Positions 1 to 64,000 are shown, counted from the first letter of the stretch. The stretch: 64,000 nt of DNA from Candidatus Thiomargarita nelsonii (GCA_000785145.2 JSZA02000037.1:1992-65991); one strand, 5' to 3'. The notes: a model not told the origin generated them from the letters alone. Numbers and translations are program-made.

Positions 1-1925
1 CGGAAAAAACTACGCACAGCGCCGCCTATTTCATTATCATCGCGTTGTTTGACAAAGCTAATGCGTTTACTTTGACGTGCGCCGAGATTACTGGTCATAA
101 TCAGAATGACATTGCGAAAATCCGTCACCCGCCCGTTACCGTCCACAAGTATGCCCTCATCCATCACATTCAGCAGTACATCAAAAAAAATCGGGTGCGC
201 TTTTTCAATTTCATCCAGCAAAACCACGCTAAATGGCCGTTCTCGGACTTCACGAATCAATTTACCCGGCTTATCGCCGCCGCCCAGCACTCGTTCGACT
301 TGCACCGGATGTTGAAATTCGCTCATGTCTAAACGAATCAGCGGATTTAACGTTTGCCCTTGTCCAAAAAAATACGCAGCCAGCGCACGGGCACAGGCGG
401 TTTTGCCCACGCCCGTTGGTCCAGCAAATAACAAAGTAGCAATCGGCTTATTCGGATCATTCAATCCCGCCTTGAAAAGCATCACCACTTCAGAAACGCG
501 CTCAATCGCTTGAGATTGCCCAATGATGCGCTGAGTAAAATAATCATGCAGGGCAGCAGTGTCTAACTGAATATCATCGCGCAACAAAAAGGTGGGTAGC
601 CCCGTTTTTTGGACAAACTGCGTCAACACATTTTCATTTTCAATCACTTTCTGGTTTTGAACATGCACGTCGTTGACGCAACGGGTCAAAAAATTAATGA
701 TTTTCCCCGGAAAGGCTTCATAGCGCAGATAACGGTCTAATAAACGATATGCGAAGTTGAGTGCCGATTCTTCTATCGTAATCTGTAACTGTTTTTGTAC
801 ATACTCTGTGAATAGGCGCATTATTTTAAAGATTTGTTTTTTAGACAGTTTAGGAATAGAAAGTACATGAAAATGTGCCGCAAAGCCGGGTAAACGCTGG
901 CGCACTCGCTCCCATTCCTGCTGGGTTAATTCGCTAACGATTTGTATTCTGCCTTGACGGAGATTAGGCAACATAAATGCGGCAATGGAATCTTCTGGAC
1001 CATCGCCACCCACCGCGAAGAGATGTACAAAGTCATTTATCCACAAAATATCCCCGGTGCGCTGCAATTCTTCCATGAGTTCTTCACAAGTTTCCTGCCA
1101 CTCGCCCAGATAACGTGCGCCGGCAATCATACGTTGAGGGGTGGTACGCCAAAAAAACTGAGGACCTTGAGAATTATTTTTGGTCAAGGCCAAAAATTTA
1201 CGCGCCGCCTCTAACAAAATAGCCGTCTTACCGATCCCCTGTGTACCAATAAGTACAACACTGGCACGCTCTGTCTCTAACTTCTCAAGCAAAGTCGCCA
1301 CCAATTCGCTGCGCTCCCAGGCCGTTTCTGGCGCAATCCCGCTCCCCTTCGTCTTACGGGGAAATTTATCGGCTACCTGTTGCAGCGTCTTGGTTTCTTC
1401 CCTGTTTTGTGCCCCTTGAGCGCGACGAACATCACGCGCTTTGACACGGACAGTGACTTCTTCCAACCAAGGCTCGCCCAATATCAAATAACGGTGCAAG
1501 GCTTCAGGAGTCATATTATTAAAATAATCACGGGCAAAATACTCAATCAAGGATCGTAATTGTTCTGGCTTGTAAAAATAGAAATGTTGATCCAATAAAG
1601 GCATATAACATTCGGCATAACCCTCTTTTGTGCTACCATAAACCGCCGCAACCGGAATATTCAGAATATGTCCTGCTGGAAAAATGCCGGTTTCTTCTTC
1701 ATAAGCGGGACGAACATTAACATTAAGCTTTTTCAGGCGAGCATCCGGCATGGGATCGGGTAGATATAAATTTTTGGTATATTCGCGTTGCAAATGTTCG
1801 GCAAAATGGGCTTCTAATTTAGGTATTTGGGCATTAACCAGTTCATAGTCAGTGCCGACTAATCGTCCACAAATGGCTTTTTCTGTGAGTTTCCAGCATA
1901 ATAGGGGATAGCGGTAAATTTCCAT
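1..1925 (-). CDS. ClpA/ClpB-family double AAA+ ATPase with a non-canonical N-terminal domain; 3' end runs off the window
   Basis: Own minus-strand translation from ATG (complement of 1923-1925): MEIYRYPLLCWKL... Walker A loops GTQGIGKT and GPTGVGKT; D2 motifs VVLLDEIEKAHP, FDVLLNVMDEGILVD, NVILIMTSN. No stop before position 1, so it is missing from the ORF track. Confidence 0.8.
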   Translation of the reverse strand, partial: MEIYRYPLLCWKLTEKAICGRLVGTDYELVNAQIPKLEAHFAEHLQREYTKNLYLPDPMPDARLKKLNVNVRPAYEEETGIFPAGHILNIPVAAVYGSTKEGYAECYMPLLDQHFYFYKPEQLRSLIEYFARDYFNNMTPEALHRYLILGEPWLEEVTVRVKARDVRRAQGAQNREETKTLQQVADKFPRKTKGSGIAPETAWERSELVATLLEKLETERASVVLIGTQGIGKTAILLEAARKFLALTKNNSQGPQFFWRTTPQRMIAGARYLGEWQETCEELMEELQRTGDILWINDFVHLFAVGGDGPEDSIAAFMLPNLRQGRIQIVSELTQQEWERVRQRLPGFAAHFHVLSIPKLSKKQIFKIMRLFTEYVQKQLQITIEESALNFAYRLLDRYLRYEAFPGKIINFLTRCVNDVHVQNQKVIENENVLTQFVQKTGLPTFLLRDDIQLDTAALHDYFTQRIIGQSQAIERVSEVVMLFKAGLNDPNKPIATLLFAGPTGVGKTACARALAAYFFGQGQTLNPLIRLDMSEFQHPVQVERVLGGGDKPGKLIREVRERPFSVVLLDEIEKAHPIFFDVLLNVMDEGILVDGNGRVTDFRNVILIMTSNLGARQSKRISFVKQRDDNEIGGAVRSFF

Positions 1926-1972
1926 TAGGATTTCCTTTGAAACGCGAATTAAGTCCAAGTCAGTGATAACTT

Positions 1973-3595
1973 TCAGAAAATAGGAGTCCAAGATTTATCT
2001 TGGACAAGCTCCCAAACAATCTGAAAATCATCCGCATACACTTGAGACTTCCGCAGCGGTTTCAATGCCTCAATCACTTTTTCGTAAGAACGCCTCTCAC
2101 TCATATTTGGCGGATCAAAAACCGTTGATGAAATTAAAACTCTGCCGGGCTGGTGATTTAAAATACGATTAATCCAATTTATAACTGAATAATCGTGCCT
2201 GATACCCTCAATTTGGGTCACATCAAAAAGCGTCGCATCTGTATATAGGTACAGATAATTACTACACATATAACCACTTCCCGTTATTATATAATCATTC
2301 GCTTGAGCATGGCGGATGAAATATTCATTACTGATGTAACAATAATCGGTATTTCGATCAGTTTGTGGCAAAATACTCCCCAGCAGATTTCCAATAAAAA
2401 GTGCCACCACAAATATTGAACTCAGGATTGTCGCAAACCGAGTGACTCTTACAAATAACATCAGCATTAAATAAATAAAAGGTAATAGCGCAATCCAAAA
2501 TTCTATATTTAAGGGCTCCCATAGCGTATTAAAAATGGCATAAACACAGAGCATCGGCACCGCAAAACTCAAAAATCCAGTCGCCCTTGGATTTAACTCA
2601 ATACGCGCTAAAACGCTCAAGATCACCGCACATAAGGAACTGATAGCAACCATAATAAGGCATAGCCAAAGTTGCCAGCTAGAAAGGCTTTGAGCGACCA
2701 ATCGTTCTTCCATTAAGGGCTTGAGAGGAAAAAGTTTTGCCATTAAAACCTCAAACCATGGAAAGCCAAATAAAAAAAGAGTACCCCAGATACTTCGTAA
2801 TAAACCAAATATCGACTTGAAAGGATTAGTCCAAGCCCAAGGAGTCCACAAACCATCTACCGCTTTTCCCTGAGACCATTTAATGATTTCCCCAAATTCA
2901 GATTGCTCAGCCAGAAAAATGGCCACCGGAAAATAGACGGCGGCAATTATTGCTCCTGATACGCCAAAAAATAGAATGAGACTCTTGAGCCGTCTGCCTG
3001 TGGGATGGCAACAGATAGCAAACGGTGCAATAAAAATAAGCAAGACATGTTGCTGGTGAAACAAAGTAGCCATTGCCATAAAGAGCCCTAATAAAAAAAA
3101 ATGGCGATATTCAAAGCGACTCTCAGCAATAATCATTAAGCGATGGGCTGATAATAAAATAAATGGCAATGGGAAAATATAAGTTTCCGCCTCAACGCTG
3201 TATCTCCAAAAACCATAAGACATGCTAACCATACCCATGCAGAGCAAAGAAAAATAGACCGTCATTTCTAGTCGCCTTGCAATGAGATAGACGAGAAACA
3301 ATGTCACAATACCAGCAATGACATTATTAATCTGCATGGGTAGTGATGCATTACCTTGGTAGCCTAAAAATAACCACAAATCATAAACAACGCGATTGAA
3401 ACTGTTGAACAAAATATGATTGGGATTGTAAAGGCTCAAAGTTGAGGGCACCTTAGTCACCTCGTAAATATACCTCACGGAATCTTCGGCTTCGCTATGA
3501 TTCATAGCCAACGTTATCAAAAAAAGGCTGGTGATTGCGATGAGTATCAACCATAACAATTCGTTATAGCGTAATAGGTTTAATTTATTTATCAT
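1973..3595 (-). CDS. Polytopic membrane protein, GT-C type glycosyltransferase-like (ArnT/PMT-like)
   Basis: 540 aa with about 11 hydrophobic helices and a ~120 aa soluble C-terminus. Acidic loop AEDSVRY after TM1, as in GT-C enzymes. The last 9 aa (QDKSWTPIF) and the stop codon are encoded by a GGAG-hairpin repeat. Confidence 0.45.
   Translation of the reverse strand: MINKLNLLRYNELLWLILIAITSLFLITLAMNHSEAEDSVRYIYEVTKVPSTLSLYNPNHILFNSFNRVVYDLWLFLGYQGNASLPMQINNVIAGIVTLFLVYLIARRLEMTVYFSLLCMGMVSMSYGFWRYSVEAETYIFPLPFILLSAHRLMIIAESRFEYRHFFLLGLFMAMATLFHQQHVLLIFIAPFAICCHPTGRRLKSLILFFGVSGAIIAAVYFPVAIFLAEQSEFGEIIKWSQGKAVDGLWTPWAWTNPFKSIFGLLRSIWGTLFLFGFPWFEVLMAKLFPLKPLMEERLVAQSLSSWQLWLCLIMVAISSLCAVILSVLARIELNPRATGFLSFAVPMLCVYAIFNTLWEPLNIEFWIALLPFIYLMLMLFVRVTRFATILSSIFVVALFIGNLLGSILPQTDRNTDYCYISNEYFIRHAQANDYIITGSGYMCSNYLYLYTDATLFDVTQIEGIRHDYSVINWINRILNHQPGRVLISSTVFDPPNMSERRSYEKVIEALKPLRKSQVYADDFQIVWELVQDKSWTPIF
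1983..2005. repeat. GGAG-hairpin REP copy (GGAGTCCAAGATTTATCTTGGAC)
   Basis: Exact motif; encodes the C-terminus and stop of 1973-3595. Confidence 0.9.
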
Positions 3596-3763
3596 TTTCG
3601 GTTAGCCCTGACCATTTATCGGATGTAAATGAGCATTTATCAGTATTCCTATAACTGAGTGACTTTATAAGTAATAGAATATTTCAGTACAGCATCACCG
3701 TGACAGCTAACCAAACGAGTGAACTGTTTCGACATTAGGAGAAATATTGGAGGAGTTTATAAC

Positions 3764-4657
3764 ATGATAAACAATTACAAAGCATTACAAATATTAATAG
3801 TGGACGACTCGCCGCCGGATCTTGAACTGTTGGCTCATCTCCTGACGGCGAATGGCTACAAAACGGTTACCGCCCTAACGGGTGCCAAAGCACTGGATTT
3901 AATACAATCGAACCCACCTGATCTCATTTTGCTTGATATGATGATGCCCAAGATGGACGGAATATCGGTCTGCCAGCAATTAAAGGAGTGGGAGACCATT
4001 CAGAATATTCCAGTTATATTTATTACCGCTTTATCTGATATTCTACACAAAGTAAAAGCCTTTGAGGTTGGCGGTGTTGATTATATAGTCAAACCGTTTT
4101 TAAAAGAAGAAGTGCTTGCTAGGATAAACGTCCACCTAAAATTAAAAAATGCACTGGAAAGATTAGAAGAAATGTCGAGAATGGATCCATTAACTGGTAT
4201 CGGTAATCGCAGATTTGCTTATGATATTTTACCCAAACAAATTGAGATGGTTAAAAGGGAGCAATCCAGTTTGGTTGTCTGTTATATCGATATAGATAAT
4301 TTGAAACGCATTAATGATACTTATGCTCATGATGAGGGTGATAGGTTAATTAAAACCGTGGTAAATTCTCTTAAGGGAGACATCAGGGTCTCTGATTATC
4401 TCTTTCGTATGGGAGGTGATGAATTTTTGATCATCTTTCCAAAAGCAAAAGTGGCTGATTCTGAGAAACTGATTGAAAGGATTAGGGAAAGTTTAAATAA
4501 GGAAACCATTTGTGGCCTACCCATTGATTTTAGTTTCGGGTTTTCTGAATATCCCAATGCGAAGGGTCTCTCTACAGCAGATGAATTAATAAAGGAGGCT
4601 GATAAGCGCATGTTAGATGACAAAAGGAAAAAAAAAGTCATAACTTGTCCAAGATAA
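3764..4657 (+). CDS. Response regulator receiver + GGDEF diguanylate cyclase (PleD/WspR-like)
   Basis: ILIVDD...DLILLDMMMPKMDG receiver motifs. Intact GGDEF (RMGGDEFLIIF) with RVSD I-site 5 aa upstream. ATG at 3764 is preceded by GGAGGAG; the track start at 3719 is unlikely. The stop TAA lies inside the repeat at 4647-4669. Confidence 0.85.
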   Translation: MINNYKALQILIVDDSPPDLELLAHLLTANGYKTVTALTGAKALDLIQSNPPDLILLDMMMPKMDGISVCQQLKEWETIQNIPVIFITALSDILHKVKAFEVGGVDYIVKPFLKEEVLARINVHLKLKNALERLEEMSRMDPLTGIGNRRFAYDILPKQIEMVKREQSSLVVCYIDIDNLKRINDTYAHDEGDRLIKTVVNSLKGDIRVSDYLFRMGGDEFLIIFPKAKVADSEKLIERIRESLNKETICGLPIDFSFGFSEYPNAKGLSTADELIKEADKRMLDDKRKKKVITCPR

Positions 4658-4669
4658 ATCTTGGACTCC
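4647..4669. repeat. GGAG-hairpin REP copy, inverted orientation
   Basis: GTCCAAGATAAATCTTGGACTCC; supplies the TAA stop of the REC-GGDEF gene. Confidence 0.9.
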
Positions 4670-5239
4670 TATCAGAAATTTGATAGAATACAGCGCACAA
4701 AATTTTCCCAAAGGATAAAAAAAAACGTGAATACAGAAAAAGAGCTATACGACTCAACGCCCTCGATGTTTCGCAACAAACCCTTTATTTTCACTTTGTA
4801 TTTTGTTGCTATGCTAGTCGGTGCTATTGACTTGATTGATATTACATTGGGGCTTGGATGGATTTCTTCTCCCGAAGAAAACAAGTGGGCCTCTGTTATG
4901 TTGCTCATTCTTGGTGGTATGGGCTTTGTTTTTTTGGCAATTTGGTGGCTGCGTGTCATCAATACGAGACTGACAGTCACCAATGAGCGGGTTAGATTTA
5001 GAACCGGTATCCTTTCCAAAAATATACGTGAAGTATTTTTATCAGACATTCGGAGTGTGGAAATAAGCCAGCGTTTTATACAACGGCTTTTGGATACTGG
5101 CATGATAGAAATTTCAAGTGCTGCGACTGCTGATGCTGAAATTGCTATTAAAGGATTACCTCAGCCCTATATGGTTAAAGAGTTGATAGATGACCATCGT
5201 CGTCAACATGAGAATCATCCTCAACAATCGAAAGATTAG
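4661..5239 (+). CDS. Membrane protein with bacterial PH (bPH_2/YdbT-like) domain
   Basis: Two TM helices followed by LTVTNERVRFRTGILSKNIREVFLSDIRSVEISQ...MIEISSA, typical of bPH_2. The start is uncertain: the track start is a TTG inside the repeat, and GTG 4727 or ATG 4766 are alternatives. Confidence 0.55.
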   Translation: MDSYQKFDRIQRTKFSQRIKKNVNTEKELYDSTPSMFRNKPFIFTLYFVAMLVGAIDLIDITLGLGWISSPEENKWASVMLLILGGMGFVFLAIWWLRVINTRLTVTNERVRFRTGILSKNIREVFLSDIRSVEISQRFIQRLLDTGMIEISSAATADAEIAIKGLPQPYMVKELIDDHRRQHENHPQQSKD

Positions 5240-5313
5240 ACTTGTTTTCAAACGTTACGGACGGGGATCTCGTAGAGAATTTCCCCGTCCAGCTAAAAAA
5301 AGCCTAATTTCAA

Positions 5314-5742
5314 CTACTGCGGCTTGTCGTCAATCCAATTAGCAATCTGATTTTTCGGGAGCAATCGCTCGAAATGTTTTACATTACGGGTGACAACAAT
5401 GTGATTACCGGCTAATGCCATAGCTGCTATCATCATATCAGCATATTGTTTATGTGCTTTATGCTTTTGTCTGAGTTTTGCTAGAGCTTCAGCACATTTT
5501 TCATCAAATACTATCACATTAAACTGTGACAAAAGTTGTTGTGTTTGCAAGAGCCTTTGATGTGCTAATGGTGCTTGTTCAGGGGACGCTTTGATGGCAA
5601 ATTCGCAACGCCCACGCAATGCTTCTGCCACAACCACGGACGGAAGCGCGATATCTGACCAAGCTATTTGTTCTAAATAGAGAAAAAGAATCGGGTGCTT
5701 TTCTCCAAAATGTCTTAGTATGTTAGAGTCCCAGAGCCACAT
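5314..5742 (-). CDS. vapC: PIN-domain toxin VapC (type II TA)
   Basis: N-terminal LWDSN acidic residue and C-terminal VVTRNVKHFERL motif; 142 aa. The start lies 4 nt after the stop of the upstream small gene. Confidence 0.8.
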   Translation of the reverse strand: MWLWDSNILRHFGEKHPILFLYLEQIAWSDIALPSVVVAEALRGRCEFAIKASPEQAPLAHQRLLQTQQLLSQFNVIVFDEKCAEALAKLRQKHKAHKQYADMMIAAMALAGNHIVVTRNVKHFERLLPKNQIANWIDDKPQ

Positions 5743-5745
5743 AAT

Positions 5746-6048
5746 TTAGCCTACCTGACTATTTCGTTTGAGTTCAATCTCATCAAATAATGCCCCCCAA
5801 GTTGGATCCTCCTTAAAAGCACCAAACCATTGCCAAGGGGTTTCATCTAAAAGTTGACCCACTTTGGGCTGGGTGGGTATATCCAGTTGAATCATTTCAA
5901 TCCGATTAACGACTTGAGTAATTGTTTCACGAATCGCTTTCAGTGCCTCATGTCGTGTCTGGGCATAAGCATGGCAATTTGGCAGATTTTGCGCCATTGC
6001 GTGAAATTTTCCTTGGTTTTCTTGTGTAATGAATATTGTGTATTTCAT
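5746..6048 (-). CDS. Antitoxin, HicB/UPF0150-like fold, partner of VapC
   Basis: MKYTIFITQENQGKFHAMAQNLPNCHAYAQTRHEALKAIRE... 100 aa from ATG 6048 with GGGGAG RBS. The longer track ORF to 6153 is unlikely. Confidence 0.65.
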   Translation of the reverse strand: MKYTIFITQENQGKFHAMAQNLPNCHAYAQTRHEALKAIRETITQVVNRIEMIQLDIPTQPKVGQLLDETPWQWFGAFKEDPTWGALFDEIELKRNSQVG

Positions 6049-6161
6049 AATTTCTCCCCTTTCTGATAAATCCGACACATCATCAAAATTAAAACGGTGG
6101 GAAATCAGTGCTTTTTCGGTGCCGGACTGGATTTGCAATCCAGTCAGAACCATTTGTTTTT

Positions 6162-8978
6162 TCAGATGTTTTCTCTAATATAAAGCAAACAAGCATTGAG
6201 CATATCATTATTCAATGCCTGTAATTGTGCTTTGTAATGATTTTTATCCATTTTCACAGGCTTACCATATAAAGCAAAATAAATGCGACGGACCGATTGA
6301 AGCGTGACAAAACGTTCATCAAAAAATTTAAGCAGCCGATTAACCAAAGATTTTTTTCCCAGATTTGAGAGCACCTCTAAAGCATTGCCTTGATTAGCCC
6401 GATTGCTGGATTTTAGACCATTACTCACCTTCTGAAAAAAATCTCTATCCTCCTTAGCCGCAAAAGTGATAACAATCAGGATATGATCTAAATGGTATTC
6501 AGCCATTTCTTGCAATATTTTGATTAGAATATGAGCCGCTTTACTGTCATATCCAAGCGATTCGTAGAATTTTAACAAACCATTCACTTGAACAAATTTT
6601 CTTAAAGTTTCATCTGCCCCTTTCTGCAAATCTTGTTGTTGTTTATTACTGAGAAAATGATAAATCAGCAACATAATTTCAAAGCGTTGTTGTACTGAAA
6701 TCTTATCAGAAGACAGGGCATCAATCAGTGCAGATTTGCACACCCCCATATTGAGTTGCAATAATTCCTGGCTTTCTTTTATCAAGCGACGATCTCTGGT
6801 CCCCAGCAATTGAATAACAGGTGCCCAATATTTCAAAGGCTTACAATTTTTCAAGGCTCGCAAAGCCAGAATTTTCATTTCATTATCCGGCGACTCCAGC
6901 ACTTTGAGCAGGCGAGCTTTTTGACTCTCAAGTTCAGCTTCATGCAAACGAATAAATGCTGTCAATGCCGCCAAGCGCACCTCAGGATTGTCACTCTCAA
7001 GAAAAGGCAAAACCGTATCACTATAATGCGACAAACGTAACTCACCCAAGGCATATAAATAAAGTGGCATGTTCTGCGACAATTCTGCCTTGTCAAAACT
7101 GGCTATAATTTTCTTTTCAATCAATTGTTTATGCATATATTTTGGATTTTGATGCAAATACAAGCAAGCTTCAACACACACCGAAGGCAGCGGATGTGTC
7201 AAGAGTTTTTCTATCAAATGATTGAAGTTGACTGATTTAAATTTAGTCAGATCTTTTATAATTAAGGACAAAACTTGAGGAGCATCTTGTTCTATCCTGA
7301 GTGCCTCTAATAAATAGTTCAAATGGGAATTCTTCAAATTGGAATTAGAGCGTGACAGCGCAGCTAATGTTTGAAGACAATGCTTTTTAACTTTAAAATA
7401 TTGAGTTTTTTTATTGATTAGCAAATTGCCGACTTGATTGAAAAAAAGATCAAATTTCAGGATACGGATCATATCCAAAGCCGCTATAACATCATAAGTA
7501 TTGCTACTGTTTAATTTTTCACGTATCACCCGCCTTATTTCTTTAATACCCCCTTTAACATTTACCTGATGACCCAGGATTTTTTTGACAAATTCATCCT
7601 CAAGTCTCTTTTGCATGTCCTTTTCATATTGTGACCATTGCGGCAATGCGATGAAAATCCCTAAGATTGATACTATCAGCGCAATCAAGGGCAACAAATA
7701 ATAGAGCTGTTCTACTGAAAAACCCCAGTCAATTTGTACTATTAAGGATTCTGCCCCCGTTATCGTCATTAAAAACGTTCCGGCAATGAGCGTTGCCAGC
7801 GGAAATACAATGCCATTGAGAAAAGCCTTATTATTTCCCCACTGATTGGGGGAGATCGCATTGAATAACAAATTATTGGCAGGCGTACGCAAAGCGCCGC
7901 GCATTTCTTGATTAATAAATTGAGTAAAAATCCCCAAGCTCAACATCACGATAACACTATTTGCTAATAAACCTTGGCCATAAAAATAGATAAACAATGC
8001 TAAAGCAGCAATCGCCGATAGCACCGGATAAAGCACATTACTGGCACCAACACTCCATTTCACCAAAATACGTGAAGTAAAAAATAATTGGATAAACAGC
8101 CAAGCCAGATTGGCAAAAACTTCATAGGTGGCAAAAAATGTGGCGCGTCGAGTGGGATCAGGAAAAACCTGAAAATAAATAATCGTTTGATAGTGATATT
8201 CCAACAATTTGCTACCAATCACAAACAACATTAAGCCCAAAGACATATAGATCATCAATTTAGAACTGATAATGTTTTTAAAAGCGACTATCAAATCGTG
8301 TAGTGGATTTTTCTGCGCCTGATCCTTTGACTGGGCATCATTGCTAGCACGTATGGGCTTGAAACGTGCATTGATGATACGCGCAAGCCAAAATGCACCA
8401 AGACAAGCCAAGGCTAATACCAAAATTAATTGTTGCGGATGAAAATGAAAAACATTTAATAGGACAATTAATATCCCCCCACCCAAGGCACCGCCAATCG
8501 GAATACCAGTATTGATAATAGGTGTGACGCGCCTGGCTTCTACCGCTGTGAAATAAGAGGCTACAACGCTGCCTGTGTGTATCGAAATTAAAATGTAAAA
8601 AAAGAAAAAACCAACAAAGAAAAATCCATACACCCAGTTTTGAGCAGACCACCAATATGTCGTTAAAGTACACAAAAGTTGTGCAATAACTGAAAAGAGG
8701 GCCGTCGAGACTAGGAAAAAACCTAAAATATGAATCCCATTGAATTTCTTGGTATAACGGGCATAGGCTATAGAGCCTATCATCACAGATAAATCTATGA
8801 AGATGAACATCAAAGGCAACTTTTCACCGCCCAAATTTTCAACCAGCAATGTCATGCTAATACTACGCGCAAAGCTGGCACCGATGGAAAATACCAGCAA
8901 AGTCATAAACAAGTAAAAGACTTCTTGCTGCTCACTGGGTTTGATGGACAACAAATTACGAAGAAAACGTGCTATCAT
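6162..8978 (-). CDS. MFS/nucleotide-transporter (TLC/NTT)-like 12-TM domain fused to a C-terminal HEAT-repeat domain
   Basis: About 450 aa of polytopic N-terminal half, then ~480 aa of helical repeats (LRLAALTAFIRL, KILALRALKN). ATG 8978 is preferred over the TTG at 8990, which lies inside a repeat. Confidence 0.55.
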   Translation of the reverse strand: MIARFLRNLLSIKPSEQQEVFYLFMTLLVFSIGASFARSISMTLLVENLGGEKLPLMFIFIDLSVMIGSIAYARYTKKFNGIHILGFFLVSTALFSVIAQLLCTLTTYWWSAQNWVYGFFFVGFFFFYILISIHTGSVVASYFTAVEARRVTPIINTGIPIGGALGGGILIVLLNVFHFHPQQLILVLALACLGAFWLARIINARFKPIRASNDAQSKDQAQKNPLHDLIVAFKNIISSKLMIYMSLGLMLFVIGSKLLEYHYQTIIYFQVFPDPTRRATFFATYEVFANLAWLFIQLFFTSRILVKWSVGASNVLYPVLSAIAALALFIYFYGQGLLANSVIVMLSLGIFTQFINQEMRGALRTPANNLLFNAISPNQWGNNKAFLNGIVFPLATLIAGTFLMTITGAESLIVQIDWGFSVEQLYYLLPLIALIVSILGIFIALPQWSQYEKDMQKRLEDEFVKKILGHQVNVKGGIKEIRRVIREKLNSSNTYDVIAALDMIRILKFDLFFNQVGNLLINKKTQYFKVKKHCLQTLAALSRSNSNLKNSHLNYLLEALRIEQDAPQVLSLIIKDLTKFKSVNFNHLIEKLLTHPLPSVCVEACLYLHQNPKYMHKQLIEKKIIASFDKAELSQNMPLYLYALGELRLSHYSDTVLPFLESDNPEVRLAALTAFIRLHEAELESQKARLLKVLESPDNEMKILALRALKNCKPLKYWAPVIQLLGTRDRRLIKESQELLQLNMGVCKSALIDALSSDKISVQQRFEIMLLIYHFLSNKQQQDLQKGADETLRKFVQVNGLLKFYESLGYDSKAAHILIKILQEMAEYHLDHILIVITFAAKEDRDFFQKVSNGLKSSNRANQGNALEVLSNLGKKSLVNRLLKFFDERFVTLQSVRRIYFALYGKPVKMDKNHYKAQLQALNNDMLNACLLYIRENI

Positions 8979-8984
8979 AATAAC

Positions 8985-9007
8985 GTCCAAGATAAATCTT
9001 GGACTCC
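8985..9007. repeat. GGAG-hairpin REP copy, inverted orientation
   Basis: Exact motif between 6162-8978 and 9026-9451. Confidence 0.9.
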
Positions 9008-9025
9008 TATTGTCTGATGAATTAT

Positions 9026-9451
9026 TTAGTTTTGGCTTTCAATCATATCACGCATACGGCTTATCAACACTTTGATAAAACCAACGGCAATAGCCGGATA
9101 CTCGTCGATTAAGCGTTCCATATCTTTATGTTTAATAATCAAAAAGCGGCATTTTCCAGAGCAGCGAGCGGAGGTGATATGGGGGCTGGTATTGAACAAC
9201 GACAATTCGCCCACAAAATCATTTTCTTTCACGGTTGCCATCGGTTTTTCTTGATCCGCTTTAAAGATCATGACTTCACCAGACACGACTATAAATAATT
9301 TCTCAACCATTTCATCCTTAGAAAATAAAGTATCTCCATCTTCATAGCTTGTCTCAATAGCAATCGTCGAGATTGTATTGAGTTCCTCAGTTTTCAGCAT
9401 TGAAAACAAGGCGACTTGACTGAGAACAATGATTTTTTCTAGTGGGATCAT
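9026..9451 (-). CDS. Cyclic nucleotide-binding (CAP effector) domain protein
   Basis: 141 aa; beta-roll motif DFVGELSLF...SARC...LI; a single domain only. Confidence 0.8.
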   Translation of the reverse strand: MIPLEKIIVLSQVALFSMLKTEELNTISTIAIETSYEDGDTLFSKDEMVEKLFIVVSGEVMIFKADQEKPMATVKENDFVGELSLFNTSPHITSARCSGKCRFLIIKHKDMERLIDEYPAIAVGFIKVLISRMRDMIESQN

Positions 9452-9525
9452 TTTAATCCTTTGTCAGTTATCAGTTAACTATTGTTAAATATTCCTTATA
9501 TTGATGAGATATTATATGCTAATTT

Positions 9526-9548
9526 GGAGTCCAAGATTTATCTTGGAC
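9526..9548. repeat. GGAG-hairpin REP copy
   Basis: Exact motif upstream of cheR. Confidence 0.9.
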
Positions 9549-9574
9549 GTATTTTTATCAGAGCGAAAATTAAG

Positions 9575-10411
9575 ATGGATGAGCTAGAGACTCAAAATAT
9601 CGAATTGCAATTGCTGTTGCAAGCCATTTACCTCAAATATGGTTATGACTTTAGAAATTATGCCAAAGCCTCAATAAAACGACGAATTCTACATAGGCTC
9701 ATCAAAGAAAAGTTTTCAAACATTTCCGCGATGCAACATAAATTACTTTATGAGGTCTCGTTTTTTGAAAGATTATTGTTGGATATGTCCATCAATGTCA
9801 CAGAAATGTTTCGTGATCCAAGTTTTTATTTGGCACTGAAAAAAAAGGTTGTGCCAGAACTCAAAAAATATCCATTTCTTAAAATCTGGCACGCGGGCTG
9901 TTCCACAGGCGAAGAAGTGTATTCTATGGCTATTATCTTAAAAGAAGAAGGCTTATATGATCGCACTCAGATTTATGCCACAGATATGAATGAATTGGCT
10001 TTAAAAAAGGCTAAAAATGGCATTTTCGATATTAGCCGGCTAAAGCAATACACGGCAAACTACCAAAAGGCGGGCGGATTAGAATCCTTTTCGGATTATT
10101 ATGTGGCGGATGATAAACAGGTTATCATGGACAAATCATTGAAAAAAAATATTTTATTTTCTGATCATAATCTGGCCACAGATGGGGTGTTTGGAGAAAT
10201 GAATTTGATTATGTGCCGAAATGTGCTAATTTACTTTAACCGTGAATTGCAAAATCGCGTTTTTAAATTGTTTTTTGATAGTCTTTGCACTGATGGTTTT
10301 CTCTGTATCGGCTCCAAAGAGAGTATCCGCTTTTCAGAATCTTCTGATGCTTTTGAAGATGTTGTCAAAAATGAAAAAATTTATCGTCGTTTAGGAGCGG
10401 CAACAAATTAG
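9575..10411 (+). CDS. cheR: CheR-type protein-glutamate O-methyltransferase
   Basis: LLLQAIYLKYGYDFRNY, MFRDP, IWHAGCSTGEEVYSMAI, IMCRNVLIYF. ATG 9575 chosen; the upstream part of the track ORF overlaps a repeat. Confidence 0.85.
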   Translation: MDELETQNIELQLLLQAIYLKYGYDFRNYAKASIKRRILHRLIKEKFSNISAMQHKLLYEVSFFERLLLDMSINVTEMFRDPSFYLALKKKVVPELKKYPFLKIWHAGCSTGEEVYSMAIILKEEGLYDRTQIYATDMNELALKKAKNGIFDISRLKQYTANYQKAGGLESFSDYYVADDKQVIMDKSLKKNILFSDHNLATDGVFGEMNLIMCRNVLIYFNRELQNRVFKLFFDSLCTDGFLCIGSKESIRFSESSDAFEDVVKNEKIYRRLGAATN

Positions 10412-10535
10412 TACGCTGTCACATAAGTTATTAGTGTTGGAGTACAAAGCTTTAGCTTTGTCAGACAGTACTACGCTGCCGCTTTGTACTCCAAAAAAAA
10501 CAAATTGACAGAGTATTAGGTTCATTAGTTTAATT

Positions 10536-11120
10536 ATGTTTGAAGCTATTGTCATCGGCGCCTCGGCTGGGGGGTTGAAAGCACTAACTAGCGTTTTAGG
10601 GGCACTGCCAAGCGAATTTCCGCTGCCCATTATCATAGTGCAACATTTACATCCCCATTCTGATAGCTATTTAGCACATATTTTAGATACTAAATGTCAA
10701 TTAAAGGTTAAACAGGCAGATGAAAAAGAAAGCATTGTTGCTGGAATCGTCTATGTTGCACCACCCAACTATCATTTGCTGGTAGAAGAAGACCGAACTT
10801 TTTCGCTCACTTGTGAAGAGCCGGTTAAGTTTGCGCGTCCCTCGGTGGATGTGTTATTTGAGACGGCTATTTATGCTTATAGAAACAAGCTCATTGGGAT
10901 TATTTTAACCGGTGCTAATAACGATGGTAGCCAAGGCGTAACAAAAATTAAAAAAATGGGCGGATATGTGATTGTACAAGCACCTACAACAGCGGAAGCA
11001 GATGCGATGCCTCAAGCGGCTATTGCCGCCACTCAAGTTGATGAAATTTTGCCTATAAACCAAATAGGTCCTTATTTATTGCAATTAATTAATCAATCGA
11101 AAAATAGAGCTAATTTCTAG
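10536..11120 (+). CDS. cheB: CheB-type protein-glutamate methylesterase, catalytic domain only (no receiver)
   Basis: VIGASAGGLKAL...PIIIVQHL...HLLV...RPSVDVLF...LTGANNDG. Confidence 0.85.
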   Translation: MFEAIVIGASAGGLKALTSVLGALPSEFPLPIIIVQHLHPHSDSYLAHILDTKCQLKVKQADEKESIVAGIVYVAPPNYHLLVEEDRTFSLTCEEPVKFARPSVDVLFETAIYAYRNKLIGIILTGANNDGSQGVTKIKKMGGYVIVQAPTTAEADAMPQAAIAATQVDEILPINQIGPYLLQLINQSKNRANF

Positions 11121-11125
11121 AAATA

Positions 11126-11148
11126 GGAGTCCAAGATTTATCTTGGAC
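11126..11148. repeat. GGAG-hairpin REP copy
   Basis: Exact motif 5 nt after the cheB stop. Confidence 0.9.
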
Positions 11149-11286
11149 TTCTCCTACCACCCAGGTATAATCTCTTCGTTGTTTAGCGTAGCGATCTTCG
11201 TTGCGGGAAATCCGCGCAGCGAAATTCCCGAAACAAATTTTCTGGACAACTATACCACGATAATAGCTCAACCCAGGTATAATCTC

Positions 11287-11643
11287 TTGCAAACACTTAT
11301 CGATTTTCTGAATTTCCGAATTTTTATCAGCCCCTACATTCTGCTAATTTGTTATTACTTAGGGGCTATCGGACTTCCAATTATGGGCTGGCTCTTCATG
11401 CTGTGGATAAAACGCAAATTTTGGGCAGCCTCTAAAATTTATGACAAAAGCAAACAATTGTCAAAAGAATACATCCCGCTCAAAATTCGGATAAGCTTTT
11501 TTATCCTGTTCCTTTTCTTTTTCATCTCCATGGAAATTGTTTGGCGCATGATGTTTGAATTTTTAATCGCCTATCTTCAAATGTGGGAGGCACTAATGGA
11601 ATTGAACAGCCCCCCTTCATTTGTTAAAAACAACCGTCTTTAA
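11287..11643 (+). CDS. Small 2-TM membrane protein (DUF4282-like); start uncertain
   Basis: LIDFLNFRIFISPYILLICYYLGAIGLPIMGWLF resembles the DUF4282 N-terminus. The 5' part of the track ORF (from 11143) is repeat-encoded. A TTG at 11287 or ATG at 11383 are possible starts. Confidence 0.3.
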   Translation: MQTLIDFLNFRIFISPYILLICYYLGAIGLPIMGWLFMLWIKRKFWAASKIYDKSKQLSKEYIPLKIRISFFILFLFFFISMEIVWRMMFEFLIAYLQMWEALMELNSPPSFVKNNRL

Positions 11644-13107
11644 ACCATCATAATTACCATCCGGCGCCAAAGTATAGCCGCTGACTCGTTGACGGCTTGC
11701 TAACACATGATCTTCATACCACAAGGGAACGTATGGTAATTCATTAAATAGCGCGACTTGTAATTCACGGTAGCCTGCTGCCCCCGCATCTAAAGTCGTC
11801 GCCGCCTCAGCTTGCTCAATCAAAGCATCTATTTTGGGATCCTTCAACCGCCCCCGATTGGCACCATTAGGCGGTACTGCGCTACTATGAAACACATAGC
11901 GGAAAATATCGGGCATTTTAATGCCCACCCATGAGAGGCTGTACAATTGAAAATGTCCCTTTTTGATGTCACCGTAAAAGGTACCCCAATCATAAGTGCG
12001 TAAATCCATCTCAATACCGACTTCTGCTAATTGTTGCTGAATCACAGTAGCAATGCGAATACGAAAGGGATTGTTAGACGTTTTATAGGACAATTTTAAG
12101 GGATTGCTTTGAGAAAATCCTGCTTGCGCCAACAAAGCGCGGGCTTTTTTAGGACTATAAGCATAAGCCGGCAAACCAGGATGCCCCGCCCAATGGGTAG
12201 GCGGTAATAAAAAACTACTCGCCGTGCGAGCGGCATCACCTAGCAAATAGTGAATAATTTCTTCACGATTGATCGCATAAGCAATCGCTTCTCGCACCGC
12301 AAATTGTCCCGTCACAGGATTTTCCATATTAAAACCTAAATAAGTAAAATTCGTACCTTGTCCTTTACTCACCTTGATTTCTGGGCGCTTTGTCAACCAA
12401 GTGACTAATTCTGGCGACAAATCACTTTGTAAAATGTCCACTTCACCACGCACCAGTTTTAGTGCTCTGACGACGGGATCTTTGACTTCTAAAAATTCAA
12501 TGACTTGTCCATCACTGCGCCGCCGCAAAAATAAATGAGTGGATTCTGCCCATTTGACCAATTCAAATCCATCACTGCCCACCGGTTTTTTATTAAACGG
12601 GTGTTGACTGTCGATAAGAGCGGCAGAGACGATGCCAACCACTAAGCGTCCAGGGAACAAAACGTCTTGTTTTTCCAGCACAAAATCAATGGTATCAGCA
12701 TCTTGCACATTAATTTCTTTGATAAGACTCAAAGAACCACGATGAGGTGAGGCATTCTTAACGTCTAAGATAAAATCATAAGTCGCTTTAACATCGTGCG
12801 CTGTTAATCGTGCGCCGTTGTGAAAAACTCGCCCATTGTCGCCCAAGTGAAAGCGATATTGTGTTGGACTCAATTGTTCCCAAGTTGCTAAATCAGGTAT
12901 CGGGCGCAAACTGTCATCAAAGTCAACCAAGGCATGGTACAACAAGCGATTAATCCGCGTTGAAGTCGCATCCGTCGCAAAACGTGGATCTAAACTGATT
13001 GGTGCCCTTGATAGCCCAAAGCGTAAACTATCTGGTTGGGGATCGTGACAGCCAGAAAGTAGAATTAAACTCAATAAAAAAAATAAAAAACTTTTTTTCA
13101 CGAACAA
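11617..13107 (-). CDS. ABC transporter substrate-binding lipoprotein, family 5 (peptide/nickel type)
   Basis: Lipobox LLSGC; SBP_bac_5-like length and motifs (496 aa). Confidence 0.8.
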   Translation of the reverse strand: MFVKKSFLFFLLSLILLSGCHDPQPDSLRFGLSRAPISLDPRFATDATSTRINRLLYHALVDFDDSLRPIPDLATWEQLSPTQYRFHLGDNGRVFHNGARLTAHDVKATYDFILDVKNASPHRGSLSLIKEINVQDADTIDFVLEKQDVLFPGRLVVGIVSAALIDSQHPFNKKPVGSDGFELVKWAESTHLFLRRRSDGQVIEFLEVKDPVVRALKLVRGEVDILQSDLSPELVTWLTKRPEIKVSKGQGTNFTYLGFNMENPVTGQFAVREAIAYAINREEIIHYLLGDAARTASSFLLPPTHWAGHPGLPAYAYSPKKARALLAQAGFSQSNPLKLSYKTSNNPFRIRIATVIQQQLAEVGIEMDLRTYDWGTFYGDIKKGHFQLYSLSWVGIKMPDIFRYVFHSSAVPPNGANRGRLKDPKIDALIEQAEAATTLDAGAAGYRELQVALFNELPYVPLWYEDHVLASRQRVSGYTLAPDGNYDGLKTVVFNK

Positions 13108-13124
13108 ATAGCCTTTAGCGTTAA

Positions 13125-13226
13125 TAGACTTGTCCCTAAATAACTTAAAGGTGCATAAGTCGGGTGGATATCGCTCCGCGTATCCACCCTACAGGCCATG
13201 ATTACAATTAAAAAGGGACAAGTCTA
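13125..13226. mobile_element. ~102-bp MITE-like element with TAGACTTGTCCCT / AGGGACAAGTCTA termini enclosing a GGTGGAT REP hairpin
   Basis: 13-nt perfect terminal inverted repeats. The same terminus recurs at about 35260. Confidence 0.7.
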
Positions 13227-13240
13227 ATGTATTTTTGTTT

Positions 13241-13268
13241 GGAGTCCAAAGCTTTAGCTTTGGACTCC
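13241..13268. repeat. GGAG-hairpin variant with AAAGC/GCTTT stem (perfect 28-nt palindrome)
   Basis: GGAGTCCAAAGCTTTAGCTTTGGACTCC. Confidence 0.9.
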
Positions 13269-13321
13269 AAAATACACGATCATCTGTTTTTACGAAAATG
13301 CAGAATACCCCAAGCCAGATA

Positions 13322-13459
13322 CAATGCCATTAAGTTAAGACTATGTAGGGTGGATTAAGCCTGTAGAGTATCCACCAAAACTTATATATTAATCAGGTGG
13401 ATACGCGGAGCAATAGCCACCCTACATGTATGGTTTTTTAGCTTAACTTAATGGCATTG
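13322..13459. mobile_element. ~138-bp MITE/REPIN with CAATGCCATTAAGTTAAG termini enclosing two GTAGGGTGGAT REPs
   Basis: Terminal inverted repeats CAATGCCATTAAGTTAAG / CTTAACTTAATGGCATTG. Confidence 0.8.
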
Positions 13460-13469
13460 CAAGCCAGAT

Positions 13470-13985
13470 AGCCTTTTTTACCCGACTCAATCCAGTGATT
13501 CAGCCCCACTTTCATACGATCAATATAGTCTTGAGAACAAACCTTCAAAATATCATCGTTGCGAACTTTGACTTCTGCTCAGTCATTTCAATGACTTGAA
13601 TCTTTTCAAAGCCCAAATTTTCAGCACTTTGAGTATAAAAACCAATAGAACCCATTGAATACTATCTATATTGCTGCGCTTCTGACGGAATCGCTTCAAA
13701 GTTCCCGTCTATCACACGAAGCTTGTCGGCGAGTCCCAGTTTTTCGTTTAACTGGCGATTACGTTGATTTTGAATTTCGCTCAGATTCAGGCAATCAACG
13801 TGACAACCCGATGTTTTTGCCAGATAGCCGGCACCGATATCCAGTACGCGGGTAGATTCATTTAATTTCTGAAGTCATTTAGTGATCATCTCCATTTTCT
13901 TCTTTGTATTTCTTTTCAGCAACGTGGACAAAAAAGTCAGGTTCACTTTGGTGATAGGTTTCCTGAAAATCGCCGTAGGTTGCGC
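13470..13985 (-). pseudogene. Degraded sarcosine/dimethylglycine N-methyltransferase-like SAM methyltransferase
   Basis: Own translation: STRVLDIGAGY..LAKTSGCHVDCLNLSEIQNQRNRQLNEKLGLADKLRVIDGNFEAIP, then a stop. Later fragments are MGSIGFYTQSAENLGFEKIQVIEMTEQ and, in other frames, a GLNHWIESGKK-like piece. An internal deletion plus frameshifts. Confidence 0.5.
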
Positions 13986-14011
13986 TGAAAACCCACCTCC
14001 TTCATCAGAGT

Positions 14012-14159
14012 CAATGCCATTAAATTAAGGTTTTTTTGTAGGGTGGGTAGAGCGAGAGCGAAACCCACCATTGTTATAAATTTCAACGATTTGGTGGGTG
14101 CAGCGAAGCTCTACCCACCCTACAAAAAAAACGTATTTCTGCTTAACTTAATGGCATTG
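14012..14159. mobile_element. ~148-bp MITE/REPIN of the same family (GTAGGGTGGGTA REP pair)
   Basis: CAATGCCATTAAATTAAG...TGTAGGGTGGGTAGAGCG...CTCTACCCACCCTACA...CTTAACTTAATGGCATTG. Confidence 0.8.
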
Positions 14160-14267
14160 ATGTCAGTCAGCTCAGTACCGGATAATTTATTTAAATCATT
14201 GATTGTTTGTGACAAGAAAAAAAATGTCCTGTACTGAGGTACAGTTATATTCTTTGGGGATGATGCT

Positions 14268-14575
14268 TTAAAAGTCAAGTCTGCCACGCATGTTCAGGCT
14301 CCATATAGCACCAGGGCGGCTTGTGATTGGAGAGGACGACCAGTAGCGTTTCATCTGTACGTGCGAGAACGCATCACCTTCTTTCCAATGAGCGGTGCCA
14401 GCCGCGTTGGAAAGTGCTGCTCCAATTCGTCTATTGTCGGCAAACGCCACATACCTGGTTTGGAGCCATCCTGAAGTCCACATTGTCCATGCGCTAGATT
14501 GGCGGCACTTTGCTTGGCTCTTTTCCAAGTCAGTTCGCCAAAACAATTGGTATTAATAATATCAAGAGTAGGACT
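14268..14575 (-). pseudogene. DUF1566 (Lcl C-terminal-like) domain fragment, frameshifted and 5'-truncated
   Basis: One frame gives ELTWKRAKQSAANLAHGQCGLQDGSKPGMWRLPTIDELEQ; a second frame gives KRYWSSSPITS...AIWSLNM. The two halves of the domain lie in different frames. Confidence 0.5.
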
Positions 14576-14643
14576 TTCATCCAGCGTGTTTGAGTTATAA
14601 TCATATACACTCTATGTGATTCAAATCTTATGGAATTTTTAAA

Positions 14644-14889
14644 ATGCCAACTATTCAGCAAATAATTCAAAGTAATAAAATTGAATCAATTTATGCACTG
14701 GTTTATACCCCCAATCGCCAGCGTAGCCGTCATCGTTTTCCAGAAAATTGCGTCTTTAAAATGGACGGAGAACAAGAGGCTAAAACCGCCGCTAACCCCA
14801 ATAAAAATCTTTACCCTGCTTTGATTTGTGGCCCTTCAAAGTCTTCGGAAGGTTATATGTTGTATTATTTAATAGAATGGTTAGATTAA
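14644..14889 (+). CDS. Hypothetical protein (81 aa)
   Basis: ORF only, no recognisable motif; lies within a cluster of pseudogenes. Confidence 0.3.
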   Translation: MPTIQQIIQSNKIESIYALVYTPNRQRSRHRFPENCVFKMDGEQEAKTAANPNKNLYPALICGPSKSSEGYMLYYLIEWLD

Positions 14890-14910
14890 GCCAAGCTAAG
14901 ACAGTTTAAA

Positions 14911-14933
14911 GGAGTCCAAGATTTATCTTGGAC
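14911..14933. repeat. GGAG-hairpin REP copy
   Basis: Exact motif; truncates the vapC remnant. Confidence 0.9.
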
Positions 14934-15110
14934 CATTCTCTTGCAGAAACCATTTAACCACGATGCTCGTGTCTAATACCCAATTTTCCATGCTTGATCA
15001 CGCCCCCGCCTAATAATTTCTGTACTATCATATTTTTGCCCTAAAGAATCGCGCAATTGCTGAATACTCTGTAATAATGACTCTCCCTCATGGCGAACCG
15101 CTAATTTGTA
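14934..15110 (-). pseudogene. Remnant of a vapBC-type TA pair (antitoxin C-terminus + first ~16 codons of a PIN toxin)
   Basis: Own translation ...KLAVRHEGESLLQSIQQLRDSLGQKYDSTEIIRRGRDQAWKIGY* with no start codon. An overlapping VLDTSIVVKWFLQENG (PIN N-terminus) is cut off by the repeat at 14911-14933. Confidence 0.45.
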
Positions 15111-15117
15111 GATTTTA

Positions 15118-15766
15118 TCATGACGGCAAAGCAAATACCAAAGCAATAGGCAAACTGATAAAACTCATCACATTACCCAACATAACGATAGCCGCGACTT
15201 TATGGGGCTCCTGTTGATATTCTTCTGCAATCACATAATTGACAACGGCAGGGGCAACATTGCAAATATCAGCAATCCGCCCGCCTGTATCGGTGTCAAC
15301 CAAGGACGTCTCAACCCATAAAACTCAGCCGCACGCCACAATTTCCTAACATTTCAATCGGTTTTAACCATAATGCTGGCAGCGATACTTTTGTCAGACT
15401 CACGCCTGCAATAGCCGCTTGAATCAGTGGCTCTTTCAACAATTCTAACACTGAGGCACGTTGGCTCACTATATAGATTCCCAAGGTAGCCCCCAAAATG
15501 GCAGTAATCATTAAAAACAACATAGCCACTGGCAAGCCAATATCTCCAAATGCAAATAACGCCACCGGAATACCCATATTACCCGTATTCACAAACATAA
15601 AAGACTTATCGCATAAGACACTGAATAACAAGGCAGGTGTGAATATTGCCATATTAAGACGGTTGACAGCACTTATATCTATCGGGCGTAAACGCGCATA
15701 CAGATAGCCCACTGCCACAATGGCAAAAATGGGAAAGAGAATGGTAAAAATGCGGCTAATTAGCAT
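15118..15766 (-). pseudogene. AEC (auxin efflux carrier) family transporter, split and shortened
   Basis: The N-terminal ORF (MLISRIFTILFPIFAIVAVGYLY...) and a 61-aa C-terminal ORF are in different frames. Together they encode ~215 aa, versus ~300 aa for the family. Confidence 0.6.
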
Positions 15767-15776
15767 GGTTCGGTAC

Positions 15777-16769
15777 TTACCACCATGCCATCACTTGATT
15801 ATGACCGCCTTCTTTGGCAGCCTCTAACATCACCTCTGCATGCTGTATCAATTCTTCTTTAGAAATGCCCATCCCCGGCGCGAGACTCTCATCAAATTCA
15901 TTGTGAGAAACGTTGACATTCTGTGCAACACCGATACTGACAGTGAGTTTGAGCGGAATACCAAGTCGCGTCGAAAAAGCATATCGATCACAGCGTCCCC
16001 GAATCCGCTCTGCTAAAAGATATGCACCATCTATATTTGTATTTGGCAACATAACGATAAACGTTTTATCATCATAGCGACAAGGAATGTCTATTTCTTG
16101 GCGTATCGAGGTGTTTAAAATTCTAGCAAATTCTTGTAACACTCTATTACCTTCTTGATAGCCGCCGCTTGAATTAATTTGGTTGAAATGGTCTATTTCT
16201 ATCAATAATATTGATAATATACCGCCATGTCGATGGATTCTCGTCATTTCTTCTTGTAAACGTATATCAAAATAAGGCCGCGTGTACAAATTAGTGAGAG
16301 TATCCTGGGTGACTGATTCAATGATTTGTTCCTTTTCCGTAGAAACATCTTCTAAGATGCTTGCCATCAAGGGGGCCAACATTTTCAACATTTGCAAACG
16401 TTCAGAAGCTATGCAGTTTTTTTGAGCCATCACGACAACGCCAACCACCGGTTTGCTTTCGCCGCCCAATAGTGGTAAACATAAACATTCAAAACCGCTG
16501 TTAGTCTTTTTATAGGTGGGAAAAGGTAATGACCACTTTTTAACGATTAGACATGGATAGGTTTGTGTTTGCCTCGTAGAAATAATTTTTGCAAAAGGAG
16601 TATCCTTAAATTTAATTTTTCTTTCATTGCTATGCAAGATAACTTGCCCTTGCTTAAACACGCCAACAACCCCACAATTCTGATTCTCCAATACCCTAAA
16701 TAGGGCGACTAATTGACTATTTGCTAAGCGGGCTAGGGTATCAAGTGTTTGTTTAATTAATTGCTCCAT
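15777..16769 (-). CDS. GAF domain + degenerate GGDEF domain protein
   Basis: The GGDEF-domain fold motifs are present (DTLTNLYTRPYF, LLIEIDHFNQIN), but the active-site position reads RYDDKTF instead of GGDEF. ATG 16769 is preferred over TTG 16781. Confidence 0.8.
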   Translation of the reverse strand: MEQLIKQTLDTLARLANSQLVALFRVLENQNCGVVGVFKQGQVILHSNERKIKFKDTPFAKIISTRQTQTYPCLIVKKWSLPFPTYKKTNSGFECLCLPLLGGESKPVVGVVVMAQKNCIASERLQMLKMLAPLMASILEDVSTEKEQIIESVTQDTLTNLYTRPYFDIRLQEEMTRIHRHGGILSILLIEIDHFNQINSSGGYQEGNRVLQEFARILNTSIRQEIDIPCRYDDKTFIVMLPNTNIDGAYLLAERIRGRCDRYAFSTRLGIPLKLTVSIGVAQNVNVSHNEFDESLAPGMGISKEELIQHAEVMLEAAKEGGHNQVMAWW

Positions 16770-16910
16770 AATTTTTCTCAATTTAAACTACAGCTACTAA
16801 TAAACTTTTCTAACTATATATCCAATTTCCATACCAGTCTCAATTATAATGTAAATAAAGACATTCCTTGGAGATTTAGGTGAACCCAAAAAACGGGGTT
16901 TTCAGATATA

Positions 16911-17672
16911 ATGGTAGAAATATTAAGTTTATTATTAGTAGGCGTTATTGCCGGGACATTAGCCGGCTTGTTAGGTGTTGGCGGTGGCATTATTATTGTA
17001 CCAAGCTTAGTGTGGATTTTTCATAACCAGCTTCCAGCCCTTATGCATATTGCAATAGGCACAAGTCTCGCTACAATAGTGATAACATCAATTTCATCTA
17101 TCATCGCCCATCATCGGGCAGTGCTATGGTCAATTGTTTGGCAACTCAGCCCCGGCATCATCGTTGGTGCTTTTGTAGGTGCTATTATTGCCAATGCCTT
17201 GCCGACTGAAATTTTGCGAAAATTTTTTGCAATATTCATTTTACTGGTTTCGGCACAACTGGCTTTGTTACCCCCCCCAGCTTCACATCGTCAATTGCCA
17301 GGCAAATTAGGTTTAAGCATCACAGGTACAGTGATAGGCAAAATGTCTGCACTAGTGGGGATTGGTGGTGGCTCACTCACCGTCCCATTTTTAGTTTGGT
17401 GTAATATACCCATCCGCAATGCGGTAGCAACGTCTGCGGCTTGTGGTTTTCCCATTGCAGTTTCGGGGATGATTGGATTTATTGTCACTGGCTGGCATAT
17501 CAGTGGTCCGTGGATGAGTGGTTATATTTATTGGCCAGCATTCATTGCGATTACGCCTGCGACTTTACTCTTTGCACCATTAGGTGCAAAATTAGCGCAT
17601 ACTCTGCCTGCCAACAGCCTGAAAAAATTGTTTGCAGTCTTTTTGGCAGGGGTAGGGGTTAATATGTTTTAA
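16911..17672 (+). CDS. TauE/SafE (TSUP, DUF81) family anion exporter
   Basis: 253 aa with 7-8 TM helices and duplicated GVGGG / GIGGG motifs. Confidence 0.8.
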   Translation: MVEILSLLLVGVIAGTLAGLLGVGGGIIIVPSLVWIFHNQLPALMHIAIGTSLATIVITSISSIIAHHRAVLWSIVWQLSPGIIVGAFVGAIIANALPTEILRKFFAIFILLVSAQLALLPPPASHRQLPGKLGLSITGTVIGKMSALVGIGGGSLTVPFLVWCNIPIRNAVATSAACGFPIAVSGMIGFIVTGWHISGPWMSGYIYWPAFIAITPATLLFAPLGAKLAHTLPANSLKKLFAVFLAGVGVNMF

Positions 17673-17685
17673 AGGAGAGAAAACT

Positions 17686-17916
17686 ATGAGGTTCGATTCA
17701 AAGATTGGCAACTATAGACCTCGACGGAAAAAAAAGCGTTATTGGTTGGTGTTGATTTTATTATTGGCGGTGGGGGGATATTTCGCGCTGCCAAGCATTC
17801 TCAAATCCATCGAACAAGCAGAACAAGCAGAAACCATTATGGAAAACGAACCTGAAACAGGGGCTGATAAACAAATTATCAAAACGATCCCTCTGCCCGA
17901 ACTGGGTGCTTCATAA
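17686..17916 (+). CDS. Small single-TM protein (76 aa)
   Basis: AGGAGAG RBS 6 nt upstream; basic N-terminus, one TM, acidic tail. Confidence 0.4.
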   Translation: MRFDSKIGNYRPRRKKKRYWLVLILLLAVGGYFALPSILKSIEQAEQAETIMENEPETGADKQIIKTIPLPELGAS

Positions 17917-17921
17917 AGGCA

Positions 17922-17945
17922 TCCAAAGCTAAAGCTTTGGACTCC
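17922..17945. repeat. GGAG-hairpin variant (AAAGC stem), partial left arm
   Basis: TCCAAAGCTAAAGCTTTGGACTCC. Confidence 0.8.
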
Positions 17946-17974
17946 ATACATTTTTTATGTTTTGTTTAGCGGCG

Positions 17975-18135
17975 CTGACTTCGTATCGGGAATGGAGCTA
18001 CGCGGATTTCCCGAAACTAGGACAAAGTTATGTTTTGTTTCGGGAATGGAGCTACGCGGATTTCCCGAAACTAGGACAAAGTTATGTTTTATGTTTTGTT
18101 TCGGGAATGGAGCTACGCGGATTTCCAGAAACTAG
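17975..18135. repeat. Three tandem copies (~53-60 bp period) of the CGGGAA hairpin TCGGGAATGGAGCTACGCGGATTTCCCGAAAC plus spacer
   Basis: Direct reading; the track ORF 17957-18160 is its translation. Confidence 0.9.
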
Positions 18136-18148
18136 GAAAATATTTGTA

Positions 18149-19273
18149 TTACAAAAATAAAGTTAAAATCCCCGTCAATCCATATAATCGTTGATAATAG
18201 ATTTCACCATTGGCAAAAAAGCCAACCAACGGAAAATCACCTAAAACCTGTTGAATAGTTTTAACTTCTTCAGAATTTTTACCAAATAGATTTTGTCCGC
18301 GCCCCATACAAGAATAGTACACGCCCCCTTTAGGTTGTTTACCTTTTAAGCGTTTCTTGAGGATATTAAGCATTTTCACTAAATCTTGATGAGCCGTTTC
18401 TTTTTCGCGGCGAGTAAACATAATAGGCATACCCGAATTGACCACATCACTTATCGCCAACATTTTGTGTTTAGGATCGATGCCAATTAAGTTTCTAACC
18501 AAATAGTCGCCCGTATCTGAACCAATAATCGGTAAAGCCGGAAAAATTAAGCCTGCCACTTGATCGAGATCATTTGCTAATTCTGTTCCAATATCTTCTT
18601 TAAAAACATCAAGCGCCGGACGCTCATCAATACGGACAATGATATTCTTACTAGATTCAGTGATTTGATGACGTGGACCTAATGGTAAACATCCTTGACT
18701 CAAGCGAGTTGTAACTGCAACGGCACTGGAAAAGAGTACGCCCGATAATCCACCCTCAACAAGCGTATCAGCAATTTGCAAATGTTGATGACGCGAACTT
18801 GTCAATCCCCCAACCAAAAATCCATCACCTAAGCGTTCACTCATTTGATAGACGAGCTTGGCTATCTGCTGATGACGCGGATCGCCGTGGACAATACCAA
18901 ACATAGCTTGTTTATTATCACACCATGATTGATGAGTACGGGAAAATTCCTCAAAATTTTTGTTGATAGTGCTAAAAACAGAAAAGGATTCTTCTGAAAA
19001 TTCTCCCAACATGACCGCTATGGCGGGGACATTAAAATATTCTTTGGCAAGACTACAAATACTTATGCCAACCGTGCCCACCCAATGAGGTACATTGGTT
19101 TGTTGTTTAAAATAATCAAGAATATCGGGCACATCATCGGCTAACAAGTCAGTTGTGTATAAAAATCCAATATTAGCAGAACTGCTTGTTAAATCACCCA
19201 TTTGATTTAAACAGGCTTGTGCGGCATCCTCCCACTTTGTTGCCTGTGCATGGCCGAATTTAAAAGTTTCCAT
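18149..19273 (-). CDS. FIST (N+C) domain signal-transduction protein
   Basis: 374 aa; the C-terminal GFFANGEI motif and overall layout are typical of FIST_C. Confidence 0.75.
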   Translation of the reverse strand: METFKFGHAQATKWEDAAQACLNQMGDLTSSSANIGFLYTTDLLADDVPDILDYFKQQTNVPHWVGTVGISICSLAKEYFNVPAIAVMLGEFSEESFSVFSTINKNFEEFSRTHQSWCDNKQAMFGIVHGDPRHQQIAKLVYQMSERLGDGFLVGGLTSSRHQHLQIADTLVEGGLSGVLFSSAVAVTTRLSQGCLPLGPRHQITESSKNIIVRIDERPALDVFKEDIGTELANDLDQVAGLIFPALPIIGSDTGDYLVRNLIGIDPKHKMLAISDVVNSGMPIMFTRREKETAHQDLVKMLNILKKRLKGKQPKGGVYYSCMGRGQNLFGKNSEEVKTIQQVLGDFPLVGFFANGEIYYQRLYGLTGILTLFL

Positions 19274-19318
19274 GATTTCTCCTTGTTCAGGTTAGTACTA
19301 GTACGCTGTCAAGCTTAA

Positions 19319-19466
19319 ATTGACGGGTAATGTAGGGTGCGTCCCACGCACCAAGCTTTGGAAGGTGCGTAGGACGCACCCTACAAAATAAGATTGACGG
19401 ATAATGTAGGGTGCGTCCCACGCACCAAGCTTTGGAAGGTGCGTAGGACGCACCCTACAAAATAAG
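19319..19466. repeat. Two tandem 74-bp units, each containing a GTAGGGTGCG REPIN
   Basis: ATTGACGGrTAATGTAGGGTGCGTCCCACGCACCAAGCTTTGGAAGGTGCGTAGGACGCACCCTACAAAATAAG x2, followed by a partial third unit. Confidence 0.9.
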
Positions 19467-19492
19467 ATTGACAAGGTACTAGGTATAATACA

Positions 19493-20437
19493 TTACCATT
19501 TAAAACCTTCAGTATTTTTCTCCTCGCCTTCCTTTTCTACCGGCATCAAGTCCACCTTACTCACACCCAAACCCAGTGCGCTGGCACTCGCGATATAAAT
19601 CGAAGAATAGGTACCGATAATGACACCCAAGAGCAAAGCGGTCGAAAAGCCGTGAATCAATTCGCCACCAAAAATAAATAGAATAATCAACACCAAAGCA
19701 GTCGTCACCGACGTCATCACAGTACGCCCCAGCATTTGATTGATAGAAATATTCATCACATTGATCGACGCTTGTTTTCGCAATTTGACAAAATTTTCCC
19801 GAATACGATCAAATACAACGATAGTATCATTCAGAGAATAACCAATCACCGCCAACAACGCAGCTAACACGGTTAAATCAAATTCCAACCTAAACAGCGA
19901 AAAGAAACCCACGACGATGACCGTATCGTGTACTAATGCCGCTACCGCACCGATTGCAAAGCGATATTCAAAGCGAAAACCGACGTAAATCAAGATACCA
20001 ATCAAAGTATAGATGACAGCCAGCCCCCCCTTTTCAACCAATTCCTTGCCGATTTGTGGTCCCACATATTCGACACGACGCATATCGACTTTTTCACCAC
20101 CTTGTTGCAATAGGCGCAAAATTTTACTGCTTAAAGGCTCCTCTTTTGACTCTTCATGCACACCTAAACGAATCAAAACCTCCTTACTGCTGCCAAAATG
20201 TTGTACCACAGCATCAGGAAAACCATTTTCATGCAAAGTTTTTCGGATATCTTCAATATCTGCTGGCTGGCTATAACCCACCTCAACCAAGGTCCCCCCC
20301 GTGAAATCAATCCCAAAAACCAAACCTTGAACGAACAAAGAGCCTAAAGAAACGGCCATCAGTATGCCAGACAATAGCAGAGCTATGTGGCGTTTACCCA
20401 TAAAATCAAACTTATAATCAAATCGAGTTAAAAGCAT
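19493..20437 (-). CDS. secF: Protein translocase subunit SecF
   Basis: MLLTRFDYKFDFMGKRHIALLLSG..., typical SecF. The track start at 20488 is repeat-encoded, so ATG 20437 is used. Confidence 0.9.
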   Translation of the reverse strand: MLLTRFDYKFDFMGKRHIALLLSGILMAVSLGSLFVQGLVFGIDFTGGTLVEVGYSQPADIEDIRKTLHENGFPDAVVQHFGSSKEVLIRLGVHEESKEEPLSSKILRLLQQGGEKVDMRRVEYVGPQIGKELVEKGGLAVIYTLIGILIYVGFRFEYRFAIGAVAALVHDTVIVVGFFSLFRLEFDLTVLAALLAVIGYSLNDTIVVFDRIRENFVKLRKQASINVMNISINQMLGRTVMTSVTTALVLIILFIFGGELIHGFSTALLLGVIIGTYSSIYIASASALGLGVSKVDLMPVEKEGEEKNTEGFKW

Positions 20438-20628
20438 TTTTAATAAATTCCAAAAATAGGTTCGAGGGTTTCGGGAAATCCGCTCCATTCCCGAAACAAC
20501 GAAAAAAAATAGGAGTCCAAGATTTATCTTGGACGTGTTTACTGTCGAGAGTATCGGGAAATCCGCTCCGCGGAGCGAAATTCCCGATACAACGAAAAAT
20601 AGGAGTCCAAGATTTATCTTGGACGTGT
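20438..20628. repeat. secD-secF spacer filled by two composite units (CGGGAA hairpin + AACGAAAAA + GGAG hairpin)
   Basis: CGGGAA hairpins at about 20463-20500 and 20553-20592; GGAG hairpins at 20512-20534 and 20602-20624. Confidence 0.9.
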
Positions 20629-22464
20629 TTATACTGATAATTTATCCAGTTTTTTACCACCATATAAAAAATTAATCACACCACGACTGAGCATAATAGC
20701 AGTAAACATGGAAGTGATAATCCCCAAAGACAAAGTGATGGCAAAACCTTTAATCGGTCCTGTTCCAAAACCAAATAACATCAGCGCCGCAATTAAAGTC
20801 GTGATATTTGCATCAAATATCGTGACAAAAGCCTTTTCATAGCCAACATGGATACTATTCTGTGGACTATTACCATTGGCGATTTCTTCACGAATTTTCT
20901 CAAAAATCAAAACGTTAGCATCAACTGCCATACCTAAAGTCAACACAATACCCGCCATACCCGGCAAAGTCAGCGTCGCTTGCAACAAGGACAGCAAAGC
21001 CACCAAAATCACAACATTCATCAACAAAGCCAAATTCGCTACCATGCCAAACGTTTTATAGCGCATCCACATAAACAACATCACAGCTAGAAAACCAAGC
21101 ATGATGGACAATACGCCTAAATTAATATTTTCTTGACCCAAGCTTGGACCGATAGTGCGCTCTTCGATGATTTCCATCGGCGCTTTAAGTGCCCCCGCCC
21201 GCAATAACAAAGCAAGATTATTCGCTTCACTAGACGTTAAACCCGTCACTTGGAAATTTTTACCAAATTCCTCCTGAATGGTTGCCACATTAATGACTTC
21301 CTCAGATTTACTACGAGTTGTGACAGGTTTACCATCTACCTCTTTAGTCTTTATATGGTACTCCATAAAGACAACGGCCATCGGCTTACCGACATTTTTC
21401 CGAGTGATCATCAGCATACGTTTTGCGCCCTTATTATCCAAACGCACCACCGTTGCAGGGCGCCCACTGCGTTGATCAATTGTCGCAGCGGCATCAACGA
21501 TTTGATCACCCGTGGCGATAACACGGCGTTTCAACATCACAGGCGAACCATCACGCCGTTTATAAGAACGTGCCCCCAATTTCTCATCGTCATCAGCCAC
21601 CAAGCGAAATTCTAAAGTTGCGGTTGCGCCCAAAATCTCCTTAGCACGCGCCGTATCTTGTACACCGGGCAACTGTACAACAATACGCTCATCCCCCTGT
21701 CGTTGGATGACTGGCTCCGACACGCCCAACTCATTAACGCGATTACGCAAAGTGGTAATATTCTGCTCTAAAGCTTTTTGGCGATTTTCTATCAACGCCT
21801 TTTCAGTGAAAGCGAGATGCAAGCGATACTCATCTCCCTCATTAATCTCAGTGATGACCAAATCATCATACTCTATTTCAATGAGCTTTTTCGCTTGATC
21901 GCGTTTTTCAATATCGGCGACACTCACCAAAATGCCACCGTCACCACTAACATCACGACTAATACCCTTATAACGCAATTTATTCTCACGAAACAGGGTA
22001 CGCATTTCACCGATATATGTCTCCTCATCCTGACGAATCGCCGTTTCCATATCGACTTGCATTAAAAAATGCACCCCGCCGCGCAAATCTAAGCCTAAAT
22101 ACATCGCTTGTGCGCCCAACGCCCTCAACCAATCAGGGGTTGTGGAGGCCAAATTTTGTGCCACCACATATTTGGGCAGTGCCTCTTTCAGTACAGTAGA
22201 CGCTTTCAATTGCGTATTAGTATCTTTAAAACGGAATAACAATTGCCTTGGTGTCCTATCGACACGGATAAAACTGATATTGGCATTTTTGAGTTCAGCC
22301 TCGGCAGTCTCTTGCAGCGCCTGATCAATTTTCATATCCCGTGCATAAGCGGGAGAAATTTGCACCGCTGGATCCTCCCCAAATATATTGGGTAGTGCAT
22401 ACAAGCCACAAATAAAGATCACAGCAGCGATCAGTAAATATTTCCAAAGTGGGTAATGATTCAT
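20629..22464 (-). CDS. secD: Protein translocase subunit SecD
   Basis: MNHYPLWKYLLIAAVIFICGLYALPNIFGEDPAVQIS..., 611 aa. Confidence 0.92.
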   Translation of the reverse strand: MNHYPLWKYLLIAAVIFICGLYALPNIFGEDPAVQISPAYARDMKIDQALQETAEAELKNANISFIRVDRTPRQLLFRFKDTNTQLKASTVLKEALPKYVVAQNLASTTPDWLRALGAQAMYLGLDLRGGVHFLMQVDMETAIRQDEETYIGEMRTLFRENKLRYKGISRDVSGDGGILVSVADIEKRDQAKKLIEIEYDDLVITEINEGDEYRLHLAFTEKALIENRQKALEQNITTLRNRVNELGVSEPVIQRQGDERIVVQLPGVQDTARAKEILGATATLEFRLVADDDEKLGARSYKRRDGSPVMLKRRVIATGDQIVDAAATIDQRSGRPATVVRLDNKGAKRMLMITRKNVGKPMAVVFMEYHIKTKEVDGKPVTTRSKSEEVINVATIQEEFGKNFQVTGLTSSEANNLALLLRAGALKAPMEIIEERTIGPSLGQENINLGVLSIMLGFLAVMLFMWMRYKTFGMVANLALLMNVVILVALLSLLQATLTLPGMAGIVLTLGMAVDANVLIFEKIREEIANGNSPQNSIHVGYEKAFVTIFDANITTLIAALMLFGFGTGPIKGFAITLSLGIITSMFTAIMLSRGVINFLYGGKKLDKLSV

Positions 22465-22485
22465 ATATCCTCTCAGTTAAAAGAT

Positions 22486-22508
22486 GGAGTCCAAACTTTA
22501 GTTTGGAC
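22486..22508. repeat. GGAG-hairpin variant with AAACT/AGTTT stem
   Basis: GGAGTCCAAACTTTAGTTTGGAC between secD and yajC. Confidence 0.9.
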
Positions 22509-22516
22509 GTCCCTAT

Positions 22517-22846
22517 TTACAGCGTATTTTTCATCGTACCTTTAGGCATGACAGTGGCGATGGCTTGGCGTTGCACTTTGAGTTGCGTATTTGAGTCCAC
22601 CTCAAGCACGACAAAGTTATCACCAAGGCTAACGATTTTACCCAACAAACCGCCATTGGTAACGATTTCATCCCCTTTTGCCAACGACTCTACCATCTTT
22701 TTATGCTCTTTGGCTCGCTTAGTTTGGGGGCGTATCAGCAAAAAATAAAACACGACAAATAAAACAACCAACATCACGAGATTAATAATACCCGCGTCGG
22801 GTGCTTGTTCTGCTTGTGCCCAAGCGTTTTGAATCAAAAAATCCAT
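22517..22846 (-). CDS. yajC: Preprotein translocase subunit YajC
   Basis: 109 aa; ...LIRPQTKRAKEHKKMVESLAKGDEIVTNGGLLGKIV. Confidence 0.9.
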   Translation of the reverse strand: MDFLIQNAWAQAEQAPDAGIINLVMLVVLFVVFYFLLIRPQTKRAKEHKKMVESLAKGDEIVTNGGLLGKIVSLGDNFVVLEVDSNTQLKVQRQAIATVMPKGTMKNTL

Positions 22847-22896
22847 GTTGTATCCTCAGTGAATGAAAGCGGTGCATTATGCCATAATTTAGGCTC

Positions 22897-22916
22897 GTCC
22901 AAAATAAATTTTGGAC
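22897..22916. repeat. GGAG-hairpin variant with AAAAT/ATTTT stem
   Basis: GTCCAAAATAAATTTTGGAC. Confidence 0.85.
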
Positions 22917-23244
22917 GCCTACCAATTTTGAAAATTATGATATTAATTATATTTATAGTCAATAAAAATAATAAATTCTTTAAAATAAATTATTTATTGT
23001 CAGTGCTTTGATTTGGCGACGGTATTGATTTTTTAAATGCTTTATAATTTTGTCCATCAAACCTACCCTCGTTACCCTCGTTCCCACATTTATAAAAAAT
23101 ACATTTATTTTCAATAAATTTGTGTATAAGTGAGCGAAAACCACCCTACAATATCTCTTAACTTAATGGCATTTTTGCTTTTATTTTTTTTGATGATTTT
23201 ACTCGATGTTCAACAGTCTGTTAAAATAATTTCATGATACGAAA

Positions 23245-23267
23245 GGAGTCCAAGATTTATCTTGGAT
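23245..23267. repeat. GGAG-hairpin REP copy (one mismatch)
   Basis: GGAGTCCAAGATTTATCTTGGAT. Confidence 0.85.
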
Positions 23268-23294
23268 AAGGCTCAACTAATTAAATTAAATCTG

Positions 23295-26200
23295 ATGAAA
23301 ATACAAAAATTATTTCTCTACCTCATTGCCTGGGCTTTAATCAGCTCATGCGCCAATTTTCCAAACAACCTCAAAAACATTTTCCAGCCTAGTCCACAAG
23401 AAAATACAGAAATCGTTGATAATTCAGAAGAAACGATCCAAAGCGATGAGAGTGGCGACTATGTTATCCCAGAAGGGACATTAGAAAGTGCTGACAACAA
23501 TTATGGCGATTTCCTTATCCCAGAAAGGACATTAGAAAGCACCCCATCCAATCTTGAGCAACAAGAAAGCGTTGACACCGATGCTCCAGCCACCCAAGAA
23601 TTATCTCAAGATGAGCAACTCAAATTAGCTGACACTTATATCAGCCAAGTTGTCGAACATGTTCAAAAAGGGCGATTTCAAGAAGCCCTACCCCTGTCTC
23701 AAAAAGCCTTAAAGATAACAACTGAAATACTCGGAGAAAAGGACCCAGTCACTCTCTCGATCATGAATTATTTAGGCTTTATTTACCAAAACTTAGGGTA
23801 CTATTCAAAAGCCTTACCTTTTTTTGAAAAAGGCTATTCTCTTTCCAAAGAAGTATTAGGAGAAAAACATCCCAACACCCTCAGTCGCTTAAATAATTTA
23901 GCCGTTATTTATCGCTACCTCGGTCGCTTATCTGAAGCCCAGCCCTTGTTTGAAACCGCCTATCATGTTTCTAAAGATCAGTTAGGAGAACAAAATCCAT
24001 CCACCCTCAATCGCATGAATAATTTGGCGATTATTTACCAAGAATTAGGCCGCTTATCTGAGGCTTTGCCTTTGTTTGAAACCGCCTATCGTGTTTCTAA
24101 ACAAGTTTTAGGAGAAAAGCACTATTTAAACCTCACGATATTGGATAATTTTGCCTCCAGTTACAAAGACGTCGGTCGCTTAACTGAAGCCTTGTCTTTG
24201 TATGAAAAAAGTTATCATCTTTCTAAAGAAGTTTTTGGAGAAAACCAACCTCACACGCTCAACACCCTTAATAATTTAAGCTTAATTTATAAAGCATTAG
24301 GGCGCTTATCAGAAGCCTTGCCTTTAGCTGAAAAAAGCTATCATCTATCTAAAGAAATCTTAGGAGAAAAGCACCCTCATACGCTCAAACGCTTAAATCA
24401 TTTGGCTGATATTCACAAACGGCTAAACCACACAAGCAAAGCCTTATCTTTATTTGAAACTACCTATCATCTTTCTAAACAAGTCTTAGGAGAAAAGCAC
24501 CTTGACACCCTCACACGCCTAAATGATTTAGCTTTGATTTACCAACAATCAGATGACTTATCTCAGAGCTTGTCATTATTTAAAACCGGCTATGAACTTT
24601 CTAAAGAAAGCTTAGGAGAAAAACACTATTTAACGCTCACCTATCTCAACAACTTAGCTTTGACTTACCAAGACATAGGCAACTTATCTGAAGCCTTAGC
24701 CTTGTTTGAAAAAAGCTATTCACTTTCTCAAGAAGCGTTAGGAGAAAAGCACCCTGACACCCTCACCCGTTTAAATCAGTTAGCCTACGCAGACTTCAAA
24801 CAAGGCAATATTGAGCAAGCCATTCAACATCTTGAAAAATTAGTGAAAACGGTGGAAACGTTACGAAGTGGCGACTTATTCACAAAAAACCGCCAAAGCT
24901 TGTTTAAAGAATGGATAGAGGGTTATTTACTGCTTTCAAACTTATATATACAATATTACCCCCTATCAGCCTTTGATCTGGCCGAAATCATCAAAACCCG
25001 TCGCCTACTCGAAACCTTCAGCACCACCACTGGATTCACTGCCACGACGCAACAACAATTGCAATATTATAAAGCACAGATTATTTCTTTGAACCGTCGT
25101 CTAAAAACTCGCCTAGCAGAAAAAAGCCGTTTAGAGACAGAAAAAGAACAATTGGTCAAACAACTAGCCCAGTTCGAGGATGCTTTAAAAGCAAAATATC
25201 CCAAATATCAGCAAATCAGCAAAATGGAAATTGTCAGTGCCAAAGAGGGTATTCAATATTTGCCCGCAAATGCGGTATTTATCAGTTATCTCGTTTATAA
25301 AAATAAAGTCTTAGCCTTCACCCTCGGCAACGGCGTGCTCACGGCACACGACTTAGGAGAATTTTCCTCACTCGAAAAAGACTTGAAAACCTACCATCAC
25401 CAACTGGATGATAGGCTCAGCCGTGAACTAGGAAAGCGTTTATTAGGGCCACTTTTCGACAAGATCAAAGAATTTCCTCACTGGATTATTTCACCTTATG
25501 GTCCTTTAAACTTGATTCCATTTGAAACCTTACGCCTTGAAGAACCCCTGATTACCCAATATCAAATATCCTACGTGCAATCCCTCTCCATGTTAGCACT
25601 ATTACAACAACATCGTCCGGCTTACAAGCGAGACAGCTTATTGGCGATGGGGGCACCGATTTATAAAAATTCCAGCTACCAAGGAAATCCTAGCACAGTT
25701 GACTTTGAAATTGCCCGCAACCTTGTACAGAACAGCCATGATCCACAACGTTATAAACGAGCCTTTTGGCAACTTGATATCAACTGGAAAAATCTACCCG
25801 GCACTGAAAAAACCTTTGAAGAATTAGAAAAGCTCTTTAATGCGCCAGAGATCTACAAACAAGCTGATGCCACCGAGGCTAAACTACAAAACCTCAATAA
25901 ACAAGGCATACTCGCAAAATACCGTTATTTGCTATTCTCCACAGACAGCTACCTGAACGTGCCTGCCTTATCAAGCATCGTGTTGGGACAAGTCAACAAT
26001 CCAGAAGGGATTGATGGTTATGTCACCCTGGACGAATGGCCTGCTTATAATTTAAAGAGTGACTTGATCATGTTAACTGGCTCAGACTTAGGTATCAGCG
26101 ACGTGATGAGTTTGCCTTATGCGTTTTATGTCGCTGGCAATAAAAATACTATACTCACCTTATGGACGATCTCGGATGAAATAAGGACTCAGTTTATCAC

Positions 26201-26336
26201 TGAATTTTTTTCAAAACTCAAAACCGGCGTAGGCGCAGTTCAAGCATTGACAGCAACCAAGCGCGAATTTATCCAAAAGGGTGGACGCTATAGTCATCCG
26301 GCTTATTGGGCCGCTTTTGTGTTGTATGGTGTTTAA
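23295..26336 (+). CDS. Lipoprotein with ~10 TPR (kinesin-light-chain type) repeats and a C-terminal CHAT domain
   Basis: Lipobox LISSC. Repeated LGEKHPxTLxxLNNLAxIYxxLGRLSEALPLFE units. C-terminal HPAYWAAFVLYG, typical of CHAT. ATG 23295 is preferred over the repeat-borne TTG at 23262. Confidence 0.8.
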   Translation: MKIQKLFLYLIAWALISSCANFPNNLKNIFQPSPQENTEIVDNSEETIQSDESGDYVIPEGTLESADNNYGDFLIPERTLESTPSNLEQQESVDTDAPATQELSQDEQLKLADTYISQVVEHVQKGRFQEALPLSQKALKITTEILGEKDPVTLSIMNYLGFIYQNLGYYSKALPFFEKGYSLSKEVLGEKHPNTLSRLNNLAVIYRYLGRLSEAQPLFETAYHVSKDQLGEQNPSTLNRMNNLAIIYQELGRLSEALPLFETAYRVSKQVLGEKHYLNLTILDNFASSYKDVGRLTEALSLYEKSYHLSKEVFGENQPHTLNTLNNLSLIYKALGRLSEALPLAEKSYHLSKEILGEKHPHTLKRLNHLADIHKRLNHTSKALSLFETTYHLSKQVLGEKHLDTLTRLNDLALIYQQSDDLSQSLSLFKTGYELSKESLGEKHYLTLTYLNNLALTYQDIGNLSEALALFEKSYSLSQEALGEKHPDTLTRLNQLAYADFKQGNIEQAIQHLEKLVKTVETLRSGDLFTKNRQSLFKEWIEGYLLLSNLYIQYYPLSAFDLAEIIKTRRLLETFSTTTGFTATTQQQLQYYKAQIISLNRRLKTRLAEKSRLETEKEQLVKQLAQFEDALKAKYPKYQQISKMEIVSAKEGIQYLPANAVFISYLVYKNKVLAFTLGNGVLTAHDLGEFSSLEKDLKTYHHQLDDRLSRELGKRLLGPLFDKIKEFPHWIISPYGPLNLIPFETLRLEEPLITQYQISYVQSLSMLALLQQHRPAYKRDSLLAMGAPIYKNSSYQGNPSTVDFEIARNLVQNSHDPQRYKRAFWQLDINWKNLPGTEKTFEELEKLFNAPEIYKQADATEAKLQNLNKQGILAKYRYLLFSTDSYLNVPALSSIVLGQVNNPEGIDGYVTLDEWPAYNLKSDLIMLTGSDLGISDVMSLPYAFYVAGNKNTILTLWTISDEIRTQFITEFFSKLKTGVGAVQALTATKREFIQKGGRYSHPAYWAAFVLYGV

Positions 26337-26343
26337 TAAGATA

Positions 26344-26379
26344 AAAAAAATCCTATTTCTTAAAGAAATAGGATTTTTA
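26344..26379 (+). terminator. Stem-loop AAATCCTATTTC-TTAAA-GAAATAGGATTT + T-run after the TPR-CHAT gene
   Basis: 12-bp perfect stem. The same hairpin family recurs at 28949-28990 and 30281-30312. Confidence 0.6.
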
Positions 26380-26449
26380 GAGCGATTTAAAAAATCTTGA
26401 ACAAAGCTATTACTCGATGTTTAAGTTTTTTTGACTTGACATTGTTGTT

Positions 26450-26502
26450 GGAGTCCAAAGCTTTAGCTTTGGAAGAGACGTCCAAGATAAATCTTGGACT
26501 CC
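26450..26502. repeat. Two adjacent GGAG-hairpin copies (AAAGC variant, then canonical in inverted orientation)
   Basis: GGAGTCCAAAGCTTTAGCTTTGGA ... GTCCAAGATAAATCTTGGACTCC. Confidence 0.9.
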
Positions 26503-26608
26503 TTAAAATAAAAAAACTGCCCCGACGCTCCGCGTAGAATTACGTGGCTGCCTTGTTATTATTACGGCAGCCCTAATATTTATTGACTTAAAATTATGAG
26601 AAAAAAGC

Positions 26609-26923
26609 ATGGAAAATGACATATTATTTAACATAGGACAACTTATTTATCACAAAAAGTTTAACTACCGGGGCGTGATCATTGATGTTGATCCCCATTT
26701 TATGCTCACAGAACAGTGGTACCAAAAGATGGCAAACAGCCAACCACCCAAAGATCAACCTTGGTATCACGTCTTAGTGCATAATTCCGCCCAACAAACT
26801 TATGTAGCGCAACGCAACCTAACAGACGATAAAAGTCAAAAACCCATTAATCATCCAGAAATAGACCATCATTTTTCCGGATTTTCAGAAGGCAAATACA
26901 ATTTAGGACTAAGAATCAATTAA
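26609..26923 (+). CDS. hspQ: Heat shock protein HspQ (YccV-like hemimethylated-DNA-binding domain)
   Basis: FNIGQLIYHKKFNYRGVIIDVDP...QPWYHVLV...YVAQRNL. Confidence 0.8.
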   Translation: MENDILFNIGQLIYHKKFNYRGVIIDVDPHFMLTEQWYQKMANSQPPKDQPWYHVLVHNSAQQTYVAQRNLTDDKSQKPINHPEIDHHFSGFSEGKYNLGLRIN

Positions 26924-26929
26924 ATAATA

Positions 26930-26952
26930 GGAGTCCAAGATTTATCTTGGAC
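26930..26952. repeat. GGAG-hairpin REP copy
   Basis: Exact motif 6 nt after the hspQ stop. Confidence 0.9.
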
Positions 26953-26967
26953 GTCCAGGAGATTTTT

Positions 26968-27522
26968 ATGTGGATACGTCTAGGAATAATTTTTTTAATC
27001 ATTGTGCTCGCCATTATACTCACACGTCGGCAGAAAATATGGACTATAATTACCGTTATGGGCGGGCTCATTGTTGCCACCTATATTATATTAATTATTG
27101 GTGGGGGCATCCATCAATGGCAAAAGGAAAATCAAACAATACCACCACAACAGGTAGTAAACTCTTTCATACAAGACATCCATCCTGAATTAAGTCAAAA
27201 AATGACTGAAATTGCTGAAGAAATGGCACTGAGTACTCAAAAAATTCAACAATTACAGGACCTAAAAAAAGCCTTTCCAAACCAAGCTCAAATGATTGAA
27301 CAAAAAATTAATCAGTGGCAAACTTTGAAAAATCAACTAAGCCAAGTCTCCAATGATATTGAGCAGCGAGTTGAACAAGCATACGTTGCCTACAAAATTG
27401 ATGAAATACAGGGGAGAAAAAAATTCACCCTTATCTCACAAACACTCTTAAATCAAGCGAATGCCGTCTTGGCTAATGCAGACTCAACAAAATCTACTAT
27501 AGAGGCACAACTTGATGAATAG
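26968..27522 (+). CDS. Membrane-anchored coiled-coil protein, paralog of the next gene
   Basis: AGGAG RBS; N-terminal TM helices; the C-terminal 110 aa are about 50% identical to the product of 27515-27931. Confidence 0.5.
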   Translation: MWIRLGIIFLIIVLAIILTRRQKIWTIITVMGGLIVATYIILIIGGGIHQWQKENQTIPPQQVVNSFIQDIHPELSQKMTEIAEEMALSTQKIQQLQDLKKAFPNQAQMIEQKINQWQTLKNQLSQVSNDIEQRVEQAYVAYKIDEIQGRKKFTLISQTLLNQANAVLANADSTKSTIEAQLDE

Positions 27523-27931
27523 GGTTATTTTATTAATATTAATAATAACATTAAACCCTTTTGGATGTAACGAGACAGAAAAACAGGTTGATGTCCAAAA
27601 CAAAGTCAACGCCTTCATAATAGAGATGAATCCTGATCTCTACCAAAGCATGACTAGAATGAGAAAAGAAATTACGCTGGCTGATACAAAAATACAACAA
27701 CTTTACGAATTAAAAGGACTTTTTCCAAACCAACGCGAGATGATTGATAAGTCACTCAAACAGTGGCATGAACTTCGCAAGAATTTAAAGTTTACCTTGA
27801 ACAATATCTATGATAAAGTGGAGGCTGCTTATGTAGCATATAAAATTGATGAAATACAGGGCAAAAAGAAATTTAGCCTTTATCTCACAAGCGCTTTTAA
27901 AAGAGGCGAATACCGTCTTAGCGAATGCTGA
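27515..27931 (+). CDS. Coiled-coil lipoprotein paralog, apparent +1 frameshift near 27880
   Basis: Lipobox-like LNPFGC. The ATG overlaps the upstream stop (ATGAATAG). After KKFSL the homologous reading (ISQALLKEANTVLANAEITKTTIERELYE*) continues in another frame to 27971. Confidence 0.45.
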   Translation: MNRVILLILIITLNPFGCNETEKQVDVQNKVNAFIIEMNPDLYQSMTRMRKEITLADTKIQQLYELKGLFPNQREMIDKSLKQWHELRKNLKFTLNNIYDKVEAAYVAYKIDEIQGKKKFSLYLTSAFKRGEYRLSEC

Positions 27932-27963
27932 AATCACGAAAACAACCATAGAGAGAGAATTGT

Positions 27964-28572
27964 ATGAATAAGCTCAAATTTTTACCCTTGATCTTCATCC
28001 TGTTAATCCCCCTTGGATGTGGAGAGGAAGGAGTGGCGGCTATTGATGTCGTCAAAAAACGCATCACCAATCAGATTCAAGGTTTCATTGGAAAAGGTGA
28101 TATTGCCATCCAGAAGTACGAAAATAAGATAGGTAAAGTCAGAGACAACCTTATCAAGGTGAAAGTATCACGCAAATCGTTTGAACAGAAACTAGAGACG
28201 AGAAAAACGTCGCTTGCCTCTTACGAACAGAAGGGTGCCTCTGAGGCGAAAATCGAACTGTTGACAAACACGATTCAAGAGATGGAAACTTTTCTCCAAC
28301 AAGTTCAGACGGCAGAAAGCAAGTTGGAAAAAATGCTCAAAAAGCTGATTGACAATCTTGACTTAGTAAAAATAAAAGTAGCCGCTTTAGAAGCTAAGCG
28401 AGACATGCTTGATGCTATGCGTACTATTCAAGAGTACAGCAACATTGAAGGCGATGTTGATGATCTTGGTGGCAATATGGATAATACGCTTGAAGAGATG
28501 CAAAAGGAGATTTACGCGATTGAGGCGGAAATCGAAATAGATAATCTCCTGAGTCAGGCTGAAGGATTGTAG
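27964..28572 (+). CDS. Coiled-coil lipoprotein, PspA/IM30-like helical pattern
   Basis: Lipobox LIPLGC; 202 aa, almost entirely heptad-like; ALEAKRDMLDAMRTIQEY...TLEEMQKEIYAIEAE resembles the PspA C-terminal half (weak evidence). Confidence 0.35.
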   Translation: MNKLKFLPLIFILLIPLGCGEEGVAAIDVVKKRITNQIQGFIGKGDIAIQKYENKIGKVRDNLIKVKVSRKSFEQKLETRKTSLASYEQKGASEAKIELLTNTIQEMETFLQQVQTAESKLEKMLKKLIDNLDLVKIKVAALEAKRDMLDAMRTIQEYSNIEGDVDDLGGNMDNTLEEMQKEIYAIEAEIEIDNLLSQAEGL

Positions 28573-28590
28573 AGCAAGTCAATTTTTTAA

Positions 28591-28641
28591 GGAGTCCAAG
28601 ATTTATCTTGGGCACCTCGTCCAAAATAAATTTTGGACTCC
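28591..28641. repeat. Two adjacent GGAG-hairpin copies (canonical with mismatch + AAAAT variant)
   Basis: GGAGTCCAAGATTTATCTTGGG ... GTCCAAAATAAATTTTGGACTCC. Confidence 0.9.
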
Positions 28642-28654
28642 TGAGTTTTTTTTT

Positions 28655-28892
28655 GTAGGGTGGGTAGAGCGGAGCGAAACCCACCATTGTTATAAATTTA
28701 CGCCCGGATCTTCGTTTCAACTATTTGGTGGGTTGGGCGTCCCATAACGATGTTGCGCGGGCAACCATAAAGGATTGCCCCTACAATATTCAGATGGCAT
28801 GTAGGGGCAATCCCTTGTGGTTGCCCTTGGTATTTTATTTTTTGGGAGTTACCTAAGTTGGTGGATACGCTGGTGCTTAATCCACCCTACAT
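28655..28892. repeat. Nested cluster of GTAG-headed REPs (GTAGGGTGGGTA, GGGCAACC/GTAGGGGCAA pair, GGTGGAT)
   Basis: Direct reading; elements of three families are interleaved. Confidence 0.8.
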
Positions 28893-28948
28893 AGCTTTGG
28901 ACTCCAACAACTTTGGAGATGTCAAGTCAAAAAAAAAACTTGAACATC

Positions 28949-28990
28949 GAGTCTATAGAAATCCTATTTTTTAAAAAAATAGGATTTCTT
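28949..28990 (-). terminator. Same hairpin family downstream of the 29008-29538 lipoprotein gene
   Basis: AGAAATCCTATTTTTT / AAAAAATAGGATTTCT; the T-tail is weak. Confidence 0.4.
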
Positions 28991-29007
28991 TGAAAGTTGA
29001 AAAATAA

Positions 29008-29538
29008 TTAGCCCCTTTTCTGTAACATCTTTTTAGTATCTGGTCCCATCGGTAATCTGTAATCATAAGAACTCAAAATCACATTGTCTGCCGCACGGAC
29101 TAATTTTGCGGTGACATAGACGGTTCCTTTGCTTGAGCCATAAGTCCCCACGACAACAGCATACGCATCATGTTGGAGACTGATTTGGCGTAATTTTCTC
29201 GATAACAGTAACTCTCCCGTCTTTTCTTGAACGAAGACTGTGCCACGCATCTTCATTTCAATCACCTTGTAACCTCGTTGGACTAGGCGAGAGCCGATTT
29301 GTTCGGCAGTCATCCGACCAAAGGTGGAAGATTGTTGTACATTGTCAATATTGACAAAACTGGTCACCAAAATAGCCTGTTTCGTATCAATCCCACTTTT
29401 GTTAGCGGCTTTTAGGAGTTTATCAGCAGCACTATAGCTACTACTGACTAAATTATAATCTTTAACAAGAGAAGCACACCCAGCTATCGCTACAGTGAGC
29501 AAGCTGGCATAGAATAAGGTCAAGGTTTTTTTCATCAT
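29008..29538 (-). CDS. FlgO-like / LpoB-like outer-membrane lipoprotein
   Basis: Lipobox IAGC; VTSFVNIDNVQQSSTFGRMTAEQIGSRLVQRGYKVIEMKMR...GELLLSR...AVVVGTY pattern. Confidence 0.4.
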   Translation of the reverse strand: MMKKTLTLFYASLLTVAIAGCASLVKDYNLVSSSYSAADKLLKAANKSGIDTKQAILVTSFVNIDNVQQSSTFGRMTAEQIGSRLVQRGYKVIEMKMRGTVFVQEKTGELLLSRKLRQISLQHDAYAVVVGTYGSSKGTVYVTAKLVRAADNVILSSYDYRLPMGPDTKKMLQKRG

Positions 29539-30224
29539 TTATTAACTACCTGATAAGTTTTGCTTAGGTTTTCGTAGTGATCAGAATCGCCATCATTGAT
29601 ATAGTAAATGCGAGAATCACCAAAAATGTATTGTTGATTCTTTGTGACTAAGGTGGTGATCAGGACTTCTGTATTGGTTTCTCCTGGGTATTTGTACCTT
29701 ATGGCGGATTTGATGTCTCCGGCAATGGCAAAAGGAATGGCAACCACTCCTGGGTGTTGCCAATTGTCTATCGCTTGTTTCACAAAAAACACGCCACCTG
29801 TTAAAGCCGTCAGTAGTCCAGGTGGCGAATAAGTTTTACGGCGATCTTTATGGTAAAGGACCTGCATGTCATAACCAATAACGAGATGATCGCCAGCGTA
29901 TTCAGTATCGTCGCTTAAAACAAGCATGCCTTGTTGTACCAATTTTGTGGTGAGTAGATTGGAAAAGGCTTTACCAAAAGGTTTTTTCTTTTGCTCATCA
30001 GTGATCTTAATCACTAAAGGCGGTTTATCGGCGGCCTTGGAAAATGTCAAATCGACACTCTTTTTCAGTCGTTTAGCAACATCATAAGCTAAAACATTCC
30101 AATGGTGTGCAGCCTGCATTTTTTGTTGCGTCGTCGTTGCATAAGACGTGGCGACGGGTATCGGTCTATGGGTGCAAGAAGCGCCCAATAGGGTGACAGT
30201 TGCTATTAGCAAATAGCCTTTCAT
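29535..30224 (-). CDS. Lipoprotein, unknown function; 4-nt overlap with the downstream lipoprotein gene
   Basis: Lipobox LLGASC; 229 aa. Confidence 0.45.
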   Translation of the reverse strand: MKGYLLIATVTLLGASCTHRPIPVATSYATTTQQKMQAAHHWNVLAYDVAKRLKKSVDLTFSKAADKPPLVIKITDEQKKKPFGKAFSNLLTTKLVQQGMLVLSDDTEYAGDHLVIGYDMQVLYHKDRRKTYSPPGLLTALTGGVFFVKQAIDNWQHPGVVAIPFAIAGDIKSAIRYKYPGETNTEVLITTLVTKNQQYIFGDSRIYYINDGDSDHYENLSKTYQVVNK

Positions 30225-30280
30225 AGAAACTCCTCTATTTGAATAAAAAAATAAAATATAAAAAATATAAAAAATATAAA

Positions 30281-30312
30281 AATCCTATTTCTTTAAGAAA
30301 TAGGATTTTTCG
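30281..30312 (-). terminator. Same hairpin family with T-runs on both strands; first terminator-like structure downstream of gspD and the array
   Basis: AAAAATCCTATTTCTTTAAGAAATAGGATTTTT. Confidence 0.55.
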
Positions 30313-30945
30313 TCCAAAATAAATTTTGGACTCCAAATTGTTGTTTCGGGAATGGAGCTCCGCGGATTTCCCGCAACGAAGTAAGCGAAGCTAAACCATT
30401 TAAAATAAAATAAAATCTAAAAGTCCAAAATAAATTTTGGACTCCAAATTGTTGTTTCGGGAATGGAGCTCCGCGGATTTCCCGCAACGAAGTAAGCGAA
30501 GCTAAACCATTTAAAATAAAATAAAATCTAAAAGTCCAAAATAAATTTTGGACTCCAAACAACGAAGTAAGCGAAGCTAAACCATTTAAAATAAAATAAA
30601 ATCTAAAAGTCCAAAATAAATTTTGGACTCCAAATTGTTGTTTCGGGAATGGAGCTCCGCGGATTTCCCGAAACCATTTAAAATAAAATAAAATCTAAAA
30701 GTCCAAAATAAATTTTGGACTCCAAATTGTTGTTTCGGGAATGGAGCTCCGCGGATTTCCCGCAACGAAGTAAGCGAAGCTAAACCATTTAAAATAAAAT
30801 AAAATCTAAAAGTCCAAAATAAATTTTGGACTCCAAATTGTTGTTTCGGGAATGGAGCTCCGCGGATTTCCCGCAACGAAGTAAGCGAAGCTAAACCATT
30901 TAAAATAAAATAAAATCTAAAAGTCCAAAATAAATTTTGGACTCC
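30312..30945. repeat. Tandem composite hairpin array: 6 units (111, 111, 75, 92, 111, 111 bp) plus a terminal hairpin
   Basis: Each unit is GTCCAAAATAAATTTTGGACTCC + TTTCGGGAATGGAGCTCCGCGGATTTCCCGCAAC + GAAGTAAGCGAAGCTAAACC + an AT-rich linker. Unit 3 lacks the CGGGAA hairpin, and unit 4 lacks the GAAGTAAGCG module. Confidence 0.95.
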
Positions 30946-30992
30946 AAAGTAATTAAATCATACTTTTTAAAGTGATGCGAGTGTTTTTTGAA

Positions 30993-33188
30993 TCAGTGAC
31001 TGGGTAGCTCTCCCCACTCACCTACCAAAACTTGTTGTTCATTTAATAATTGTGTTACCAACTTTAAGCGTTTTTTGAACTGGATCACCAATGGTCGATT
31101 ATCCGCCTCGGGGTTGACAATTTGGGGGACGATGATAAGTGCCAGTTCTGTGCGATCTCGTTTTTTGTCAGTTGACGAAAACAGCATTCTGCCGATGAAT
31201 GGTATATCTTTAAGTAGTGGTATACCTTGTTGATCGTCGCGTTCAATCGTTTCAATTAAACCCCCTATGATTATCGTGCTACCATCACGTACCACAACGG
31301 ACGTTTCTATTTTACGAGTAATAAACGATTGTAGCTGTTGCGTTGTTTTCGGTTCTCCAAGTTGTGACAATTCTTGAAATATTTTCAGGTTAATAATCCC
31401 ATCGTCATTGATGCGGGGTGTCACCTTGACCGTGATACCTGTATCTTTATATTGTACATCGTTAGACAATATTTGATTATTTGTTGAAGAGGTATTGACT
31501 CCACTCAGAAAGGGTTCACTAGAACCGATATTAATTGAAGCTTCTTCGTTATTGCGTACCAAAAGAGAGGGGCGCGACAAAATACTCACCTCATTATTTG
31601 AGGCCACCATATTTAACACCGCATTTAAACCACCTGAGAGATAATTGAGTGTCAAGCCGGTAAAACCGGCAAGCGAAGCTGTGTTATTATTAGTATCGCT
31701 TGAAGAAGTTGAAGAAGCCGCAAAGTTAGCATCAGGCACACTAAAATTCGAGCCGATGCTACCGTGAGTTCCCCTCAAAAGGGCTTGCCAATCAATACCA
31801 AATTGACTAGCCTCCGTCAGTTTCACTTCGGCAAGCACCACATTGATCATCACTTCTTTAGGCACTTGATCAAGTGTATAAATGGTTTCTAATAATTGCC
31901 GATAATCACGCGCACTGGCACGTACCAATAAACTGTTGGTACTCTCATCCGCGACAATAGTGACTTTTAAATCGGCTGAAACCGTTTTGCTCCCGTTCGG
32001 TGTCGGGGATGACGGTGGTTTTTTATCTTTTTTATTTTTAGCCGTTGGAAAAGCCTTTTGTTGTGTTTTCTGGCGTTTTTGTTTCTCTTCAGCGGCTTTG
32101 TCGAGTTTAAAAACACTTGACAAGGTTGATGCCAATTTAGAGGCTTCCAGATTTTTGACTTTATAAATAAACACCTGCTCGCCGCTTTCATCACTTCTCT
32201 CATCAAGAATCTCAACCCAAGTTGCGACTTCATTAAAACCACTATTGGGCGGTGTCACCACTAAAATCGCATTGATACGCTCTAAGGCAATCACTTGGTA
32301 AGTCGGCGGCGTCTTGTTGTAGATGGCTTTGAGTATCTTATCTAACTCGGCTTGTACCTCCGTTGCTTTGGAATTGATCAATCTAAATAAACGCATACCA
32401 CGATGCAAAAAAGGATCCGCATCAATGATGTGAAGCAATTTATTGACACGTTTTAAGTATTGTGGTGTTGTGATAATGCCAATTATATTGAGCGTTGGCA
32501 AAGTAATAATACGCCCTTTCGGCTGTATCAACGGATTAATCACCGTTTGAGCGGCTTGGGCGGTGATATAGCGTAGCGGCGTAATTTGTAGGACTTCTGG
32601 TGATGTACTACTGGTTAAAGTTTGAGGCGTTATCCCGATAGTGCCTGGCAATTTTCGGTCAACTTTTTTTAGATAATAAACCCCCCTTCTTTTTTCCATG
32701 CTGACACCCGCATCATTTAACAGCATTTGTAATAAAGGCCATAAATCCTTTTTTGTTAAAGGTTTATCCGATGCTGTGCGTATAGTCACTTTACTATTAA
32801 TCGTGGGATCGATCACCACAGAAAGATTTAAAGCATCAGCAATGATGTCAATGATTTGCCGTAATGGCACTTGTTCAAAATCTAATTCAATCGGGTCATT
32901 ATTGGACAAATGACCCATATCCAGTGCCCGATCTGTCACTGTCGTTACCGTTGGCAACCGCCCAGTTTTATTGACCTTTTTTAAGGGGTTAACTTGAGCA
33001 GGTGGTGGCGGCGCAGCAATTGCCGGCTCAACGGGGGCTTGTTTAACCGTCGGGCGCAGTTTTTGTAATTCACGCTTGGCTAATTGTTGGGCACTGATTG
33101 GGGGTTTTTTGCGTTTAGGGGGTGTATTACAAGCCACTAGCATACTGCTGCCTAATAACACCACAATTATTTGTTTTAATAAAAACAT
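30993..33188 (-). CDS. gspD: Secretin, GspD family (type II secretion-like)
   Basis: N0-like VPLRQIIDIIADALNLSVVIDPTINSKVTIRT; secretin C-domain ...IPLLKDIPFIGRMLFSSTDKKRDRTELALIIVPQIV; lipobox-like LVAC; internal K/P-rich insert. Confidence 0.8.
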   Translation of the reverse strand: MFLLKQIIVVLLGSSMLVACNTPPKRKKPPISAQQLAKRELQKLRPTVKQAPVEPAIAAPPPPAQVNPLKKVNKTGRLPTVTTVTDRALDMGHLSNNDPIELDFEQVPLRQIIDIIADALNLSVVIDPTINSKVTIRTASDKPLTKKDLWPLLQMLLNDAGVSMEKRRGVYYLKKVDRKLPGTIGITPQTLTSSTSPEVLQITPLRYITAQAAQTVINPLIQPKGRIITLPTLNIIGIITTPQYLKRVNKLLHIIDADPFLHRGMRLFRLINSKATEVQAELDKILKAIYNKTPPTYQVIALERINAILVVTPPNSGFNEVATWVEILDERSDESGEQVFIYKVKNLEASKLASTLSSVFKLDKAAEEKQKRQKTQQKAFPTAKNKKDKKPPSSPTPNGSKTVSADLKVTIVADESTNSLLVRASARDYRQLLETIYTLDQVPKEVMINVVLAEVKLTEASQFGIDWQALLRGTHGSIGSNFSVPDANFAASSTSSSDTNNNTASLAGFTGLTLNYLSGGLNAVLNMVASNNEVSILSRPSLLVRNNEEASINIGSSEPFLSGVNTSSTNNQILSNDVQYKDTGITVKVTPRINDDGIINLKIFQELSQLGEPKTTQQLQSFITRKIETSVVVRDGSTIIIGGLIETIERDDQQGIPLLKDIPFIGRMLFSSTDKKRDRTELALIIVPQIVNPEADNRPLVIQFKKRLKLVTQLLNEQQVLVGEWGELPSH

Positions 33189-33198
33189 AGATAAGTTA

Positions 33199-34401
33199 TC
33201 AGAAATTCATGTCATTTATACTGAAAATAGCCGATAACATAGTAATGACTATCGCACCGACTACCACGCCTAAAACTAAAATCAACATGGGCTCTAAAAA
33301 AGCCACTAGCCGTGATGTTTGTTCTTTGACATAGCCATCAAAGGTTTCGGCGAGTTGATTTAAAATAGGTGCTGTGCGCCCAGCTTCTTCTCCCACTATC
33401 ATTAATTGTGCTAATAGCACCGGAAATTTTCCATCATTAACTAAGGCTTTTCCTAAACTTGTTCCACCGCGCACAGCCTCTTCAATTTTAACAAGACTAT
33501 TGACAAGACTTTGGTTTTCCATAACGCCTTTTGCAATATTCAGGCCTTTTAATAAAGGGATGCCCGCCCCCAGTAAGGCGCCCAAGGTTCGACAAAAACG
33601 CGACGTTTCTGATCGCAAAATTAATTGTCCAAACAGGGGCGTCGATAGCATGAACTCATCGCGTTGTAAACGTCGCTCTGCTGTGGCGTCCAATTCTCTC
33701 CAACCATACCACAGCACAAAAGGCACACCGACTAAAGTCCAGCCGTAACTCCTCAGCCAATCGCTTAAACCTAATAAAAAAGCGGCAGAAGGTGGAATAT
33801 TTGAGCCCATATCCTCAAATAATGTAGCAAAGGATGGCACAACAAACACCATTAATAATAGCACACTTAAAAAGCCGACAACGCCGAGGATGATAGGATA
33901 AATCATTGAAGATAGAATAGTACGTTTAGCCTCTTCGGCGGCTGTTAGAAAATCGGCTAACTTCGGTAATAATTGATCTAAAATGCCGCCTTCTTCGCCC
34001 GCATGTACCATATTAACATACATGTGTGAAAAAATATCGGGGCGTGTCCGTAGGGCATCAGCTAAACTTTTGCCCTCTTTCACGTCGCGGCGCAAATCTT
34101 CAACTAATTGTTGTACAATTTGTTTTTCAGTGATGCCTTCAAGTAGTCCCAAAGCGCGATCTAAAGGTACATGCGCCTCAATTAAGGTACACAGTCCATT
34201 GGTAAAATCAATCACATCACGATTTTTAATGGACGGTTGGAATAATTGGCTACTTTCAGCTTGTTGCTCCACTTTGAGTGGTATCAGTTGCTGATTTTGT
34301 AATGTGATAACAACTTCCTGCTCGCTTTCGGCGCTCAGTTGTCCATTTTTAAGGTTGCCCTCAATATCACAAGCTTGATAAGTGTATTGATGGATTGCCA
34401 A
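33199..34401 (-). CDS. gspF: Type II secretion system F-family (GspF/PilC) inner-membrane platform protein
   Basis: 400 aa with a duplicated T2SSF domain and 3 TM helices. TTG start with AGGAGA RBS 8 nt upstream. Confidence 0.85.
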   Translation of the reverse strand: MAIHQYTYQACDIEGNLKNGQLSAESEQEVVITLQNQQLIPLKVEQQAESSQLFQPSIKNRDVIDFTNGLCTLIEAHVPLDRALGLLEGITEKQIVQQLVEDLRRDVKEGKSLADALRTRPDIFSHMYVNMVHAGEEGGILDQLLPKLADFLTAAEEAKRTILSSMIYPIILGVVGFLSVLLLMVFVVPSFATLFEDMGSNIPPSAAFLLGLSDWLRSYGWTLVGVPFVLWYGWRELDATAERRLQRDEFMLSTPLFGQLILRSETSRFCRTLGALLGAGIPLLKGLNIAKGVMENQSLVNSLVKIEEAVRGGTSLGKALVNDGKFPVLLAQLMIVGEEAGRTAPILNQLAETFDGYVKEQTSRLVAFLEPMLILVLGVVVGAIVITMLSAIFSINDMNF

Positions 34402-34432
34402 ATGATTTTATCTCCTTAGATTAAAAAGCACT

Positions 34433-34561
34433 GTAACTACTCAGCCTCTCGCTCCCACGCTCTGCGTGGGAGTGTATGTTAGCACCGCTCTGCGGTGCGG
34501 GACGCGGAGCGTCCCAGTATGCATTCCCACGCAGAGCGTGGGAACGAGGGTAGCTGAGTAG
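34433..34561. mobile_element. 129-bp multi-hairpin element flanked by the 12-bp direct repeat TTAAAAAGCACT
   Basis: Direct repeats at 34421-34432 and 34562-34573. Imperfect termini TAACTACTCAGC / GCTGAGTAGTTA. Internal hairpins TCCCACGC..GCGTGGGA (x2) and GGGACGCGGAGCGTCCC. Confidence 0.75.
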
Positions 34562-35116
34562 TTAAAAAGCACTTAGAAAAAAGCTTTCCGGAAATTTTTC
34601 TGTAATCATCATAGTCGCCTGACGATTGGTAAATACACAATAGGTACGAAATAGCAGATTTATATTTGGCTCAATGCGAAAATAATGCGCTAATTTTTCA
34701 GGCGCTGGCTCTTTTCCTGAGTCCACAATTTCTTTAAATGACTCGATTCTGTGTTCAAGCCAAAGTTTACCAATTGGGGTTTTGGTTTTAAGCAATTCAT
34801 TTCTAAAATCTTCATCGAGTCTCTCAATAACGACAATTGATTCGGCATAAATATAATTTTTACGACTAATGCGCCCCCTGAGTAAAATTTCTCTATCAAT
34901 AACCTCAGTTCCTTTTTTTAGGTGCATAACAGGTATATCCTGTGCGATAGATTTTAAGGTTTCACTTAATTTAATAAGCTGAATTTGCTCCGAAAAATAG
35001 GATTCTAACATGTCGGTGACTGATCCATCAGTTGTCAATAAAATCCTTTGAAATGTACTCAGGGCTGATGGATCGATATGGCTGCGATTTAGGCTTTGCT
35101 GTAGATCATTCCTCAT
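34562..35116 (-). CDS. Chorismate lyase (UbiC)/DUF98-fold protein
   Basis: RILLTTDGSVTDMLESYF motif; 184 aa. Confidence 0.6.
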   Translation of the reverse strand: MRNDLQQSLNRSHIDPSALSTFQRILLTTDGSVTDMLESYFSEQIQLIKLSETLKSIAQDIPVMHLKKGTEVIDREILLRGRISRKNYIYAESIVVIERLDEDFRNELLKTKTPIGKLWLEHRIESFKEIVDSGKEPAPEKLAHYFRIEPNINLLFRTYCVFTNRQATMMITEKFPESFFLSAF

Positions 35117-35784
35117 AATTATATTTTATCAGTATTTGTCCTTACGCTGCCGCTTTGGACTCCAAAAATTTGATGTATCGATATTGCGCTATCAACTGGG
35201 CATAAGGATGCTCCATTTTTTCAGGCGGAGGGCTGAGTACCTAAGCATCATATATATTAGACTTGTCCCTAATTAAACAAGAAATGCCATTTTTTCAAAA
35301 AATGGCATTTCTAAAAGTTTAAAAAGGTATTTTCCTTGGCATAATGGCGTTGTGTCGTACCCTACAATATCTCCCAACGGCATTGTTTTTTTTAAATGCA
35401 AACTGTGTCGTTTTGTTTTTCGAGCCAGTCTATATAGAGACTTTCAACGAATTTGGGCAAGCTTTAATCAAAACGCAATGGCTCATCCGTTGACTCCCCA
35501 AATCCGTTGTACTATAAGGATAAATCAAAACCGATTTAAAAATTGTAGGGTGGGTAACGTCTTTTTGTTACCCACCAGCCCACGACGACACAACAACCAA
35601 GGAAAACACCGTATATAAATTAAGATTTAAAAAAGGATAAGTCAAAACCGATTTAAAAATATATAGAGACTATCTTTGAGCAGCGTATCCACATTAATTT
35701 TAATCCGTTGACTCCCCATACGAAGTAACGGAACTTCGTTGCGTCAATCCCAAAAAAAAAACCTTGAATCACTGATTTTACTGA

Positions 35785-36261
35785 TTACACGGATAACACA
35801 AACCCATCAAAAAAACCACAATAGGTACGAAATAGCAAATTTATATTTGGTTCAATGCGAAAATAATGCGCTAATTTTTCAGGTGCTGGCTCTTTTCCTG
35901 AGTCCACAATTTCTTTAAATGACTCGATTCTGTGTTCAAGCCAAAGTTTACCAATTGGGGTTTTGGTTTTAAGCAATTCATTTCTAAAATCTTCATCGAG
36001 CCTGTCGATAACGACAATTGATTCGGCATAAATATAATTTTTACGACTAATGCGCCCCCTGAGTAAAATTTCTCTATCAATAACCTCAGTTCCTTTTTTT
36101 AGGTGCATAACAGGTATATCCTGTGGAATTTGCTCCGAAAAATAGGATTCTAACATATCGGTGACTGTTCCATCAGTTGTCAACAAAATCCTTTGAAAAG
36201 TACTCAGGGCTGATGGATCGATATGGCTGCGATTTAGGCTTTGTTGTAGATCATTCCTCAT
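35785..36261 (-). pseudogene. Truncated duplicate of the UbiC/DUF98-like gene
   Basis: Near-identical to 34562-35116, but with a ~26-aa internal deletion. The last ~25 codons are replaced (…TYCGFFDGFVLSV*). Confidence 0.65.
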
Positions 36262-36497
36262 GATTATATTTTATCAGTATTTGTCCTTACGCTGCCGCTT
36301 TGGACTCCAAAAATTTGATGTATCGATATTGCGCTATCAACTGGGCATAAGGATGCTCCATTTTTTCAGGCGGAGCCCAGAGTGCTGAGCACCTAAGCGA
36401 ATATATCATATATATCAGAATTTTCGTTGTTTCGGGAATTTCGCTGCGCGGATTTCCCGATACGAAGTCCTCACCGCCATAGAGTTGAAATTAAAAC

Positions 36498-36526
36498 TTG
36501 CATTCCCACAACAACCAACATAAAAT
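36498..36526 (+). promoter_or_regulatory. Candidate sigma70-type promoter of the giant gene (TTGCAT-N17-TAAAAT)
   Basis: The -35 and -10 hexamers have a 17-nt spacer, ~37 nt upstream of ATG 36563. The same arrangement is conserved at 54601-54629. Confidence 0.4.
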
Positions 36527-36562
36527 ACCCCCACAAAAAAAACCAGGAGACAAAACCAAACC

Positions 36563-37000
36563 ATGCCAAACCCAACAAAAACAAAGAGGATTCTCCTCAT
36601 ATTAACCAGCCTACTCGCATTAGGCACAGCACTACCCAGTGCAGCCAACCCCGCGATAGACTGGCTCATCACAACCGCCCAAACCAATGGCGCCTACACC
36701 ACCGAAAACGACATCGCTACCCCCTTCACAGCCACCGCAGAAACTCTACAAACCCAAAACTTTCCCAGCACAAAAAGGCTCTCCCAAACACTCATACTCC
36801 ACGCCCTCGCTGGACAAGCACTTGAGCCTATCACCAGCCAACTCATCACACGACTTAATCTCGATGGCGGCATTGGCGATCTCAGCGACTACGACAGCAC
36901 CATCATAGACACCGCCTGGGCACTCAACGCCCCAATCAATGCCATCGCCGTTAAGGGCAACCATAAAGGATTGCCCCTACAAAAATGGCATATCACGTAG
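36563..37000 (+). CDS. N-terminal fragment of the giant secreted protein (signal peptide + prenyltransferase/terpene-cyclase-like repeats), terminated by a stop inside an inserted element
   Basis: MPNPTKTKRILLILTSLLALGTALPSAANP signal; LNLDGGIGDLSDYDSTIIDTAWALNA. The reading frame enters the element at 36937 and stops at 36998-37000. Confidence 0.75.
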   Translation: MPNPTKTKRILLILTSLLALGTALPSAANPAIDWLITTAQTNGAYTTENDIATPFTATAETLQTQNFPSTKRLSQTLILHALAGQALEPITSQLITRLNLDGGIGDLSDYDSTIIDTAWALNAPINAIAVKGNHKGLPLQKWHIT

Positions 37001-37041
37001 GGGCAACACCCTAGTGGTTGCCCTTAACGGCGATGGCATTG
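36937..37041. mobile_element. 105-bp REPIN/MITE-like palindromic element inserted in the giant gene, flanked by AT/AT
   Basis: 26-nt perfect terminal inverted repeats CAATGCCATCGCCGTTAAGGGCAACC / GGTTGCCCTTAACGGCGATGGCATTG, enclosing GTAGGGGCAA-type REPs. Deleting the element plus one AT (107 bp) fuses the two ORFs in frame. Confidence 0.85.
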
Positions 37042-40000
37042 ATCCTACCCAGGCTCCCAAATCCTGACCAACTCTCAAACAGCCTTGACGCACTACAAAC
37101 CGCCCAACTAACCAATGGCAGCTGGGACAACGACGTTTACACCACCGCCCTCGCCCTACGCGCCTTTCAAATCACCCACAACCCCGACTTAGCCCAAATC
37201 ACCGGCACCATTATTGACGGACAAACCGGCTCCCCCCTCACAAACATCACCATACAACTCGGCACCGACACCCAAATCACCAACTCACTCGGAGAATTTA
37301 ACTTTTTAAGTCTCGTAGCCGGCAACTACACCCTACAAATTAGCACCAACCTAACCAGCGAAATCCAACTCAAACCAGGACAAAACCTCAGCTTAGGTCA
37401 AATTCGCCTATTTACCGAAACCACAAACATCCAAGGCACCATCACAGATGCCAGCACCCAAGCACCACTCCCCGGCGTCGCCATACAAATCACCGGACAC
37501 AATGACACCATACACACAGACGAACAAGGTGCCTACATCATCACCCAACTCTCCCCAGGAGATGTCATATTACAAGCCACATTCGACGGCTACCTCACCG
37601 CCTCAACCACCCTCACCCTCAGCGCTGGCACCACCCACATCGTCTCACTCACCCTCTCACCTGATCAAGCGATATTAGAAGGCATAGTCAGCGATAGTAA
37701 TGGCGTTTTAGCCGGTGCCAATATATATATAGATGGCACACAACTCACCCAAACCGACACCAATGGCAGTTACCGCATAGAAGGCTTAGCCAGCGGCACA
37801 CACAATATTAGCGTTGAACTCGACGGATACGACAGCCTAACAGGTACAGTCACAACCCCAAGCAACACAACAATCACCCTAACATCCCAACTCTATCCCA
37901 CTGGCACCACCCCACCCGACAATGCCAGCGTCACCGGCAAAATCATTGACAAAGCCACCCAACTACCCCTTGCCTCCGTCACCATCACAAATGGAACTCA
38001 AACCACCACCACTGACACTACCGGACAATTCAACTTAACCAACCTAGCGGCAGGTGAAAACATCCTTTCATTGAGCTTAACTGGATACCTTGATAAAACG
38101 ATCACAGTCAACCTATTCCCCTTTAGCCAACTCGCACTGGGAGAAATCTTACTAAAACCTGAAGGATATAAAACCCCAATTGGTATTAAAGGCATAGTGA
38201 TGGATGCCAGCACCAACCAAACACTGGCTAACGTTAATATAGAAGCCCAATTCGATCAAACTCCACAACAACTAACAACTGCCCCAGATGGCTCCTTTGA
38301 AATAACAACAGAAGTTGACGAACTCAGTGCTCAACTCACCTTCACCACTGAAGGATATACCCCCTATACCCTAGACATACAATTAATAGCCGACGAAATT
38401 CTTGACATAGGGCAAATACGTTTACGTCCAGAAGAAGTCACTGTCTTATTAGCCGACTTAGTAATAGAGCAACTCGACAAAACGGCGACTCAGACTGAAC
38501 CACAATCACTAATAGTTTCAGGCACCATAACCGCTCAAATCAAAAATATTGGCACAGAAAACACCCTCAGCAATACCAACCTACTTGCCTTTTATGACAT
38601 TGACTTAAATAGCAAATATGAAGAAACCACCGACTTAACGCTTGGACAAGCCACACTCGAAAATCCTCTCGCCGTAGAAGAAACCGCCACAGTTGACATC
38701 ACCTTAGCTGGAGAATTGCCCTTTAGAGACGCGCCAATTCATGTATGGCTGGATAATACTCAAACCGTTGTGGAGAGTGACGAAGAAAATAATATTGGAA
38801 CAACCACCAGCCTTTGTGAAATAGTGCCTGATATTGGGACTTTTGAGCCGGTGTTGAAGTGGGAATGGGCAGGCGCGAGTGTTACAATGACACCGATGGT
38901 AGCACCGCTAATTGATACCAATGGCGACTTACAGATAAACCAACTTGATGAACCTGCTATTGTTTTCATTGGAGATGGTTTTCCAGATCGTAGTCCGGGT
39001 ATATTAATTGCTGTCAGTGGTGTAGACGGAAGAGAATTATGGCGTTTAAACAGCCATCAAGTACATGCCCCTTCCCAAATTGCCATAGCAGATATTGATG
39101 GTGACAAAATACCCGAAATCATTGCTAATCTCTATCGTGGAGGCACAATGGCTGTCAACAATGATGGTACCGTGAAATGGACAAGTCCCTACCCCAACTA
39201 CTCGGTTGGCTTAAATTATGGTGGTTATTCGGTTGCCGATTTAGATGGTGATGGTCAAGCAGAAATTGTGATTGATAAAACCGTGTTAAATACCGATGGT
39301 AGTTTAAGATGGAAAGGTAGCAGCCGTTACTTTGGTTATCAATTGAGTGTGATTGCTGATATTAATCTTGATGGCAAACCTGAAATTATTGTTGGTCCCT
39401 CAGCCTACGATGCCGATGGTAACTTGCTTTGGGAAAATCTTTCACTCAATGATGGAACCGTCGCTATTGCGAATTTTAATGAAGACCCTTTTCCAGAAAT
39501 TATTTTAGTGGGAGAGCGCAGTGTTCACATGCTTAACCATCAAGGTGAGATTATTTGGGGTCCTGTTATCGTCGCACCTCGTGCTGGTGGCGCACCAACA
39601 ATAGCGGATGCTGATGGTGATGGTATTTTAGATATTGGTGTGGCAGCTGCATCTAAATACTATGTCATCAATTCAGACGGTAGCATTAAATGGTCATATC
39701 CCGTTGTGGATGGTTCAGAACAAACCGGCTCAACCTTCTTTGACTTTGACGGTAATGGTGAAGTTGAGGTAGTTTATTTTGATCAAAATAAGCTACGTGT
39801 TTTTAAAGGAAAAACCGGTGAAGTCGTATTTGAAATCGACAATCGTTCGGTGACAGCAAAAGAATATTCTGTTATAGCAGATGTGGATAACGATAATCAT
39901 GCTGATCTGGTTGTTCCCTCCTATAATAGCTCGCATGGTATTCGCGTCTTCCAAGACATCAACAACAGTTGGGTTCGTACACGAAACTTATGGAACCAAT

Positions 40001-42621
40001 ACGCCTACCACATCACCAACATCAATGACGATCTGAGCGTTCCCCGCGTAGAACAAAACAGTTGGGAAGTCCACAACACCTATCGCCTCAACACCATACC
40101 AGGTGAATCTGTTACTGGTACCCCCGATATCACAATAGGCAAACTACGCCTCATAGACAACGGCATAGCTCAACCCCTCACCCTAAGCGTCCGCATAGGC
40201 AACGCCGGTGCCCAAACAAACCAAGCTAGCATCCCACTCAGCTTTTATAGCAATGCAACCCAACTCGGCACCCTCACACTACCTCCCATAGCCCCCGGCA
40301 CCTATCAAGACATCCAACTAGAAGGCATCACACTTGCCGAACTCAATCAAGAGATTTCTGCCATCGTTGAAGCCATCGAAGAATGTGATGAAAACAACAA
40401 CAGCGTCTCCACCACCCTCAGCACCACCACCCTTCACGGCGAGATCACCCTCACCACAGATGCCCAAGAATATGGCCCCAACACACCCGTCCTCATACAA
40501 TACAGCATCACCAACACCGGCGCACTATCCGCTGACTTCCAGCTTGAACTACAAATTGAACAAGCCAATGGTGACACAGTACAAAGCCTAGACACGCCCA
40601 CCTTAAACACCTTAGCCAGTGGCGAAACTATAACACTTGACACCACTTGGAACACTGCCCAAACTTTGACGGGTGCCTACCAAGCACACTTGCTTCTTCG
40701 TGCGGGCGACTTAATAGCAGAAACCACACAAAGCTTCGACATCATCGCCGAAACCCTATTAAATTTACGCACCACTTTAGACAAAACCACCTATCACACC
40801 ACCGATCAAATTCAGATCGACAACCTCATACGCAACCTCAGCGTCAACACACTCCTTTCTGGCGCCCAACTACAAATCACCATACATGATGAAAGCCAAC
40901 AAAGCGTCTTTACCCAACAACTCGCATTAGACGATCTCGCACCCCAGGGGCAACAACAAAAAACCAATTACTATACATTCCAAAATGCTAGCGAAGGCAC
41001 CTACACCGTACAAAGCCAGCTATTGGACAACCAAAGAAAACCTTTGGTTAGCGACACCGCCACCTATCAAATTCAAGAAAACCTCAAATTCAGCTTGAAT
41101 GGCAGCGTCGTAGCACAAACACCAACACTTTATCAAGGAGAACCCCAACACTGTACTGATACCATTACAAACAATGGAAATACACAACTCACCGCCCAAC
41201 CGATCCGTCAACTTCTAATCGCACTCGCCGATGGGCAAGAAATCAACACGACTGAAGTCACACTCGATATCGACGCAGGCACTAACCAAAGCTTAGAACG
41301 GACGATTACTACCGCCACACTTCAAGGCGGAGACTACGCCTGTGTTCTTTCAACGGAAATTGAAGGTCAATGGGAAAATTTAGGCTATGCCGTTTTTCAA
41401 GTCCAAGAACAAGCGATTCAAATTGAATCGAGCCTGACACTTTCCGAAGGTGGACGCTTACTCATCCTACTAGACGAAGGCGACGAAGACCCACATGGCC
41501 CACAAACCGCGCCCCGTCTCACGGAACAACGTGCTTTTCTTGAAAGCTTATTAGAAGGCTGGACTTATACCATTGTGACTGATGACGATGCTTTCACTAG
41601 CGAACTCAGAAGTGGTGGCTATACTGTTTATGCCCTTTTTGCTGAACAAGAAAAACTGGAGACACAAGTACAAAAAGAATTGAGAGAAGCCATTTATCGG
41701 GGAGAAGGCATAGTGGTTGCTGGCGCCCACGATGATCGTCACCAGCACCTCAATGACGCATTAGGTATTAAATTCAAAGGCAAACTACCCAACGTTCAAA
41801 ACCTAAGCCTCCACGATTCACCGTTACATGAGGCGTTAGATGCCAGCTTGGCATTTGAAGAAAAACCGATACGTGTAGAAATACTGAATGAAAACACATT
41901 GTTAGTGGGCTCATTCGGAGAAGAAGTGGCCGCGACTTATTATGAATATGGTCATGGTCAAAGTGTCTATATTAGCTTTGACTTACTGGCTCAGGCAACC
42001 GCCACTTCCCCTGACAGCTTATTTGCGACATTACTGACCGCTGCCTTGGGTGCCGTTCATTCTGAAACCTTCGAGCCCATTATCGGGAGCGTGATTCCGA
42101 TTAATCTGACGCTGACCAATCAAGGGATTGCAACACCTGGCCAGGCACTGTTCGATTTACCAGAAGGCAGTATCATTTTAGGGCCGGACAATGTTGAACT
42201 GCCCCTGGTTTGGTTATTTGAACTTGACTTGGAACAAAGTGCCCAATTTGAATTTTGGCTGCGCCTGCCTTGGGAAGCGAGTATTGTGCCAATTGACGTG
42301 TTGATTCAGACCGGCATTGATCCGAATTTTGAAGATTATGAAATGCTGGCTCTTGAAATTGAAGTCCAAGCACCTCCTGGTTTGTTGGCGGCAATAGATT
42401 GGATTTTGGATAATGAAGAACCGTCTTATACCAAAGCCCTTAATTCACTAGAAAAGGCAGTAGAATGGCTATCGGCTGAAAAAGAAGATAAGGCACTTCA
42501 AGAATTGCTCAAAGCCTCGGATGAATTGCTCAAAAGCGATGCAGACGATGCCCCGATGATACGGGTGATGATTGGTCATGCGATACGGAATGTGTCGGCA
42601 GTGATATTTTTGATGCAATAA
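37018..42621 (+). CDS. Main body of the giant secreted protein: prenyltransferase-like repeat, ~5 CarboxypepD_reg-like domains, CARDB-like domains, 7-blade FG-GAP/VCBS propeller, further Ig-like domains, C-terminal alpha/beta + helical tail
   Basis: TNGSWDNDVYTTALALRAF; repeated G.I.D..T..PL..V.I......T.TD..G.F....L..G; blades ADIDGDKIPEII, ADLDGDGQAEIV, ADINLDGKPEII, ADADGDGILDI, FDFDGNGEVEVV, ADVDNDNHADLV. The first 8 codons of the track ORF are element-derived. Confidence 0.8.
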   Translation: MPLTAMALILPRLPNPDQLSNSLDALQTAQLTNGSWDNDVYTTALALRAFQITHNPDLAQITGTIIDGQTGSPLTNITIQLGTDTQITNSLGEFNFLSLVAGNYTLQISTNLTSEIQLKPGQNLSLGQIRLFTETTNIQGTITDASTQAPLPGVAIQITGHNDTIHTDEQGAYIITQLSPGDVILQATFDGYLTASTTLTLSAGTTHIVSLTLSPDQAILEGIVSDSNGVLAGANIYIDGTQLTQTDTNGSYRIEGLASGTHNISVELDGYDSLTGTVTTPSNTTITLTSQLYPTGTTPPDNASVTGKIIDKATQLPLASVTITNGTQTTTTDTTGQFNLTNLAAGENILSLSLTGYLDKTITVNLFPFSQLALGEILLKPEGYKTPIGIKGIVMDASTNQTLANVNIEAQFDQTPQQLTTAPDGSFEITTEVDELSAQLTFTTEGYTPYTLDIQLIADEILDIGQIRLRPEEVTVLLADLVIEQLDKTATQTEPQSLIVSGTITAQIKNIGTENTLSNTNLLAFYDIDLNSKYEETTDLTLGQATLENPLAVEETATVDITLAGELPFRDAPIHVWLDNTQTVVESDEENNIGTTTSLCEIVPDIGTFEPVLKWEWAGASVTMTPMVAPLIDTNGDLQINQLDEPAIVFIGDGFPDRSPGILIAVSGVDGRELWRLNSHQVHAPSQIAIADIDGDKIPEIIANLYRGGTMAVNNDGTVKWTSPYPNYSVGLNYGGYSVADLDGDGQAEIVIDKTVLNTDGSLRWKGSSRYFGYQLSVIADINLDGKPEIIVGPSAYDADGNLLWENLSLNDGTVAIANFNEDPFPEIILVGERSVHMLNHQGEIIWGPVIVAPRAGGAPTIADADGDGILDIGVAAASKYYVINSDGSIKWSYPVVDGSEQTGSTFFDFDGNGEVEVVYFDQNKLRVFKGKTGEVVFEIDNRSVTAKEYSVIADVDNDNHADLVVPSYNSSHGIRVFQDINNSWVRTRNLWNQYAYHITNINDDLSVPRVEQNSWEVHNTYRLNTIPGESVTGTPDITIGKLRLIDNGIAQPLTLSVRIGNAGAQTNQASIPLSFYSNATQLGTLTLPPIAPGTYQDIQLEGITLAELNQEISAIVEAIEECDENNNSVSTTLSTTTLHGEITLTTDAQEYGPNTPVLIQYSITNTGALSADFQLELQIEQANGDTVQSLDTPTLNTLASGETITLDTTWNTAQTLTGAYQAHLLLRAGDLIAETTQSFDIIAETLLNLRTTLDKTTYHTTDQIQIDNLIRNLSVNTLLSGAQLQITIHDESQQSVFTQQLALDDLAPQGQQQKTNYYTFQNASEGTYTVQSQLLDNQRKPLVSDTATYQIQENLKFSLNGSVVAQTPTLYQGEPQHCTDTITNNGNTQLTAQPIRQLLIALADGQEINTTEVTLDIDAGTNQSLERTITTATLQGGDYACVLSTEIEGQWENLGYAVFQVQEQAIQIESSLTLSEGGRLLILLDEGDEDPHGPQTAPRLTEQRAFLESLLEGWTYTIVTDDDAFTSELRSGGYTVYALFAEQEKLETQVQKELREAIYRGEGIVVAGAHDDRHQHLNDALGIKFKGKLPNVQNLSLHDSPLHEALDASLAFEEKPIRVEILNENTLLVGSFGEEVAATYYEYGHGQSVYISFDLLAQATATSPDSLFATLLTAALGAVHSETFEPIIGSVIPINLTLTNQGIATPGQALFDLPEGSIILGPDNVELPLVWLFELDLEQSAQFEFWLRLPWEASIVPIDVLIQTGIDPNFEDYEMLALEIEVQAPPGLLAAIDWILDNEEPSYTKALNSLEKAVEWLSAEKEDKALQELLKASDELLKSDADDAPMIRVMIGHAIRNVSAVIFLMQ

Positions 42622-42652
42622 ATAGATGTGTTGTTGGACGGGGTAGAGAGCC

Positions 42653-42748
42653 CAATGCCATTAAGGGCAAACCCGATAGGGTATGCCCCTACAACAGACG
42701 TAATTTCTCGTAGGGGCAATCCCTTGTGGTTGCCCTTGATGGCGTTGG
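42653..42748. repeat. GGGCAA/GTAGGGGCAA REPIN between the giant gene and P1
   Basis: CCAATGCCATTAAGGGCAAACC...GTAGGGGCAATCCCTTGTGGTTGCCCTTGATGGCGTTGG. Confidence 0.8.
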
Positions 42749-42816
42749 TAAAGAGCCTCGTCCAAAACGTTTTTTTTTATTTTTTTTTTATTTTTTTTGA
42801 CTTACTAGGAGAACTC

Positions 42817-45813
42817 ATGAGAGAAAACTATTCACCCCTGATGCGACTCACGGCAATCGTGATACTCATCACCTTTACCATGCTCATACTGGAGCCCACA
42901 ATGGTAGCCGCACAAGTTTTGCATCAAGAATATCAAGAAGGCAAAGCACAAGCGGCGCGTGAAGAAGCTGCTAAACTGTCCAAAACCTTGGAAATTGTCG
43001 AAACGACATTATCACAATGGCAAGAGAATTTATCGGCAGATTCGCTGCAACGCCGTACTTTAAAGACAAGTACACAAACCGCGACACTCAAACAACAAGT
43101 CCTGACAATGGATGAACACGTCCAAGCTGACTTTGAAGCCATAGCCGAGCATATCAGCCATCTGCCCCCAGAAATTATGCAACGACATATTGAAGCTGTG
43201 GCGCGTTATCGCTCCGAAATGGACACTTTATTGAACAATCTCGATGAGATAGACGCGGCAACAGATAATGAACAACGCCGCACGAGTATTGATAAGGCTT
43301 TGAAACATCTCAAGCCATTACAAAATCAGGGCAAGCACGCGCCATTTGATCCAAACCAATTGCCATTTAATATTCCAAAAGGGGAAGTGCGTCCACCTAT
43401 CGAAGATGAAAAGGAGTTGAAAAGGCGTTTTCCAGCGAAACCGGTTAAAGTGGCAAGCACAACTCTTTTGCCTGAAATGCTGAAAGTGGCGCAAGCACCC
43501 GATTCAACTGATTTGGAGCCAACAGAGGACGTACAAATCACCCCCCCAATAGAGGCATTGGCTTTAGAATTAGAACATAATCCCGTTAAAATCTATAATT
43601 GGGTGCATGACAACATTCAATTCATACCGACTTATGGCTCAATCCAAGGGAGCCAAATGACTTTGGAAACTAAAAGTGGTAATGCCTTCGACACCGCCAG
43701 CTTACTAATCGCATTACTCCGTGCGTCGGGGATACATGCGCGTTATGCTTATGGCACCGTGCGAATTCCCATTAACCAAGCTATGAATTGGGTGGGAGGT
43801 GTCACTTCACCAGAAGCCGCGATGCAATTACTCGGTCAAGGCGGCATTCCGACGGCGGGTTTAGCGCAAGGTGGCGTGATTAAGTTCTTGAAATTGGAAC
43901 ACATTTGGGTAGAAGCCTGGGTGGATTTCTTTCCGAGCCGAGGGGCGAGACATAAAACAGGTGATAGTTGGGTGCCGATGGATGCCTCATTTAAGCAATA
44001 TGAATTTAGCGAAGGGATGGATATCCAAGGGAATGTGCCGTTTGATGCCGAAGGATTTGTCGATCAAATTGTCAATACCGCCCAAATTAATGAAGATGAT
44101 GGATGGGTTTCTGGCGTTGATCAAACTTTCATGGAAGCCACGCTACAAAACTACCAAACGCTTCTGTACGCCTATATTAACCAGACGAATCCAGATGCGA
44201 CGGTGGGAGAAGTGCTGGGCACACAAAATATTATTCCATCTAATCGCCCGAATTTAGCGGGGAGTTTACCTTATCCGGTGATGGCTAAAGCTGGGTTCTT
44301 TCAAGAAATCCCATCGAATTTGCGTAAAGAATTCCAATTTAATCTTTATGCCTCAGATATGGATAGGATGTTGGAAAATCCGGTTTTTAGTTTGAAACGG
44401 AGTTTACCAGATTTAGCGGGCAAACGTTTGACATTATCTTTTGAGCCCGCCTCTGAGACTGATCGCCAAGTGATTGAAAGCTATTTGCCCGAAGTGCCAG
44501 AAGGAGAGGAGTTGGATCCAAATGACTTACCCAGTTCCTTGCCCGGCTATTTGATTAATTTAAAGGCGCAATTTAAAATTGATGGCGAGATTGTTGCCGA
44601 AAGTAGTGGCTTTAGGATGGGGCAAGAATTGAGTAGTACGACAGGGATTTCTCGGTTGATAGGTGGCTGGGCTATGGCGACTAATAGGCCGATTGCTGGA
44701 GAGTTTTATGCTTTTGGGATTGATTTACAAGGGATCAGTGCCAAACAACTTGAGACTGTGAAAGATCGGATGGAAAGCGTTAAGTCTCAACTTGAGGCTC
44801 AACAGTTTGAGGGGCTGACTAAGGATGGTCTTATTGGTGATATGCTGTATGCCGGCGCGTTGAGCTACTTTGCAGCCAATGATATGAATTTGAAAATGCT
44901 CAATCGAGTGGGACAAGCCTTGGCTTATCGTCAGCCATCTTTTGGGACTTTTTCTACGAATCTGATACCTGTTTATAGTTTTGGCGTGCCGCGACAGGTG
45001 AAGATGAGTGGTATTATGGTGGATATGGATGCTGTTGCTCAGTCGTTGTGGGCTAAAAATAATGATGCCGAGATAAGTCGGACAGTGGGGCAACAAGTGG
45101 GGATGATGAGTTCTGCTTGGGAACATCGGATGCCAGAATTATTGTTTACTGATGATGAGCATCCGGGTGAGGCGGTGTCGGCAGTGAAGGCTCTCGCTAT
45201 AGCTTCTGCTGAAGGACAACGGATTTATACTCTGACTGCCGAGAATGTGGATGCGGTGTTGCCAGTGTTAAATATTGGTATTGAGGTGAAGGATGAGATT
45301 CGTGCGGCAGTGGCGGTTGGACAAGTGGCTACGGTTTCTCAGGATAATATATCTGTTGGTGGTTGGACGGGTGTGGGGTATATTATTGCTGATCCGGAAA
45401 CTGGGGCTGGGGCTTATCGGATTTCAGGAGGAAGTAATGGAGGATTGCTTATTATTTTAGGTGTGGCAAGCATGATTGGGATTGCCGGAATTCTTGCCGG
45501 AGCAGGAGTTTTATTTGGGGTATTATGGTTAGGCGTTGTTATTTATTTTGCGGCTCTATATCTGAGGCTGGCAGGGTTAAATTTTGATTGGAATGCCTTT
45601 TTGGCAATTGAAGACCTTTTAGGAGGAACAGTCGTTGCCTATATGATGTGGGCTGGTCTGGTTGCGTTTGGGGTTTCCTCATCTTTTATAGCAATGATAT
45701 ATTTCGGAATTATAACACTCATATTGTTTTACCAGTTTGTAATGTCACGTCTGTCTAAATGTCGAACCTCGTCTAAATATGCATGGTATCGCACATGGAG
45801 TATATATGCTTGA
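42817..45813 (+). CDS. P1: signal-anchored coiled-coil + Cys-less transglutaminase-like core protein with a glycine-rich multi-TM C-terminus
   Basis: AGGAGA RBS. Core motifs SGNAFDTASLLIALLRASGIHARYAYG ... EHIWVEAWV ... WVPMDAS. Junction motif GWTGVGYIIADPETGAGAYRISGGSNGG, followed by ~120 aa of hydrophobic sequence (GIAGILAGAGVLFG). The track start at 42628 is repeat-encoded. Confidence 0.8.
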   Translation: MRENYSPLMRLTAIVILITFTMLILEPTMVAAQVLHQEYQEGKAQAAREEAAKLSKTLEIVETTLSQWQENLSADSLQRRTLKTSTQTATLKQQVLTMDEHVQADFEAIAEHISHLPPEIMQRHIEAVARYRSEMDTLLNNLDEIDAATDNEQRRTSIDKALKHLKPLQNQGKHAPFDPNQLPFNIPKGEVRPPIEDEKELKRRFPAKPVKVASTTLLPEMLKVAQAPDSTDLEPTEDVQITPPIEALALELEHNPVKIYNWVHDNIQFIPTYGSIQGSQMTLETKSGNAFDTASLLIALLRASGIHARYAYGTVRIPINQAMNWVGGVTSPEAAMQLLGQGGIPTAGLAQGGVIKFLKLEHIWVEAWVDFFPSRGARHKTGDSWVPMDASFKQYEFSEGMDIQGNVPFDAEGFVDQIVNTAQINEDDGWVSGVDQTFMEATLQNYQTLLYAYINQTNPDATVGEVLGTQNIIPSNRPNLAGSLPYPVMAKAGFFQEIPSNLRKEFQFNLYASDMDRMLENPVFSLKRSLPDLAGKRLTLSFEPASETDRQVIESYLPEVPEGEELDPNDLPSSLPGYLINLKAQFKIDGEIVAESSGFRMGQELSSTTGISRLIGGWAMATNRPIAGEFYAFGIDLQGISAKQLETVKDRMESVKSQLEAQQFEGLTKDGLIGDMLYAGALSYFAANDMNLKMLNRVGQALAYRQPSFGTFSTNLIPVYSFGVPRQVKMSGIMVDMDAVAQSLWAKNNDAEISRTVGQQVGMMSSAWEHRMPELLFTDDEHPGEAVSAVKALAIASAEGQRIYTLTAENVDAVLPVLNIGIEVKDEIRAAVAVGQVATVSQDNISVGGWTGVGYIIADPETGAGAYRISGGSNGGLLIILGVASMIGIAGILAGAGVLFGVLWLGVVIYFAALYLRLAGLNFDWNAFLAIEDLLGGTVVAYMMWAGLVAFGVSSSFIAMIYFGIITLILFYQFVMSRLSKCRTSSKYAWYRTWSIYA

Positions 45814-46177
45814 AAGTACAGTGGTATTTTGTGGATATCTGTGGTTCAGGTTTGGTCTGTTAGCCAAAAAGTCAAACCAATCCTTGCCATACTATATGAT
45901 GATTGTTATTGGAATAATTCTTCTGTTAGGAGTGGGAGTTAAATATTTCTATCAGTTAATTGGCAATAATGCCATCATTAGTAATTACTCTTTTAAAGTG
46001 ACATTGTTCGGTATTGTATGTATTTTACTTTTGGCAGCACTCTATTTTGACTGGTTAAGAATAACAAAAAACTTAATTAATAGAAATAAGCCTTTAGCCG
46101 CCAGAACCCAAATTAGCCTTGATATGAAACTTGCTATTATTGTGTATTTCACTTATATTTTTTTATTGTGTATCTAA
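45806..46177 (+). CDS. 4-TM small membrane protein translationally coupled to P1 (candidate cognate/immunity protein)
   Basis: The ATG overlaps the P1 stop (ATGCTTGA); 123 aa with four hydrophobic helices. Confidence 0.55.
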   Translation: MLESTVVFCGYLWFRFGLLAKKSNQSLPYYMMIVIGIILLLGVGVKYFYQLIGNNAIISNYSFKVTLFGIVCILLLAALYFDWLRITKNLINRNKPLAARTQISLDMKLAIIVYFTYIFLLCI

Positions 46178-46197
46178 TATTGCGTAACTCGTAAGTT

Positions 46198-46302
46198 CGT
46201 AGCGAGGGTAGGGTGCGTCCTACGCACCCTTTTTCCACATATCACTCAATAACAAACTCCTACATCAAAAATGTGCGTGGGACACGCGCCATACGTTCGC
46301 TA
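46198..46302. repeat. GTAGGGTGCG-type REPIN replacing the 5' end of P2
   Basis: CGTAGCGAGGGTAGGGTGCGTCCTACGCACC...GTGCGTGGGACACGCGCCATACGTTCGCTA. Confidence 0.8.
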
Positions 46303-46472
46303 AACTATCCAAAACCTTGGAAATTGTCGAAAGCACATTATCACAATGGCAAGAGAATTCGCTACAACGCCATAACACCCCGACACTCAAACAACAAATC
46401 CTGACAATGGATGAACACGTCCAAGCTGACTTTGAAGCCATAGCCGAGCATATTAGCCATCTGCCCCCAGAA

Positions 46473-46492
46473 ACGAAGTAACGGAACGTTCA
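46473..46492. repeat. 20-bp micro-insertion ACGAAGTAACGGAACGTTCA (member of a dispersed ACGAAGTAAC family)
   Basis: Absent from the otherwise collinear P1 sequence (43171-43177). Related copies lie near 35716, 52700 and 63515. Confidence 0.8.
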
Positions 46493-46495
46493 ATT

Positions 46496-49400
46496 ATGCA
46501 ACGGCATACTGAAGCGGTGGCGCGTTATCGCTCCGAAATGGACACATTATTAAACAATCTCGACGCGATAGATGCAGCAACAGATAATGAGCAACGCCGC
46601 AGGCATATTGATAAGGCTTTGAAACATCTCAAGCCATTACAAAATCAGGGCAAACACGCCCCCTTTGATCCAAACCAATTGCCATTTAATATTCCAAAAG
46701 GCGAGGTGCGTCCACCTATCGAAGATGAAAAGGAATTGAAAAGGCGTTTTCCAGCGAAACCGGTCAAAGTGGCAACCACAACTCTTTTGCCGGATATGCT
46801 AAAAGTGGCGCAAGCCCCCGATTCGACTGATTTAGAGCCAACAGAGGACGTACAAATCACCCCCCCAATAGAGGCATTGGCTTTAGAATTAGAACATAAT
46901 CCCGTTAAAATCTATAATTGGGTGCATGATAATATTCAGTTTATTCCGACTTATGGCTCAATCCAAGGCAGCCAAATGACTTTGGAGACAAAGAGCGGAA
47001 ATGCCTTTGATACAGCCAGCTTACTCATTGCATTGCTCCGTGCATCAGGGATACATGCCCGTTATGCTTATGGCACCGTGCGAATTCCCATTAACCAAGC
47101 CAAAAATTGGGTAGGCGGAGTGACATCACCAGAGGCAGCGATGCAATTATTCGGTCAAGGCGGCATTCCGACGGCGGGTTTAGCGCAAGGTGGCGTGATT
47201 AAGTTTTTGAAATTGGAACACATTTGGGTAGAAGCCTGGGTAGATTTCTTTCCGAGCCGAGGGGCGAGACATAAAACGGGTGATAGCTGGGTACCGATGG
47301 ATGCCTCTTTTAAGCAGTATGAATTTAGTGCCGGGATGGATATTCAAGGCAATGTGCCGTTTGATGCCGAAGGATTTGTCGATCAAATTGTCAATACTGC
47401 CCAAATTAATGAAGATGAAGGCTGGGTTTCTGATATTGACCTGCAAACTATTCGCACAGCCCTAAACAACTACCAAACACAATGGCAAACCGACCTTGAC
47501 AATCGTCATCCTGGCGCCACTTTAGCAGATATGCTGGATAAGCAAACAATTAAGCCAGCCAATCGTCCTAGCTTAGCAGCCGCTTTACCTTATGATTTGA
47601 TAGCAAAAGCTGATACTTGGACGACTCTTCCAGACCACTTACGTCACACGGTCACGCTGAAATTTTACAATAGCCCTTCGGCTCAACATCTGGATGACCC
47701 CTCATTAAACTATACACTCAGTTTGCCTGCCTTAAATACTCAACGGTTCGGTGTCACTTATGAACCAGCCACCGAAAAAGATGCCCAAACCTTAAACCAT
47801 TTTATAACGGCAGACACAAACACACTACCAGTTTATCTATTAAACCTCAAACCCGTTCTCAAACGAAACGAAGCCGTACTTTCTACTGGTTCTGTCATTG
47901 GAATGGGGCAAACTCAATACTATACCATTACCCTCAAAAATCCCCACCATGTCCATAGCGCCAAAGGCAGAGTGACCGCTGGCGATGAAATCGTTTTTGG
48001 AGTGAACAGCAATGAGATTCCTCTTTCTGTGGTGCAAAAACGTTTTAATAGCATCAACCCAAATAGTGCCGCCGAAAACTTACACCAAATGGCTTTACAT
48101 TTCTGGGCGGAGCATGATTTCCTAGACCGTCTAACCGCCCAAGCATATCAAGTACATAGATTGCGTATGCCATCTGTGGGACTCTTCTCGGCCCCCCTAT
48201 CAGTCTCCTATTCATTCGGTATTGCGCGTAATGGCATTTATAAAAATCGTCAGATAGACGTAAAACTTAATCTACAATCCGTCGTAGCTGAAACCGAATC
48301 AGCACTTTTTGGTTATATGTCTCAGAGTGGCATACAAGGTTCTTATTTGGAAGGCTCAGTGATTGAACAACTGTTTAAATATACACAAGGCCGAGGACTT
48401 TCAGCCACACAATTATTCATTGAAGCGACTGAGCAGAATATTCCCATCTATCTGGTCACTGAAGAAAACCTTGAAAGAGTTTTGCCCCAGCTCGCTGTGC
48501 ATCAGGAAGTCATAACAGACATCGTTAATGCCATTCATGCCGGACAACAGGTCATTGTGCCGCAACGAGAGATAATTCACGACAATTGGAAGGGAACCGG
48601 CTATATTATTCAAGACCCCCTCACGGGCGCAGGCGCTTATCTTATTGAAGGCGGACTGAATGGAGGCCTGCTGGAATCCTTATTTTGCGAATATTCTAAG
48701 TTGCCTTTGGCTCAACAAATTCTTATATTAGCAGCCGCAGTAATAATGGCTTACCTCGTTGCGATTGTCATGGTACATGCTGTGATGTGGATTAGGGCCG
48801 GAATGATAGTAAGGGCTGAAATAAGCCGCATTATGGCCCTGCCCATGACGACGGTGACGGCTACTGTGCCTGAAATGGTGACAGCTTCCACGACGGCAGA
48901 CGGACGGGGAGCGGATGATTGTTATCTCGAACCGAGCTTAAAAATTTATAAGGTCAGTTTTGAGAATGATATCACTATTTATAAAGATAAAATTGGCGAG
49001 GCTATTGAGATTAAGGATCCGGTTTGGATAGATTTGAATATGGATGGTCAAATTCAGATACCATTGGATAAAAATGAACGTGTTGGTTATGCGGGTGGTT
49101 CTCTAATGAAAGTTAAAGCGGAGTTTTCGGTATCACCACCTTATGTGCATGGTCCTATTGAGAATGACATCCGAATTGGGGTGATTGGTCCAGGTTTCAA
49201 TTTAAGCGGATTAGGGGAATACCATCCTGAACATGAGTTGGTGTCAGTGACTTTGCCCTTAAAAACTTGGGAAAAGCAGACTCAATTTTTTGGGCCATCG
49301 AATCCTATGAGTCTTTCTTGGAGCTATTCGTTTGATGGAGTGACATACCATTCAGCGGGTGTGAGTGAGCATATAGTTTATGTGACGCTTGCTGAGAAGT

Positions 49401-50176
49401 TAGAATATCTTGATAAGGTGTATTTGACGTTGTTGCATTTGGCGACTTCAAATCCGGGGGCAACGACTAAGGCAGAGGCGGTGGAAAAGACTTGGTCTCT
49501 GTTTGAAAACCTCAACTTTAAAACTTGGGATAATCGGAAATTCCTCTATTATGGCACTGGAGCCTCTGGATGTTTTGATTATCAAAGCGTGACAGATTTC
49601 TTGAAAGTGTTTGAGTTACCTACGGAAAGTAGTGCCCCTTGTGATGGTTTTGCTAACATTTTTATTTTATCTCTGTGGCTCAATGGCATAACGCCTGAGT
49701 GTGTACAAGTTTATCCTGAGAAAATTCTTGATTATGATGAAGATGGTAAGCCAATAAGGGAATTTATGCTTGTTAACAATTGGGAAGTTATTAATACGAG
49801 TTTTCCTGACAGGAACACACATAAATGGAAATTTCAACTACATGAGGAAACTGCCAGTATGATGCCTCCATTTCCTAACAATAATCCGTTTGTCTATGGG
49901 GATTTAAAGAGTGTAGATGGGATTGCGGGGCAAAACATTAATCAGCCACTTGAAAAGGCTTTTTCGCAACATTATCTTGTGACAGTGAATGGGGATTATT
50001 ATGATCCTTCTTATGGTCTGCTCCATGATAGCCCTGAAGAGTTTGAAGAAAATGCACTCTTTGGATATATCATGCCAGATCCCTATGGTACATATGATGA
50101 TTTCCTAGCGAGAAAACATCAACACGCTGGTGAAGTCATATTTGAGACAACTACCACTCCTTCATGTGGTTTTTAA
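46496..50176 (+). CDS. P2: 5'-decapitated paralog of P1 with a different C-terminus containing an intact Cys-His-Asp transglutaminase/papain-like core
   Basis: aa 1-310 are ~95% identical to P1 aa 121-430, and the rest is ~35-40% identical. Junction motif WKGTGYIIQDPLTGAGAYLIEGGLNGG. The C-terminus has APCDGFANIFILSLWLNGI, SQHYLVTV and YYDPSYG. Confidence 0.8.
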   Translation: MQRHTEAVARYRSEMDTLLNNLDAIDAATDNEQRRRHIDKALKHLKPLQNQGKHAPFDPNQLPFNIPKGEVRPPIEDEKELKRRFPAKPVKVATTTLLPDMLKVAQAPDSTDLEPTEDVQITPPIEALALELEHNPVKIYNWVHDNIQFIPTYGSIQGSQMTLETKSGNAFDTASLLIALLRASGIHARYAYGTVRIPINQAKNWVGGVTSPEAAMQLFGQGGIPTAGLAQGGVIKFLKLEHIWVEAWVDFFPSRGARHKTGDSWVPMDASFKQYEFSAGMDIQGNVPFDAEGFVDQIVNTAQINEDEGWVSDIDLQTIRTALNNYQTQWQTDLDNRHPGATLADMLDKQTIKPANRPSLAAALPYDLIAKADTWTTLPDHLRHTVTLKFYNSPSAQHLDDPSLNYTLSLPALNTQRFGVTYEPATEKDAQTLNHFITADTNTLPVYLLNLKPVLKRNEAVLSTGSVIGMGQTQYYTITLKNPHHVHSAKGRVTAGDEIVFGVNSNEIPLSVVQKRFNSINPNSAAENLHQMALHFWAEHDFLDRLTAQAYQVHRLRMPSVGLFSAPLSVSYSFGIARNGIYKNRQIDVKLNLQSVVAETESALFGYMSQSGIQGSYLEGSVIEQLFKYTQGRGLSATQLFIEATEQNIPIYLVTEENLERVLPQLAVHQEVITDIVNAIHAGQQVIVPQREIIHDNWKGTGYIIQDPLTGAGAYLIEGGLNGGLLESLFCEYSKLPLAQQILILAAAVIMAYLVAIVMVHAVMWIRAGMIVRAEISRIMALPMTTVTATVPEMVTASTTADGRGADDCYLEPSLKIYKVSFENDITIYKDKIGEAIEIKDPVWIDLNMDGQIQIPLDKNERVGYAGGSLMKVKAEFSVSPPYVHGPIENDIRIGVIGPGFNLSGLGEYHPEHELVSVTLPLKTWEKQTQFFGPSNPMSLSWSYSFDGVTYHSAGVSEHIVYVTLAEKLEYLDKVYLTLLHLATSNPGATTKAEAVEKTWSLFENLNFKTWDNRKFLYYGTGASGCFDYQSVTDFLKVFELPTESSAPCDGFANIFILSLWLNGITPECVQVYPEKILDYDEDGKPIREFMLVNNWEVINTSFPDRNTHKWKFQLHEETASMMPPFPNNNPFVYGDLKSVDGIAGQNINQPLEKAFSQHYLVTVNGDYYDPSYGLLHDSPEEFEENALFGYIMPDPYGTYDDFLARKHQHAGEVIFETTTTPSCGF

Positions 50177-50231
50177 CAACAATTGGAGTGATATGATATG
50201 CTCTAAATGTGATAAGTGCAAAAAAAATCGT

Positions 50232-50299
50232 GGTATTTGGAGTCCAAGAGTTATCTTAAATATACCCACACCCAAGATAACTCTTGGACTCCAAATACC
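50232..50299. repeat. Extended GGAG-hairpin variant (AAGAG/CTCTT stem): 26-bp perfect stem, 16-nt loop
   Basis: GGTATTTGGAGTCCAAGAGTTATCTT ... AAGATAACTCTTGGACTCCAAATACC; lies 55 nt after the P2 stop. Confidence 0.9.
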
Positions 50300-50521
50300 T
50301 TAATATTTTCATCTATGCCTAAATATAGACTTTCATAAAAATGTCGAGCTATAAAGACCTGATAGGTTTCAAAAACCTGTCAGGTCCAAAATATTTATCT
50401 GAACAACTATAGTACGAAATAAAATTATTTATATGCGGTAATTTGATTCCGTTTCAACACTTTGGATAATTTATTGAGGTAAAAACACGATTCTGTTCAG
50501 CTCAAAAAAATAGGTGCATAA

Positions 50522-50800
50522 ATGTCTAGTTACCCTGTTATTCAATTCATAGATAGCTCCAAAGAATATAGGATCATTCAACATGAGTCAGTTAAAATCC
50601 AAGTTTGCAAGTTTGAAATTTTAGCTCATTTTTCAGAAAATGAATCTATAAAATACTTTATTGTTTCACTTTATGAAAAAAGTAAGGGATTATTTTGGTG
50701 GGAGCCTCAAGATGAGAAGCGGGACTATTTATTGTCTACTTCAAACCAATTAGACTGGTTTTTACAACATTGGTTTATTCATGTTTTAGATGAAAAATAG
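50522..50800 (+). CDS. Hypothetical small protein (92 aa), candidate immunity-type ORF
   Basis: ORF only; it sits in the small-ORF cluster downstream of P2. Confidence 0.35.
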   Translation: MSSYPVIQFIDSSKEYRIIQHESVKIQVCKFEILAHFSENESIKYFIVSLYEKSKGLFWWEPQDEKRDYLLSTSNQLDWFLQHWFIHVLDEK

Positions 50801-50826
50801 TCGTTTTTTCTCCAATATTCACTCCT

Positions 50827-51282
50827 ATGTGTTATTATTATATGTTTTTTTGTGAATCGACGCAAACTTATAACAGCTTTGAGGATGCTTACCGAAGTAT
50901 ATTTTCGATGTTGGAAGAGAATATTTGGCGATTGAGACACACTATAGTTCTAAAAAAACTTGGTAAACGTAAAAATGGACGACTTTGGTTAGAGTTCCCT
51001 AATCTAAAAGACTCAAAATGCTTTTTTTATCCCCCTAAGCCTAGAGTCAGATGTATAGGCAGGGATTTATATATCAAATTGAAGTGTGTCAGGCGGAAAG
51101 GGAGTCACTGGGAAATTGATATAGAAGGGGTTAATGGTCAGAAAGTTATATTAATTTTTGATGAGAACTATGAATTGATTGAAATTTTTGGGGATGCTAT
51201 TAAAAATGGCAGACAAAAAGTCATTCAAAGTAAAAAACCGATGGAGAAATTAAAAGAGAAATTAAAAGAGTTTGTAAATTAG
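50827..51282 (+). CDS. Hypothetical small protein (151 aa), candidate immunity-type ORF
   Basis: ORF only; the stop abuts a REPIN element. Confidence 0.35.
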   Translation: MCYYYMFFCESTQTYNSFEDAYRSIFSMLEENIWRLRHTIVLKKLGKRKNGRLWLEFPNLKDSKCFFYPPKPRVRCIGRDLYIKLKCVRRKGSHWEIDIEGVNGQKVILIFDENYELIEIFGDAIKNGRQKVIQSKKPMEKLKEKLKEFVN

Positions 51283-51442
51283 CGAGCGTAGGATGCGTCC
51301 TACGCACCATCCATAAACCACCATTAATCTACACCGACATCAAAAATGTGCGTGGGACGCACTCTACGCTCGCTAGGGCAACCACAAGGGATTGCCCCTA
51401 CGAACCGTTATGTTTTGTAGGGGCAATCCTTTATGGTTGCCC
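51281..51442. repeat. Two abutting REPINs (AGCGAGCGTAGGrTGCG type, then GGGCAACC/GTAGGGGCAA type)
   Basis: Direct reading; the first starts within the stop codon of 50827-51282. Confidence 0.85.
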
Positions 51443-51693
51443 TAAAGTTAACTAGGTTATTTTATGCACGTTCCTTAATATCCATAGGTACAGAAAATAA
51501 ATTAACATTTTTGTTTCTATATCAGCACAGATAATATAATTTGCTTAACAATGTTAAATTTTTTGTATTTACTTGGATACGCTTGTTCATAATTATCTAA
51601 ATTATTTACTTTGACTTTTTTTGTTCTCTACTGAGAAAGGTATAATTGTTGATTATATCAATTTTTAATTGAAAAAAGGGGTTATTTAAGCTA

Positions 51694-52146
51694 ATGTTAT
51701 TATGCAAACTTTTATGGTATATTGAGGCAACTAATTGGGAAGATAAAGGTGATATCAATATATTCACCTTTGAAAAATTGGAAAAAACTATAAATCAGTT
51801 TGAAAAACAACATCATGGAAATAAAGCGTCGATATTACAGATACATCTTTCTTCAGGAACTTATCTGGAAGTCGGCTTAGGCTATCCTAAAATATGGTTG
51901 TTTTATGTTTCTCCAAATGAGTGTAAAACAAGTCTCGGGGATAAAGAGAATAGAGATATTGTTGAATTTTGGTGGGGTAATGAATCAGAAGAATTTAGAA
52001 AACGTGAATTAATACCTAATGCTCTGGCTCGACATGCAATTTTATATTTTGTCAAGAGTGGCGGAAAATTAACTGAGGAAGTTACTTGGTATGATGGTTT
52101 GCTAGAATCTGATATTGATGAAATACCTGAGGATATACCTTTTTAA
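51694..52146 (+). CDS. Imm1-like small cytoplasmic protein (candidate polymorphic-toxin immunity protein)
   Basis: 150 aa; the pattern ...LQIHLSSGTYLEVGLG...LFYVSP...FWWGNESEEF...IPNALARHAILYFVKSGGKLTEEVTWYD matches what I recall of Imm1-type proteins. This has not been checked by a search. Confidence 0.35.
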   Translation: MLLCKLLWYIEATNWEDKGDINIFTFEKLEKTINQFEKQHHGNKASILQIHLSSGTYLEVGLGYPKIWLFYVSPNECKTSLGDKENRDIVEFWWGNESEEFRKRELIPNALARHAILYFVKSGGKLTEEVTWYDGLLESDIDEIPEDIPF

Positions 52147-52243
52147 GCGAGCGTAGGGTGCGTCCTACGCACCTTCTTTCCACATACCACTCAACGACAG
52201 CTACATCAAAAATGTTGTGCGTGGGACGCACCCTACGCTCGCT
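52147..52243. repeat. AGCGAGCGTAGGGTGCG-type REPIN (97 bp)
   Basis: GCGAGCGTAGGGTGCGTCCTACGCACC...GTGCGTGGGACGCACCCTACGCTCGCT, immediately after the stop of 51694-52146. Confidence 0.85.
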
Positions 52244-52417
52244 TTGCCGAAAAGCATGACGGAAAGCTTTAGTTATGGTCCAACAACGGCCCTAGAAACC
52301 CACACGGATTTTAACGGCCAAACAACAAGCTTTAGCTATGACAGCAATGGTCGTCTTCAAGAGAAATTTTACGCGGATGGCACTCAGGAAAGCAAGCGTA
52401 GCATGGGTAAAATATAA
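52244..52417 (+). pseudogene. RHS/YD-repeat protein fragment
   Basis: FSYGPTTALETHTDFNGQTTSFSYDSNGRLQEKFYADG (YD repeats). The 5' end is cut by the REPIN at 52147-52243, and the 3' end runs into further repeats. Confidence 0.55.
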
Positions 52418-52424
52418 ATATTGT

Positions 52425-52556
52425 ATGTAGGGTGGGTAGGGGCAATCCCTTGTGGTTGCCCGCGCAACATCGTTATGGGACGCCCAACCCACCATTTATC
52501 ATAAAATTGGTAGTTCGTTCCACCTAAATTAATGTAGGGTGCGTCCTACGCACCGT
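52425..52556. repeat. Nested GTAG-headed REP cluster
   Basis: TGTAGGGTGG interrupted by GTAGGGGCAATCCCTTGTGGTTGCCC, then ...GGGACGCCCAACCCACC and TGTAGGGTGCGTCCTACGCACC. Confidence 0.75.
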
Positions 52557-52842
52557 TTTGTCACATAAAAATCCACATTGATTTTTCACAAGCCGAAGGC
52601 ATTCAAAATACAGTTGAATGCCTCAAAAAATACCCCCTATTTTCCACAACCGCTCTTATAAAAAAACGGATTACCCCAAATCCGTTGACTCCCCATCCTC
52701 GGGTAACGAAGTAAATCCCTTGTACTAAAGGATTAAAGCGATAAAAACGACTAAAAAGGAAAACAAATACCGGAATAAATTTTGACTATCTTTAGCGACC
52801 AAAAAATCGAGCCAATAGCACTTGCCCACCATATAAAGCTTA

Positions 52843-54264
52843 TTACCTATCCATTTTAGAAACAACCTCATCCAAAATACTACCAATGCTTTTAAATGAA
52901 CGCCGCCGATAACCAGCAGAAACATTACCTTCTATCTCATAACCCCTATCCCCAGCCCACACCACAAAATCATTTTCGCTAAGAGAGAGATATTTTTTAG
53001 CCACAAACTCCATAAAAGCCGTTTTAGCAAATTGGCTCTCCAAACCGTATTTTTCAAACCTACCACGGATAACTTTATTAGTCGCCTTTTCAAACTCACT
53101 CAATTCAGCTTTAAGCGTCACCTTATCCCAACTCTCTATAAGCTTATCTATTTGATGGTGGCGTTCTTTTTGAAAAATTGACTTTAAATCTTCGAGTTCT
53201 TTTTTTTCTTGTTCTTGGTGTGCCGCTTGCGATTCGCGTTTTGGTTTATTATCATCTTCAACTTGTTTTTGAGATGATTTTGTAGCAGTTGCCCAATCAT
53301 CTCGAATGGCGGAAACGGTGAGAGCACCTAAGTCTTTAGCCTTGCCTTTTGTGTGCTTGGAACGCGCCAAATTAATATTTTCTATTATTCGAGGTAGAGG
53401 AAAATCTTTTATTAGGCGTGAAGCCGTTGTCTCATTGACACCATTTTCCTTTAAAAGGCGCAAAGCATCAATTTGTTCATTACCTAACAACGGCTCCTTT
53501 TTTAAAACAGGCAATTTTTCAGATGACTCAACATTTTTGGACAAATCTAAAGAAGCTTGTGGCTCCTTACATCGCTGTTTAATATTGAAAATCAAATATT
53601 TAATAAATTTACCTTCTCGTTCAGTTTCTAACTCAAAAGTAATATCGCTTTTATATTTTCCGGTTTTTTCATCTTTTTCTTCAAATTCCTTTTTTGCTTG
53701 GTTCAAAACCCACCTTTTAAATTCTTTAAACTCTGAATATTTCTCCTTTTCTATACCTAAAATCTTTCTCAACTCATTGACTTCAAATTTTCTAACTTTC
53801 AATGAAACATACTGTTTTAGGAGAGCATAAATACGAATAGTGTACGCACTTTTAAATTGTACGATAATCTCTAATTGAAATTGAGTAAATTGTTTTTTTA
53901 ATTGCAAAAGATAAGGTTTGAGCGAGGGATCAAAACGTAGTTGTATTTTATTTCCAACTTTTTTAACAGCAGATAACCAGTGAGTTCTTAAATAATCTTG
54001 CCCATCAGCCTCACGAATAAAAATAACCCTATCCTGAACACTAAAAATGACATTTTCTACGTCTCGGGTGGCATGTTTAGGATCAATTCCCATTAGCTTT
54101 GTCAATTGTGTAATATCCAGATCATAATATTGAAAATCCTTATCTTTAGAATGAATCATAGAAATTAAAGACAAAATAACCCGCTGCTCATTAAGAGTTA
54201 GGCTATATCTAGCCTCTACCAACTGATTGGACTGGCGCACAATATTAGATTTTTGTGGACGCAA
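52843..54264 (-). CDS. Plasmid-type replication initiator, Rep_3 (RepB/RepA/pi) family with a C-terminal extension
   Basis: KSNIVRQSNQLVEARYSLTLNEQRVILSLIS... is the canonical Rep_3 N-terminus. TTG start with a G-rich RBS; 473 aa. Confidence 0.75.
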   Translation of the reverse strand: MRPQKSNIVRQSNQLVEARYSLTLNEQRVILSLISMIHSKDKDFQYYDLDITQLTKLMGIDPKHATRDVENVIFSVQDRVIFIREADGQDYLRTHWLSAVKKVGNKIQLRFDPSLKPYLLQLKKQFTQFQLEIIVQFKSAYTIRIYALLKQYVSLKVRKFEVNELRKILGIEKEKYSEFKEFKRWVLNQAKKEFEEKDEKTGKYKSDITFELETEREGKFIKYLIFNIKQRCKEPQASLDLSKNVESSEKLPVLKKEPLLGNEQIDALRLLKENGVNETTASRLIKDFPLPRIIENINLARSKHTKGKAKDLGALTVSAIRDDWATATKSSQKQVEDDNKPKRESQAAHQEQEKKELEDLKSIFQKERHHQIDKLIESWDKVTLKAELSEFEKATNKVIRGRFEKYGLESQFAKTAFMEFVAKKYLSLSENDFVVWAGDRGYEIEGNVSAGYRRRSFKSIGSILDEVVSKMDR

Positions 54265-54282
54265 TTTCCCCCCTTTATAAAA

Positions 54283-54308
54283 GTGTAGGTAACGGATTAA
54301 ACCTACAC
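54283..54308. promoter_or_regulatory. Inverted repeat GTGTAGGT-N10-ACCTACAC 19 nt upstream of rep (candidate Rep operator)
   Basis: Perfect 8-bp arms that share the CCTACAC core with the nearby direct repeats. Confidence 0.5.
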
Positions 54309-54379
54309 GTATTCTAATTAAATTTTAATAAATGTCAATGCAAAATACTTATAAAAAATATAGGTGTATTATTGTTTTT

Positions 54380-54430
54380 ATCCCTACACTTTATCCCACC
54401 AATCCCTACACTTTAGCCCACCAATCCCCT
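54380..54430. promoter_or_regulatory. Iteron-like 22-bp direct repeats ATCCCTACACTTTAkCCCACCA x2 plus a partial copy (candidate oriV)
   Basis: Contiguous 22-bp units at 54380-54401 and 54402-54423. An AT-rich stretch at 54310-54360 lies between them and the operator. Confidence 0.5.
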
Positions 54431-54600
54431 AAAAATTCGTGTCAAGTCAAATTTTCCAAAAAAAAATTTAAGAACTGGCTCAACTCAAAATCCTTGTACC
54501 AACTTTTGAATTCGACACCTCTAATATTTTAACTGACTGATTTTATTTATAAAAGTAAATATCACCCAACAACAAATACTTTGTACCACTTTATAAAACA

Positions 54601-54629
54601 TTGCATTTCCACAACAACCAATATAAAAT
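54601..54629 (+). promoter_or_regulatory. Duplicate of the candidate promoter (TTGCAT-N17-TAAAAT)
   Basis: Same hexamers and spacing upstream of 54666. Confidence 0.4.
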
Positions 54630-54665
54630 CCCCCCACAAAAAAAACCAGGAGACAAAACCAAACC

Positions 54666-55441
54666 ATGCCAAACCCAACAAAAACCAAGAGGATTCTCCT
54701 CATATTAACCAGCCTACTCGCATTAGGCTCAGCACTACCCAGTGCAGCCAACCCCGCGATAGATTGGCTCATCACAACCGCCCAAACCAACGGTGCCTAT
54801 ACCACCGAAAACGACATAGCCACCCCCTTTACAGCCACCGCAGAAACCCTACAAACCCTTTACCAACTAAACGAAACCTCACAACCCACACTCCCTCCCG
54901 CCCTCGAATTTATCCAAACCCAAAGCTTTCCCAGCACAAAAAGGCTCTCCCAAACACTTATACGGAGCGCCTTCGCTGGACAAGCACTTGAGCCCATTAC
55001 TAACCAACTTACCACACGGCTCAACCTCGATGGCGGCATTGGCGATCTCAGCGACTACGACAGCACCATCATAGACACCGCCTGGGCACTCAACGCCCTC
55101 GCCATCACAGACACCCCAATAGAAAACCTCTATCCCGCCATAAACTACCTACTCCAACACCAAAATGGCGGCTGGGCAGACAACGGCAACGAAACCTCCA
55201 GTTACACGCGGCAATAGATTGGATTTTGGATAATGAAGAACCGTCTTATACCAAAGCCCTTAATTCACTAGAAAAGGCAGTAGAATGGCTATCAGCAGAA
55301 AAAGAAGATAAGGCACTTCAGGAATTGCTCAAAGCCTCGGATGAATTGCTCAAAAGCGATGCAGACGATGCCCCGATGATACGGGTGATGATTGGTCAGG
55401 CGATACGGAATGTGTCGGCGGTGATATTTTTGACGCAATAA
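54666..55441 (+). pseudogene. Deletion derivative of the giant protein gene (first ~180 codons joined out of frame to the last ~75 codons)
   Basis: 54666-55205 is paralogous to 36563-37135. 55206-55441 is near-identical to 42392-42621 (AAIDWILDNEEPSYTKALNSLEKAVEWL...). The junction creates a TAG. Confidence 0.8.
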
Positions 55442-55458
55442 GGTTATACAACGTTCAT

Positions 55459-55525
55459 TGTAGGGGCAATCCTTTATGGTTGCCCTTGGTATATTAATTG
55501 TAGGGGCAATCCTTTATGGTTGCCC
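55459..55525. repeat. Two direct copies of TGTAGGGGCAATCCTTTATGGTTGCCC upstream of P3
   Basis: Direct reading; same orientation, 40-bp period. Confidence 0.9.
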
Positions 55526-55550
55526 GACATTTTTTTAACAAGGAGAACTC

Positions 55551-58500
55551 ATGAGAGAAAACCATTCACCACTGATGCGAATCACGGCAGCTGTGATACT
55601 CATCATTACCATGCTCATATTAGAGCCCAGAGCCGTTGCCGCACAGGGTTTGCATAAAGGGCAAGCGGCTCAACTGGACAAAATTGTCGAAACCACATTG
55701 AGCGAATGGCAAGAAAATTTCGTCTCGAACTCGCAGCAACGCCGTACTTTAAAGATAAGTACTCAAACTCTCAAACAACAAGTCCTGACATTAGATGAAC
55801 ACATCGAAGCTGACTTTGAAGCCGTAGCCGAGCATATTAGCCATCTGCCCGCCTCAATTATGCAACGGCATATTGAAACGGTGGCGCGTTATCGTCAAGA
55901 GAGGGACACATTATTAAACAATCTGGACGCGATAGACGCAGCAACAGATAATGAACAACGTCTCACAATCATTGAAGAGACTTTAAATCATCTCAAGCCG
56001 CTACAAAATCAGGGCAAACACACTCCCTTTGATCCCAACCACTTACCTTTTAATACGCCAAAAGGAAATGTGCGTCCACCTATCGAAGATGAAAAAGAAT
56101 TGAAAAGGCGTTTTCCAGCGAAATCGGTCAAAGTAGCGACGACCAGACTTTTGCCAGATATGCTGGCGCAAGCACCCGATTCGACTAATTTGGAGCCAAC
56201 ACCGGAGGTGCAAATCACCCCTGAAATAGAGGCTTTAGCTTTAGAATTAGAACATAACCCCGTCAAAATCTATAATTGGGTGCATGACAACATTCAATTC
56301 ATACCGACTTATGGCTCAATCCGGGGTAGCCAAATGACCTTGGATAGCAAAAGCGGAAATGCCTTTGATACCGCCAGCTTACTCATTGCATTACTCAGAG
56401 CCTCTGGTATTCACGCCCGTTATGCCTATGGCACTGTGCGAATTCCCATTAACCAAGCTATGAATTGGCTTTCCGGTGTCAGCTCAGCAGAAGCGGCGAT
56501 GGAATTATTGGGGCAAGGCGGCATTCCAACAGCAGGATTAGCGCAAGGTGGCGTGATTAAGTTTTTGAAATTGGAACACATTTGGGTAGAAGCCTGGGTA
56601 GATTTTTTTCCGAGCCGAGGGGCTAGACACAAAACCGGTGATAGCTGGGTGCCCATGGACGCGAGCTTTAAACAGCACACCTTTACACCTGCCATCAATT
56701 TAGCAGAGCAAGTCCCCTTTGATATTGAGGCACTACGTGAACACATTCTCACCACCGCACAAATTGATGCTCAAGGTGGAATGACTGATATTGACTTAAC
56801 TTATATGCAGGAAAGCTTAAATGCTTATGAAATTGAACTTGAAACTTACGTAAAGACTAACAATATCGAGTCTGAAGAATTACTCGGCTCAAAGGCCATT
56901 ATACCGGCGAATCGTTCCGTTTTGGCAGCCTCATTACCTTATACCTTAATTGCCATCGGTAGCCAATTCAACGAAATCCCAAGCCATTTGACGCATCGTC
57001 TCACCGTGAAATTTTATCACAGTTCATTGGCACAAACGCTTGATGATCCGACTTTGAGCTACACATTAAGCTTGCCGGCTCTCAACACACAAAGGCTCAG
57101 TGTCACATATCTCCCCGCTACCGCTGCCGACGCCGAAGCCTTAGAAGAAATGAGGAATTCTGGGCTAGAAAAATTGCCCTTATATCTCTTTCAAGTCAAA
57201 CCCGTTCTCAAATTAGAAAACACGGTTCTTGTTGAAGGAAGTGCTATCCAAATGGGACAAGCACAATATTACACAACAACATTCACTGATCCCCATCAAA
57301 TCTATACAGAAAAGGGACAAGCGACGGCTGGAGATGAAATAGCATTGGTTGTCAACGGCAATGGCATTAGCATAGACATAGTGCAAAAACGTTCAGACAC
57401 GGCAGCCTTTGGGAGTGCGGCGGCCGAAAATCTGCACCAAACGGGATTACGTTTTTGGATGGAACATGATCTATTTGACAGTCTCGCGGCTCAAACTTAT
57501 AATGTTCGCGTACAACGTATGCCCTCTATCGGCACTTTTTTAGTCCCTTTGACGGTTGAATATGCTTTTGGGATCCCCAGATCGGGTTATTATAAACTCC
57601 GTCAAGTCGATGTCAAAAGAAATGTACAAACGCTTATGGCACCCAGTGATGAAATACGCTTTAAATTTCTTTCACACATTGGGATGCACGGCTCTTATTT
57701 AGAAGGCTCCGTCCTTGATCAAGTGTTTGGACGCTCTAATACGCCGGCACGCTCAACCAGCCAAATTCTGCTGGAAGCGACGGAACAAAACATTCCTATT
57801 TATAGGATTAACCAAGACAATCTGAATGAAGTTTTACCACTGTTATCGGTTAGTGCAGAGGTTAAAGACGATATAAGAACCGCCATTTCAGCCGGACTGG
57901 GTGCGATTGTGCCGCAAACCGAAATCGTGGTTGGAAATTGGAGTGGTACTGGCTATATTCTGCAAGATTTGATAACGGGTGCGGCTGCTTATTTGATTGA
58001 GGGCGGTTTGAATGGGGGTAGTCATGAGGGCTGTATCATTGATCAGACGAAATTGATTCGCAACCTACCCGTTTTGAAAGTCCGTAAGGATTGGTTGTTT
58101 AAACATTTTGCTCGTGATCAAGCTTATTGGAAGGCGAAATTAGAGCAGGCTAAAAACCTGAATAATCAAACGGATGTTGGTTATTATACCGACTTGCTTG
58201 ATGAGTCGGCAAGAGCGTTTGTGGCTGCTCTGATCAGATGGGATATTGAATTTGTGCTAGAAGGTGAAGGGTGTTTTGTTGCAAAAGCAAAAAAAGCTGG
58301 GACAGATGGTTATACGACGGAGGAATTTTATGTCCGAGTGGAAAGAAATGCGGAAACCGGTGAGTTGACGATTCCGTCAGTGGAGTTCATTGGAAAGGGA
58401 TTGACTCCTTGTTGGGGTTATGAGTGGGATTTTGGAGATGAGACTGGCACGAGCACACAAAACAATCCTAGTTATTCTTATTCTTATAGCGAAACTAAGA

Positions 58501-59939
58501 AATACACGGTATCCGTGACGGCGAGTTGTGATAAAATTCCAGGGAGCTCAACTAGTGAAATAGAAGTGTATGTCACTTTGGTGGAAATGGATGTTAGGGA
58601 AACCGAGCCTTATGAGGTCAATCAAATAGGGCCAGATGATCCAAGACTGAACGATGAGGGTGGTAGAGAGGATTGGTTAGCCAGAAATAAGTTACTGGTG
58701 TGGCATGATGCTAATAATGAGAATAAAATCACTTTTGAAGTGGTGAAACTGGAGAAAAACAGTGTATTTTGGGTTGAAATCATAGGAACGGGCAATGGAG
58801 AAACCAATTCTCTTAATCCAGAACTACCCATATTTGAAAAACTGACAGAGTCTTCTGAGGATGATTCTTCTAAGGAGTATAATCTTTACATCGTTGAAGA
58901 TAATGACGACAGTGATTTGCTGGTGAGATATGGGCTAGATTTTGATCAATCTGAGTCTTTGGAAGAAAATAATCAACAAGGCGAGAATGAAATCTTTGGT
59001 GAGTATGAAATTTATGGGATTTCGGATGAGGAATATGCTGAGTCTCGGAATAACTTTAACGGCTACTTATTGAGTTTCTTGTTATCAGATATAACAGACT
59101 ATAGCCTATCTCATCTTAGCCATGCTTTAGTTTATCGTGTGGCTAATGGTCTTTTTAAAGAACCGTGGTTCTTTTCTAAGGATTACCGTCCTTCTCATGT
59201 AAAGAATAATCAACCTCCAACGACAGTCACAAAGAACGCTTATGAGGCATTAACTCATAAATGTGGTACTGAATTAACGGTCAATGATGACGGTATCCGT
59301 TTTGTTACGATACCAAGGACTGATGATGACGGGAATATCCTAACGATAGATGGAAGAACCTTGATAACATTCCGTCTTGATCCAAATGGTAGAAAATATC
59401 CGGATGCCGAAGCCAAGCTCACCGTTTACTACTATGACAGTTCTTCGGATGCGGCGATTCTTGTTAGAGAATATGAAGAGTTTCAAAAACAAATTAAGAA
59501 TCTCATTCTTGGAGAACAACAATTGTCTTATGATGACATTAAAAATCAATATGATGTCACTGAGGGTGGCATACAAGAACTCACTTTTTTACTAGAAGGT
59601 TTTTTTGTTAATTTTACCCCTTACGGTAAGATAGGACTGGGTGGTGTGACGATCGAAGGGCCAAATAATGAGATCCATTTATGGGTTGAAATGCAAGGCT
59701 CAGATTTGGTTATCAGTCAAGTTAAAGTTTCACTCCGGTTAGAAGATATTTTTGATTACAACTACTTTAAACCCGGGACAGCAGACTGGACAGATGCTTC
59801 ACGATCCGCGAGCATGATTCAATGTGGTTTTGAAAAAGCGGGCTCAGTGAGCAATGCGGGAGAAATAGGAGTTGTTCGCATTGATGTGGATGGTCTGATT
59901 GAAATAGGGACAATCATTAAATCTCAACCAACACCTTAA
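55551..59939 (+). CDS. P3: full-length paralog of P1/P2 with a third, unrelated C-terminus (PKD-like domain + large acidic region)
   Basis: The same RBS and start context as P1, and the same SGNAFDTASLLIALLRASGIHARYAYG / EHIWVEAWV / WVPMDAS core. Junction motif WSGTGYILQDLITGAAAYLIEGGLNGG. The C-terminus contains WDFGDETGTSTQNNPSYSYSYSETKKYTVSVTA (PKD-like). Confidence 0.8.
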   Translation: MRENHSPLMRITAAVILIITMLILEPRAVAAQGLHKGQAAQLDKIVETTLSEWQENFVSNSQQRRTLKISTQTLKQQVLTLDEHIEADFEAVAEHISHLPASIMQRHIETVARYRQERDTLLNNLDAIDAATDNEQRLTIIEETLNHLKPLQNQGKHTPFDPNHLPFNTPKGNVRPPIEDEKELKRRFPAKSVKVATTRLLPDMLAQAPDSTNLEPTPEVQITPEIEALALELEHNPVKIYNWVHDNIQFIPTYGSIRGSQMTLDSKSGNAFDTASLLIALLRASGIHARYAYGTVRIPINQAMNWLSGVSSAEAAMELLGQGGIPTAGLAQGGVIKFLKLEHIWVEAWVDFFPSRGARHKTGDSWVPMDASFKQHTFTPAINLAEQVPFDIEALREHILTTAQIDAQGGMTDIDLTYMQESLNAYEIELETYVKTNNIESEELLGSKAIIPANRSVLAASLPYTLIAIGSQFNEIPSHLTHRLTVKFYHSSLAQTLDDPTLSYTLSLPALNTQRLSVTYLPATAADAEALEEMRNSGLEKLPLYLFQVKPVLKLENTVLVEGSAIQMGQAQYYTTTFTDPHQIYTEKGQATAGDEIALVVNGNGISIDIVQKRSDTAAFGSAAAENLHQTGLRFWMEHDLFDSLAAQTYNVRVQRMPSIGTFLVPLTVEYAFGIPRSGYYKLRQVDVKRNVQTLMAPSDEIRFKFLSHIGMHGSYLEGSVLDQVFGRSNTPARSTSQILLEATEQNIPIYRINQDNLNEVLPLLSVSAEVKDDIRTAISAGLGAIVPQTEIVVGNWSGTGYILQDLITGAAAYLIEGGLNGGSHEGCIIDQTKLIRNLPVLKVRKDWLFKHFARDQAYWKAKLEQAKNLNNQTDVGYYTDLLDESARAFVAALIRWDIEFVLEGEGCFVAKAKKAGTDGYTTEEFYVRVERNAETGELTIPSVEFIGKGLTPCWGYEWDFGDETGTSTQNNPSYSYSYSETKKYTVSVTASCDKIPGSSTSEIEVYVTLVEMDVRETEPYEVNQIGPDDPRLNDEGGREDWLARNKLLVWHDANNENKITFEVVKLEKNSVFWVEIIGTGNGETNSLNPELPIFEKLTESSEDDSSKEYNLYIVEDNDDSDLLVRYGLDFDQSESLEENNQQGENEIFGEYEIYGISDEEYAESRNNFNGYLLSFLLSDITDYSLSHLSHALVYRVANGLFKEPWFFSKDYRPSHVKNNQPPTTVTKNAYEALTHKCGTELTVNDDGIRFVTIPRTDDDGNILTIDGRTLITFRLDPNGRKYPDAEAKLTVYYYDSSSDAAILVREYEEFQKQIKNLILGEQQLSYDDIKNQYDVTEGGIQELTFLLEGFFVNFTPYGKIGLGGVTIEGPNNEIHLWVEMQGSDLVISQVKVSLRLEDIFDYNYFKPGTADWTDASRSASMIQCGFEKAGSVSNAGEIGVVRIDVDGLIEIGTIIKSQPTP

Positions 59940-60044
59940 CTTGTCCAGAAACGTTTTATCCACGGTTCAAACTTGAGAAGTGTTAAAAACTTCTTGAGTT
60001 TGAGCAAAAATTAAACAACTCTATTGATTGGAGAAGATTGTATT

Positions 60045-61067
60045 ATGACTCATTTTTACAAACCCCTTATTTGCTTGTTACTAATAAGCCTCAGTTTCAT
60101 GGCTTACGGAGAGAAGATTGTTCCCCCCGTCTCAATGGCAGAATTGCCGACCAATATCGAGGAGAAATCGCCAGAAGAACTGGCAGAGTTGATGACTCAC
60201 ATTGCGGGATGGAGTTACCAAGTGCTAGTAGACGTTCCCGAAACCGGACTACAAGCTCAACAAGAATCACTTGAACAAGTGATTGCCCTTAGAAAATGGC
60301 TACAAGCACGTCAGCACCCGTTATTTCAGTTGCTAGCTTTTCGACTGATTGCTGGGGTTGATAAAGCCATTATGAACGAAATCTTTCGTCAAGAAATGGC
60401 AAATCATGGAATTACCGTCAGTCTTCCAATTTTTAAAACGGGATCATTTGATGAACCCTTGTTGAAACATCTGTTGTCATTGAATGAAGTCACCGAACCA
60501 GAGGTGATTGAATATGCTATCAGTCTTGAGGGCAAAATAGCGACCTATTGTCGACAACAAAATTATCCTATTGAGGATTATGTGGGTGGGTTAATTTTGG
60601 GAAAAATTTCCTCGGAAATGCTCGACTATGTTACCGATATTATGTATGCTTTCCCCCCCCCCCTATTGGAGCAATTATCAAAACCACTTGCAACCGATTT
60701 ACTTTTTGTTCAAACATTGGGACTGATTGATAAAAAAAGAGATATTCGTCTGTTAACGGATATCTACTTCGAGAGTGGCTTTCCTAACAACGGCAAAGAT
60801 TTAGAAAACTTGATCAAGTTGAAATTATCAACAAGTCAGCGAATACGTGTAAGTACGAGCTATAAGACTACCTCTAATAAGGTGATGAATACCTTATTTG
60901 CTTATACAGGACGTGACTCCTTATCGTCTTATGGTTTTGGAATAACATTATTTATTCTTCCTTTTATTCAAGAACTAGATGTGATCCCAGTACAAGAACT
61001 TGATAAATTATCTCGAAAGTTTAAACGTCGCATTGGACAATGGCTCACTTTTAAGGAGGAAGGGTAG
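60045..61067 (+). CDS. Secreted protein (340 aa), paralog of the next gene
   Basis: Signal peptide MTHFYKPLICLLLISLSFMAYG; ends IGQWLTFKEEG; followed by a stem-loop and T-run. Confidence 0.55.
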   Translation: MTHFYKPLICLLLISLSFMAYGEKIVPPVSMAELPTNIEEKSPEELAELMTHIAGWSYQVLVDVPETGLQAQQESLEQVIALRKWLQARQHPLFQLLAFRLIAGVDKAIMNEIFRQEMANHGITVSLPIFKTGSFDEPLLKHLLSLNEVTEPEVIEYAISLEGKIATYCRQQNYPIEDYVGGLILGKISSEMLDYVTDIMYAFPPPLLEQLSKPLATDLLFVQTLGLIDKKRDIRLLTDIYFESGFPNNGKDLENLIKLKLSTSQRIRVSTSYKTTSNKVMNTLFAYTGRDSLSSYGFGITLFILPFIQELDVIPVQELDKLSRKFKRRIGQWLTFKEEG

Positions 61068-61074
61068 CTAAATC

Positions 61075-61101
61075 GTGGGGAAAATTGTCCCCACTGTTTT
61101 T
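61075..61101 (+). terminator. Rho-independent terminator-like hairpin GTGGGGA-N6-TCCCCAC + TGTTTTT
   Basis: Lies 8 nt after the stop of 60045-61067. Confidence 0.6.
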
Positions 61102-61115
61102 GAGTGCTACTTGAT

Positions 61116-62114
61116 ATGACTCATTTTTACAAACCTCTTATTTGCTTGTTACTAATAAGCCTCAATTTTTCTGCTTATGCTGAAAATAGCTTACCTGAAT
61201 TACCAAGTGACATTCAGGCTAAAACCACTTCAGAACAAGCCGAAATACTGGGACAAATTGCTGAATTCAGTTATCAAGTGTTAATCGAAGTGCCAGAAAA
61301 AGGTCTTCAAATCCAGCGTGCGGCAATTGAGGATATCATAAGCACTCGTCAATGGCTTGAAACCACACAACTTTCGTTGTTTAAATTGCTGGCATTGCGC
61401 TTGCAAGAAGGCGTTGATCGGGCTATCGTAAATGAGATGTACCGAAAAGAGATGACCAGACATGGTTACACGGTACATACCCCTTTTAAAGTGGGTTCTT
61501 TTGATCTGGCTTTAATAGAAAATTTATTGAATCTGAATGAATTTTCTGAACAACCCGCGATTGAATATGCCATCAGTCTGGATGGTCAGATAGGCCCTTT
61601 TTGTAGACAAGAAAATTATCCTTATGAAATTTATTCTAAAGGTTTGATTTTAAGAAGAGTCTCAACCGAGATAAAAAGTTTGGTTCAAGAGATCCTCAAC
61701 ACTTTTGGTTTAGTCGGTCAAATGACAGAAAAAGAAGTGTCTGACTTTTTATTTAGCCAAACCTTGTTAGGCATTGATAAAGCGAGAGATGTTCGTATCG
61801 CCGCTCAAGTTTATCAGACGGCAGGTGGATTTCCTCAAACGTCGAGAGAATTGAGGGAACTCATTAATTCTAAACTCCCTTTATATGGCGCGATAAAGGG
61901 ACGGCTGAGTACGGGTTATGCGACCACACCAAGTGATGTAATAGGTACATTAGAACTTTATGTTTCAAGCCGGCCATTTTATTATGGATATTCATTGACT
62001 CTCCTTCTTTTCCCCTTTTTGGCCAATATCGATCCGGTTCCTGAAGACTACCGTCAGCCCATTAATGATATGGAAGTTGGGCAATGGTTGACTTTTGCTG
62101 AGGAGGAAAGCTAG
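61116..62114 (+). CDS. Secreted protein (332 aa), paralog of 60045-61067
   Basis: The signal peptide is almost identical to the previous gene; ~40-45% identity overall; ends VGQWLTFAEEES. Confidence 0.55.
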   Translation: MTHFYKPLICLLLISLNFSAYAENSLPELPSDIQAKTTSEQAEILGQIAEFSYQVLIEVPEKGLQIQRAAIEDIISTRQWLETTQLSLFKLLALRLQEGVDRAIVNEMYRKEMTRHGYTVHTPFKVGSFDLALIENLLNLNEFSEQPAIEYAISLDGQIGPFCRQENYPYEIYSKGLILRRVSTEIKSLVQEILNTFGLVGQMTEKEVSDFLFSQTLLGIDKARDVRIAAQVYQTAGGFPQTSRELRELINSKLPLYGAIKGRLSTGYATTPSDVIGTLELYVSSRPFYYGYSLTLLLFPFLANIDPVPEDYRQPINDMEVGQWLTFAEEES

Positions 62115-62124
62115 TCAAAAAAAA

Positions 62125-62167
62125 GGTCTGTCGAATTTGAGCGGAAATCGACAGACCTATTTATTTG
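62125..62167 (+). terminator. Hairpin GGTCTGTCGA-N13-TCGACAGACC followed by a T-rich tract
   Basis: Lies 10 nt after the stop of 61116-62114. Confidence 0.55.
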
Positions 62168-62211
62168 ACGGCTTTTGTTAGAGTATCAACCTTTGAGAGG
62201 AAATCTAAATC

Positions 62212-63312
62212 ATGGGATTGATAAAAAAAATAATGAAGTTTTTGCTTATTTCTATAATACTTTTGGTTCTATTTATTATTTGGATTGTGCAACAGCCACC
62301 AACCTTAGTCGATAGTAAGGAGGGAACGTATAACAAAGCACTTTCTAATGGCGGTGTTCTGAAAAGGACATGGAGTGAACAACATTATGTCAATACCTCA
62401 TGGGGAGATCAATCGGTCTATCGCAGTAGTGAAACGAAGTACATTCCTCCGAATGGAGGAGCCCCAGAACGCATTCGAGGAATCAATAATGCTCAATTGA
62501 AAGGTATAATAGAAAATGCTTTTATTATTAATAATTTAGTTGTTATACCTAATTCAACACCTGAATTGGTGATTCGATATGCAAAGAATCGTTGGCGAAA
62601 AGTGTCGGCTCTAAACATTTTGTACCAGAAACTTCAAGAAAGGGATTATTTCTATAAAGAACATGATAACAACCTATCTGAAATGAAAATAATTATTGAT
62701 GATACCTTGGAACTGTCTTTCAATTACTCAACCTTACTTTTTAATTACTCATTCCGATTTCGGTTGGCCAAAAACGGAAGAGCTTTAGAATTGGTAAATG
62801 TGACAAGTATACCAAAAGAAAAAGAATTCGTTTTAAGAAAACGTCAAGCCGAAAATAACTTACATTTAAAAATACCTAGCACATGGGTAGTTACTAAATT
62901 TTCTGGCTCTGGTGAGTCTTGTTTTGAAACTTTTCCTGCAAGTGTAAATTTAATCAATCTTGAAGTTCCAAACCATGAGCAACATATAATACGTTTAATA
63001 GGTCATAAAACAAATCTTCCTAGAAAATTCTTGTTTCCCCGTAAGCATTGCATAAGAACAGGTGAATTAGATACACAAATCTGGTTTAATATTAATGAAA
63101 ATCCATTTCGGTTACAAAAGACAAAAAGCCTTTCTAAAGATAGATTTTCTCATAATCGTTTTGATTCGGCCGAAACAGTGCATGGTGCCATCAAAATAAG
63201 TAAGAGAAACTTTTATCTTTACGTTTATGCTAAACGCATAAATAATCAGATCATAGAAGAATTTTTGTCTCAACTAGATTCTCTAAACTCACCAAAACGG
63301 AAGAACTTTTGA
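62212..63312 (+). CDS. N-terminally membrane-anchored hypothetical protein (366 aa)
   Basis: GAGAGG RBS and one N-terminal TM; no recognisable domain. Confidence 0.45.
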   Translation: MGLIKKIMKFLLISIILLVLFIIWIVQQPPTLVDSKEGTYNKALSNGGVLKRTWSEQHYVNTSWGDQSVYRSSETKYIPPNGGAPERIRGINNAQLKGIIENAFIINNLVVIPNSTPELVIRYAKNRWRKVSALNILYQKLQERDYFYKEHDNNLSEMKIIIDDTLELSFNYSTLLFNYSFRFRLAKNGRALELVNVTSIPKEKEFVLRKRQAENNLHLKIPSTWVVTKFSGSGESCFETFPASVNLINLEVPNHEQHIIRLIGHKTNLPRKFLFPRKHCIRTGELDTQIWFNINENPFRLQKTKSLSKDRFSHNRFDSAETVHGAIKISKRNFYLYVYAKRINNQIIEEFLSQLDSLNSPKRKNF

Positions 63313-63666
63313 ATTAGTGGAGATGACAAGCCAGCCAAAGGAAAAAGAATTCGTTTCAAGAAAACGTCAAGCCGAAAATGATTTCGATTTAAAAATACCT
63401 AGCGCGTGGATAGCGAGCGTAGGGTCAATGCCATTAAGTTAAGCCGCCTTATACCATAAGGGATTGTACGACTAACTACGATGGCATTGAGTACAAGGAG
63501 AAATCTTGAGTTGAAACGAAGTAACGAAGTAAAATAACACTCGCTATGCGTTTTTTATTATAATAATGACTAAGCTATACTCATTTTGAAAATGGTCGAT
63601 TTGTGTTCCAACTTATTGAGTTGAAAGCAAAATTAAACAACTCTATTGATTGGAGAAGATTGTATT

Positions 63667-64000
63667 ATGACTCATTTTTACAAACCTCTTATTTGTTTGT
63701 TACTAATAAGCCTCAGTTTCATGGCTTACGGAGAGAAAATTGTTCCCCCCGTCTCAATGGCAGAATTGCCGACCAATATCGAGGAGAAATCGCCAGAAGA
63801 ACTGGCTGAGTTGATGACTCACATTGCGGGATGGAGTTACCAAGTGCTACTATAGCCCTTCGGCTCAACATCTGGATGACCCCTCATTAAACTATACACT
63901 CAGTTTGCCAGCCTTAAATACTCAACGGTTCGGTGTCACTTATGAACCCGCCACCGAAAAAGATGCCCAAACCTTAAACCATTTTATAACGGCAGACACA
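63667..64000 (+). pseudogene. Chimeric fragment: duplicate of the 5' end of 60045-61067 fused to an internal P2-type segment; continues beyond the window
   Basis: 63603-63849 is ~98% identical to 59981-60227. 63850-64000 is ~98% identical to 47668-47818 (SPSAQHLDDPSLNYTLSLPALNTQRFGVTYEPATEKDAQTLNHFITADT) and lies in a different frame. Confidence 0.7.

Follow-up and report, generated by a model that had tools for sequence, protein, structure and literature searches.

The interrupted gene

A gene for a large secreted surface protein in the 64-kb window (the whole stretch of 64,000 nucleotides of Candidatus Thiomargarita nelsonii DNA that was analysed) is interrupted in its 5' part by a 105-bp palindrome (Table 1). 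The final 21 codons of the upstream fragment lie within the palindrome, and the frame changes between the ORF starts at 36563 and 37018. The downstream body, an intact ORF of 5.6 kb, encodes five CarboxypepD_reg domains together with FG-GAP and CARDB domains and has no signal peptide of its own. The product given by the gene caller, P0001 (1862 aa), corresponds to a start at ATG 37033. An RNA hairpin of −79.8 kcal/mol spans both candidate starts of the body, 37018 and 37033. SecD is 94–95% identical to Thiomargarita-lineage proteins.

An earlier note, made from this DNA alone, had described a 105-bp palindrome at 36937-37041 with 26-nt perfect terminal inverted repeats, an internal REP pair and an AT on both sides, which splits a signal-peptide ORF (36563-37000) from an 1867-aa body. 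Our recheck and our reading of the ORFs agree with that description. The suggestion that the gene is inactivated as written is likewise supported, the signal-peptide part being cut from the body by a REP-containing palindromic repeat element.

Table 1. Positions of the interrupted gene, the palindromic element and related copies in the window
Feature	Position	Strand	Description
MITE	13322..13459	.	138 bp; same superfamily, CAATGCCATTAAGTTAAG termini; perfect 11-bp target duplication CAAGCCAGATA
Upstream gene fragment	36563..37000	+	145 aa; signal-peptide-like N-terminus and start of alpha/alpha-repeat domain
Further loss	36749..36755	+	69 bp (23 codons), in frame, relative to paralog and homologs
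Deletion junction	36932..37043	.	Paralog similarity stops at 36932; homolog similarity returns at ILPRL, from 37042
MITE, non-coding palindrome	36937..37041	.	105 bp; 18-nt IS-like terminus/REP/16-nt spacer/REP/18-nt terminus
Left terminal inverted repeat	36937..36954	+	CAATGCCATCGCCGTTAA
REP unit 1	36955..36980	-	Reverse complement of GTAGGGGCAATCCTTTATGGTTGCCC; GTAG, then short hairpin
Spacer	36981..36996	.	16 nt, AAAAATGGCATATCAC; loop of the long hairpin
REP unit 2	36997..37023	+	GTAGGGGCAACACCCTAGTGGTTGCCC; contains TAG stop of the upstream ORF, 36998-37000
Right terminal inverted repeat	37024..37041	-	Holds ATG 37033, in frame with gene body
Gene body	37018..42621	+	1867-aa ORF from TTG 37018; 1862 aa from ATG 37033
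Sibling REP-doublet MITE	42653..42747	.	95 bp; starts 31 nt past the stop codon of the gene
Second copy of the gene (paralog)	54594..55441	+	Internally deleted; promoter plus 183 N-terminal codons, followed out of frame by the last ~71 codons

Structure of the palindromic element

The element is short, has no ORF of its own, and is bounded by terminal inverted repeats that are perfect over 26 nt, or over 29 nt if the flanking bases are counted (36935-36963 / 37015-37043), with an AT dinucleotide on each side. An inner stem of 10 bp is formed by TTGCCCCTAC paired with GTAGGGGCAA. As DNA, the hairpin has a predicted energy of −48.7 kcal/mol (z = −13.3), and none of 200 shuffles was as good. The REP unit can be written as GTAGGGGCAA-N8/9-GGTTGCCC and has 13 matches in the window, where about 3 would be expected; REP unit 1 of the element has exact copies at 55460-55485 and 55500-55525. 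No promoter-like site able to drive the gene body was found inside the element, and a scan of the whole window against Rfam matched no family.

Relatives of the element and their target duplications

By its sequence the element is a non-autonomous MITE of the CAATGCCAT...ATGGCATTG superfamily, which is already known and is abundant in Thiomargarita-like Beggiatoaceae. Its exact 23-nt terminus was found at 17 loci in Ca. Thiomargarita nelsonii THI036, a Thiotrichaceae MAG and a Pseudomonadota MAG. The sequence shared by the element and seven siblings from three other genomes is bounded by CAATGCC...GGCATTG, beyond which the flanks are unrelated. Comparison with locus L008 (6215-6321) gave 93.6% identity, and the 16-nt spacer recurs in that sibling (6216-6320). 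The literature already describes a member of the same superfamily that interrupts the hupL gene of Ca. Thiomargarita nelsonii (PMC4853749). That copy reads ATCCAAACAGT|CAATGCCATTAAGTTAAG...CTTAACTTAATGGCATTG|ATCCAAACAGT and has the same REP inside (PMC4853749).

Target duplications of 10–11 bp were recognised in at least eight sibling copies, the hupL MITE included. Perfect or near-perfect direct repeats of this length flank the copies L016 4430-4534, L008 6216-6320, L004 5157-5279, L009 1575-1707 and L027 18537-18639, as well as the two other MITEs of the window listed in Table 1 (13322-13459 and 42653-42747), the second of which lies between the 10-bp repeats GTAGAGAGCC and GTAAAGAGCC. The 11-nt flanks of the 105-bp element, AACGCCCCAAT and ATCCTACCCAG, are different sequences with only AT in common. 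Since a recognisable duplication is present in only ~8 of roughly 21 end-pairs examined, its absence at this element is not diagnostic by itself.

These sibling copies bear on the possibility that the element is a REPIN or BIME, that is, a REP doublet that a RAYT (an IS200/IS605-like Y1 enzyme recognising GTAG and a hairpin) would mobilise in single-stranded form with no target duplication. Each unit does consist of GTAG and a short palindrome, the two units are inverted around the 16-nt spacer and form one joint hairpin as in REPINs, the element has no long duplication, and doublets free of the outer CAATGCCAT arms occur at about 28793 and 51409. IS200-like genes have also been reported in Ca. 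T. nelsonii (PMC4853749). However, four copies of the same architecture (L016, L008, L004 and L027) are bounded by CAATGCCAT arms with 11-bp duplications outside them, a pattern left by DDE transposases and not by Y1 enzymes; judged on such siblings, the doublet is not the mobile unit and transposition is not free of duplication. The same REP is moreover carried as cargo within the hupL MITE, and no match to Y1_Tnp was obtained among the 28 window ORFs scanned. We consider this explanation unlikely. The earlier note had classed the element as REP-like and its place in a coding region as unusual on that account; this is not supported, as the mobile unit behaves as an IS4-ended MITE and the insertion in hupL was already on record.

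A probable deletion junction at the element

Comparison with relatives of the gene indicates that the element did not simply insert: it marks the point at which ~100 codons of the N-terminal alpha/alpha-repeat domain have been deleted. All eight homologs examined (34–56% identity) have ~97 extra aligned positions exactly at the element. The paralog tells the same story at the DNA level: its similarity to the main gene stops at 36932 (55098 in the paralog), 4 nt before the element, and returns only at 42388 (55208). Past 55098 the paralog retains ~110 nt (55099-55207) that encode the first ~38 residues of the segment lost from the main copy; this stretch, LAITDTPIENLYPAINYLLQHQNGGWADNGNETS, aligns to a segment found in all homologs and absent from the main gene. 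The paralog, too, is a pseudogene with an internal deletion. A search of the window for the deleted segment, as an inversion or a reciprocal product, returned only this partial remnant.

The left boundary of the junction is given by the paralog, and the right boundary was set from homologs of only 34–56% identity. Relative to the paralog, the left flank has an extra 18 nt or, alternatively, the 4-nt CAAT, so the exact history of the site is ambiguous. The additional 69-bp loss in the upstream fragment sits at a short direct repeat, CAAACCC, where two alignment blocks with the paralog overlap (36749-36755).

No close orthologue showing the ancestral DNA was found, the best homolog being 56% identical in the protein search and at most 47% in a scan of JGI metagenomes, and the collections searched held no element-free allele. 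Exact-product look-ups for P0001 and for the 145-aa fragment returned no record. A contig reached via a neighbouring gene is related at 95–96% (nt) and is syntenic only up to window position 35216; the whole big-gene block is missing from it. The interrupted gene lies in a non-syntenic block that also contains the internally deleted second copy.

In-silico excision

A single ORF of 1983 aa, reading ...ALNAPILPRLPNPDQ..., results when 107 bp are taken out, whichever of three registers is used, and none results when 105 bp are removed. In this respect the earlier note was right: the excision and translation that it had proposed as a check yield an in-frame protein of the stated length, with CarboxypepD_reg, FG-GAP and CARDB domains. 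Its conclusion that precise excision restores the gene did not survive comparison with relatives, since ~97 aligned positions, present in all eight homologs and partly in the paralog, are missing as well. The restored region had also been said to match 55090-55170 of the paralog to within one residue, a comparison that in fact set two non-equivalent internal repeats of the same domain against each other. The restored protein has no match to PF13243/PF00432, whereas several homologs have such a match. Because the ~97 positions are absent at the junction, excision would yield a protein that is in frame but whose N-terminal domain is gutted. Restoration of the frame by removal of 107 bp is best read as a coincidence, with a chance expectation of one in three.

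The same evidence weighs on the reading from which the excision idea came, namely that the element inserted cleanly between or at an AT, with a 2-bp duplication, into an original 1983-aa ORF, so that excision would give back a working gene and the element could act as a reversible switch. The uninterrupted ORF obtained on removal of 107 bp and the body that is open over 5.6 kb would fit such a history, and the perfect inverted repeats make the copy look young. But the AT pair is a poor candidate for a target duplication when sibling copies duplicate 10–11 bp, the ORF so restored does not have the sequence that the homologs and the in-window paralog carry at the junction, and its N-terminal domain fails to match its Pfam families. 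Precise excision of the slippage type, as in Tn10 and Tn5, would moreover find almost no substrate in a 2-bp repeat. We regard a clean insertion as very unlikely; the gene is most likely a pseudogene of recent origin, one that excision could not switch back on.

Discussion

The reading that we consider probable is that an IS4-ended MITE sits on the junction of a deletion of about 100 codons, in a gene that has recently become a pseudogene. The element may have been mobilised in trans by a DDE transposase making 11-bp staggered cuts, as its sibling copies suggest, and its cargo is a head-to-head pair of the REP units of the genome. The present arrangement most likely arose by a transposase-promoted adjacent deletion or by recombination between two nearby copies; either event at the site would explain why the element has no 11-bp duplication here. 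The signal-peptide fragment stops at the TAG within the element, and the body of 1862 or 1867 aa lies in a different frame, with no export signal and with both possible starts inside an RNA hairpin of about −80 kcal/mol. It is for these reasons that we regard the gene as a recent pseudogene. Since the body ORF is still intact, either the inactivation was recent or some function persists.

One such function would be that of a split gene still in use, in which ribosomes terminating at TAG 36998-37000 melt the 5' arm of the hairpin and re-initiate at ATG 37033, so that the locus makes two products, a short peptide that is secreted and a large protein that stays in the cytoplasm. The element does supply this ATG in frame with the intact body, 33 nt past the stop. 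However, no Shine-Dalgarno-like sequence precedes 37018 or 37033, the N-terminal domain would be truncated, and the product would have no signal peptide although FG-GAP, CARDB and CarboxypepD_reg are typical of extracytoplasmic proteins, so that we find re-initiation highly improbable. That an assembler or a whole-genome-amplification chimera introduced or misplaced the palindrome is very improbable. Assemblers are classically misled by long perfect palindromes and by multi-copy repeats, and a misjoin of two different copies, which may have occurred, would likewise give unmatched flanks; however, the element is complete at both ends, has the canonical form of its family, and is 92–94% identical to copies in independent assemblies.

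The interrupted gene resembles in several respects the case of the hupL MITE family in Ca. Thiomargarita nelsonii Bud S10 (Flood et al. 2016, PMC4853749). Both belong to the same lineage and share the terminal 9 nt CAATGCCAT and the TTAAG motif as well as the REP module GGGCAACCAyAArGGATTGCCCCTAC; the 11-bp target duplication of the hupL family is that of the siblings of our element, and in both cases the MITE interrupts a protein-coding gene bearing additional lesions. The two differ in that the present subfamily is 105 bp long against about 200 bp, has the arm CAATGCCATCGCCGTTAAGGGC instead of CAATGCCATTAAGTTAAG, and has the REP doublet as its only cargo. Our element also differs from the hupL copy in lacking a target duplication and in its position at a deletion junction.

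In 2016 a PD-(D/E)XK (YhgA-like) origin was suggested for the hupL MITE family (PMC4853749). The repeats of the same study contain another candidate, RepeatModeler family-325 (PMC4853749), whose 18-nt termini are the same as those of the hupL MITE. The stitched ORF of family-325 matches the NCBIfam model NF033592 (IS4 family transposase) with 137.5 bits, above the cutoff of 115, and also matches PF01609. On the more speculative reading set out at the end of this section, the parent of the hupL family would be an IS4-family element and not a PD-(D/E)XK one. The candidate transposase occurs in Ca. T. nelsonii Bud S10; none was seen in the 64-kb window or the fetched loci, and a tblastn search for an IS4 transposase in the window and 27 loci gave no match.

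Among IS4-family insertion sequences and their MITEs, for example IS231 and MIC231 of Bacillus cereus, the termini begin with CA as in our element. The IS4 and IS231 subgroups of the ISfinder classifications typically duplicate 10–13 bp of target. Two stretches of the left terminus of the element, its first 9 nt and TTAAG, recur in the IS4-family IS consensus and in the hupL MITE; the likeness of the arms of this subfamily to the IS ends is partial, being limited to those two stretches, and mobilisation in trans is putative.

The inverted GTAG-hairpin doublet, the long hairpin and the high copy number recall the REPINs and BIMEs that RAYTs mobilise in Pseudomonas and E. coli. In contrast to these, the mobile unit here is defined by its outer arms and 11-bp duplications, no RAYT was seen among the window ORFs scanned, and the element is intragenic where REPINs are extragenic. 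Two other kinds of small palindromic repeat were considered and rejected. Correia elements of Neisseria have inverted repeats of ~26 nt and can land in or next to genes, but they duplicate TA and have unrelated arms, and the tested features speak against this assignment. Rickettsia palindromic elements lie in frame within ORFs and leave the host protein intact, whereas the 105-bp element throws the host ORF out of frame and closes it with a stop codon of its own (36998-37000).

No new mechanism is revealed by this locus. It provides a worked example in which a frame restored by in-silico excision is weak evidence unless homologs are compared, and it names an IS4-family transposase making 11-bp duplications as a concrete candidate parent for a MITE family that the literature had left without a settled origin. 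A more far-reaching idea, which we regard as rather unlikely, is that IS4-type MITEs are more than passive insertions, act as engines of adjacent deletion and maintain a heteroplasmic reservoir of surface genes switched on and off in polyploid Thiomargarita; the deletions would arise when a transposase synapses ends on sister copies of the genome in a highly polyploid cell. If this were true, MITE-driven deletions could underlie the massive pseudogenisation of the Thiomargarita lineage, and intact and deleted or occupied alleles of surface proteins might coexist within one cell. For Thiomargarita itself, the locus adds one more documented gene struck by the hupL-type MITE superfamily, together with evidence that copies of this superfamily occur on deletion junctions.

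The split gene and its palindromic element

The split-gene feature is real, and the observation in the earlier note was largely confirmed. Reading of 36400-37400 together with a repeat finder places a palindromic element at 36937-37041, with perfect 26-nt arms (CAATGCCATCGCCGTTAAGGGCAACC) that occur at two sites in the whole window, both in the element (0 expected). With the flanking bases the complementarity reaches 29 nt (36935-36963 / 37015-37043), and a 10-bp inner stem pairs TTGCCCCTAC with GTAGGGGCAA. Folding gave -48.7 kcal/mol for ssDNA (z = -13.3) and -79.8 kcal/mol for RNA. The GTAGGGGCAA motif, with at most one mismatch, has 13 sites in the window against ~3 expected; extraction of these sites yielded a REP-like unit, GTAGGGGCAA-N8/9-GGTTGCCC, i.e. 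GTAG followed by a short hairpin, which stands singly at 52436, 55460 and 55500 and in head-to-head doublets at ~28793, 36989, 42701 and 51409. The inverted repeats agree with those reported previously.

The upstream ORF, 36563-37000, encodes 145 aa and ends at a TAG within the element, and the body ORF, 37018-42621 (1867 aa), lies in a different frame, so that the signal peptide is cut off from the body, as had been claimed, and the body has none of its own. Removal of 107 bp, in any of three equivalent registers, indeed gives one 1983-aa ORF with ...ALNAPILPRLPNPDQ... at the join; removal of 105 bp does not. By Pfam, the restored protein has five CarboxypepD_reg-type domains along with FG-GAP repeats and CARDB domains, in agreement with its earlier description as an FG-GAP/CarboxypepD_reg protein. 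The candidate starts of the body, TTG 37018 and ATG 37033, both fall within the hairpin's 3' arm, with no obvious ribosome-binding site at either on reading of the sequence, and no promoter-like site was found inside the element. Because the 5.6-kb body is still open, the lesion would be recent, or some use of the gene may persist.

Parts of the element, and direct repeats flanking element copies in the window and in fetched loci of other genomes (L handles)
Feature	Location	Remarks
18-nt arm, left	36937-36954	
REP unit 1	36955-36980	minus orientation
16-nt spacer between REP units	36981-36996	
REP unit 2	36997-37023	plus orientation
18-nt arm, right	37024-37041	
Flanking direct repeat, 10-11 bp	L016	ACTCCAAATGC
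Flanking direct repeat, 10-11 bp	L008	AAGGTACGCCT
Flanking direct repeat	L004	match 10/11
Flanking direct repeat, 10-11 bp	L009 1575-1707	GGTTGCAAACC; cargo differs
Flanking direct repeat, 10-11 bp	L027 18537-18639	ACCCTACAATC
Flanking direct repeat, perfect 11 bp	window 13322-13459	CAAGCCAGATA
Flanking direct repeat	window 42653-42747	match 9/10

A deletion at the junction

In the collections searched, the restored ORF had no close relative and no element-free allele turned up; its closest protein match, the window's own product aside, is 56% identical. The N-terminus of the restored protein was aligned with those of eight full-length homologs (34-56% identity) and of the in-window "paralog", a second, internally deleted copy of the gene. 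Between ...VIDTAWALEA and AILPRL... all eight homologs carry some 97 aligned positions that the restored protein lacks, and on each side this gap ends within one or two residues of the element. After ALNA the "paralog" continues with LAITDTPIENLYPAINYLLQHQNGGWADNGNETS, which aligns with the segment of the homologs that is missing. The DNA of the two window copies is 91-95% identical as far as 36932 / 55098, 4 nt short of the element, and similarity returns only at 42388 / 55208; no other part of the window contains the missing segment. Several homologs have an N-terminal match to prenyltransferase/squalene-cyclase-like families (PF13243, PF00432), and the restored protein has none. The main gene also lacks 69 bp (23 codons, LYQLNETSQPTLPPALEFIQT) at 36749-36755, an in-frame loss at the short direct repeat CAAACCC; the "paralog" and all homologs keep this segment.

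Since the homologs' positions are absent at the element, the similarity to the "paralog" stops there and the domain match is lost, the element marks the junction of a deletion, in an N-terminal domain that was already eroding. The earlier agreement in length with the "paralog" had come from comparing internal repeats of the domain that do not correspond to each other. That the 107-bp removal restores the frame was to be expected one time in three, and the product would not be the ancestral protein. The gene is split by the element as proposed, but excision would give a protein that still lacks the ~97 positions.

The gene's element has no target duplication (flanks AACGCCCCAAT and ATCCTACCCAG). 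Either a transposase-promoted adjacent deletion or homologous recombination between two nearby copies would leave such an element, with its ends intact, stripped of one or both original flanks and lacking a target duplication. Compared with the "paralog", the left flank either has lost 18 nt more or carries a 4-nt CAAT filler.

The element family and a candidate parent IS

A 23-nt query from the element arm, run once against the genome collection, matched 17 loci from Candidatus Thiomargarita nelsonii THI036, a Thiotrichaceae MAG and a Pseudomonadota MAG, several of which hold complete 103-123-bp elements of the same architecture. The copy at L008 6216-6320 matches the gene's element at 93.6% identity and shares its spacer. 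When eight copies were aligned with 14-nt flanks, similarity was limited exactly to CAATGCC...GGCATTG, which marks out a discrete mobile unit. Pairing of every CAATGCCAT / ATGGCATTG end in the fetched loci and the window revealed 10-11-bp duplications in ~8 of ~21 end-pairs. The MITE at 42653-42747 begins just 31 nt past the main gene's stop codon. Superfamily members with CAATGCCAT ends and other cargo are also in the window (13322-13459, 14012-14159 and 63426-63489), and the 64-bp unit at 63426 is similar to the right end of an IS4-family consensus from Flood et al. (PMC4853749).

MITEs of Ca. T. nelsonii Bud S10, one interrupting hupL, were described by Flood et al. 2016 (PMC4853749); in its supplementary sequence the hupL MITE runs CAATGCCATTAAGTTAAG...GGGCAACCACAAGGGATTGCCCCTAC...CTTAACTTAATGGCATTG between two copies of ATCCAAACAGT. 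The terminal nonamer, 11-bp duplication and internal REP are common to this MITE and the family of the gene's element. It had BLASTN matches on 260 of 439 contigs; the authors did not find a parent IS, considered the MITE unlike any RepeatModeler consensus and suggested a PD-(D/E)XK origin (PMC4853749). Contrary to that statement, consensi rnd-3_family-325 and family-176 share its 18-nt CAATGCCATTAAGTTAAG termini. Family-325 (PMC4853749 supplement) starts with TCAATGCCATTAAGTTAAGG and ends with CTTAACTTAATGGCATTGA. After stitching across frameshifts in the consensus, its ORF reaches 137.5 bits with NCBIfam NF033592 "IS4 family transposase", for which the cutoff is 115, and also matches PF01609. 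Target duplications of the IS4 and IS231 subgroups are typically 10-13 bp. From these termini, matches and duplication lengths we infer that an IS4-family DDE transposase acts in trans to move the whole superfamily, the 105-bp subfamily included. Agreement of the 105-bp subfamily arm with the IS ends is limited to the first 9 nt and a TTAAG motif, and a transposase is absent from the window and the fetched loci.

Second gene copy and genomic context

In the "paralog" (54594-55441) a huge internal deletion has left the promoter and 183 N-terminal codons fused, out of frame, to the final ~71 codons, which are 97% identical to 42388-42621; this copy is itself a pseudogene. Downstream of it are two tandem REP units (55460, 55500) and then a transglutaminase-like paralog.

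SecD shares 94-95% identity with proteins of the Thiomargarita lineage, among them a partial Ca. T. nelsonii SecD. A related JGI contig (L027) encodes a T2SS-F protein 98% identical to that of the window (95-96% nt) and is syntenic over 26550-35216 and no further. The segment 35817-36361 is a second copy of 34561-35216 (Rv2949c-like gene). From ~36.4 kb (36362) on, the window has no counterpart in the part of L027 that was retrieved; in this block are the big gene and its deleted copy, three transglutaminase-like paralogs and a Rep_3 initiator. The gene for the initiator, of the Rep_3 plasmid replication type (52843-54264, minus strand; PF01051 at 1.5e-36, also PF21205), is located between the big gene and the deleted copy, which suggests that integrated plasmid-like DNA makes up all or part of the block.

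Three large paralogs with a transglutaminase-core domain (42628-45813, 46496-50176, 55551-59939) follow the big gene and the remnant. For the first of them the likely true start is ATG 42818, past a poly-T tract, rather than GTG 42628, which would mean reading through the MITE at 42653-42747.

A 1024-aa protein with TPR and CHAT (caspase-like) domains is encoded at 23262-26336, and L027 has a Peptidase_C14 gene as well; Thiomargarita genomes are reported to be metacaspase-rich, and both genes fit this. TAACTGA, a heptamer noted in Beggiatoaceae genomes, has 16 occurrences in the window against ~7.7 expected, a count reached in 2 of 100 shuffles, with a tandem pair at 9464-9477.

Conclusions

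In summary, the interpretation in the earlier note is partly supported. Gene disruption by the hupL-type MITE superfamily is already published for the lineage, for which putative disruption was reported in 1120 of 7125 predicted genes (PMC4853749); the deletion-junction reading and an IS4-family parent candidate for hupL-type MITEs are added here. The 105-bp element is a further member of a MITE superfamily already known to disrupt genes in the lineage.

Follow-up and report, generated by a model that had tools for sequence, protein, structure and literature searches.

A large scaffold-protein family with exchangeable C-termini and linked downstream genes points to a probable polymorphic toxin-immunity island in Candidatus Thiomargarita nelsonii

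Why would a bacterium carry several long genes that begin alike, end differently and are each followed by their own small genes? This arrangement is present in the window examined here, which is the whole 64,000-nucleotide stretch of Candidatus Thiomargarita nelsonii DNA that was analysed. An initial annotation claimed three paralogous ORFs with a common N-terminal scaffold, and ORF calling finds these as an island of three paralogs on the + strand, named P1 (42817-45813), P2 (46496-50176) and P3 (55551-59939). The earlier observation of a scaffold, a motif, divergent ends and small ORFs is confirmed, and its interpretation as a polymorphic effector/immunity system is supported by sequence comparisons. 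We consider it probable that the island is a polymorphic toxin-immunity locus, with toxin and immunity roles that we infer, and that it belongs to a large and apparently undescribed family. The family is widespread, comprising over 1,000 protein clusters and represented by at least 550 stretches from genomes chosen as species representatives. Its core unit consists of two genes, one for a giant secreted adhesin-like protein and the other for an envelope scaffold protein. The upstream giant gene (36563-42621), which the initial annotation had left outside, is thus part of the unit. In homolog loci, nothing other than this giant gene is conserved within 10 kb on either side of the scaffold genes.

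The scaffold common to P1, P2 and P3 is ~850 amino acids long and carries, in order, an N-terminal Sec signal or anchor, a helical region, a transglutaminase domain, a ~450-amino-acid central domain and a junction motif. P1 is an intact, full-length scaffold-toxin gene of 998 codons (ORF, Pfam and AlphaFold2 evidence), and a ribosome-binding site (AGGAG) is located upstream of its ATG. Its signal/anchor spans residues 1-33, followed by helical sequence to about residue 170, the transglutaminase core at residues 256-390 (nt 43582-43986), a beta-rich central domain at residues ~400-848, the junction motif and a 122-residue membrane tail. A signal-anchor had been listed for all three paralogs, and this holds for P1 and for P3, which is full-length, but P2 has none. 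The Pfam Transglut_core profile matches each protein with E values of 4e-14 to 1e-15. As the initial annotation noted, this core lacks its catalytic Cys, which is replaced by an Asn (KSGNAFD) that is invariant in two alignments of 117 and 102 homologs, and at least 90% of aligned homologs retain the core His and Asp. The inactive domain might bind an envelope peptide ligand. In the AlphaFold2 model of P1 (pLDDT 86.7, pTM 0.86), the central domain of ~450 amino acids is modelled with confidence and has no detected relative in the PDB.

The scaffold of each protein ends in the junction motif GxGYIxxDPxTGAGAYxIxGGxNGG, which is conserved across the family and forms the last beta-hairpins of the scaffold in the P1 model. 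Motif searches locate it on the + strand at 45361-45444 in P1 (GWTGVGYIIADPETGAGAYRISGGSNGG), 48584-48667 in P2 and 57936-58019 in P3. It had been reported in all three proteins, and only the P2 position required correction, by 2 nt. Across the family, identity drops from ~53% to 7-18% precisely at this motif, which is the collapse among homologs that had been proposed as a check. P1 shares 92-94% identity with P0007 and P0008 over the last 300 scaffold residues, but the tails are only 19-25% identical, and identity among these close homologs collapses right after NGG. The three paralogs are 61% identical over the last 40 scaffold residues compared with 13-18% past the motif, in line with the description of their C-termini as unrelated, although hydrophobic sequences this small, whether tails or ORFs, are difficult to compare, and so "unrelated" partly means low information content.

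More than one scaffold copy is present in 27 of 83 loci. Copies within the multi-copy arrays L055, L073 and L077 mostly share 78-98% identity over their last 100 scaffold residues, whereas most tail pairs share 15-28%. Many loci contain arrays of orphan copies that are truncated at the N-terminus, and every copy brings another tail and another small gene. As judged from these comparisons, everything past the motif is an exchangeable module. Comparative genomics shows that modules are exchanged through recombination within the conserved 3' portion of the scaffold gene and that displaced modules persist as truncated orphan copies.

The P1 tail (45445-45810, + strand) was described as ~120 amino acids of Gly-rich transmembrane (TM) helices, and helix prediction and the model indeed reveal 122 residues with 3-4 Gly/Ala-rich hydrophobic helices. 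A tail of this type (81% identity) is also found in an orphan copy of locus L089. The P1 stop codon is overlapped by a small 3-4-TM ORF (45779-46177, + strand), which corresponds to the coupled 4-TM ORF of the initial annotation. Homologs of this ORF with 80% identity are located directly 3' of P1-type tails in L089 and L090. Thus, the P1 tail is a candidate membrane-acting toxin module, and the product of the overlapping ORF is a candidate membrane immunity protein for it.

P2 (46496-50176) is a decapitated, orphan-like copy of 1226 amino acids, which comprises scaffold HMM positions 122-851 and a 502-amino-acid tail (ORF, Pfam and HMM evidence). Sequence comparison uncovers a degraded 5' remnant at ~46299-46495 (+ strand) that is devoid of a start codon or signal anchor and carries two deletions and a 17-nt insertion. 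The tail begins with one or two hydrophobic helices, followed by a Cys-His-Asp domain. This intact core had been assigned to a C-terminus of ~500 amino acids, and its Cys1049, His1159 and Asp1170 (nt ~49640, 49970 and 50003) are invariant in nine homologs. The tail homologs are P0006, P0009 and P0121-P0125, wherein P0124 is an orphan copy and P0125 is a protein without the scaffold. Three small ORFs were said to follow P2, one of them Imm1-like, and all are present on the + strand. The first two (50522-50800 and 50827-51282) contain no hydrophobic segment and, by tblastn, together match a single 219-amino-acid ORF after the P2-type tail in L084. A homolog is also located downstream of the P2-type tail in L083. 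The region 50522-51282 is therefore a candidate for the cognate immunity gene of the P2 tail, split in this genome. The third ORF (51694-52146) matches Pfam Imm1 (E 9.7e-5; 23.6 bits with a cut-off of 22.4) and is probably an orphan immunity gene.

P3 (55551-59939) is an intact, full-length scaffold-toxin gene encoding 1462 amino acids (ORF and Pfam evidence). Its 639-amino-acid tail has no TM helix and includes a Pfam PKD domain (nt 58410-58568), in agreement with the PKD-like domain noted in a C-terminus of ~640 amino acids. The tail ends in a mobile domain (nt ~59382-59906) that is also found at the C-terminus of many proteins without the scaffold. Two secreted paralogs and an anchored protein were described downstream. 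These correspond to two paralogs in tandem, each with a signal-like segment at its N-terminus (60024-61067 and 61104-62114; ORF and tblastn evidence), and a 366-amino-acid ORF with an N-terminal TM anchor (62212-63312) that has no Pfam, NCBIfam or PADLOC match, all on the + strand. In L085 and L086, every P3-type tail has homologs of the tandem paralogs downstream (34-39% identity by tblastn), and others follow the P3 C-terminal domain on unrelated scaffolds in L087 (E 3e-15) and L088 (E 2e-13). The pair at 60024-62114 is a candidate for exported immunity or partner proteins of the P3 tail, and the partner of the C-terminal domain could be a chaperone instead of an immunity protein. In L087, the pairing of this domain with its partner adjoins a Mu-like prohead protease gene.

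Profile searches of the tails, another proposed check, identify established polymorphic-toxin domains past the motif in homologs, including Ntox16, NucA/NucB DNase (DNase_NucA_NucB), NlpC/P60 and phospholipase A2-like domains. Known immunity families are encoded downstream, with SUKH present in homologs and Imm1 in the window. The suggested co-variation between C-terminus type and downstream ORF is observed for the P1 type (L089), the P2 type (L083 and L084) and the P3 type (L085 and L086). It extends beyond the types in the window, where SUKH genes are located downstream of both NucA/NucB tails and DUF5953 genes follow DUF6310 tails in two phyla. Among 102 pairs there are 48 tail clusters and 88 downstream-ORF clusters, which co-cluster with a Fisher p of 2e-12. 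The gap to the downstream ORF has a median of 0 nt and is at most 50 nt in 90 of the 102 pairs. These data show that each module travels with a downstream gene of its own, to which it is usually translationally coupled.

The modules fall into three classes, whose tails match the predicted compartment of the downstream protein in 70 of 71, 14 of 18 and 3 of 3 cases. Membrane-only tails such as that of P1 pair with small multi-TM proteins, and a TM ORF is next in 70 of 71. Where a tail combines a TM hairpin with a soluble domain (for example NucA/NucB DNase, Ntox16, DUF6310 and the P2 Cys-His-Asp domain), the partner protein is free of hydrophobic segments. Tails devoid of TM helices (for example P3 and NlpC/P60) have partners that bear an N-terminal signal-like segment.

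Some homologs end in a bare hairpin of 62-74 amino acids with no extra domain, which counts against the toxin reading. Such tails would suit a non-toxic envelope or adhesion complex, in which a surface or periplasmic structure uses the C-termini as anchors or binding domains and the downstream ORFs as assembly partners. Most single-copy loci carry only a hydrophobic tail of ~100-135 amino acids followed by a small TM protein, the giant protein is adhesin-like, and the P3 C-terminal domain is also present on secreted proteins rich in Ig, TSP3 and lectin domains. However, we regard this explanation as very improbable. An anchor would not be swapped wholesale while the adjoining scaffold keeps 78-98% identity, nor would it give rise to arrays of orphan anchor-plus-ORF cassettes, and nuclease, peptidoglycan hydrolase, phospholipase-like and Ntox16 tails with SUKH, DUF5953 or Imm1 neighbours are not structural.

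For the favored toxin-immunity reading, the tails would act as toxins and the downstream genes would encode immunity proteins. The P1 tail might be membrane-disrupting, the P2 tail might be a papain/transglutaminase-like hydrolase acting in the cytoplasm, and the P3 tail might be active in the periplasm or at the cell surface, with the giant protein supplying surface or target binding. The second helix of the TM hairpin often ends in a signal-peptidase-like A-x-A site. The hairpin might release the toxin domain in the producer or aid its crossing of the target's inner membrane, and its association with partners free of hydrophobic segments would agree with a function in translocation across membranes. 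The predicted membrane topology nevertheless presents a real difficulty for the export route. The hydrophobic helices past the junction are expected to work as stop-transfer anchors in the inner membrane of the producer, which counts against an intercellular toxin, and the single TM helix and Lys/Arg-rich linker predicted in P2-type tails would leave the C-terminal domain inside the cytoplasm of the producer. Around the homolog loci, no genes of a secretion system are conserved.

This topology, with most tails anchored in the producer's inner membrane and P2-type effector domains facing its cytoplasm (single TM helix, poly-Lys/Arg linker), would fit a system that acts in cis, for suicide or for defence. 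In this case, the periplasmic scaffold, together with the giant protein, would sense envelope damage or an invader and activate a membrane-tethered effector (pore-former, nuclease or protease) in the same cell, the downstream gene would be an antitoxin, and diversity would stem from an arms race with phages or predators instead of from bacterial competition. The lack of conserved secretion genes and the presence of conflict-type genes nearby, such as that for a TPR-CHAT protein (23262-26336), also fit. We consider this unlikely, because TM-less tails (NlpC/P60 in L056, and P3) whose partners bear a signal-like segment, as well as the frequent signal-peptidase-like site ahead of Cys-rich domains, do not fit a transmembrane relay. 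Moreover, the Ntox16, SUKH and Imm1 repertoire and the orphan cassette arrays are an inter-bacterial polymorphic-toxin signature, and PADLOC yields no match.

The giant gene (36563-42621, + strand), recognized from Pfam, a PDB match and upstream homologs, encodes an N-terminal signal peptide, prenyltransferase-like repeats, five CarboxypepD_reg domains, an FG-GAP beta-propeller that matches PDB 6mlt_A (E 9e-34) and CARDB. Its C-terminal ~450 amino acids are unassigned. In 55-62 of 82 loci, a homolog immediately precedes the scaffold gene. In the window, a hairpin-repeat insertion splits the gene into 36563-37000 and 37018-42621. A remnant of a second copy of the giant gene (54593-55441, + strand; direct repeats D4, D8 and D6, 90-97% identity) joins a 5' end matching 36490-36932 to a 3' end matching 42388-42621, with a large internal deletion. 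A chimeric remnant that runs off the window (63610-64000, + strand; repeats D5 and D3, scaffold HMM positions 514-563) fuses a duplicate of 59988-60230 (95%) to a P2-like scaffold fragment matching 47666-47818 (98%). An RHS-repeat fragment (52217-52417, + strand; Pfam RHS_repeat, 24 bits with a cut-off of 22) and a plasmid Rep3 gene reside in a low-GC insert between the blocks. Together with P2, the two remnants and the RHS-repeat fragment represent the decapitated, deleted and chimeric copies and the RHS fragment that were listed previously.

The split giant gene, the decapitated P2, the internally deleted second giant copy, the terminal chimera, the insert with Rep3 and RHS sequences, and a candidate P2 immunity gene that is split relative to the single ORF in L084 make it a tentative but distinct possibility that the locus is a decaying relic with no present function in this genome, even if the family is active elsewhere. 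In contrast, P1 (998 amino acids) and P3 (1462 amino acids) are intact, with ribosome-binding sites and intact coupled downstream ORFs. Because the assembly derives from an uncultured giant bacterium, some breaks could be assembly or sequencing errors. Present-day activity is uncertain, given that P1 and P3 are intact but P2 is orphaned and the giant gene carries an interruption.

As a probable polymorphic toxin-immunity locus, the island resembles the CdiA/CdiB/CdiI and Rhs/YD systems in its conserved delivery part, short motif and variable C-terminal toxin, in the candidate immunity gene immediately downstream, and in its arrays of 5'-truncated orphan cassettes in which part of the conserved region is retained. 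The switch motifs of those systems are VENN in CdiA and PxxxxDPxGL in Rhs, whereas the motif here is different and, in the model, is located within a folded beta-hairpin domain. In Pfam searches, neither the scaffold nor anything conserved around it matches a TPS domain, FHA repeats, a CdiB-like transporter, an RHS shell, PAAR or VgrG.

The short, hydrophobic, helical modules of P1-type tails are rich in Gly and Ala and precede genes for small proteins with 2-5 TM helices, similar to pore-forming colicins and glycine-zipper membrane toxins with multi-TM immunity proteins, although no sequence relationship was detected. Glycine-zipper-like motifs occur 1.3 times per 100 amino acids in these tails versus 0.27 in the partner ORFs. 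Colicin pore domains are kept soluble by amphipathic helices, which P1-type tails do not have, and colicin-type receptor-binding and translocation domains are also absent. T6SS effectors of the prePAAR/Tse6 type carry transmembrane domains, and the hairpin tails likewise attach hydrophobic helices to toxins predicted to act in the cytoplasm. However, here the helices immediately precede the toxin, at the C-terminal end of a protein with a Sec signal, and genes for PAAR, an Eag chaperone or a T6SS are absent.

The initial annotation held that the scaffold resembles no known N-terminal family of polymorphic toxins. This is right only in part, because inactive transglutaminase domains at polymorphic-toxin N-termini were described by Zhang et al. 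2012 (PMC3482391), which is the closest precedent, but those domains come right after the signal and are "always" followed by RHS repeats, which do not follow here. Export of those toxins was presumed to depend on Sec/T2SS, and the domain was proposed to anchor the toxin via peptide binding (PMC3482391). Both groups share an N-terminal Sec signal or TM helix, a transglutaminase domain missing a catalytic residue and diverse C-terminal toxin domains. Unlike those toxins, the proteins described here have a helical region of ~200 amino acids ahead of the transglutaminase domain and, after it, a ~450-amino-acid domain without RHS repeats or a PDB relative, as well as a junction motif of their own, a TM hairpin that precedes many of the toxins and a giant partner gene that is conserved. 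Thus, inactive transglutaminase heads are already known on RHS toxins, whereas the RHS-less scaffold and its giant partner appear to be undescribed.

The island in Candidatus Thiomargarita nelsonii, which exactly matches PN36_12105, PN36_12110 and PN36_12145, occupies the region from 36.5 to 64 kb of the window and begins with a giant gene for an adhesin-like protein (36563-42621). P1 (42817-45813), the first of three paralogs that share a long conserved N-terminal scaffold, is followed by an overlapping ORF with 3-4 TM segments (45779-46177). The second paralog, P2 (46496-50176), is followed by three small ORFs, and the third, P3 (55551-59939), by two paralogous proteins with N-terminal signal-like segments and one anchored protein. 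The variable tails of P1, P2 and P3 and the genes behind them are as the initial annotation described them. What remains of a second copy of the giant gene, after a large internal deletion, is located at 54593-55441, and a chimeric remnant (63610-64000) lies at the end of the window.

The two blocks of the island are kept apart by foreign DNA of low GC content (0.33-0.38 in the profile from 50000 to 54000) that carries an RHS fragment and, on the minus strand, a plasmid-type replication initiator gene (52843-54264; Pfam Rep3_N and Rep3_C). The segment might derive from a plasmid that integrated here. P2 is an orphan copy that has lost both the start codon and the signal anchor; the remnant on its 5′ side is out of frame. 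The candidate immunity gene of P2 is split. The giant gene is interrupted by a hairpin-repeat insertion, and P1, P3 and their partner genes are intact. Part of this damage could be an assembly artefact.

The short hairpin repeat, TAGGGGCAA(N)GTGGTTGCCC, occurs in five copies where none is expected by chance (28802-28826, 36998-37023, 42711-42735 and 52437-52461, with 51376-51400 on the minus strand), and looks like a REP- or MITE-like element. The copy at 36998 is within the ~110-nt palindromic insertion that splits the giant gene. An interrupted poly-T tract of ~28 nt (42773-42800) is located immediately 5′ of the P1 ribosome-binding site, and a 120-nt direct repeat with 83% identity (62771-62890 and 63294-63413) duplicates part of the ORF at 62212-63312 just downstream of it. 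Near the island, a plus-strand gene (23262-26336) encodes a protein of 1024 aa that combines TPR repeats with a caspase-like CHAT domain at its C-terminus, and is another conflict- or cell-death-type gene.

All three paralogs match the Pfam family Transglut_core and can be aligned over about 850 residues. Their identity is 83-97% in the first ~400 residues, 25-50% in the central part, 61% at the junction and 13-18% after it. The junction motif, GxGYIxxDPxTGAGAYxIxGGxNGG, is present in nearly all members of the family, where it is located 62-682 residues before the C-terminus. The collapse of identity that had been noted at this motif extends well beyond the window. In pairwise comparisons of 102 sequences, identity averages 53% over the 40 residues that end at the motif and 7-18% beyond, and the 102 tails form 48 clusters, which defines a sharp boundary between a conserved N-terminal part and hypervariable C-termini. 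P0007 and P0008, the proteins closest to P1, are 92-94% identical to it over the final 300 residues of the scaffold and 19-25% identical in the tail (94% and 25% for P0008), with the break directly after NGG.

The nucleophilic Cys of the transglutaminase core is replaced by Asn (GNAFD), which is invariant in alignments of 117 and of 102 homologs, and at least 90% of the homologs in each retain His and Asp at their positions. Structure prediction by AlphaFold2 yields a confident model of P1 (pLDDT 86.7, pTM 0.86) with long helices at the N-terminus, then the transglutaminase core and a central region of mixed structure, and with the last beta-hairpins formed by the motif; confidence in the tail is low. 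When the whole model is searched with Foldseek, the transglutaminase core provides the sole match (3isr, E 6e-3). With a separate model of the central domain (pLDDT 90.3), Foldseek finds no credible match in the PDB (best E 0.18, TM-score at most 0.11). Likewise, PDB sequence searches with the scaffold and with the P2 tail revealed no real relatives, and NCBIfam and PADLOC scans of P1, P2, P3 and the small ORFs gave no match.

Hydrophobic helices open the tail in almost all members, and the tails fall into three classes. Membrane-only tails, exemplified by P1, are about 100-135 aa long and consist of 2-5 Gly/Ala-rich helices. Tails of the second class carry a TM helix or hairpin and a soluble domain that is often Cys-rich. 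The third class has no TM helix, and is exemplified by an NlpC/P60 tail (locus L056) and the P3 type. Profile searches of the C-termini, as had been suggested, identify several of the soluble domains of the second class, all of them behind the motif: Ntox16 in 10 and DUF6310 in 11 of the top 120 homologs, DNase_NucA_NucB, and, slightly short of the Pfam cut-off, a phospholipase A2-like domain. At E values up to 1, no Pfam family is matched by ORF 62212, by the P1 tail, by the catalytic region of P2 or by the C-terminal domain of P3.

The P2 tail belongs to the class with a TM helix and a soluble domain, and its Cys, His and Asp residues are invariant in nine sequences. The pattern C-x-x-F-A...H...YDPSYG is reminiscent of transglutaminases or papain-like enzymes. 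A search with this tail recovered only five relatives, and the domain is also present on P0125, a protein that lacks the scaffold. Many tails of this class have a signal-peptidase-like site at the end of the second helix (…TAPAYA|AGG, …SNAYA|AQ, …STSYA|AGK), with a Cys-rich domain after it, and cleavage might occur at this site. A lenient regular expression applied without a control matches 64 of 113 tails, and the pattern is claimed for the listed examples only.

A distinct tail with a single TM helix, few Cys residues and a conserved '...YP...YRH' domain is found in four loci (L053, L066, L074 and L075). An ORF of ~400-440 aa from a single family is located directly downstream in L053, L066 and L075 and later in L074. 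No Pfam family matches either the domain or this ORF, and the two are a candidate for a new toxin-immunity pair.

Each tail is closely coupled to the gene that follows. The gap between the tail stop codon and the next ORF has a median of 0 nt and does not exceed 50 nt in 90 of 102 cases, and the gene immediately downstream co-varies with the C-terminus. Known immunity families are among these genes: both NucA/NucB tails (L005, L080) are followed by SUKH/SMI1_KNR4 genes, DUF6310 tails are followed by DUF5953 in Methylovulum and in Pyxidicoccus, and an Imm1 match is found within the window itself. The co-variation for which the initial annotation proposed a test is evident for P1, P2 and P3 from the recurrence of all three cassettes elsewhere with the same partners. 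Homologs of the small ORFs at 50522 and 50827 are located downstream of P2-type tails in L083 and L084 (as a single 219-aa ORF in L084), and homologs of 60024 and 61104, 337-355 aa in length, follow each P3-type tail in L085 (twice) and L086. In L089, a truncated copy carries a P1-type tail (81% identical) and is followed by a 4-TM ORF (80% identical).

The location of the partner protein is also predictable from the tail class. Of 71 membrane-only tails, 70 precede an ORF with TM segments, and of 18 tails with a TM segment and at least 90 soluble residues, 14 precede an ORF without a hydrophobic segment. After all three TM-less tails, the next ORF has an N-terminal signal-like segment.

Toxin domains among the C-terminal modules are shared with other delivery scaffolds. 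The domain formed by the final ~180 residues of P3 is found at the C-terminus of many scaffold-free proteins with Ig, TSP3, lectin or RCC1 domains, and in one case with YD-type repeats recognized by eye. A 61104 homolog is located directly after this domain in both of the scaffold-free cases inspected (E 3e-15 and 2e-13). Thus, the domain and its partner constitute a mobile cassette. In L087 (3858-8776 and neighbours), the domain is carried on a 1311-aa TSP3-repeat protein and is accompanied by its partner gene. Because the gene for the TSP3-repeat protein adjoins one for a Mu-like prohead protease, P3-type cassettes may also travel on prophages.

Orphan cassettes provide a further view of tail exchange. 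In 27 of 83 loci, copies reduced to the 3′ part of the scaffold (HMM positions ~300 or ~650 to 851) stand behind the full-length gene, each of them with a tail and a small ORF of its own. Arrays of 5′-truncated copies are found in L055, L073, L077, L030, L048, L024 and L068, an orphan with a P1-type tail is found in L089, and P2 and the 63610-64000 chimera are examples in the window. In the larger arrays (L055, L073 and L077), identity between copies is mostly 78-98% over the final 100 residues of the scaffold, 15-28% for most pairs of tails and 12-27% for most pairs of downstream ORFs. This pattern points to replacement of the tails through recombination within the conserved part. The anatomy of the island and the comparative evidence show every sequence-level feature that defines a polymorphic toxin-immunity system, and therefore support the effector/immunity reading originally put forward for this locus.

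The family is large. A search with the P3 scaffold identified at least 1,029 protein clusters among 8,000 candidates scored, and a scan of one genome per species gave at least 595 pattern matches, of which at least 550 were confirmed. Carriers include Gammaproteobacteria, Betaproteobacteria, Myxococcota, Nitrospirota and Desulfobacterota, with culturable marine and freshwater representatives such as Alcanivorax, Marinobacter, Cellvibrio, Endozoicomonas, Undibacterium, Methylovulum and Archangium. Members are currently annotated only as 'transglutaminase domain-containing' or hypothetical proteins. Scaffold genes are often at or near contig ends in draft genomes (e.g. L003, L007, L009, L011 and L028), which fits assemblies broken by tandem near-identical copies, and therefore copy numbers are probably underestimated.

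Conservation across loci is limited to two gene families, the scaffold gene (82 loci) and, directly upstream of it, the giant gene, which is present in 62 of these loci by clustering or 55 by BLAST. The giant protein has a signal peptide, prenyltransferase-like repeats, CarboxypepD_reg, a beta-propeller (FG-GAP type in the window, NHL in L009), CARDB or DUF11, and sometimes MG2. The propeller of the window protein matches PDB entry 6mlt_A, a 'hemolysin-related protein' (E 9e-34). The 6mlt protein is the Vibrio cholerae biofilm adhesin Bap1. An alpha-2-macroglobulin-like identity is hinted at by Prenyltrans/SQHop_cyclase in L001 and MG2 in L009; PDB sequence searches gave beta-propeller matches only, and this identity remains a lead. 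A search of the literature on MagD, macroglobulins and transglutaminases found nothing relevant. Genes for a T2SS secretin and a GspF-like protein are located on the minus strand just upstream of the island (30993-34401). We rejected these as the export route since they are not conserved beside the module: the 82 loci contain a single match to the T2SS F gene and no match to the secretin. No secretion genes are conserved near the scaffold loci.

Delivery is the weak point of the toxin-immunity reading. The N-terminal signal implies Sec export of the scaffold protein, in which case the producer's inner membrane should retain the hydrophobic helices behind the junction. In addition, a basic linker suggests that the P2-type domain faces the producer's cytoplasm. 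Together, these features keep alive a model in which the proteins are cis-acting, envelope-sensing effectors, although such a role sits poorly with the pairing of TM-less tails with signal-bearing partners, with the signal-peptidase-like sites that precede Cys-rich domains, and with the orphan arrays. Under the toxin-immunity reading, we tentatively consider a new Sec-only deployment machine formed by the giant protein and the pseudo-transglutaminase scaffold, although we regard this as rather doubtful. The scaffold would be held in the inner membrane by the C-terminal helical hairpin, and an internal signal-peptidase-type site after the second helix would release the disulfide-rich toxin domain into the periplasm. 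The giant partner might then export or present the toxin or, alternatively, the hairpin might drive entry through the inner membrane of the target.

Polymorphic toxins are a main currency of bacterial competition, and delivery modules (T5SS, T6SS, T7SS, Rhs, MafB and others) define its workings. If real, a Sec-only machine would give bacteria a new way of delivering toxins to one another, present in hundreds of species of Proteobacteria, Myxococcota, Nitrospirota and Desulfobacterota. The export of candidate toxins behind stop-transfer helices with no dedicated secretion system nearby presents a mechanistic puzzle. The family also offers a new conserved scaffold with a central domain that has no solved relative, and a clear demarcation and recombination motif with which further toxin and immunity domains can be mined. 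Immediate candidates are DUF6310/DUF5953, the P2 Cys-His-Asp domain, and the P3 C-terminal domain with its partner.

We found no paper on the scaffold, DUF6310 or DUF5953, and the literature searched on Transglut_core in polymorphic toxins and on transglutaminases in Thiomargarita yielded none on this family. PADLOC-DB models of anti-phage defence match neither P1, P2 and P3 nor the giant protein and the downstream ORFs. The fold is shared with active Transglut_core cysteine peptidases according to Pfam and the Foldseek match, but the Cys-His-Asp triad is absent from the core, with Asn in the place of the nucleophile in every family member aligned. Invariant Cys, His and Asp are kept in the separate P2 C-terminal domain. 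Features of CdiA and two-partner secretion (TPS domain, FHA repeats, VENN motif and an adjacent CdiB) are absent among the Pfam matches, and the sole conserved neighbour is the giant gene rather than CdiB. Rhs/YD toxins have a YD-repeat shell and a PxxxxDPxGL aspartyl-protease motif before the toxin, whereas the sole RHS signal here is an isolated 66-aa fragment (52217-52417) and the junction motif (DPxTGAGAY) is a different sequence. The array pattern of the family is the same as that of CdiA and Rhs orphan cassettes.

Zhang et al. 2012 (PMC3482391) reported polymorphic toxins with an inactive transglutaminase domain in their N-terminal part, which comes directly behind the signal and is in every case followed by RHS repeats. 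Loss of at least one catalytic residue is common to both groups. However, the core described here begins at about aa 240-256, behind a helical region, there is no RHS/YD Pfam match in P1, P2, P3 or the top 120 homologs, and the central domain has no PDB match. Judged from these sequences, the RHS-less pseudo-transglutaminase scaffold departs from the toxins of Zhang et al. 2012 both in its position relative to the signal and in the repeats that follow.
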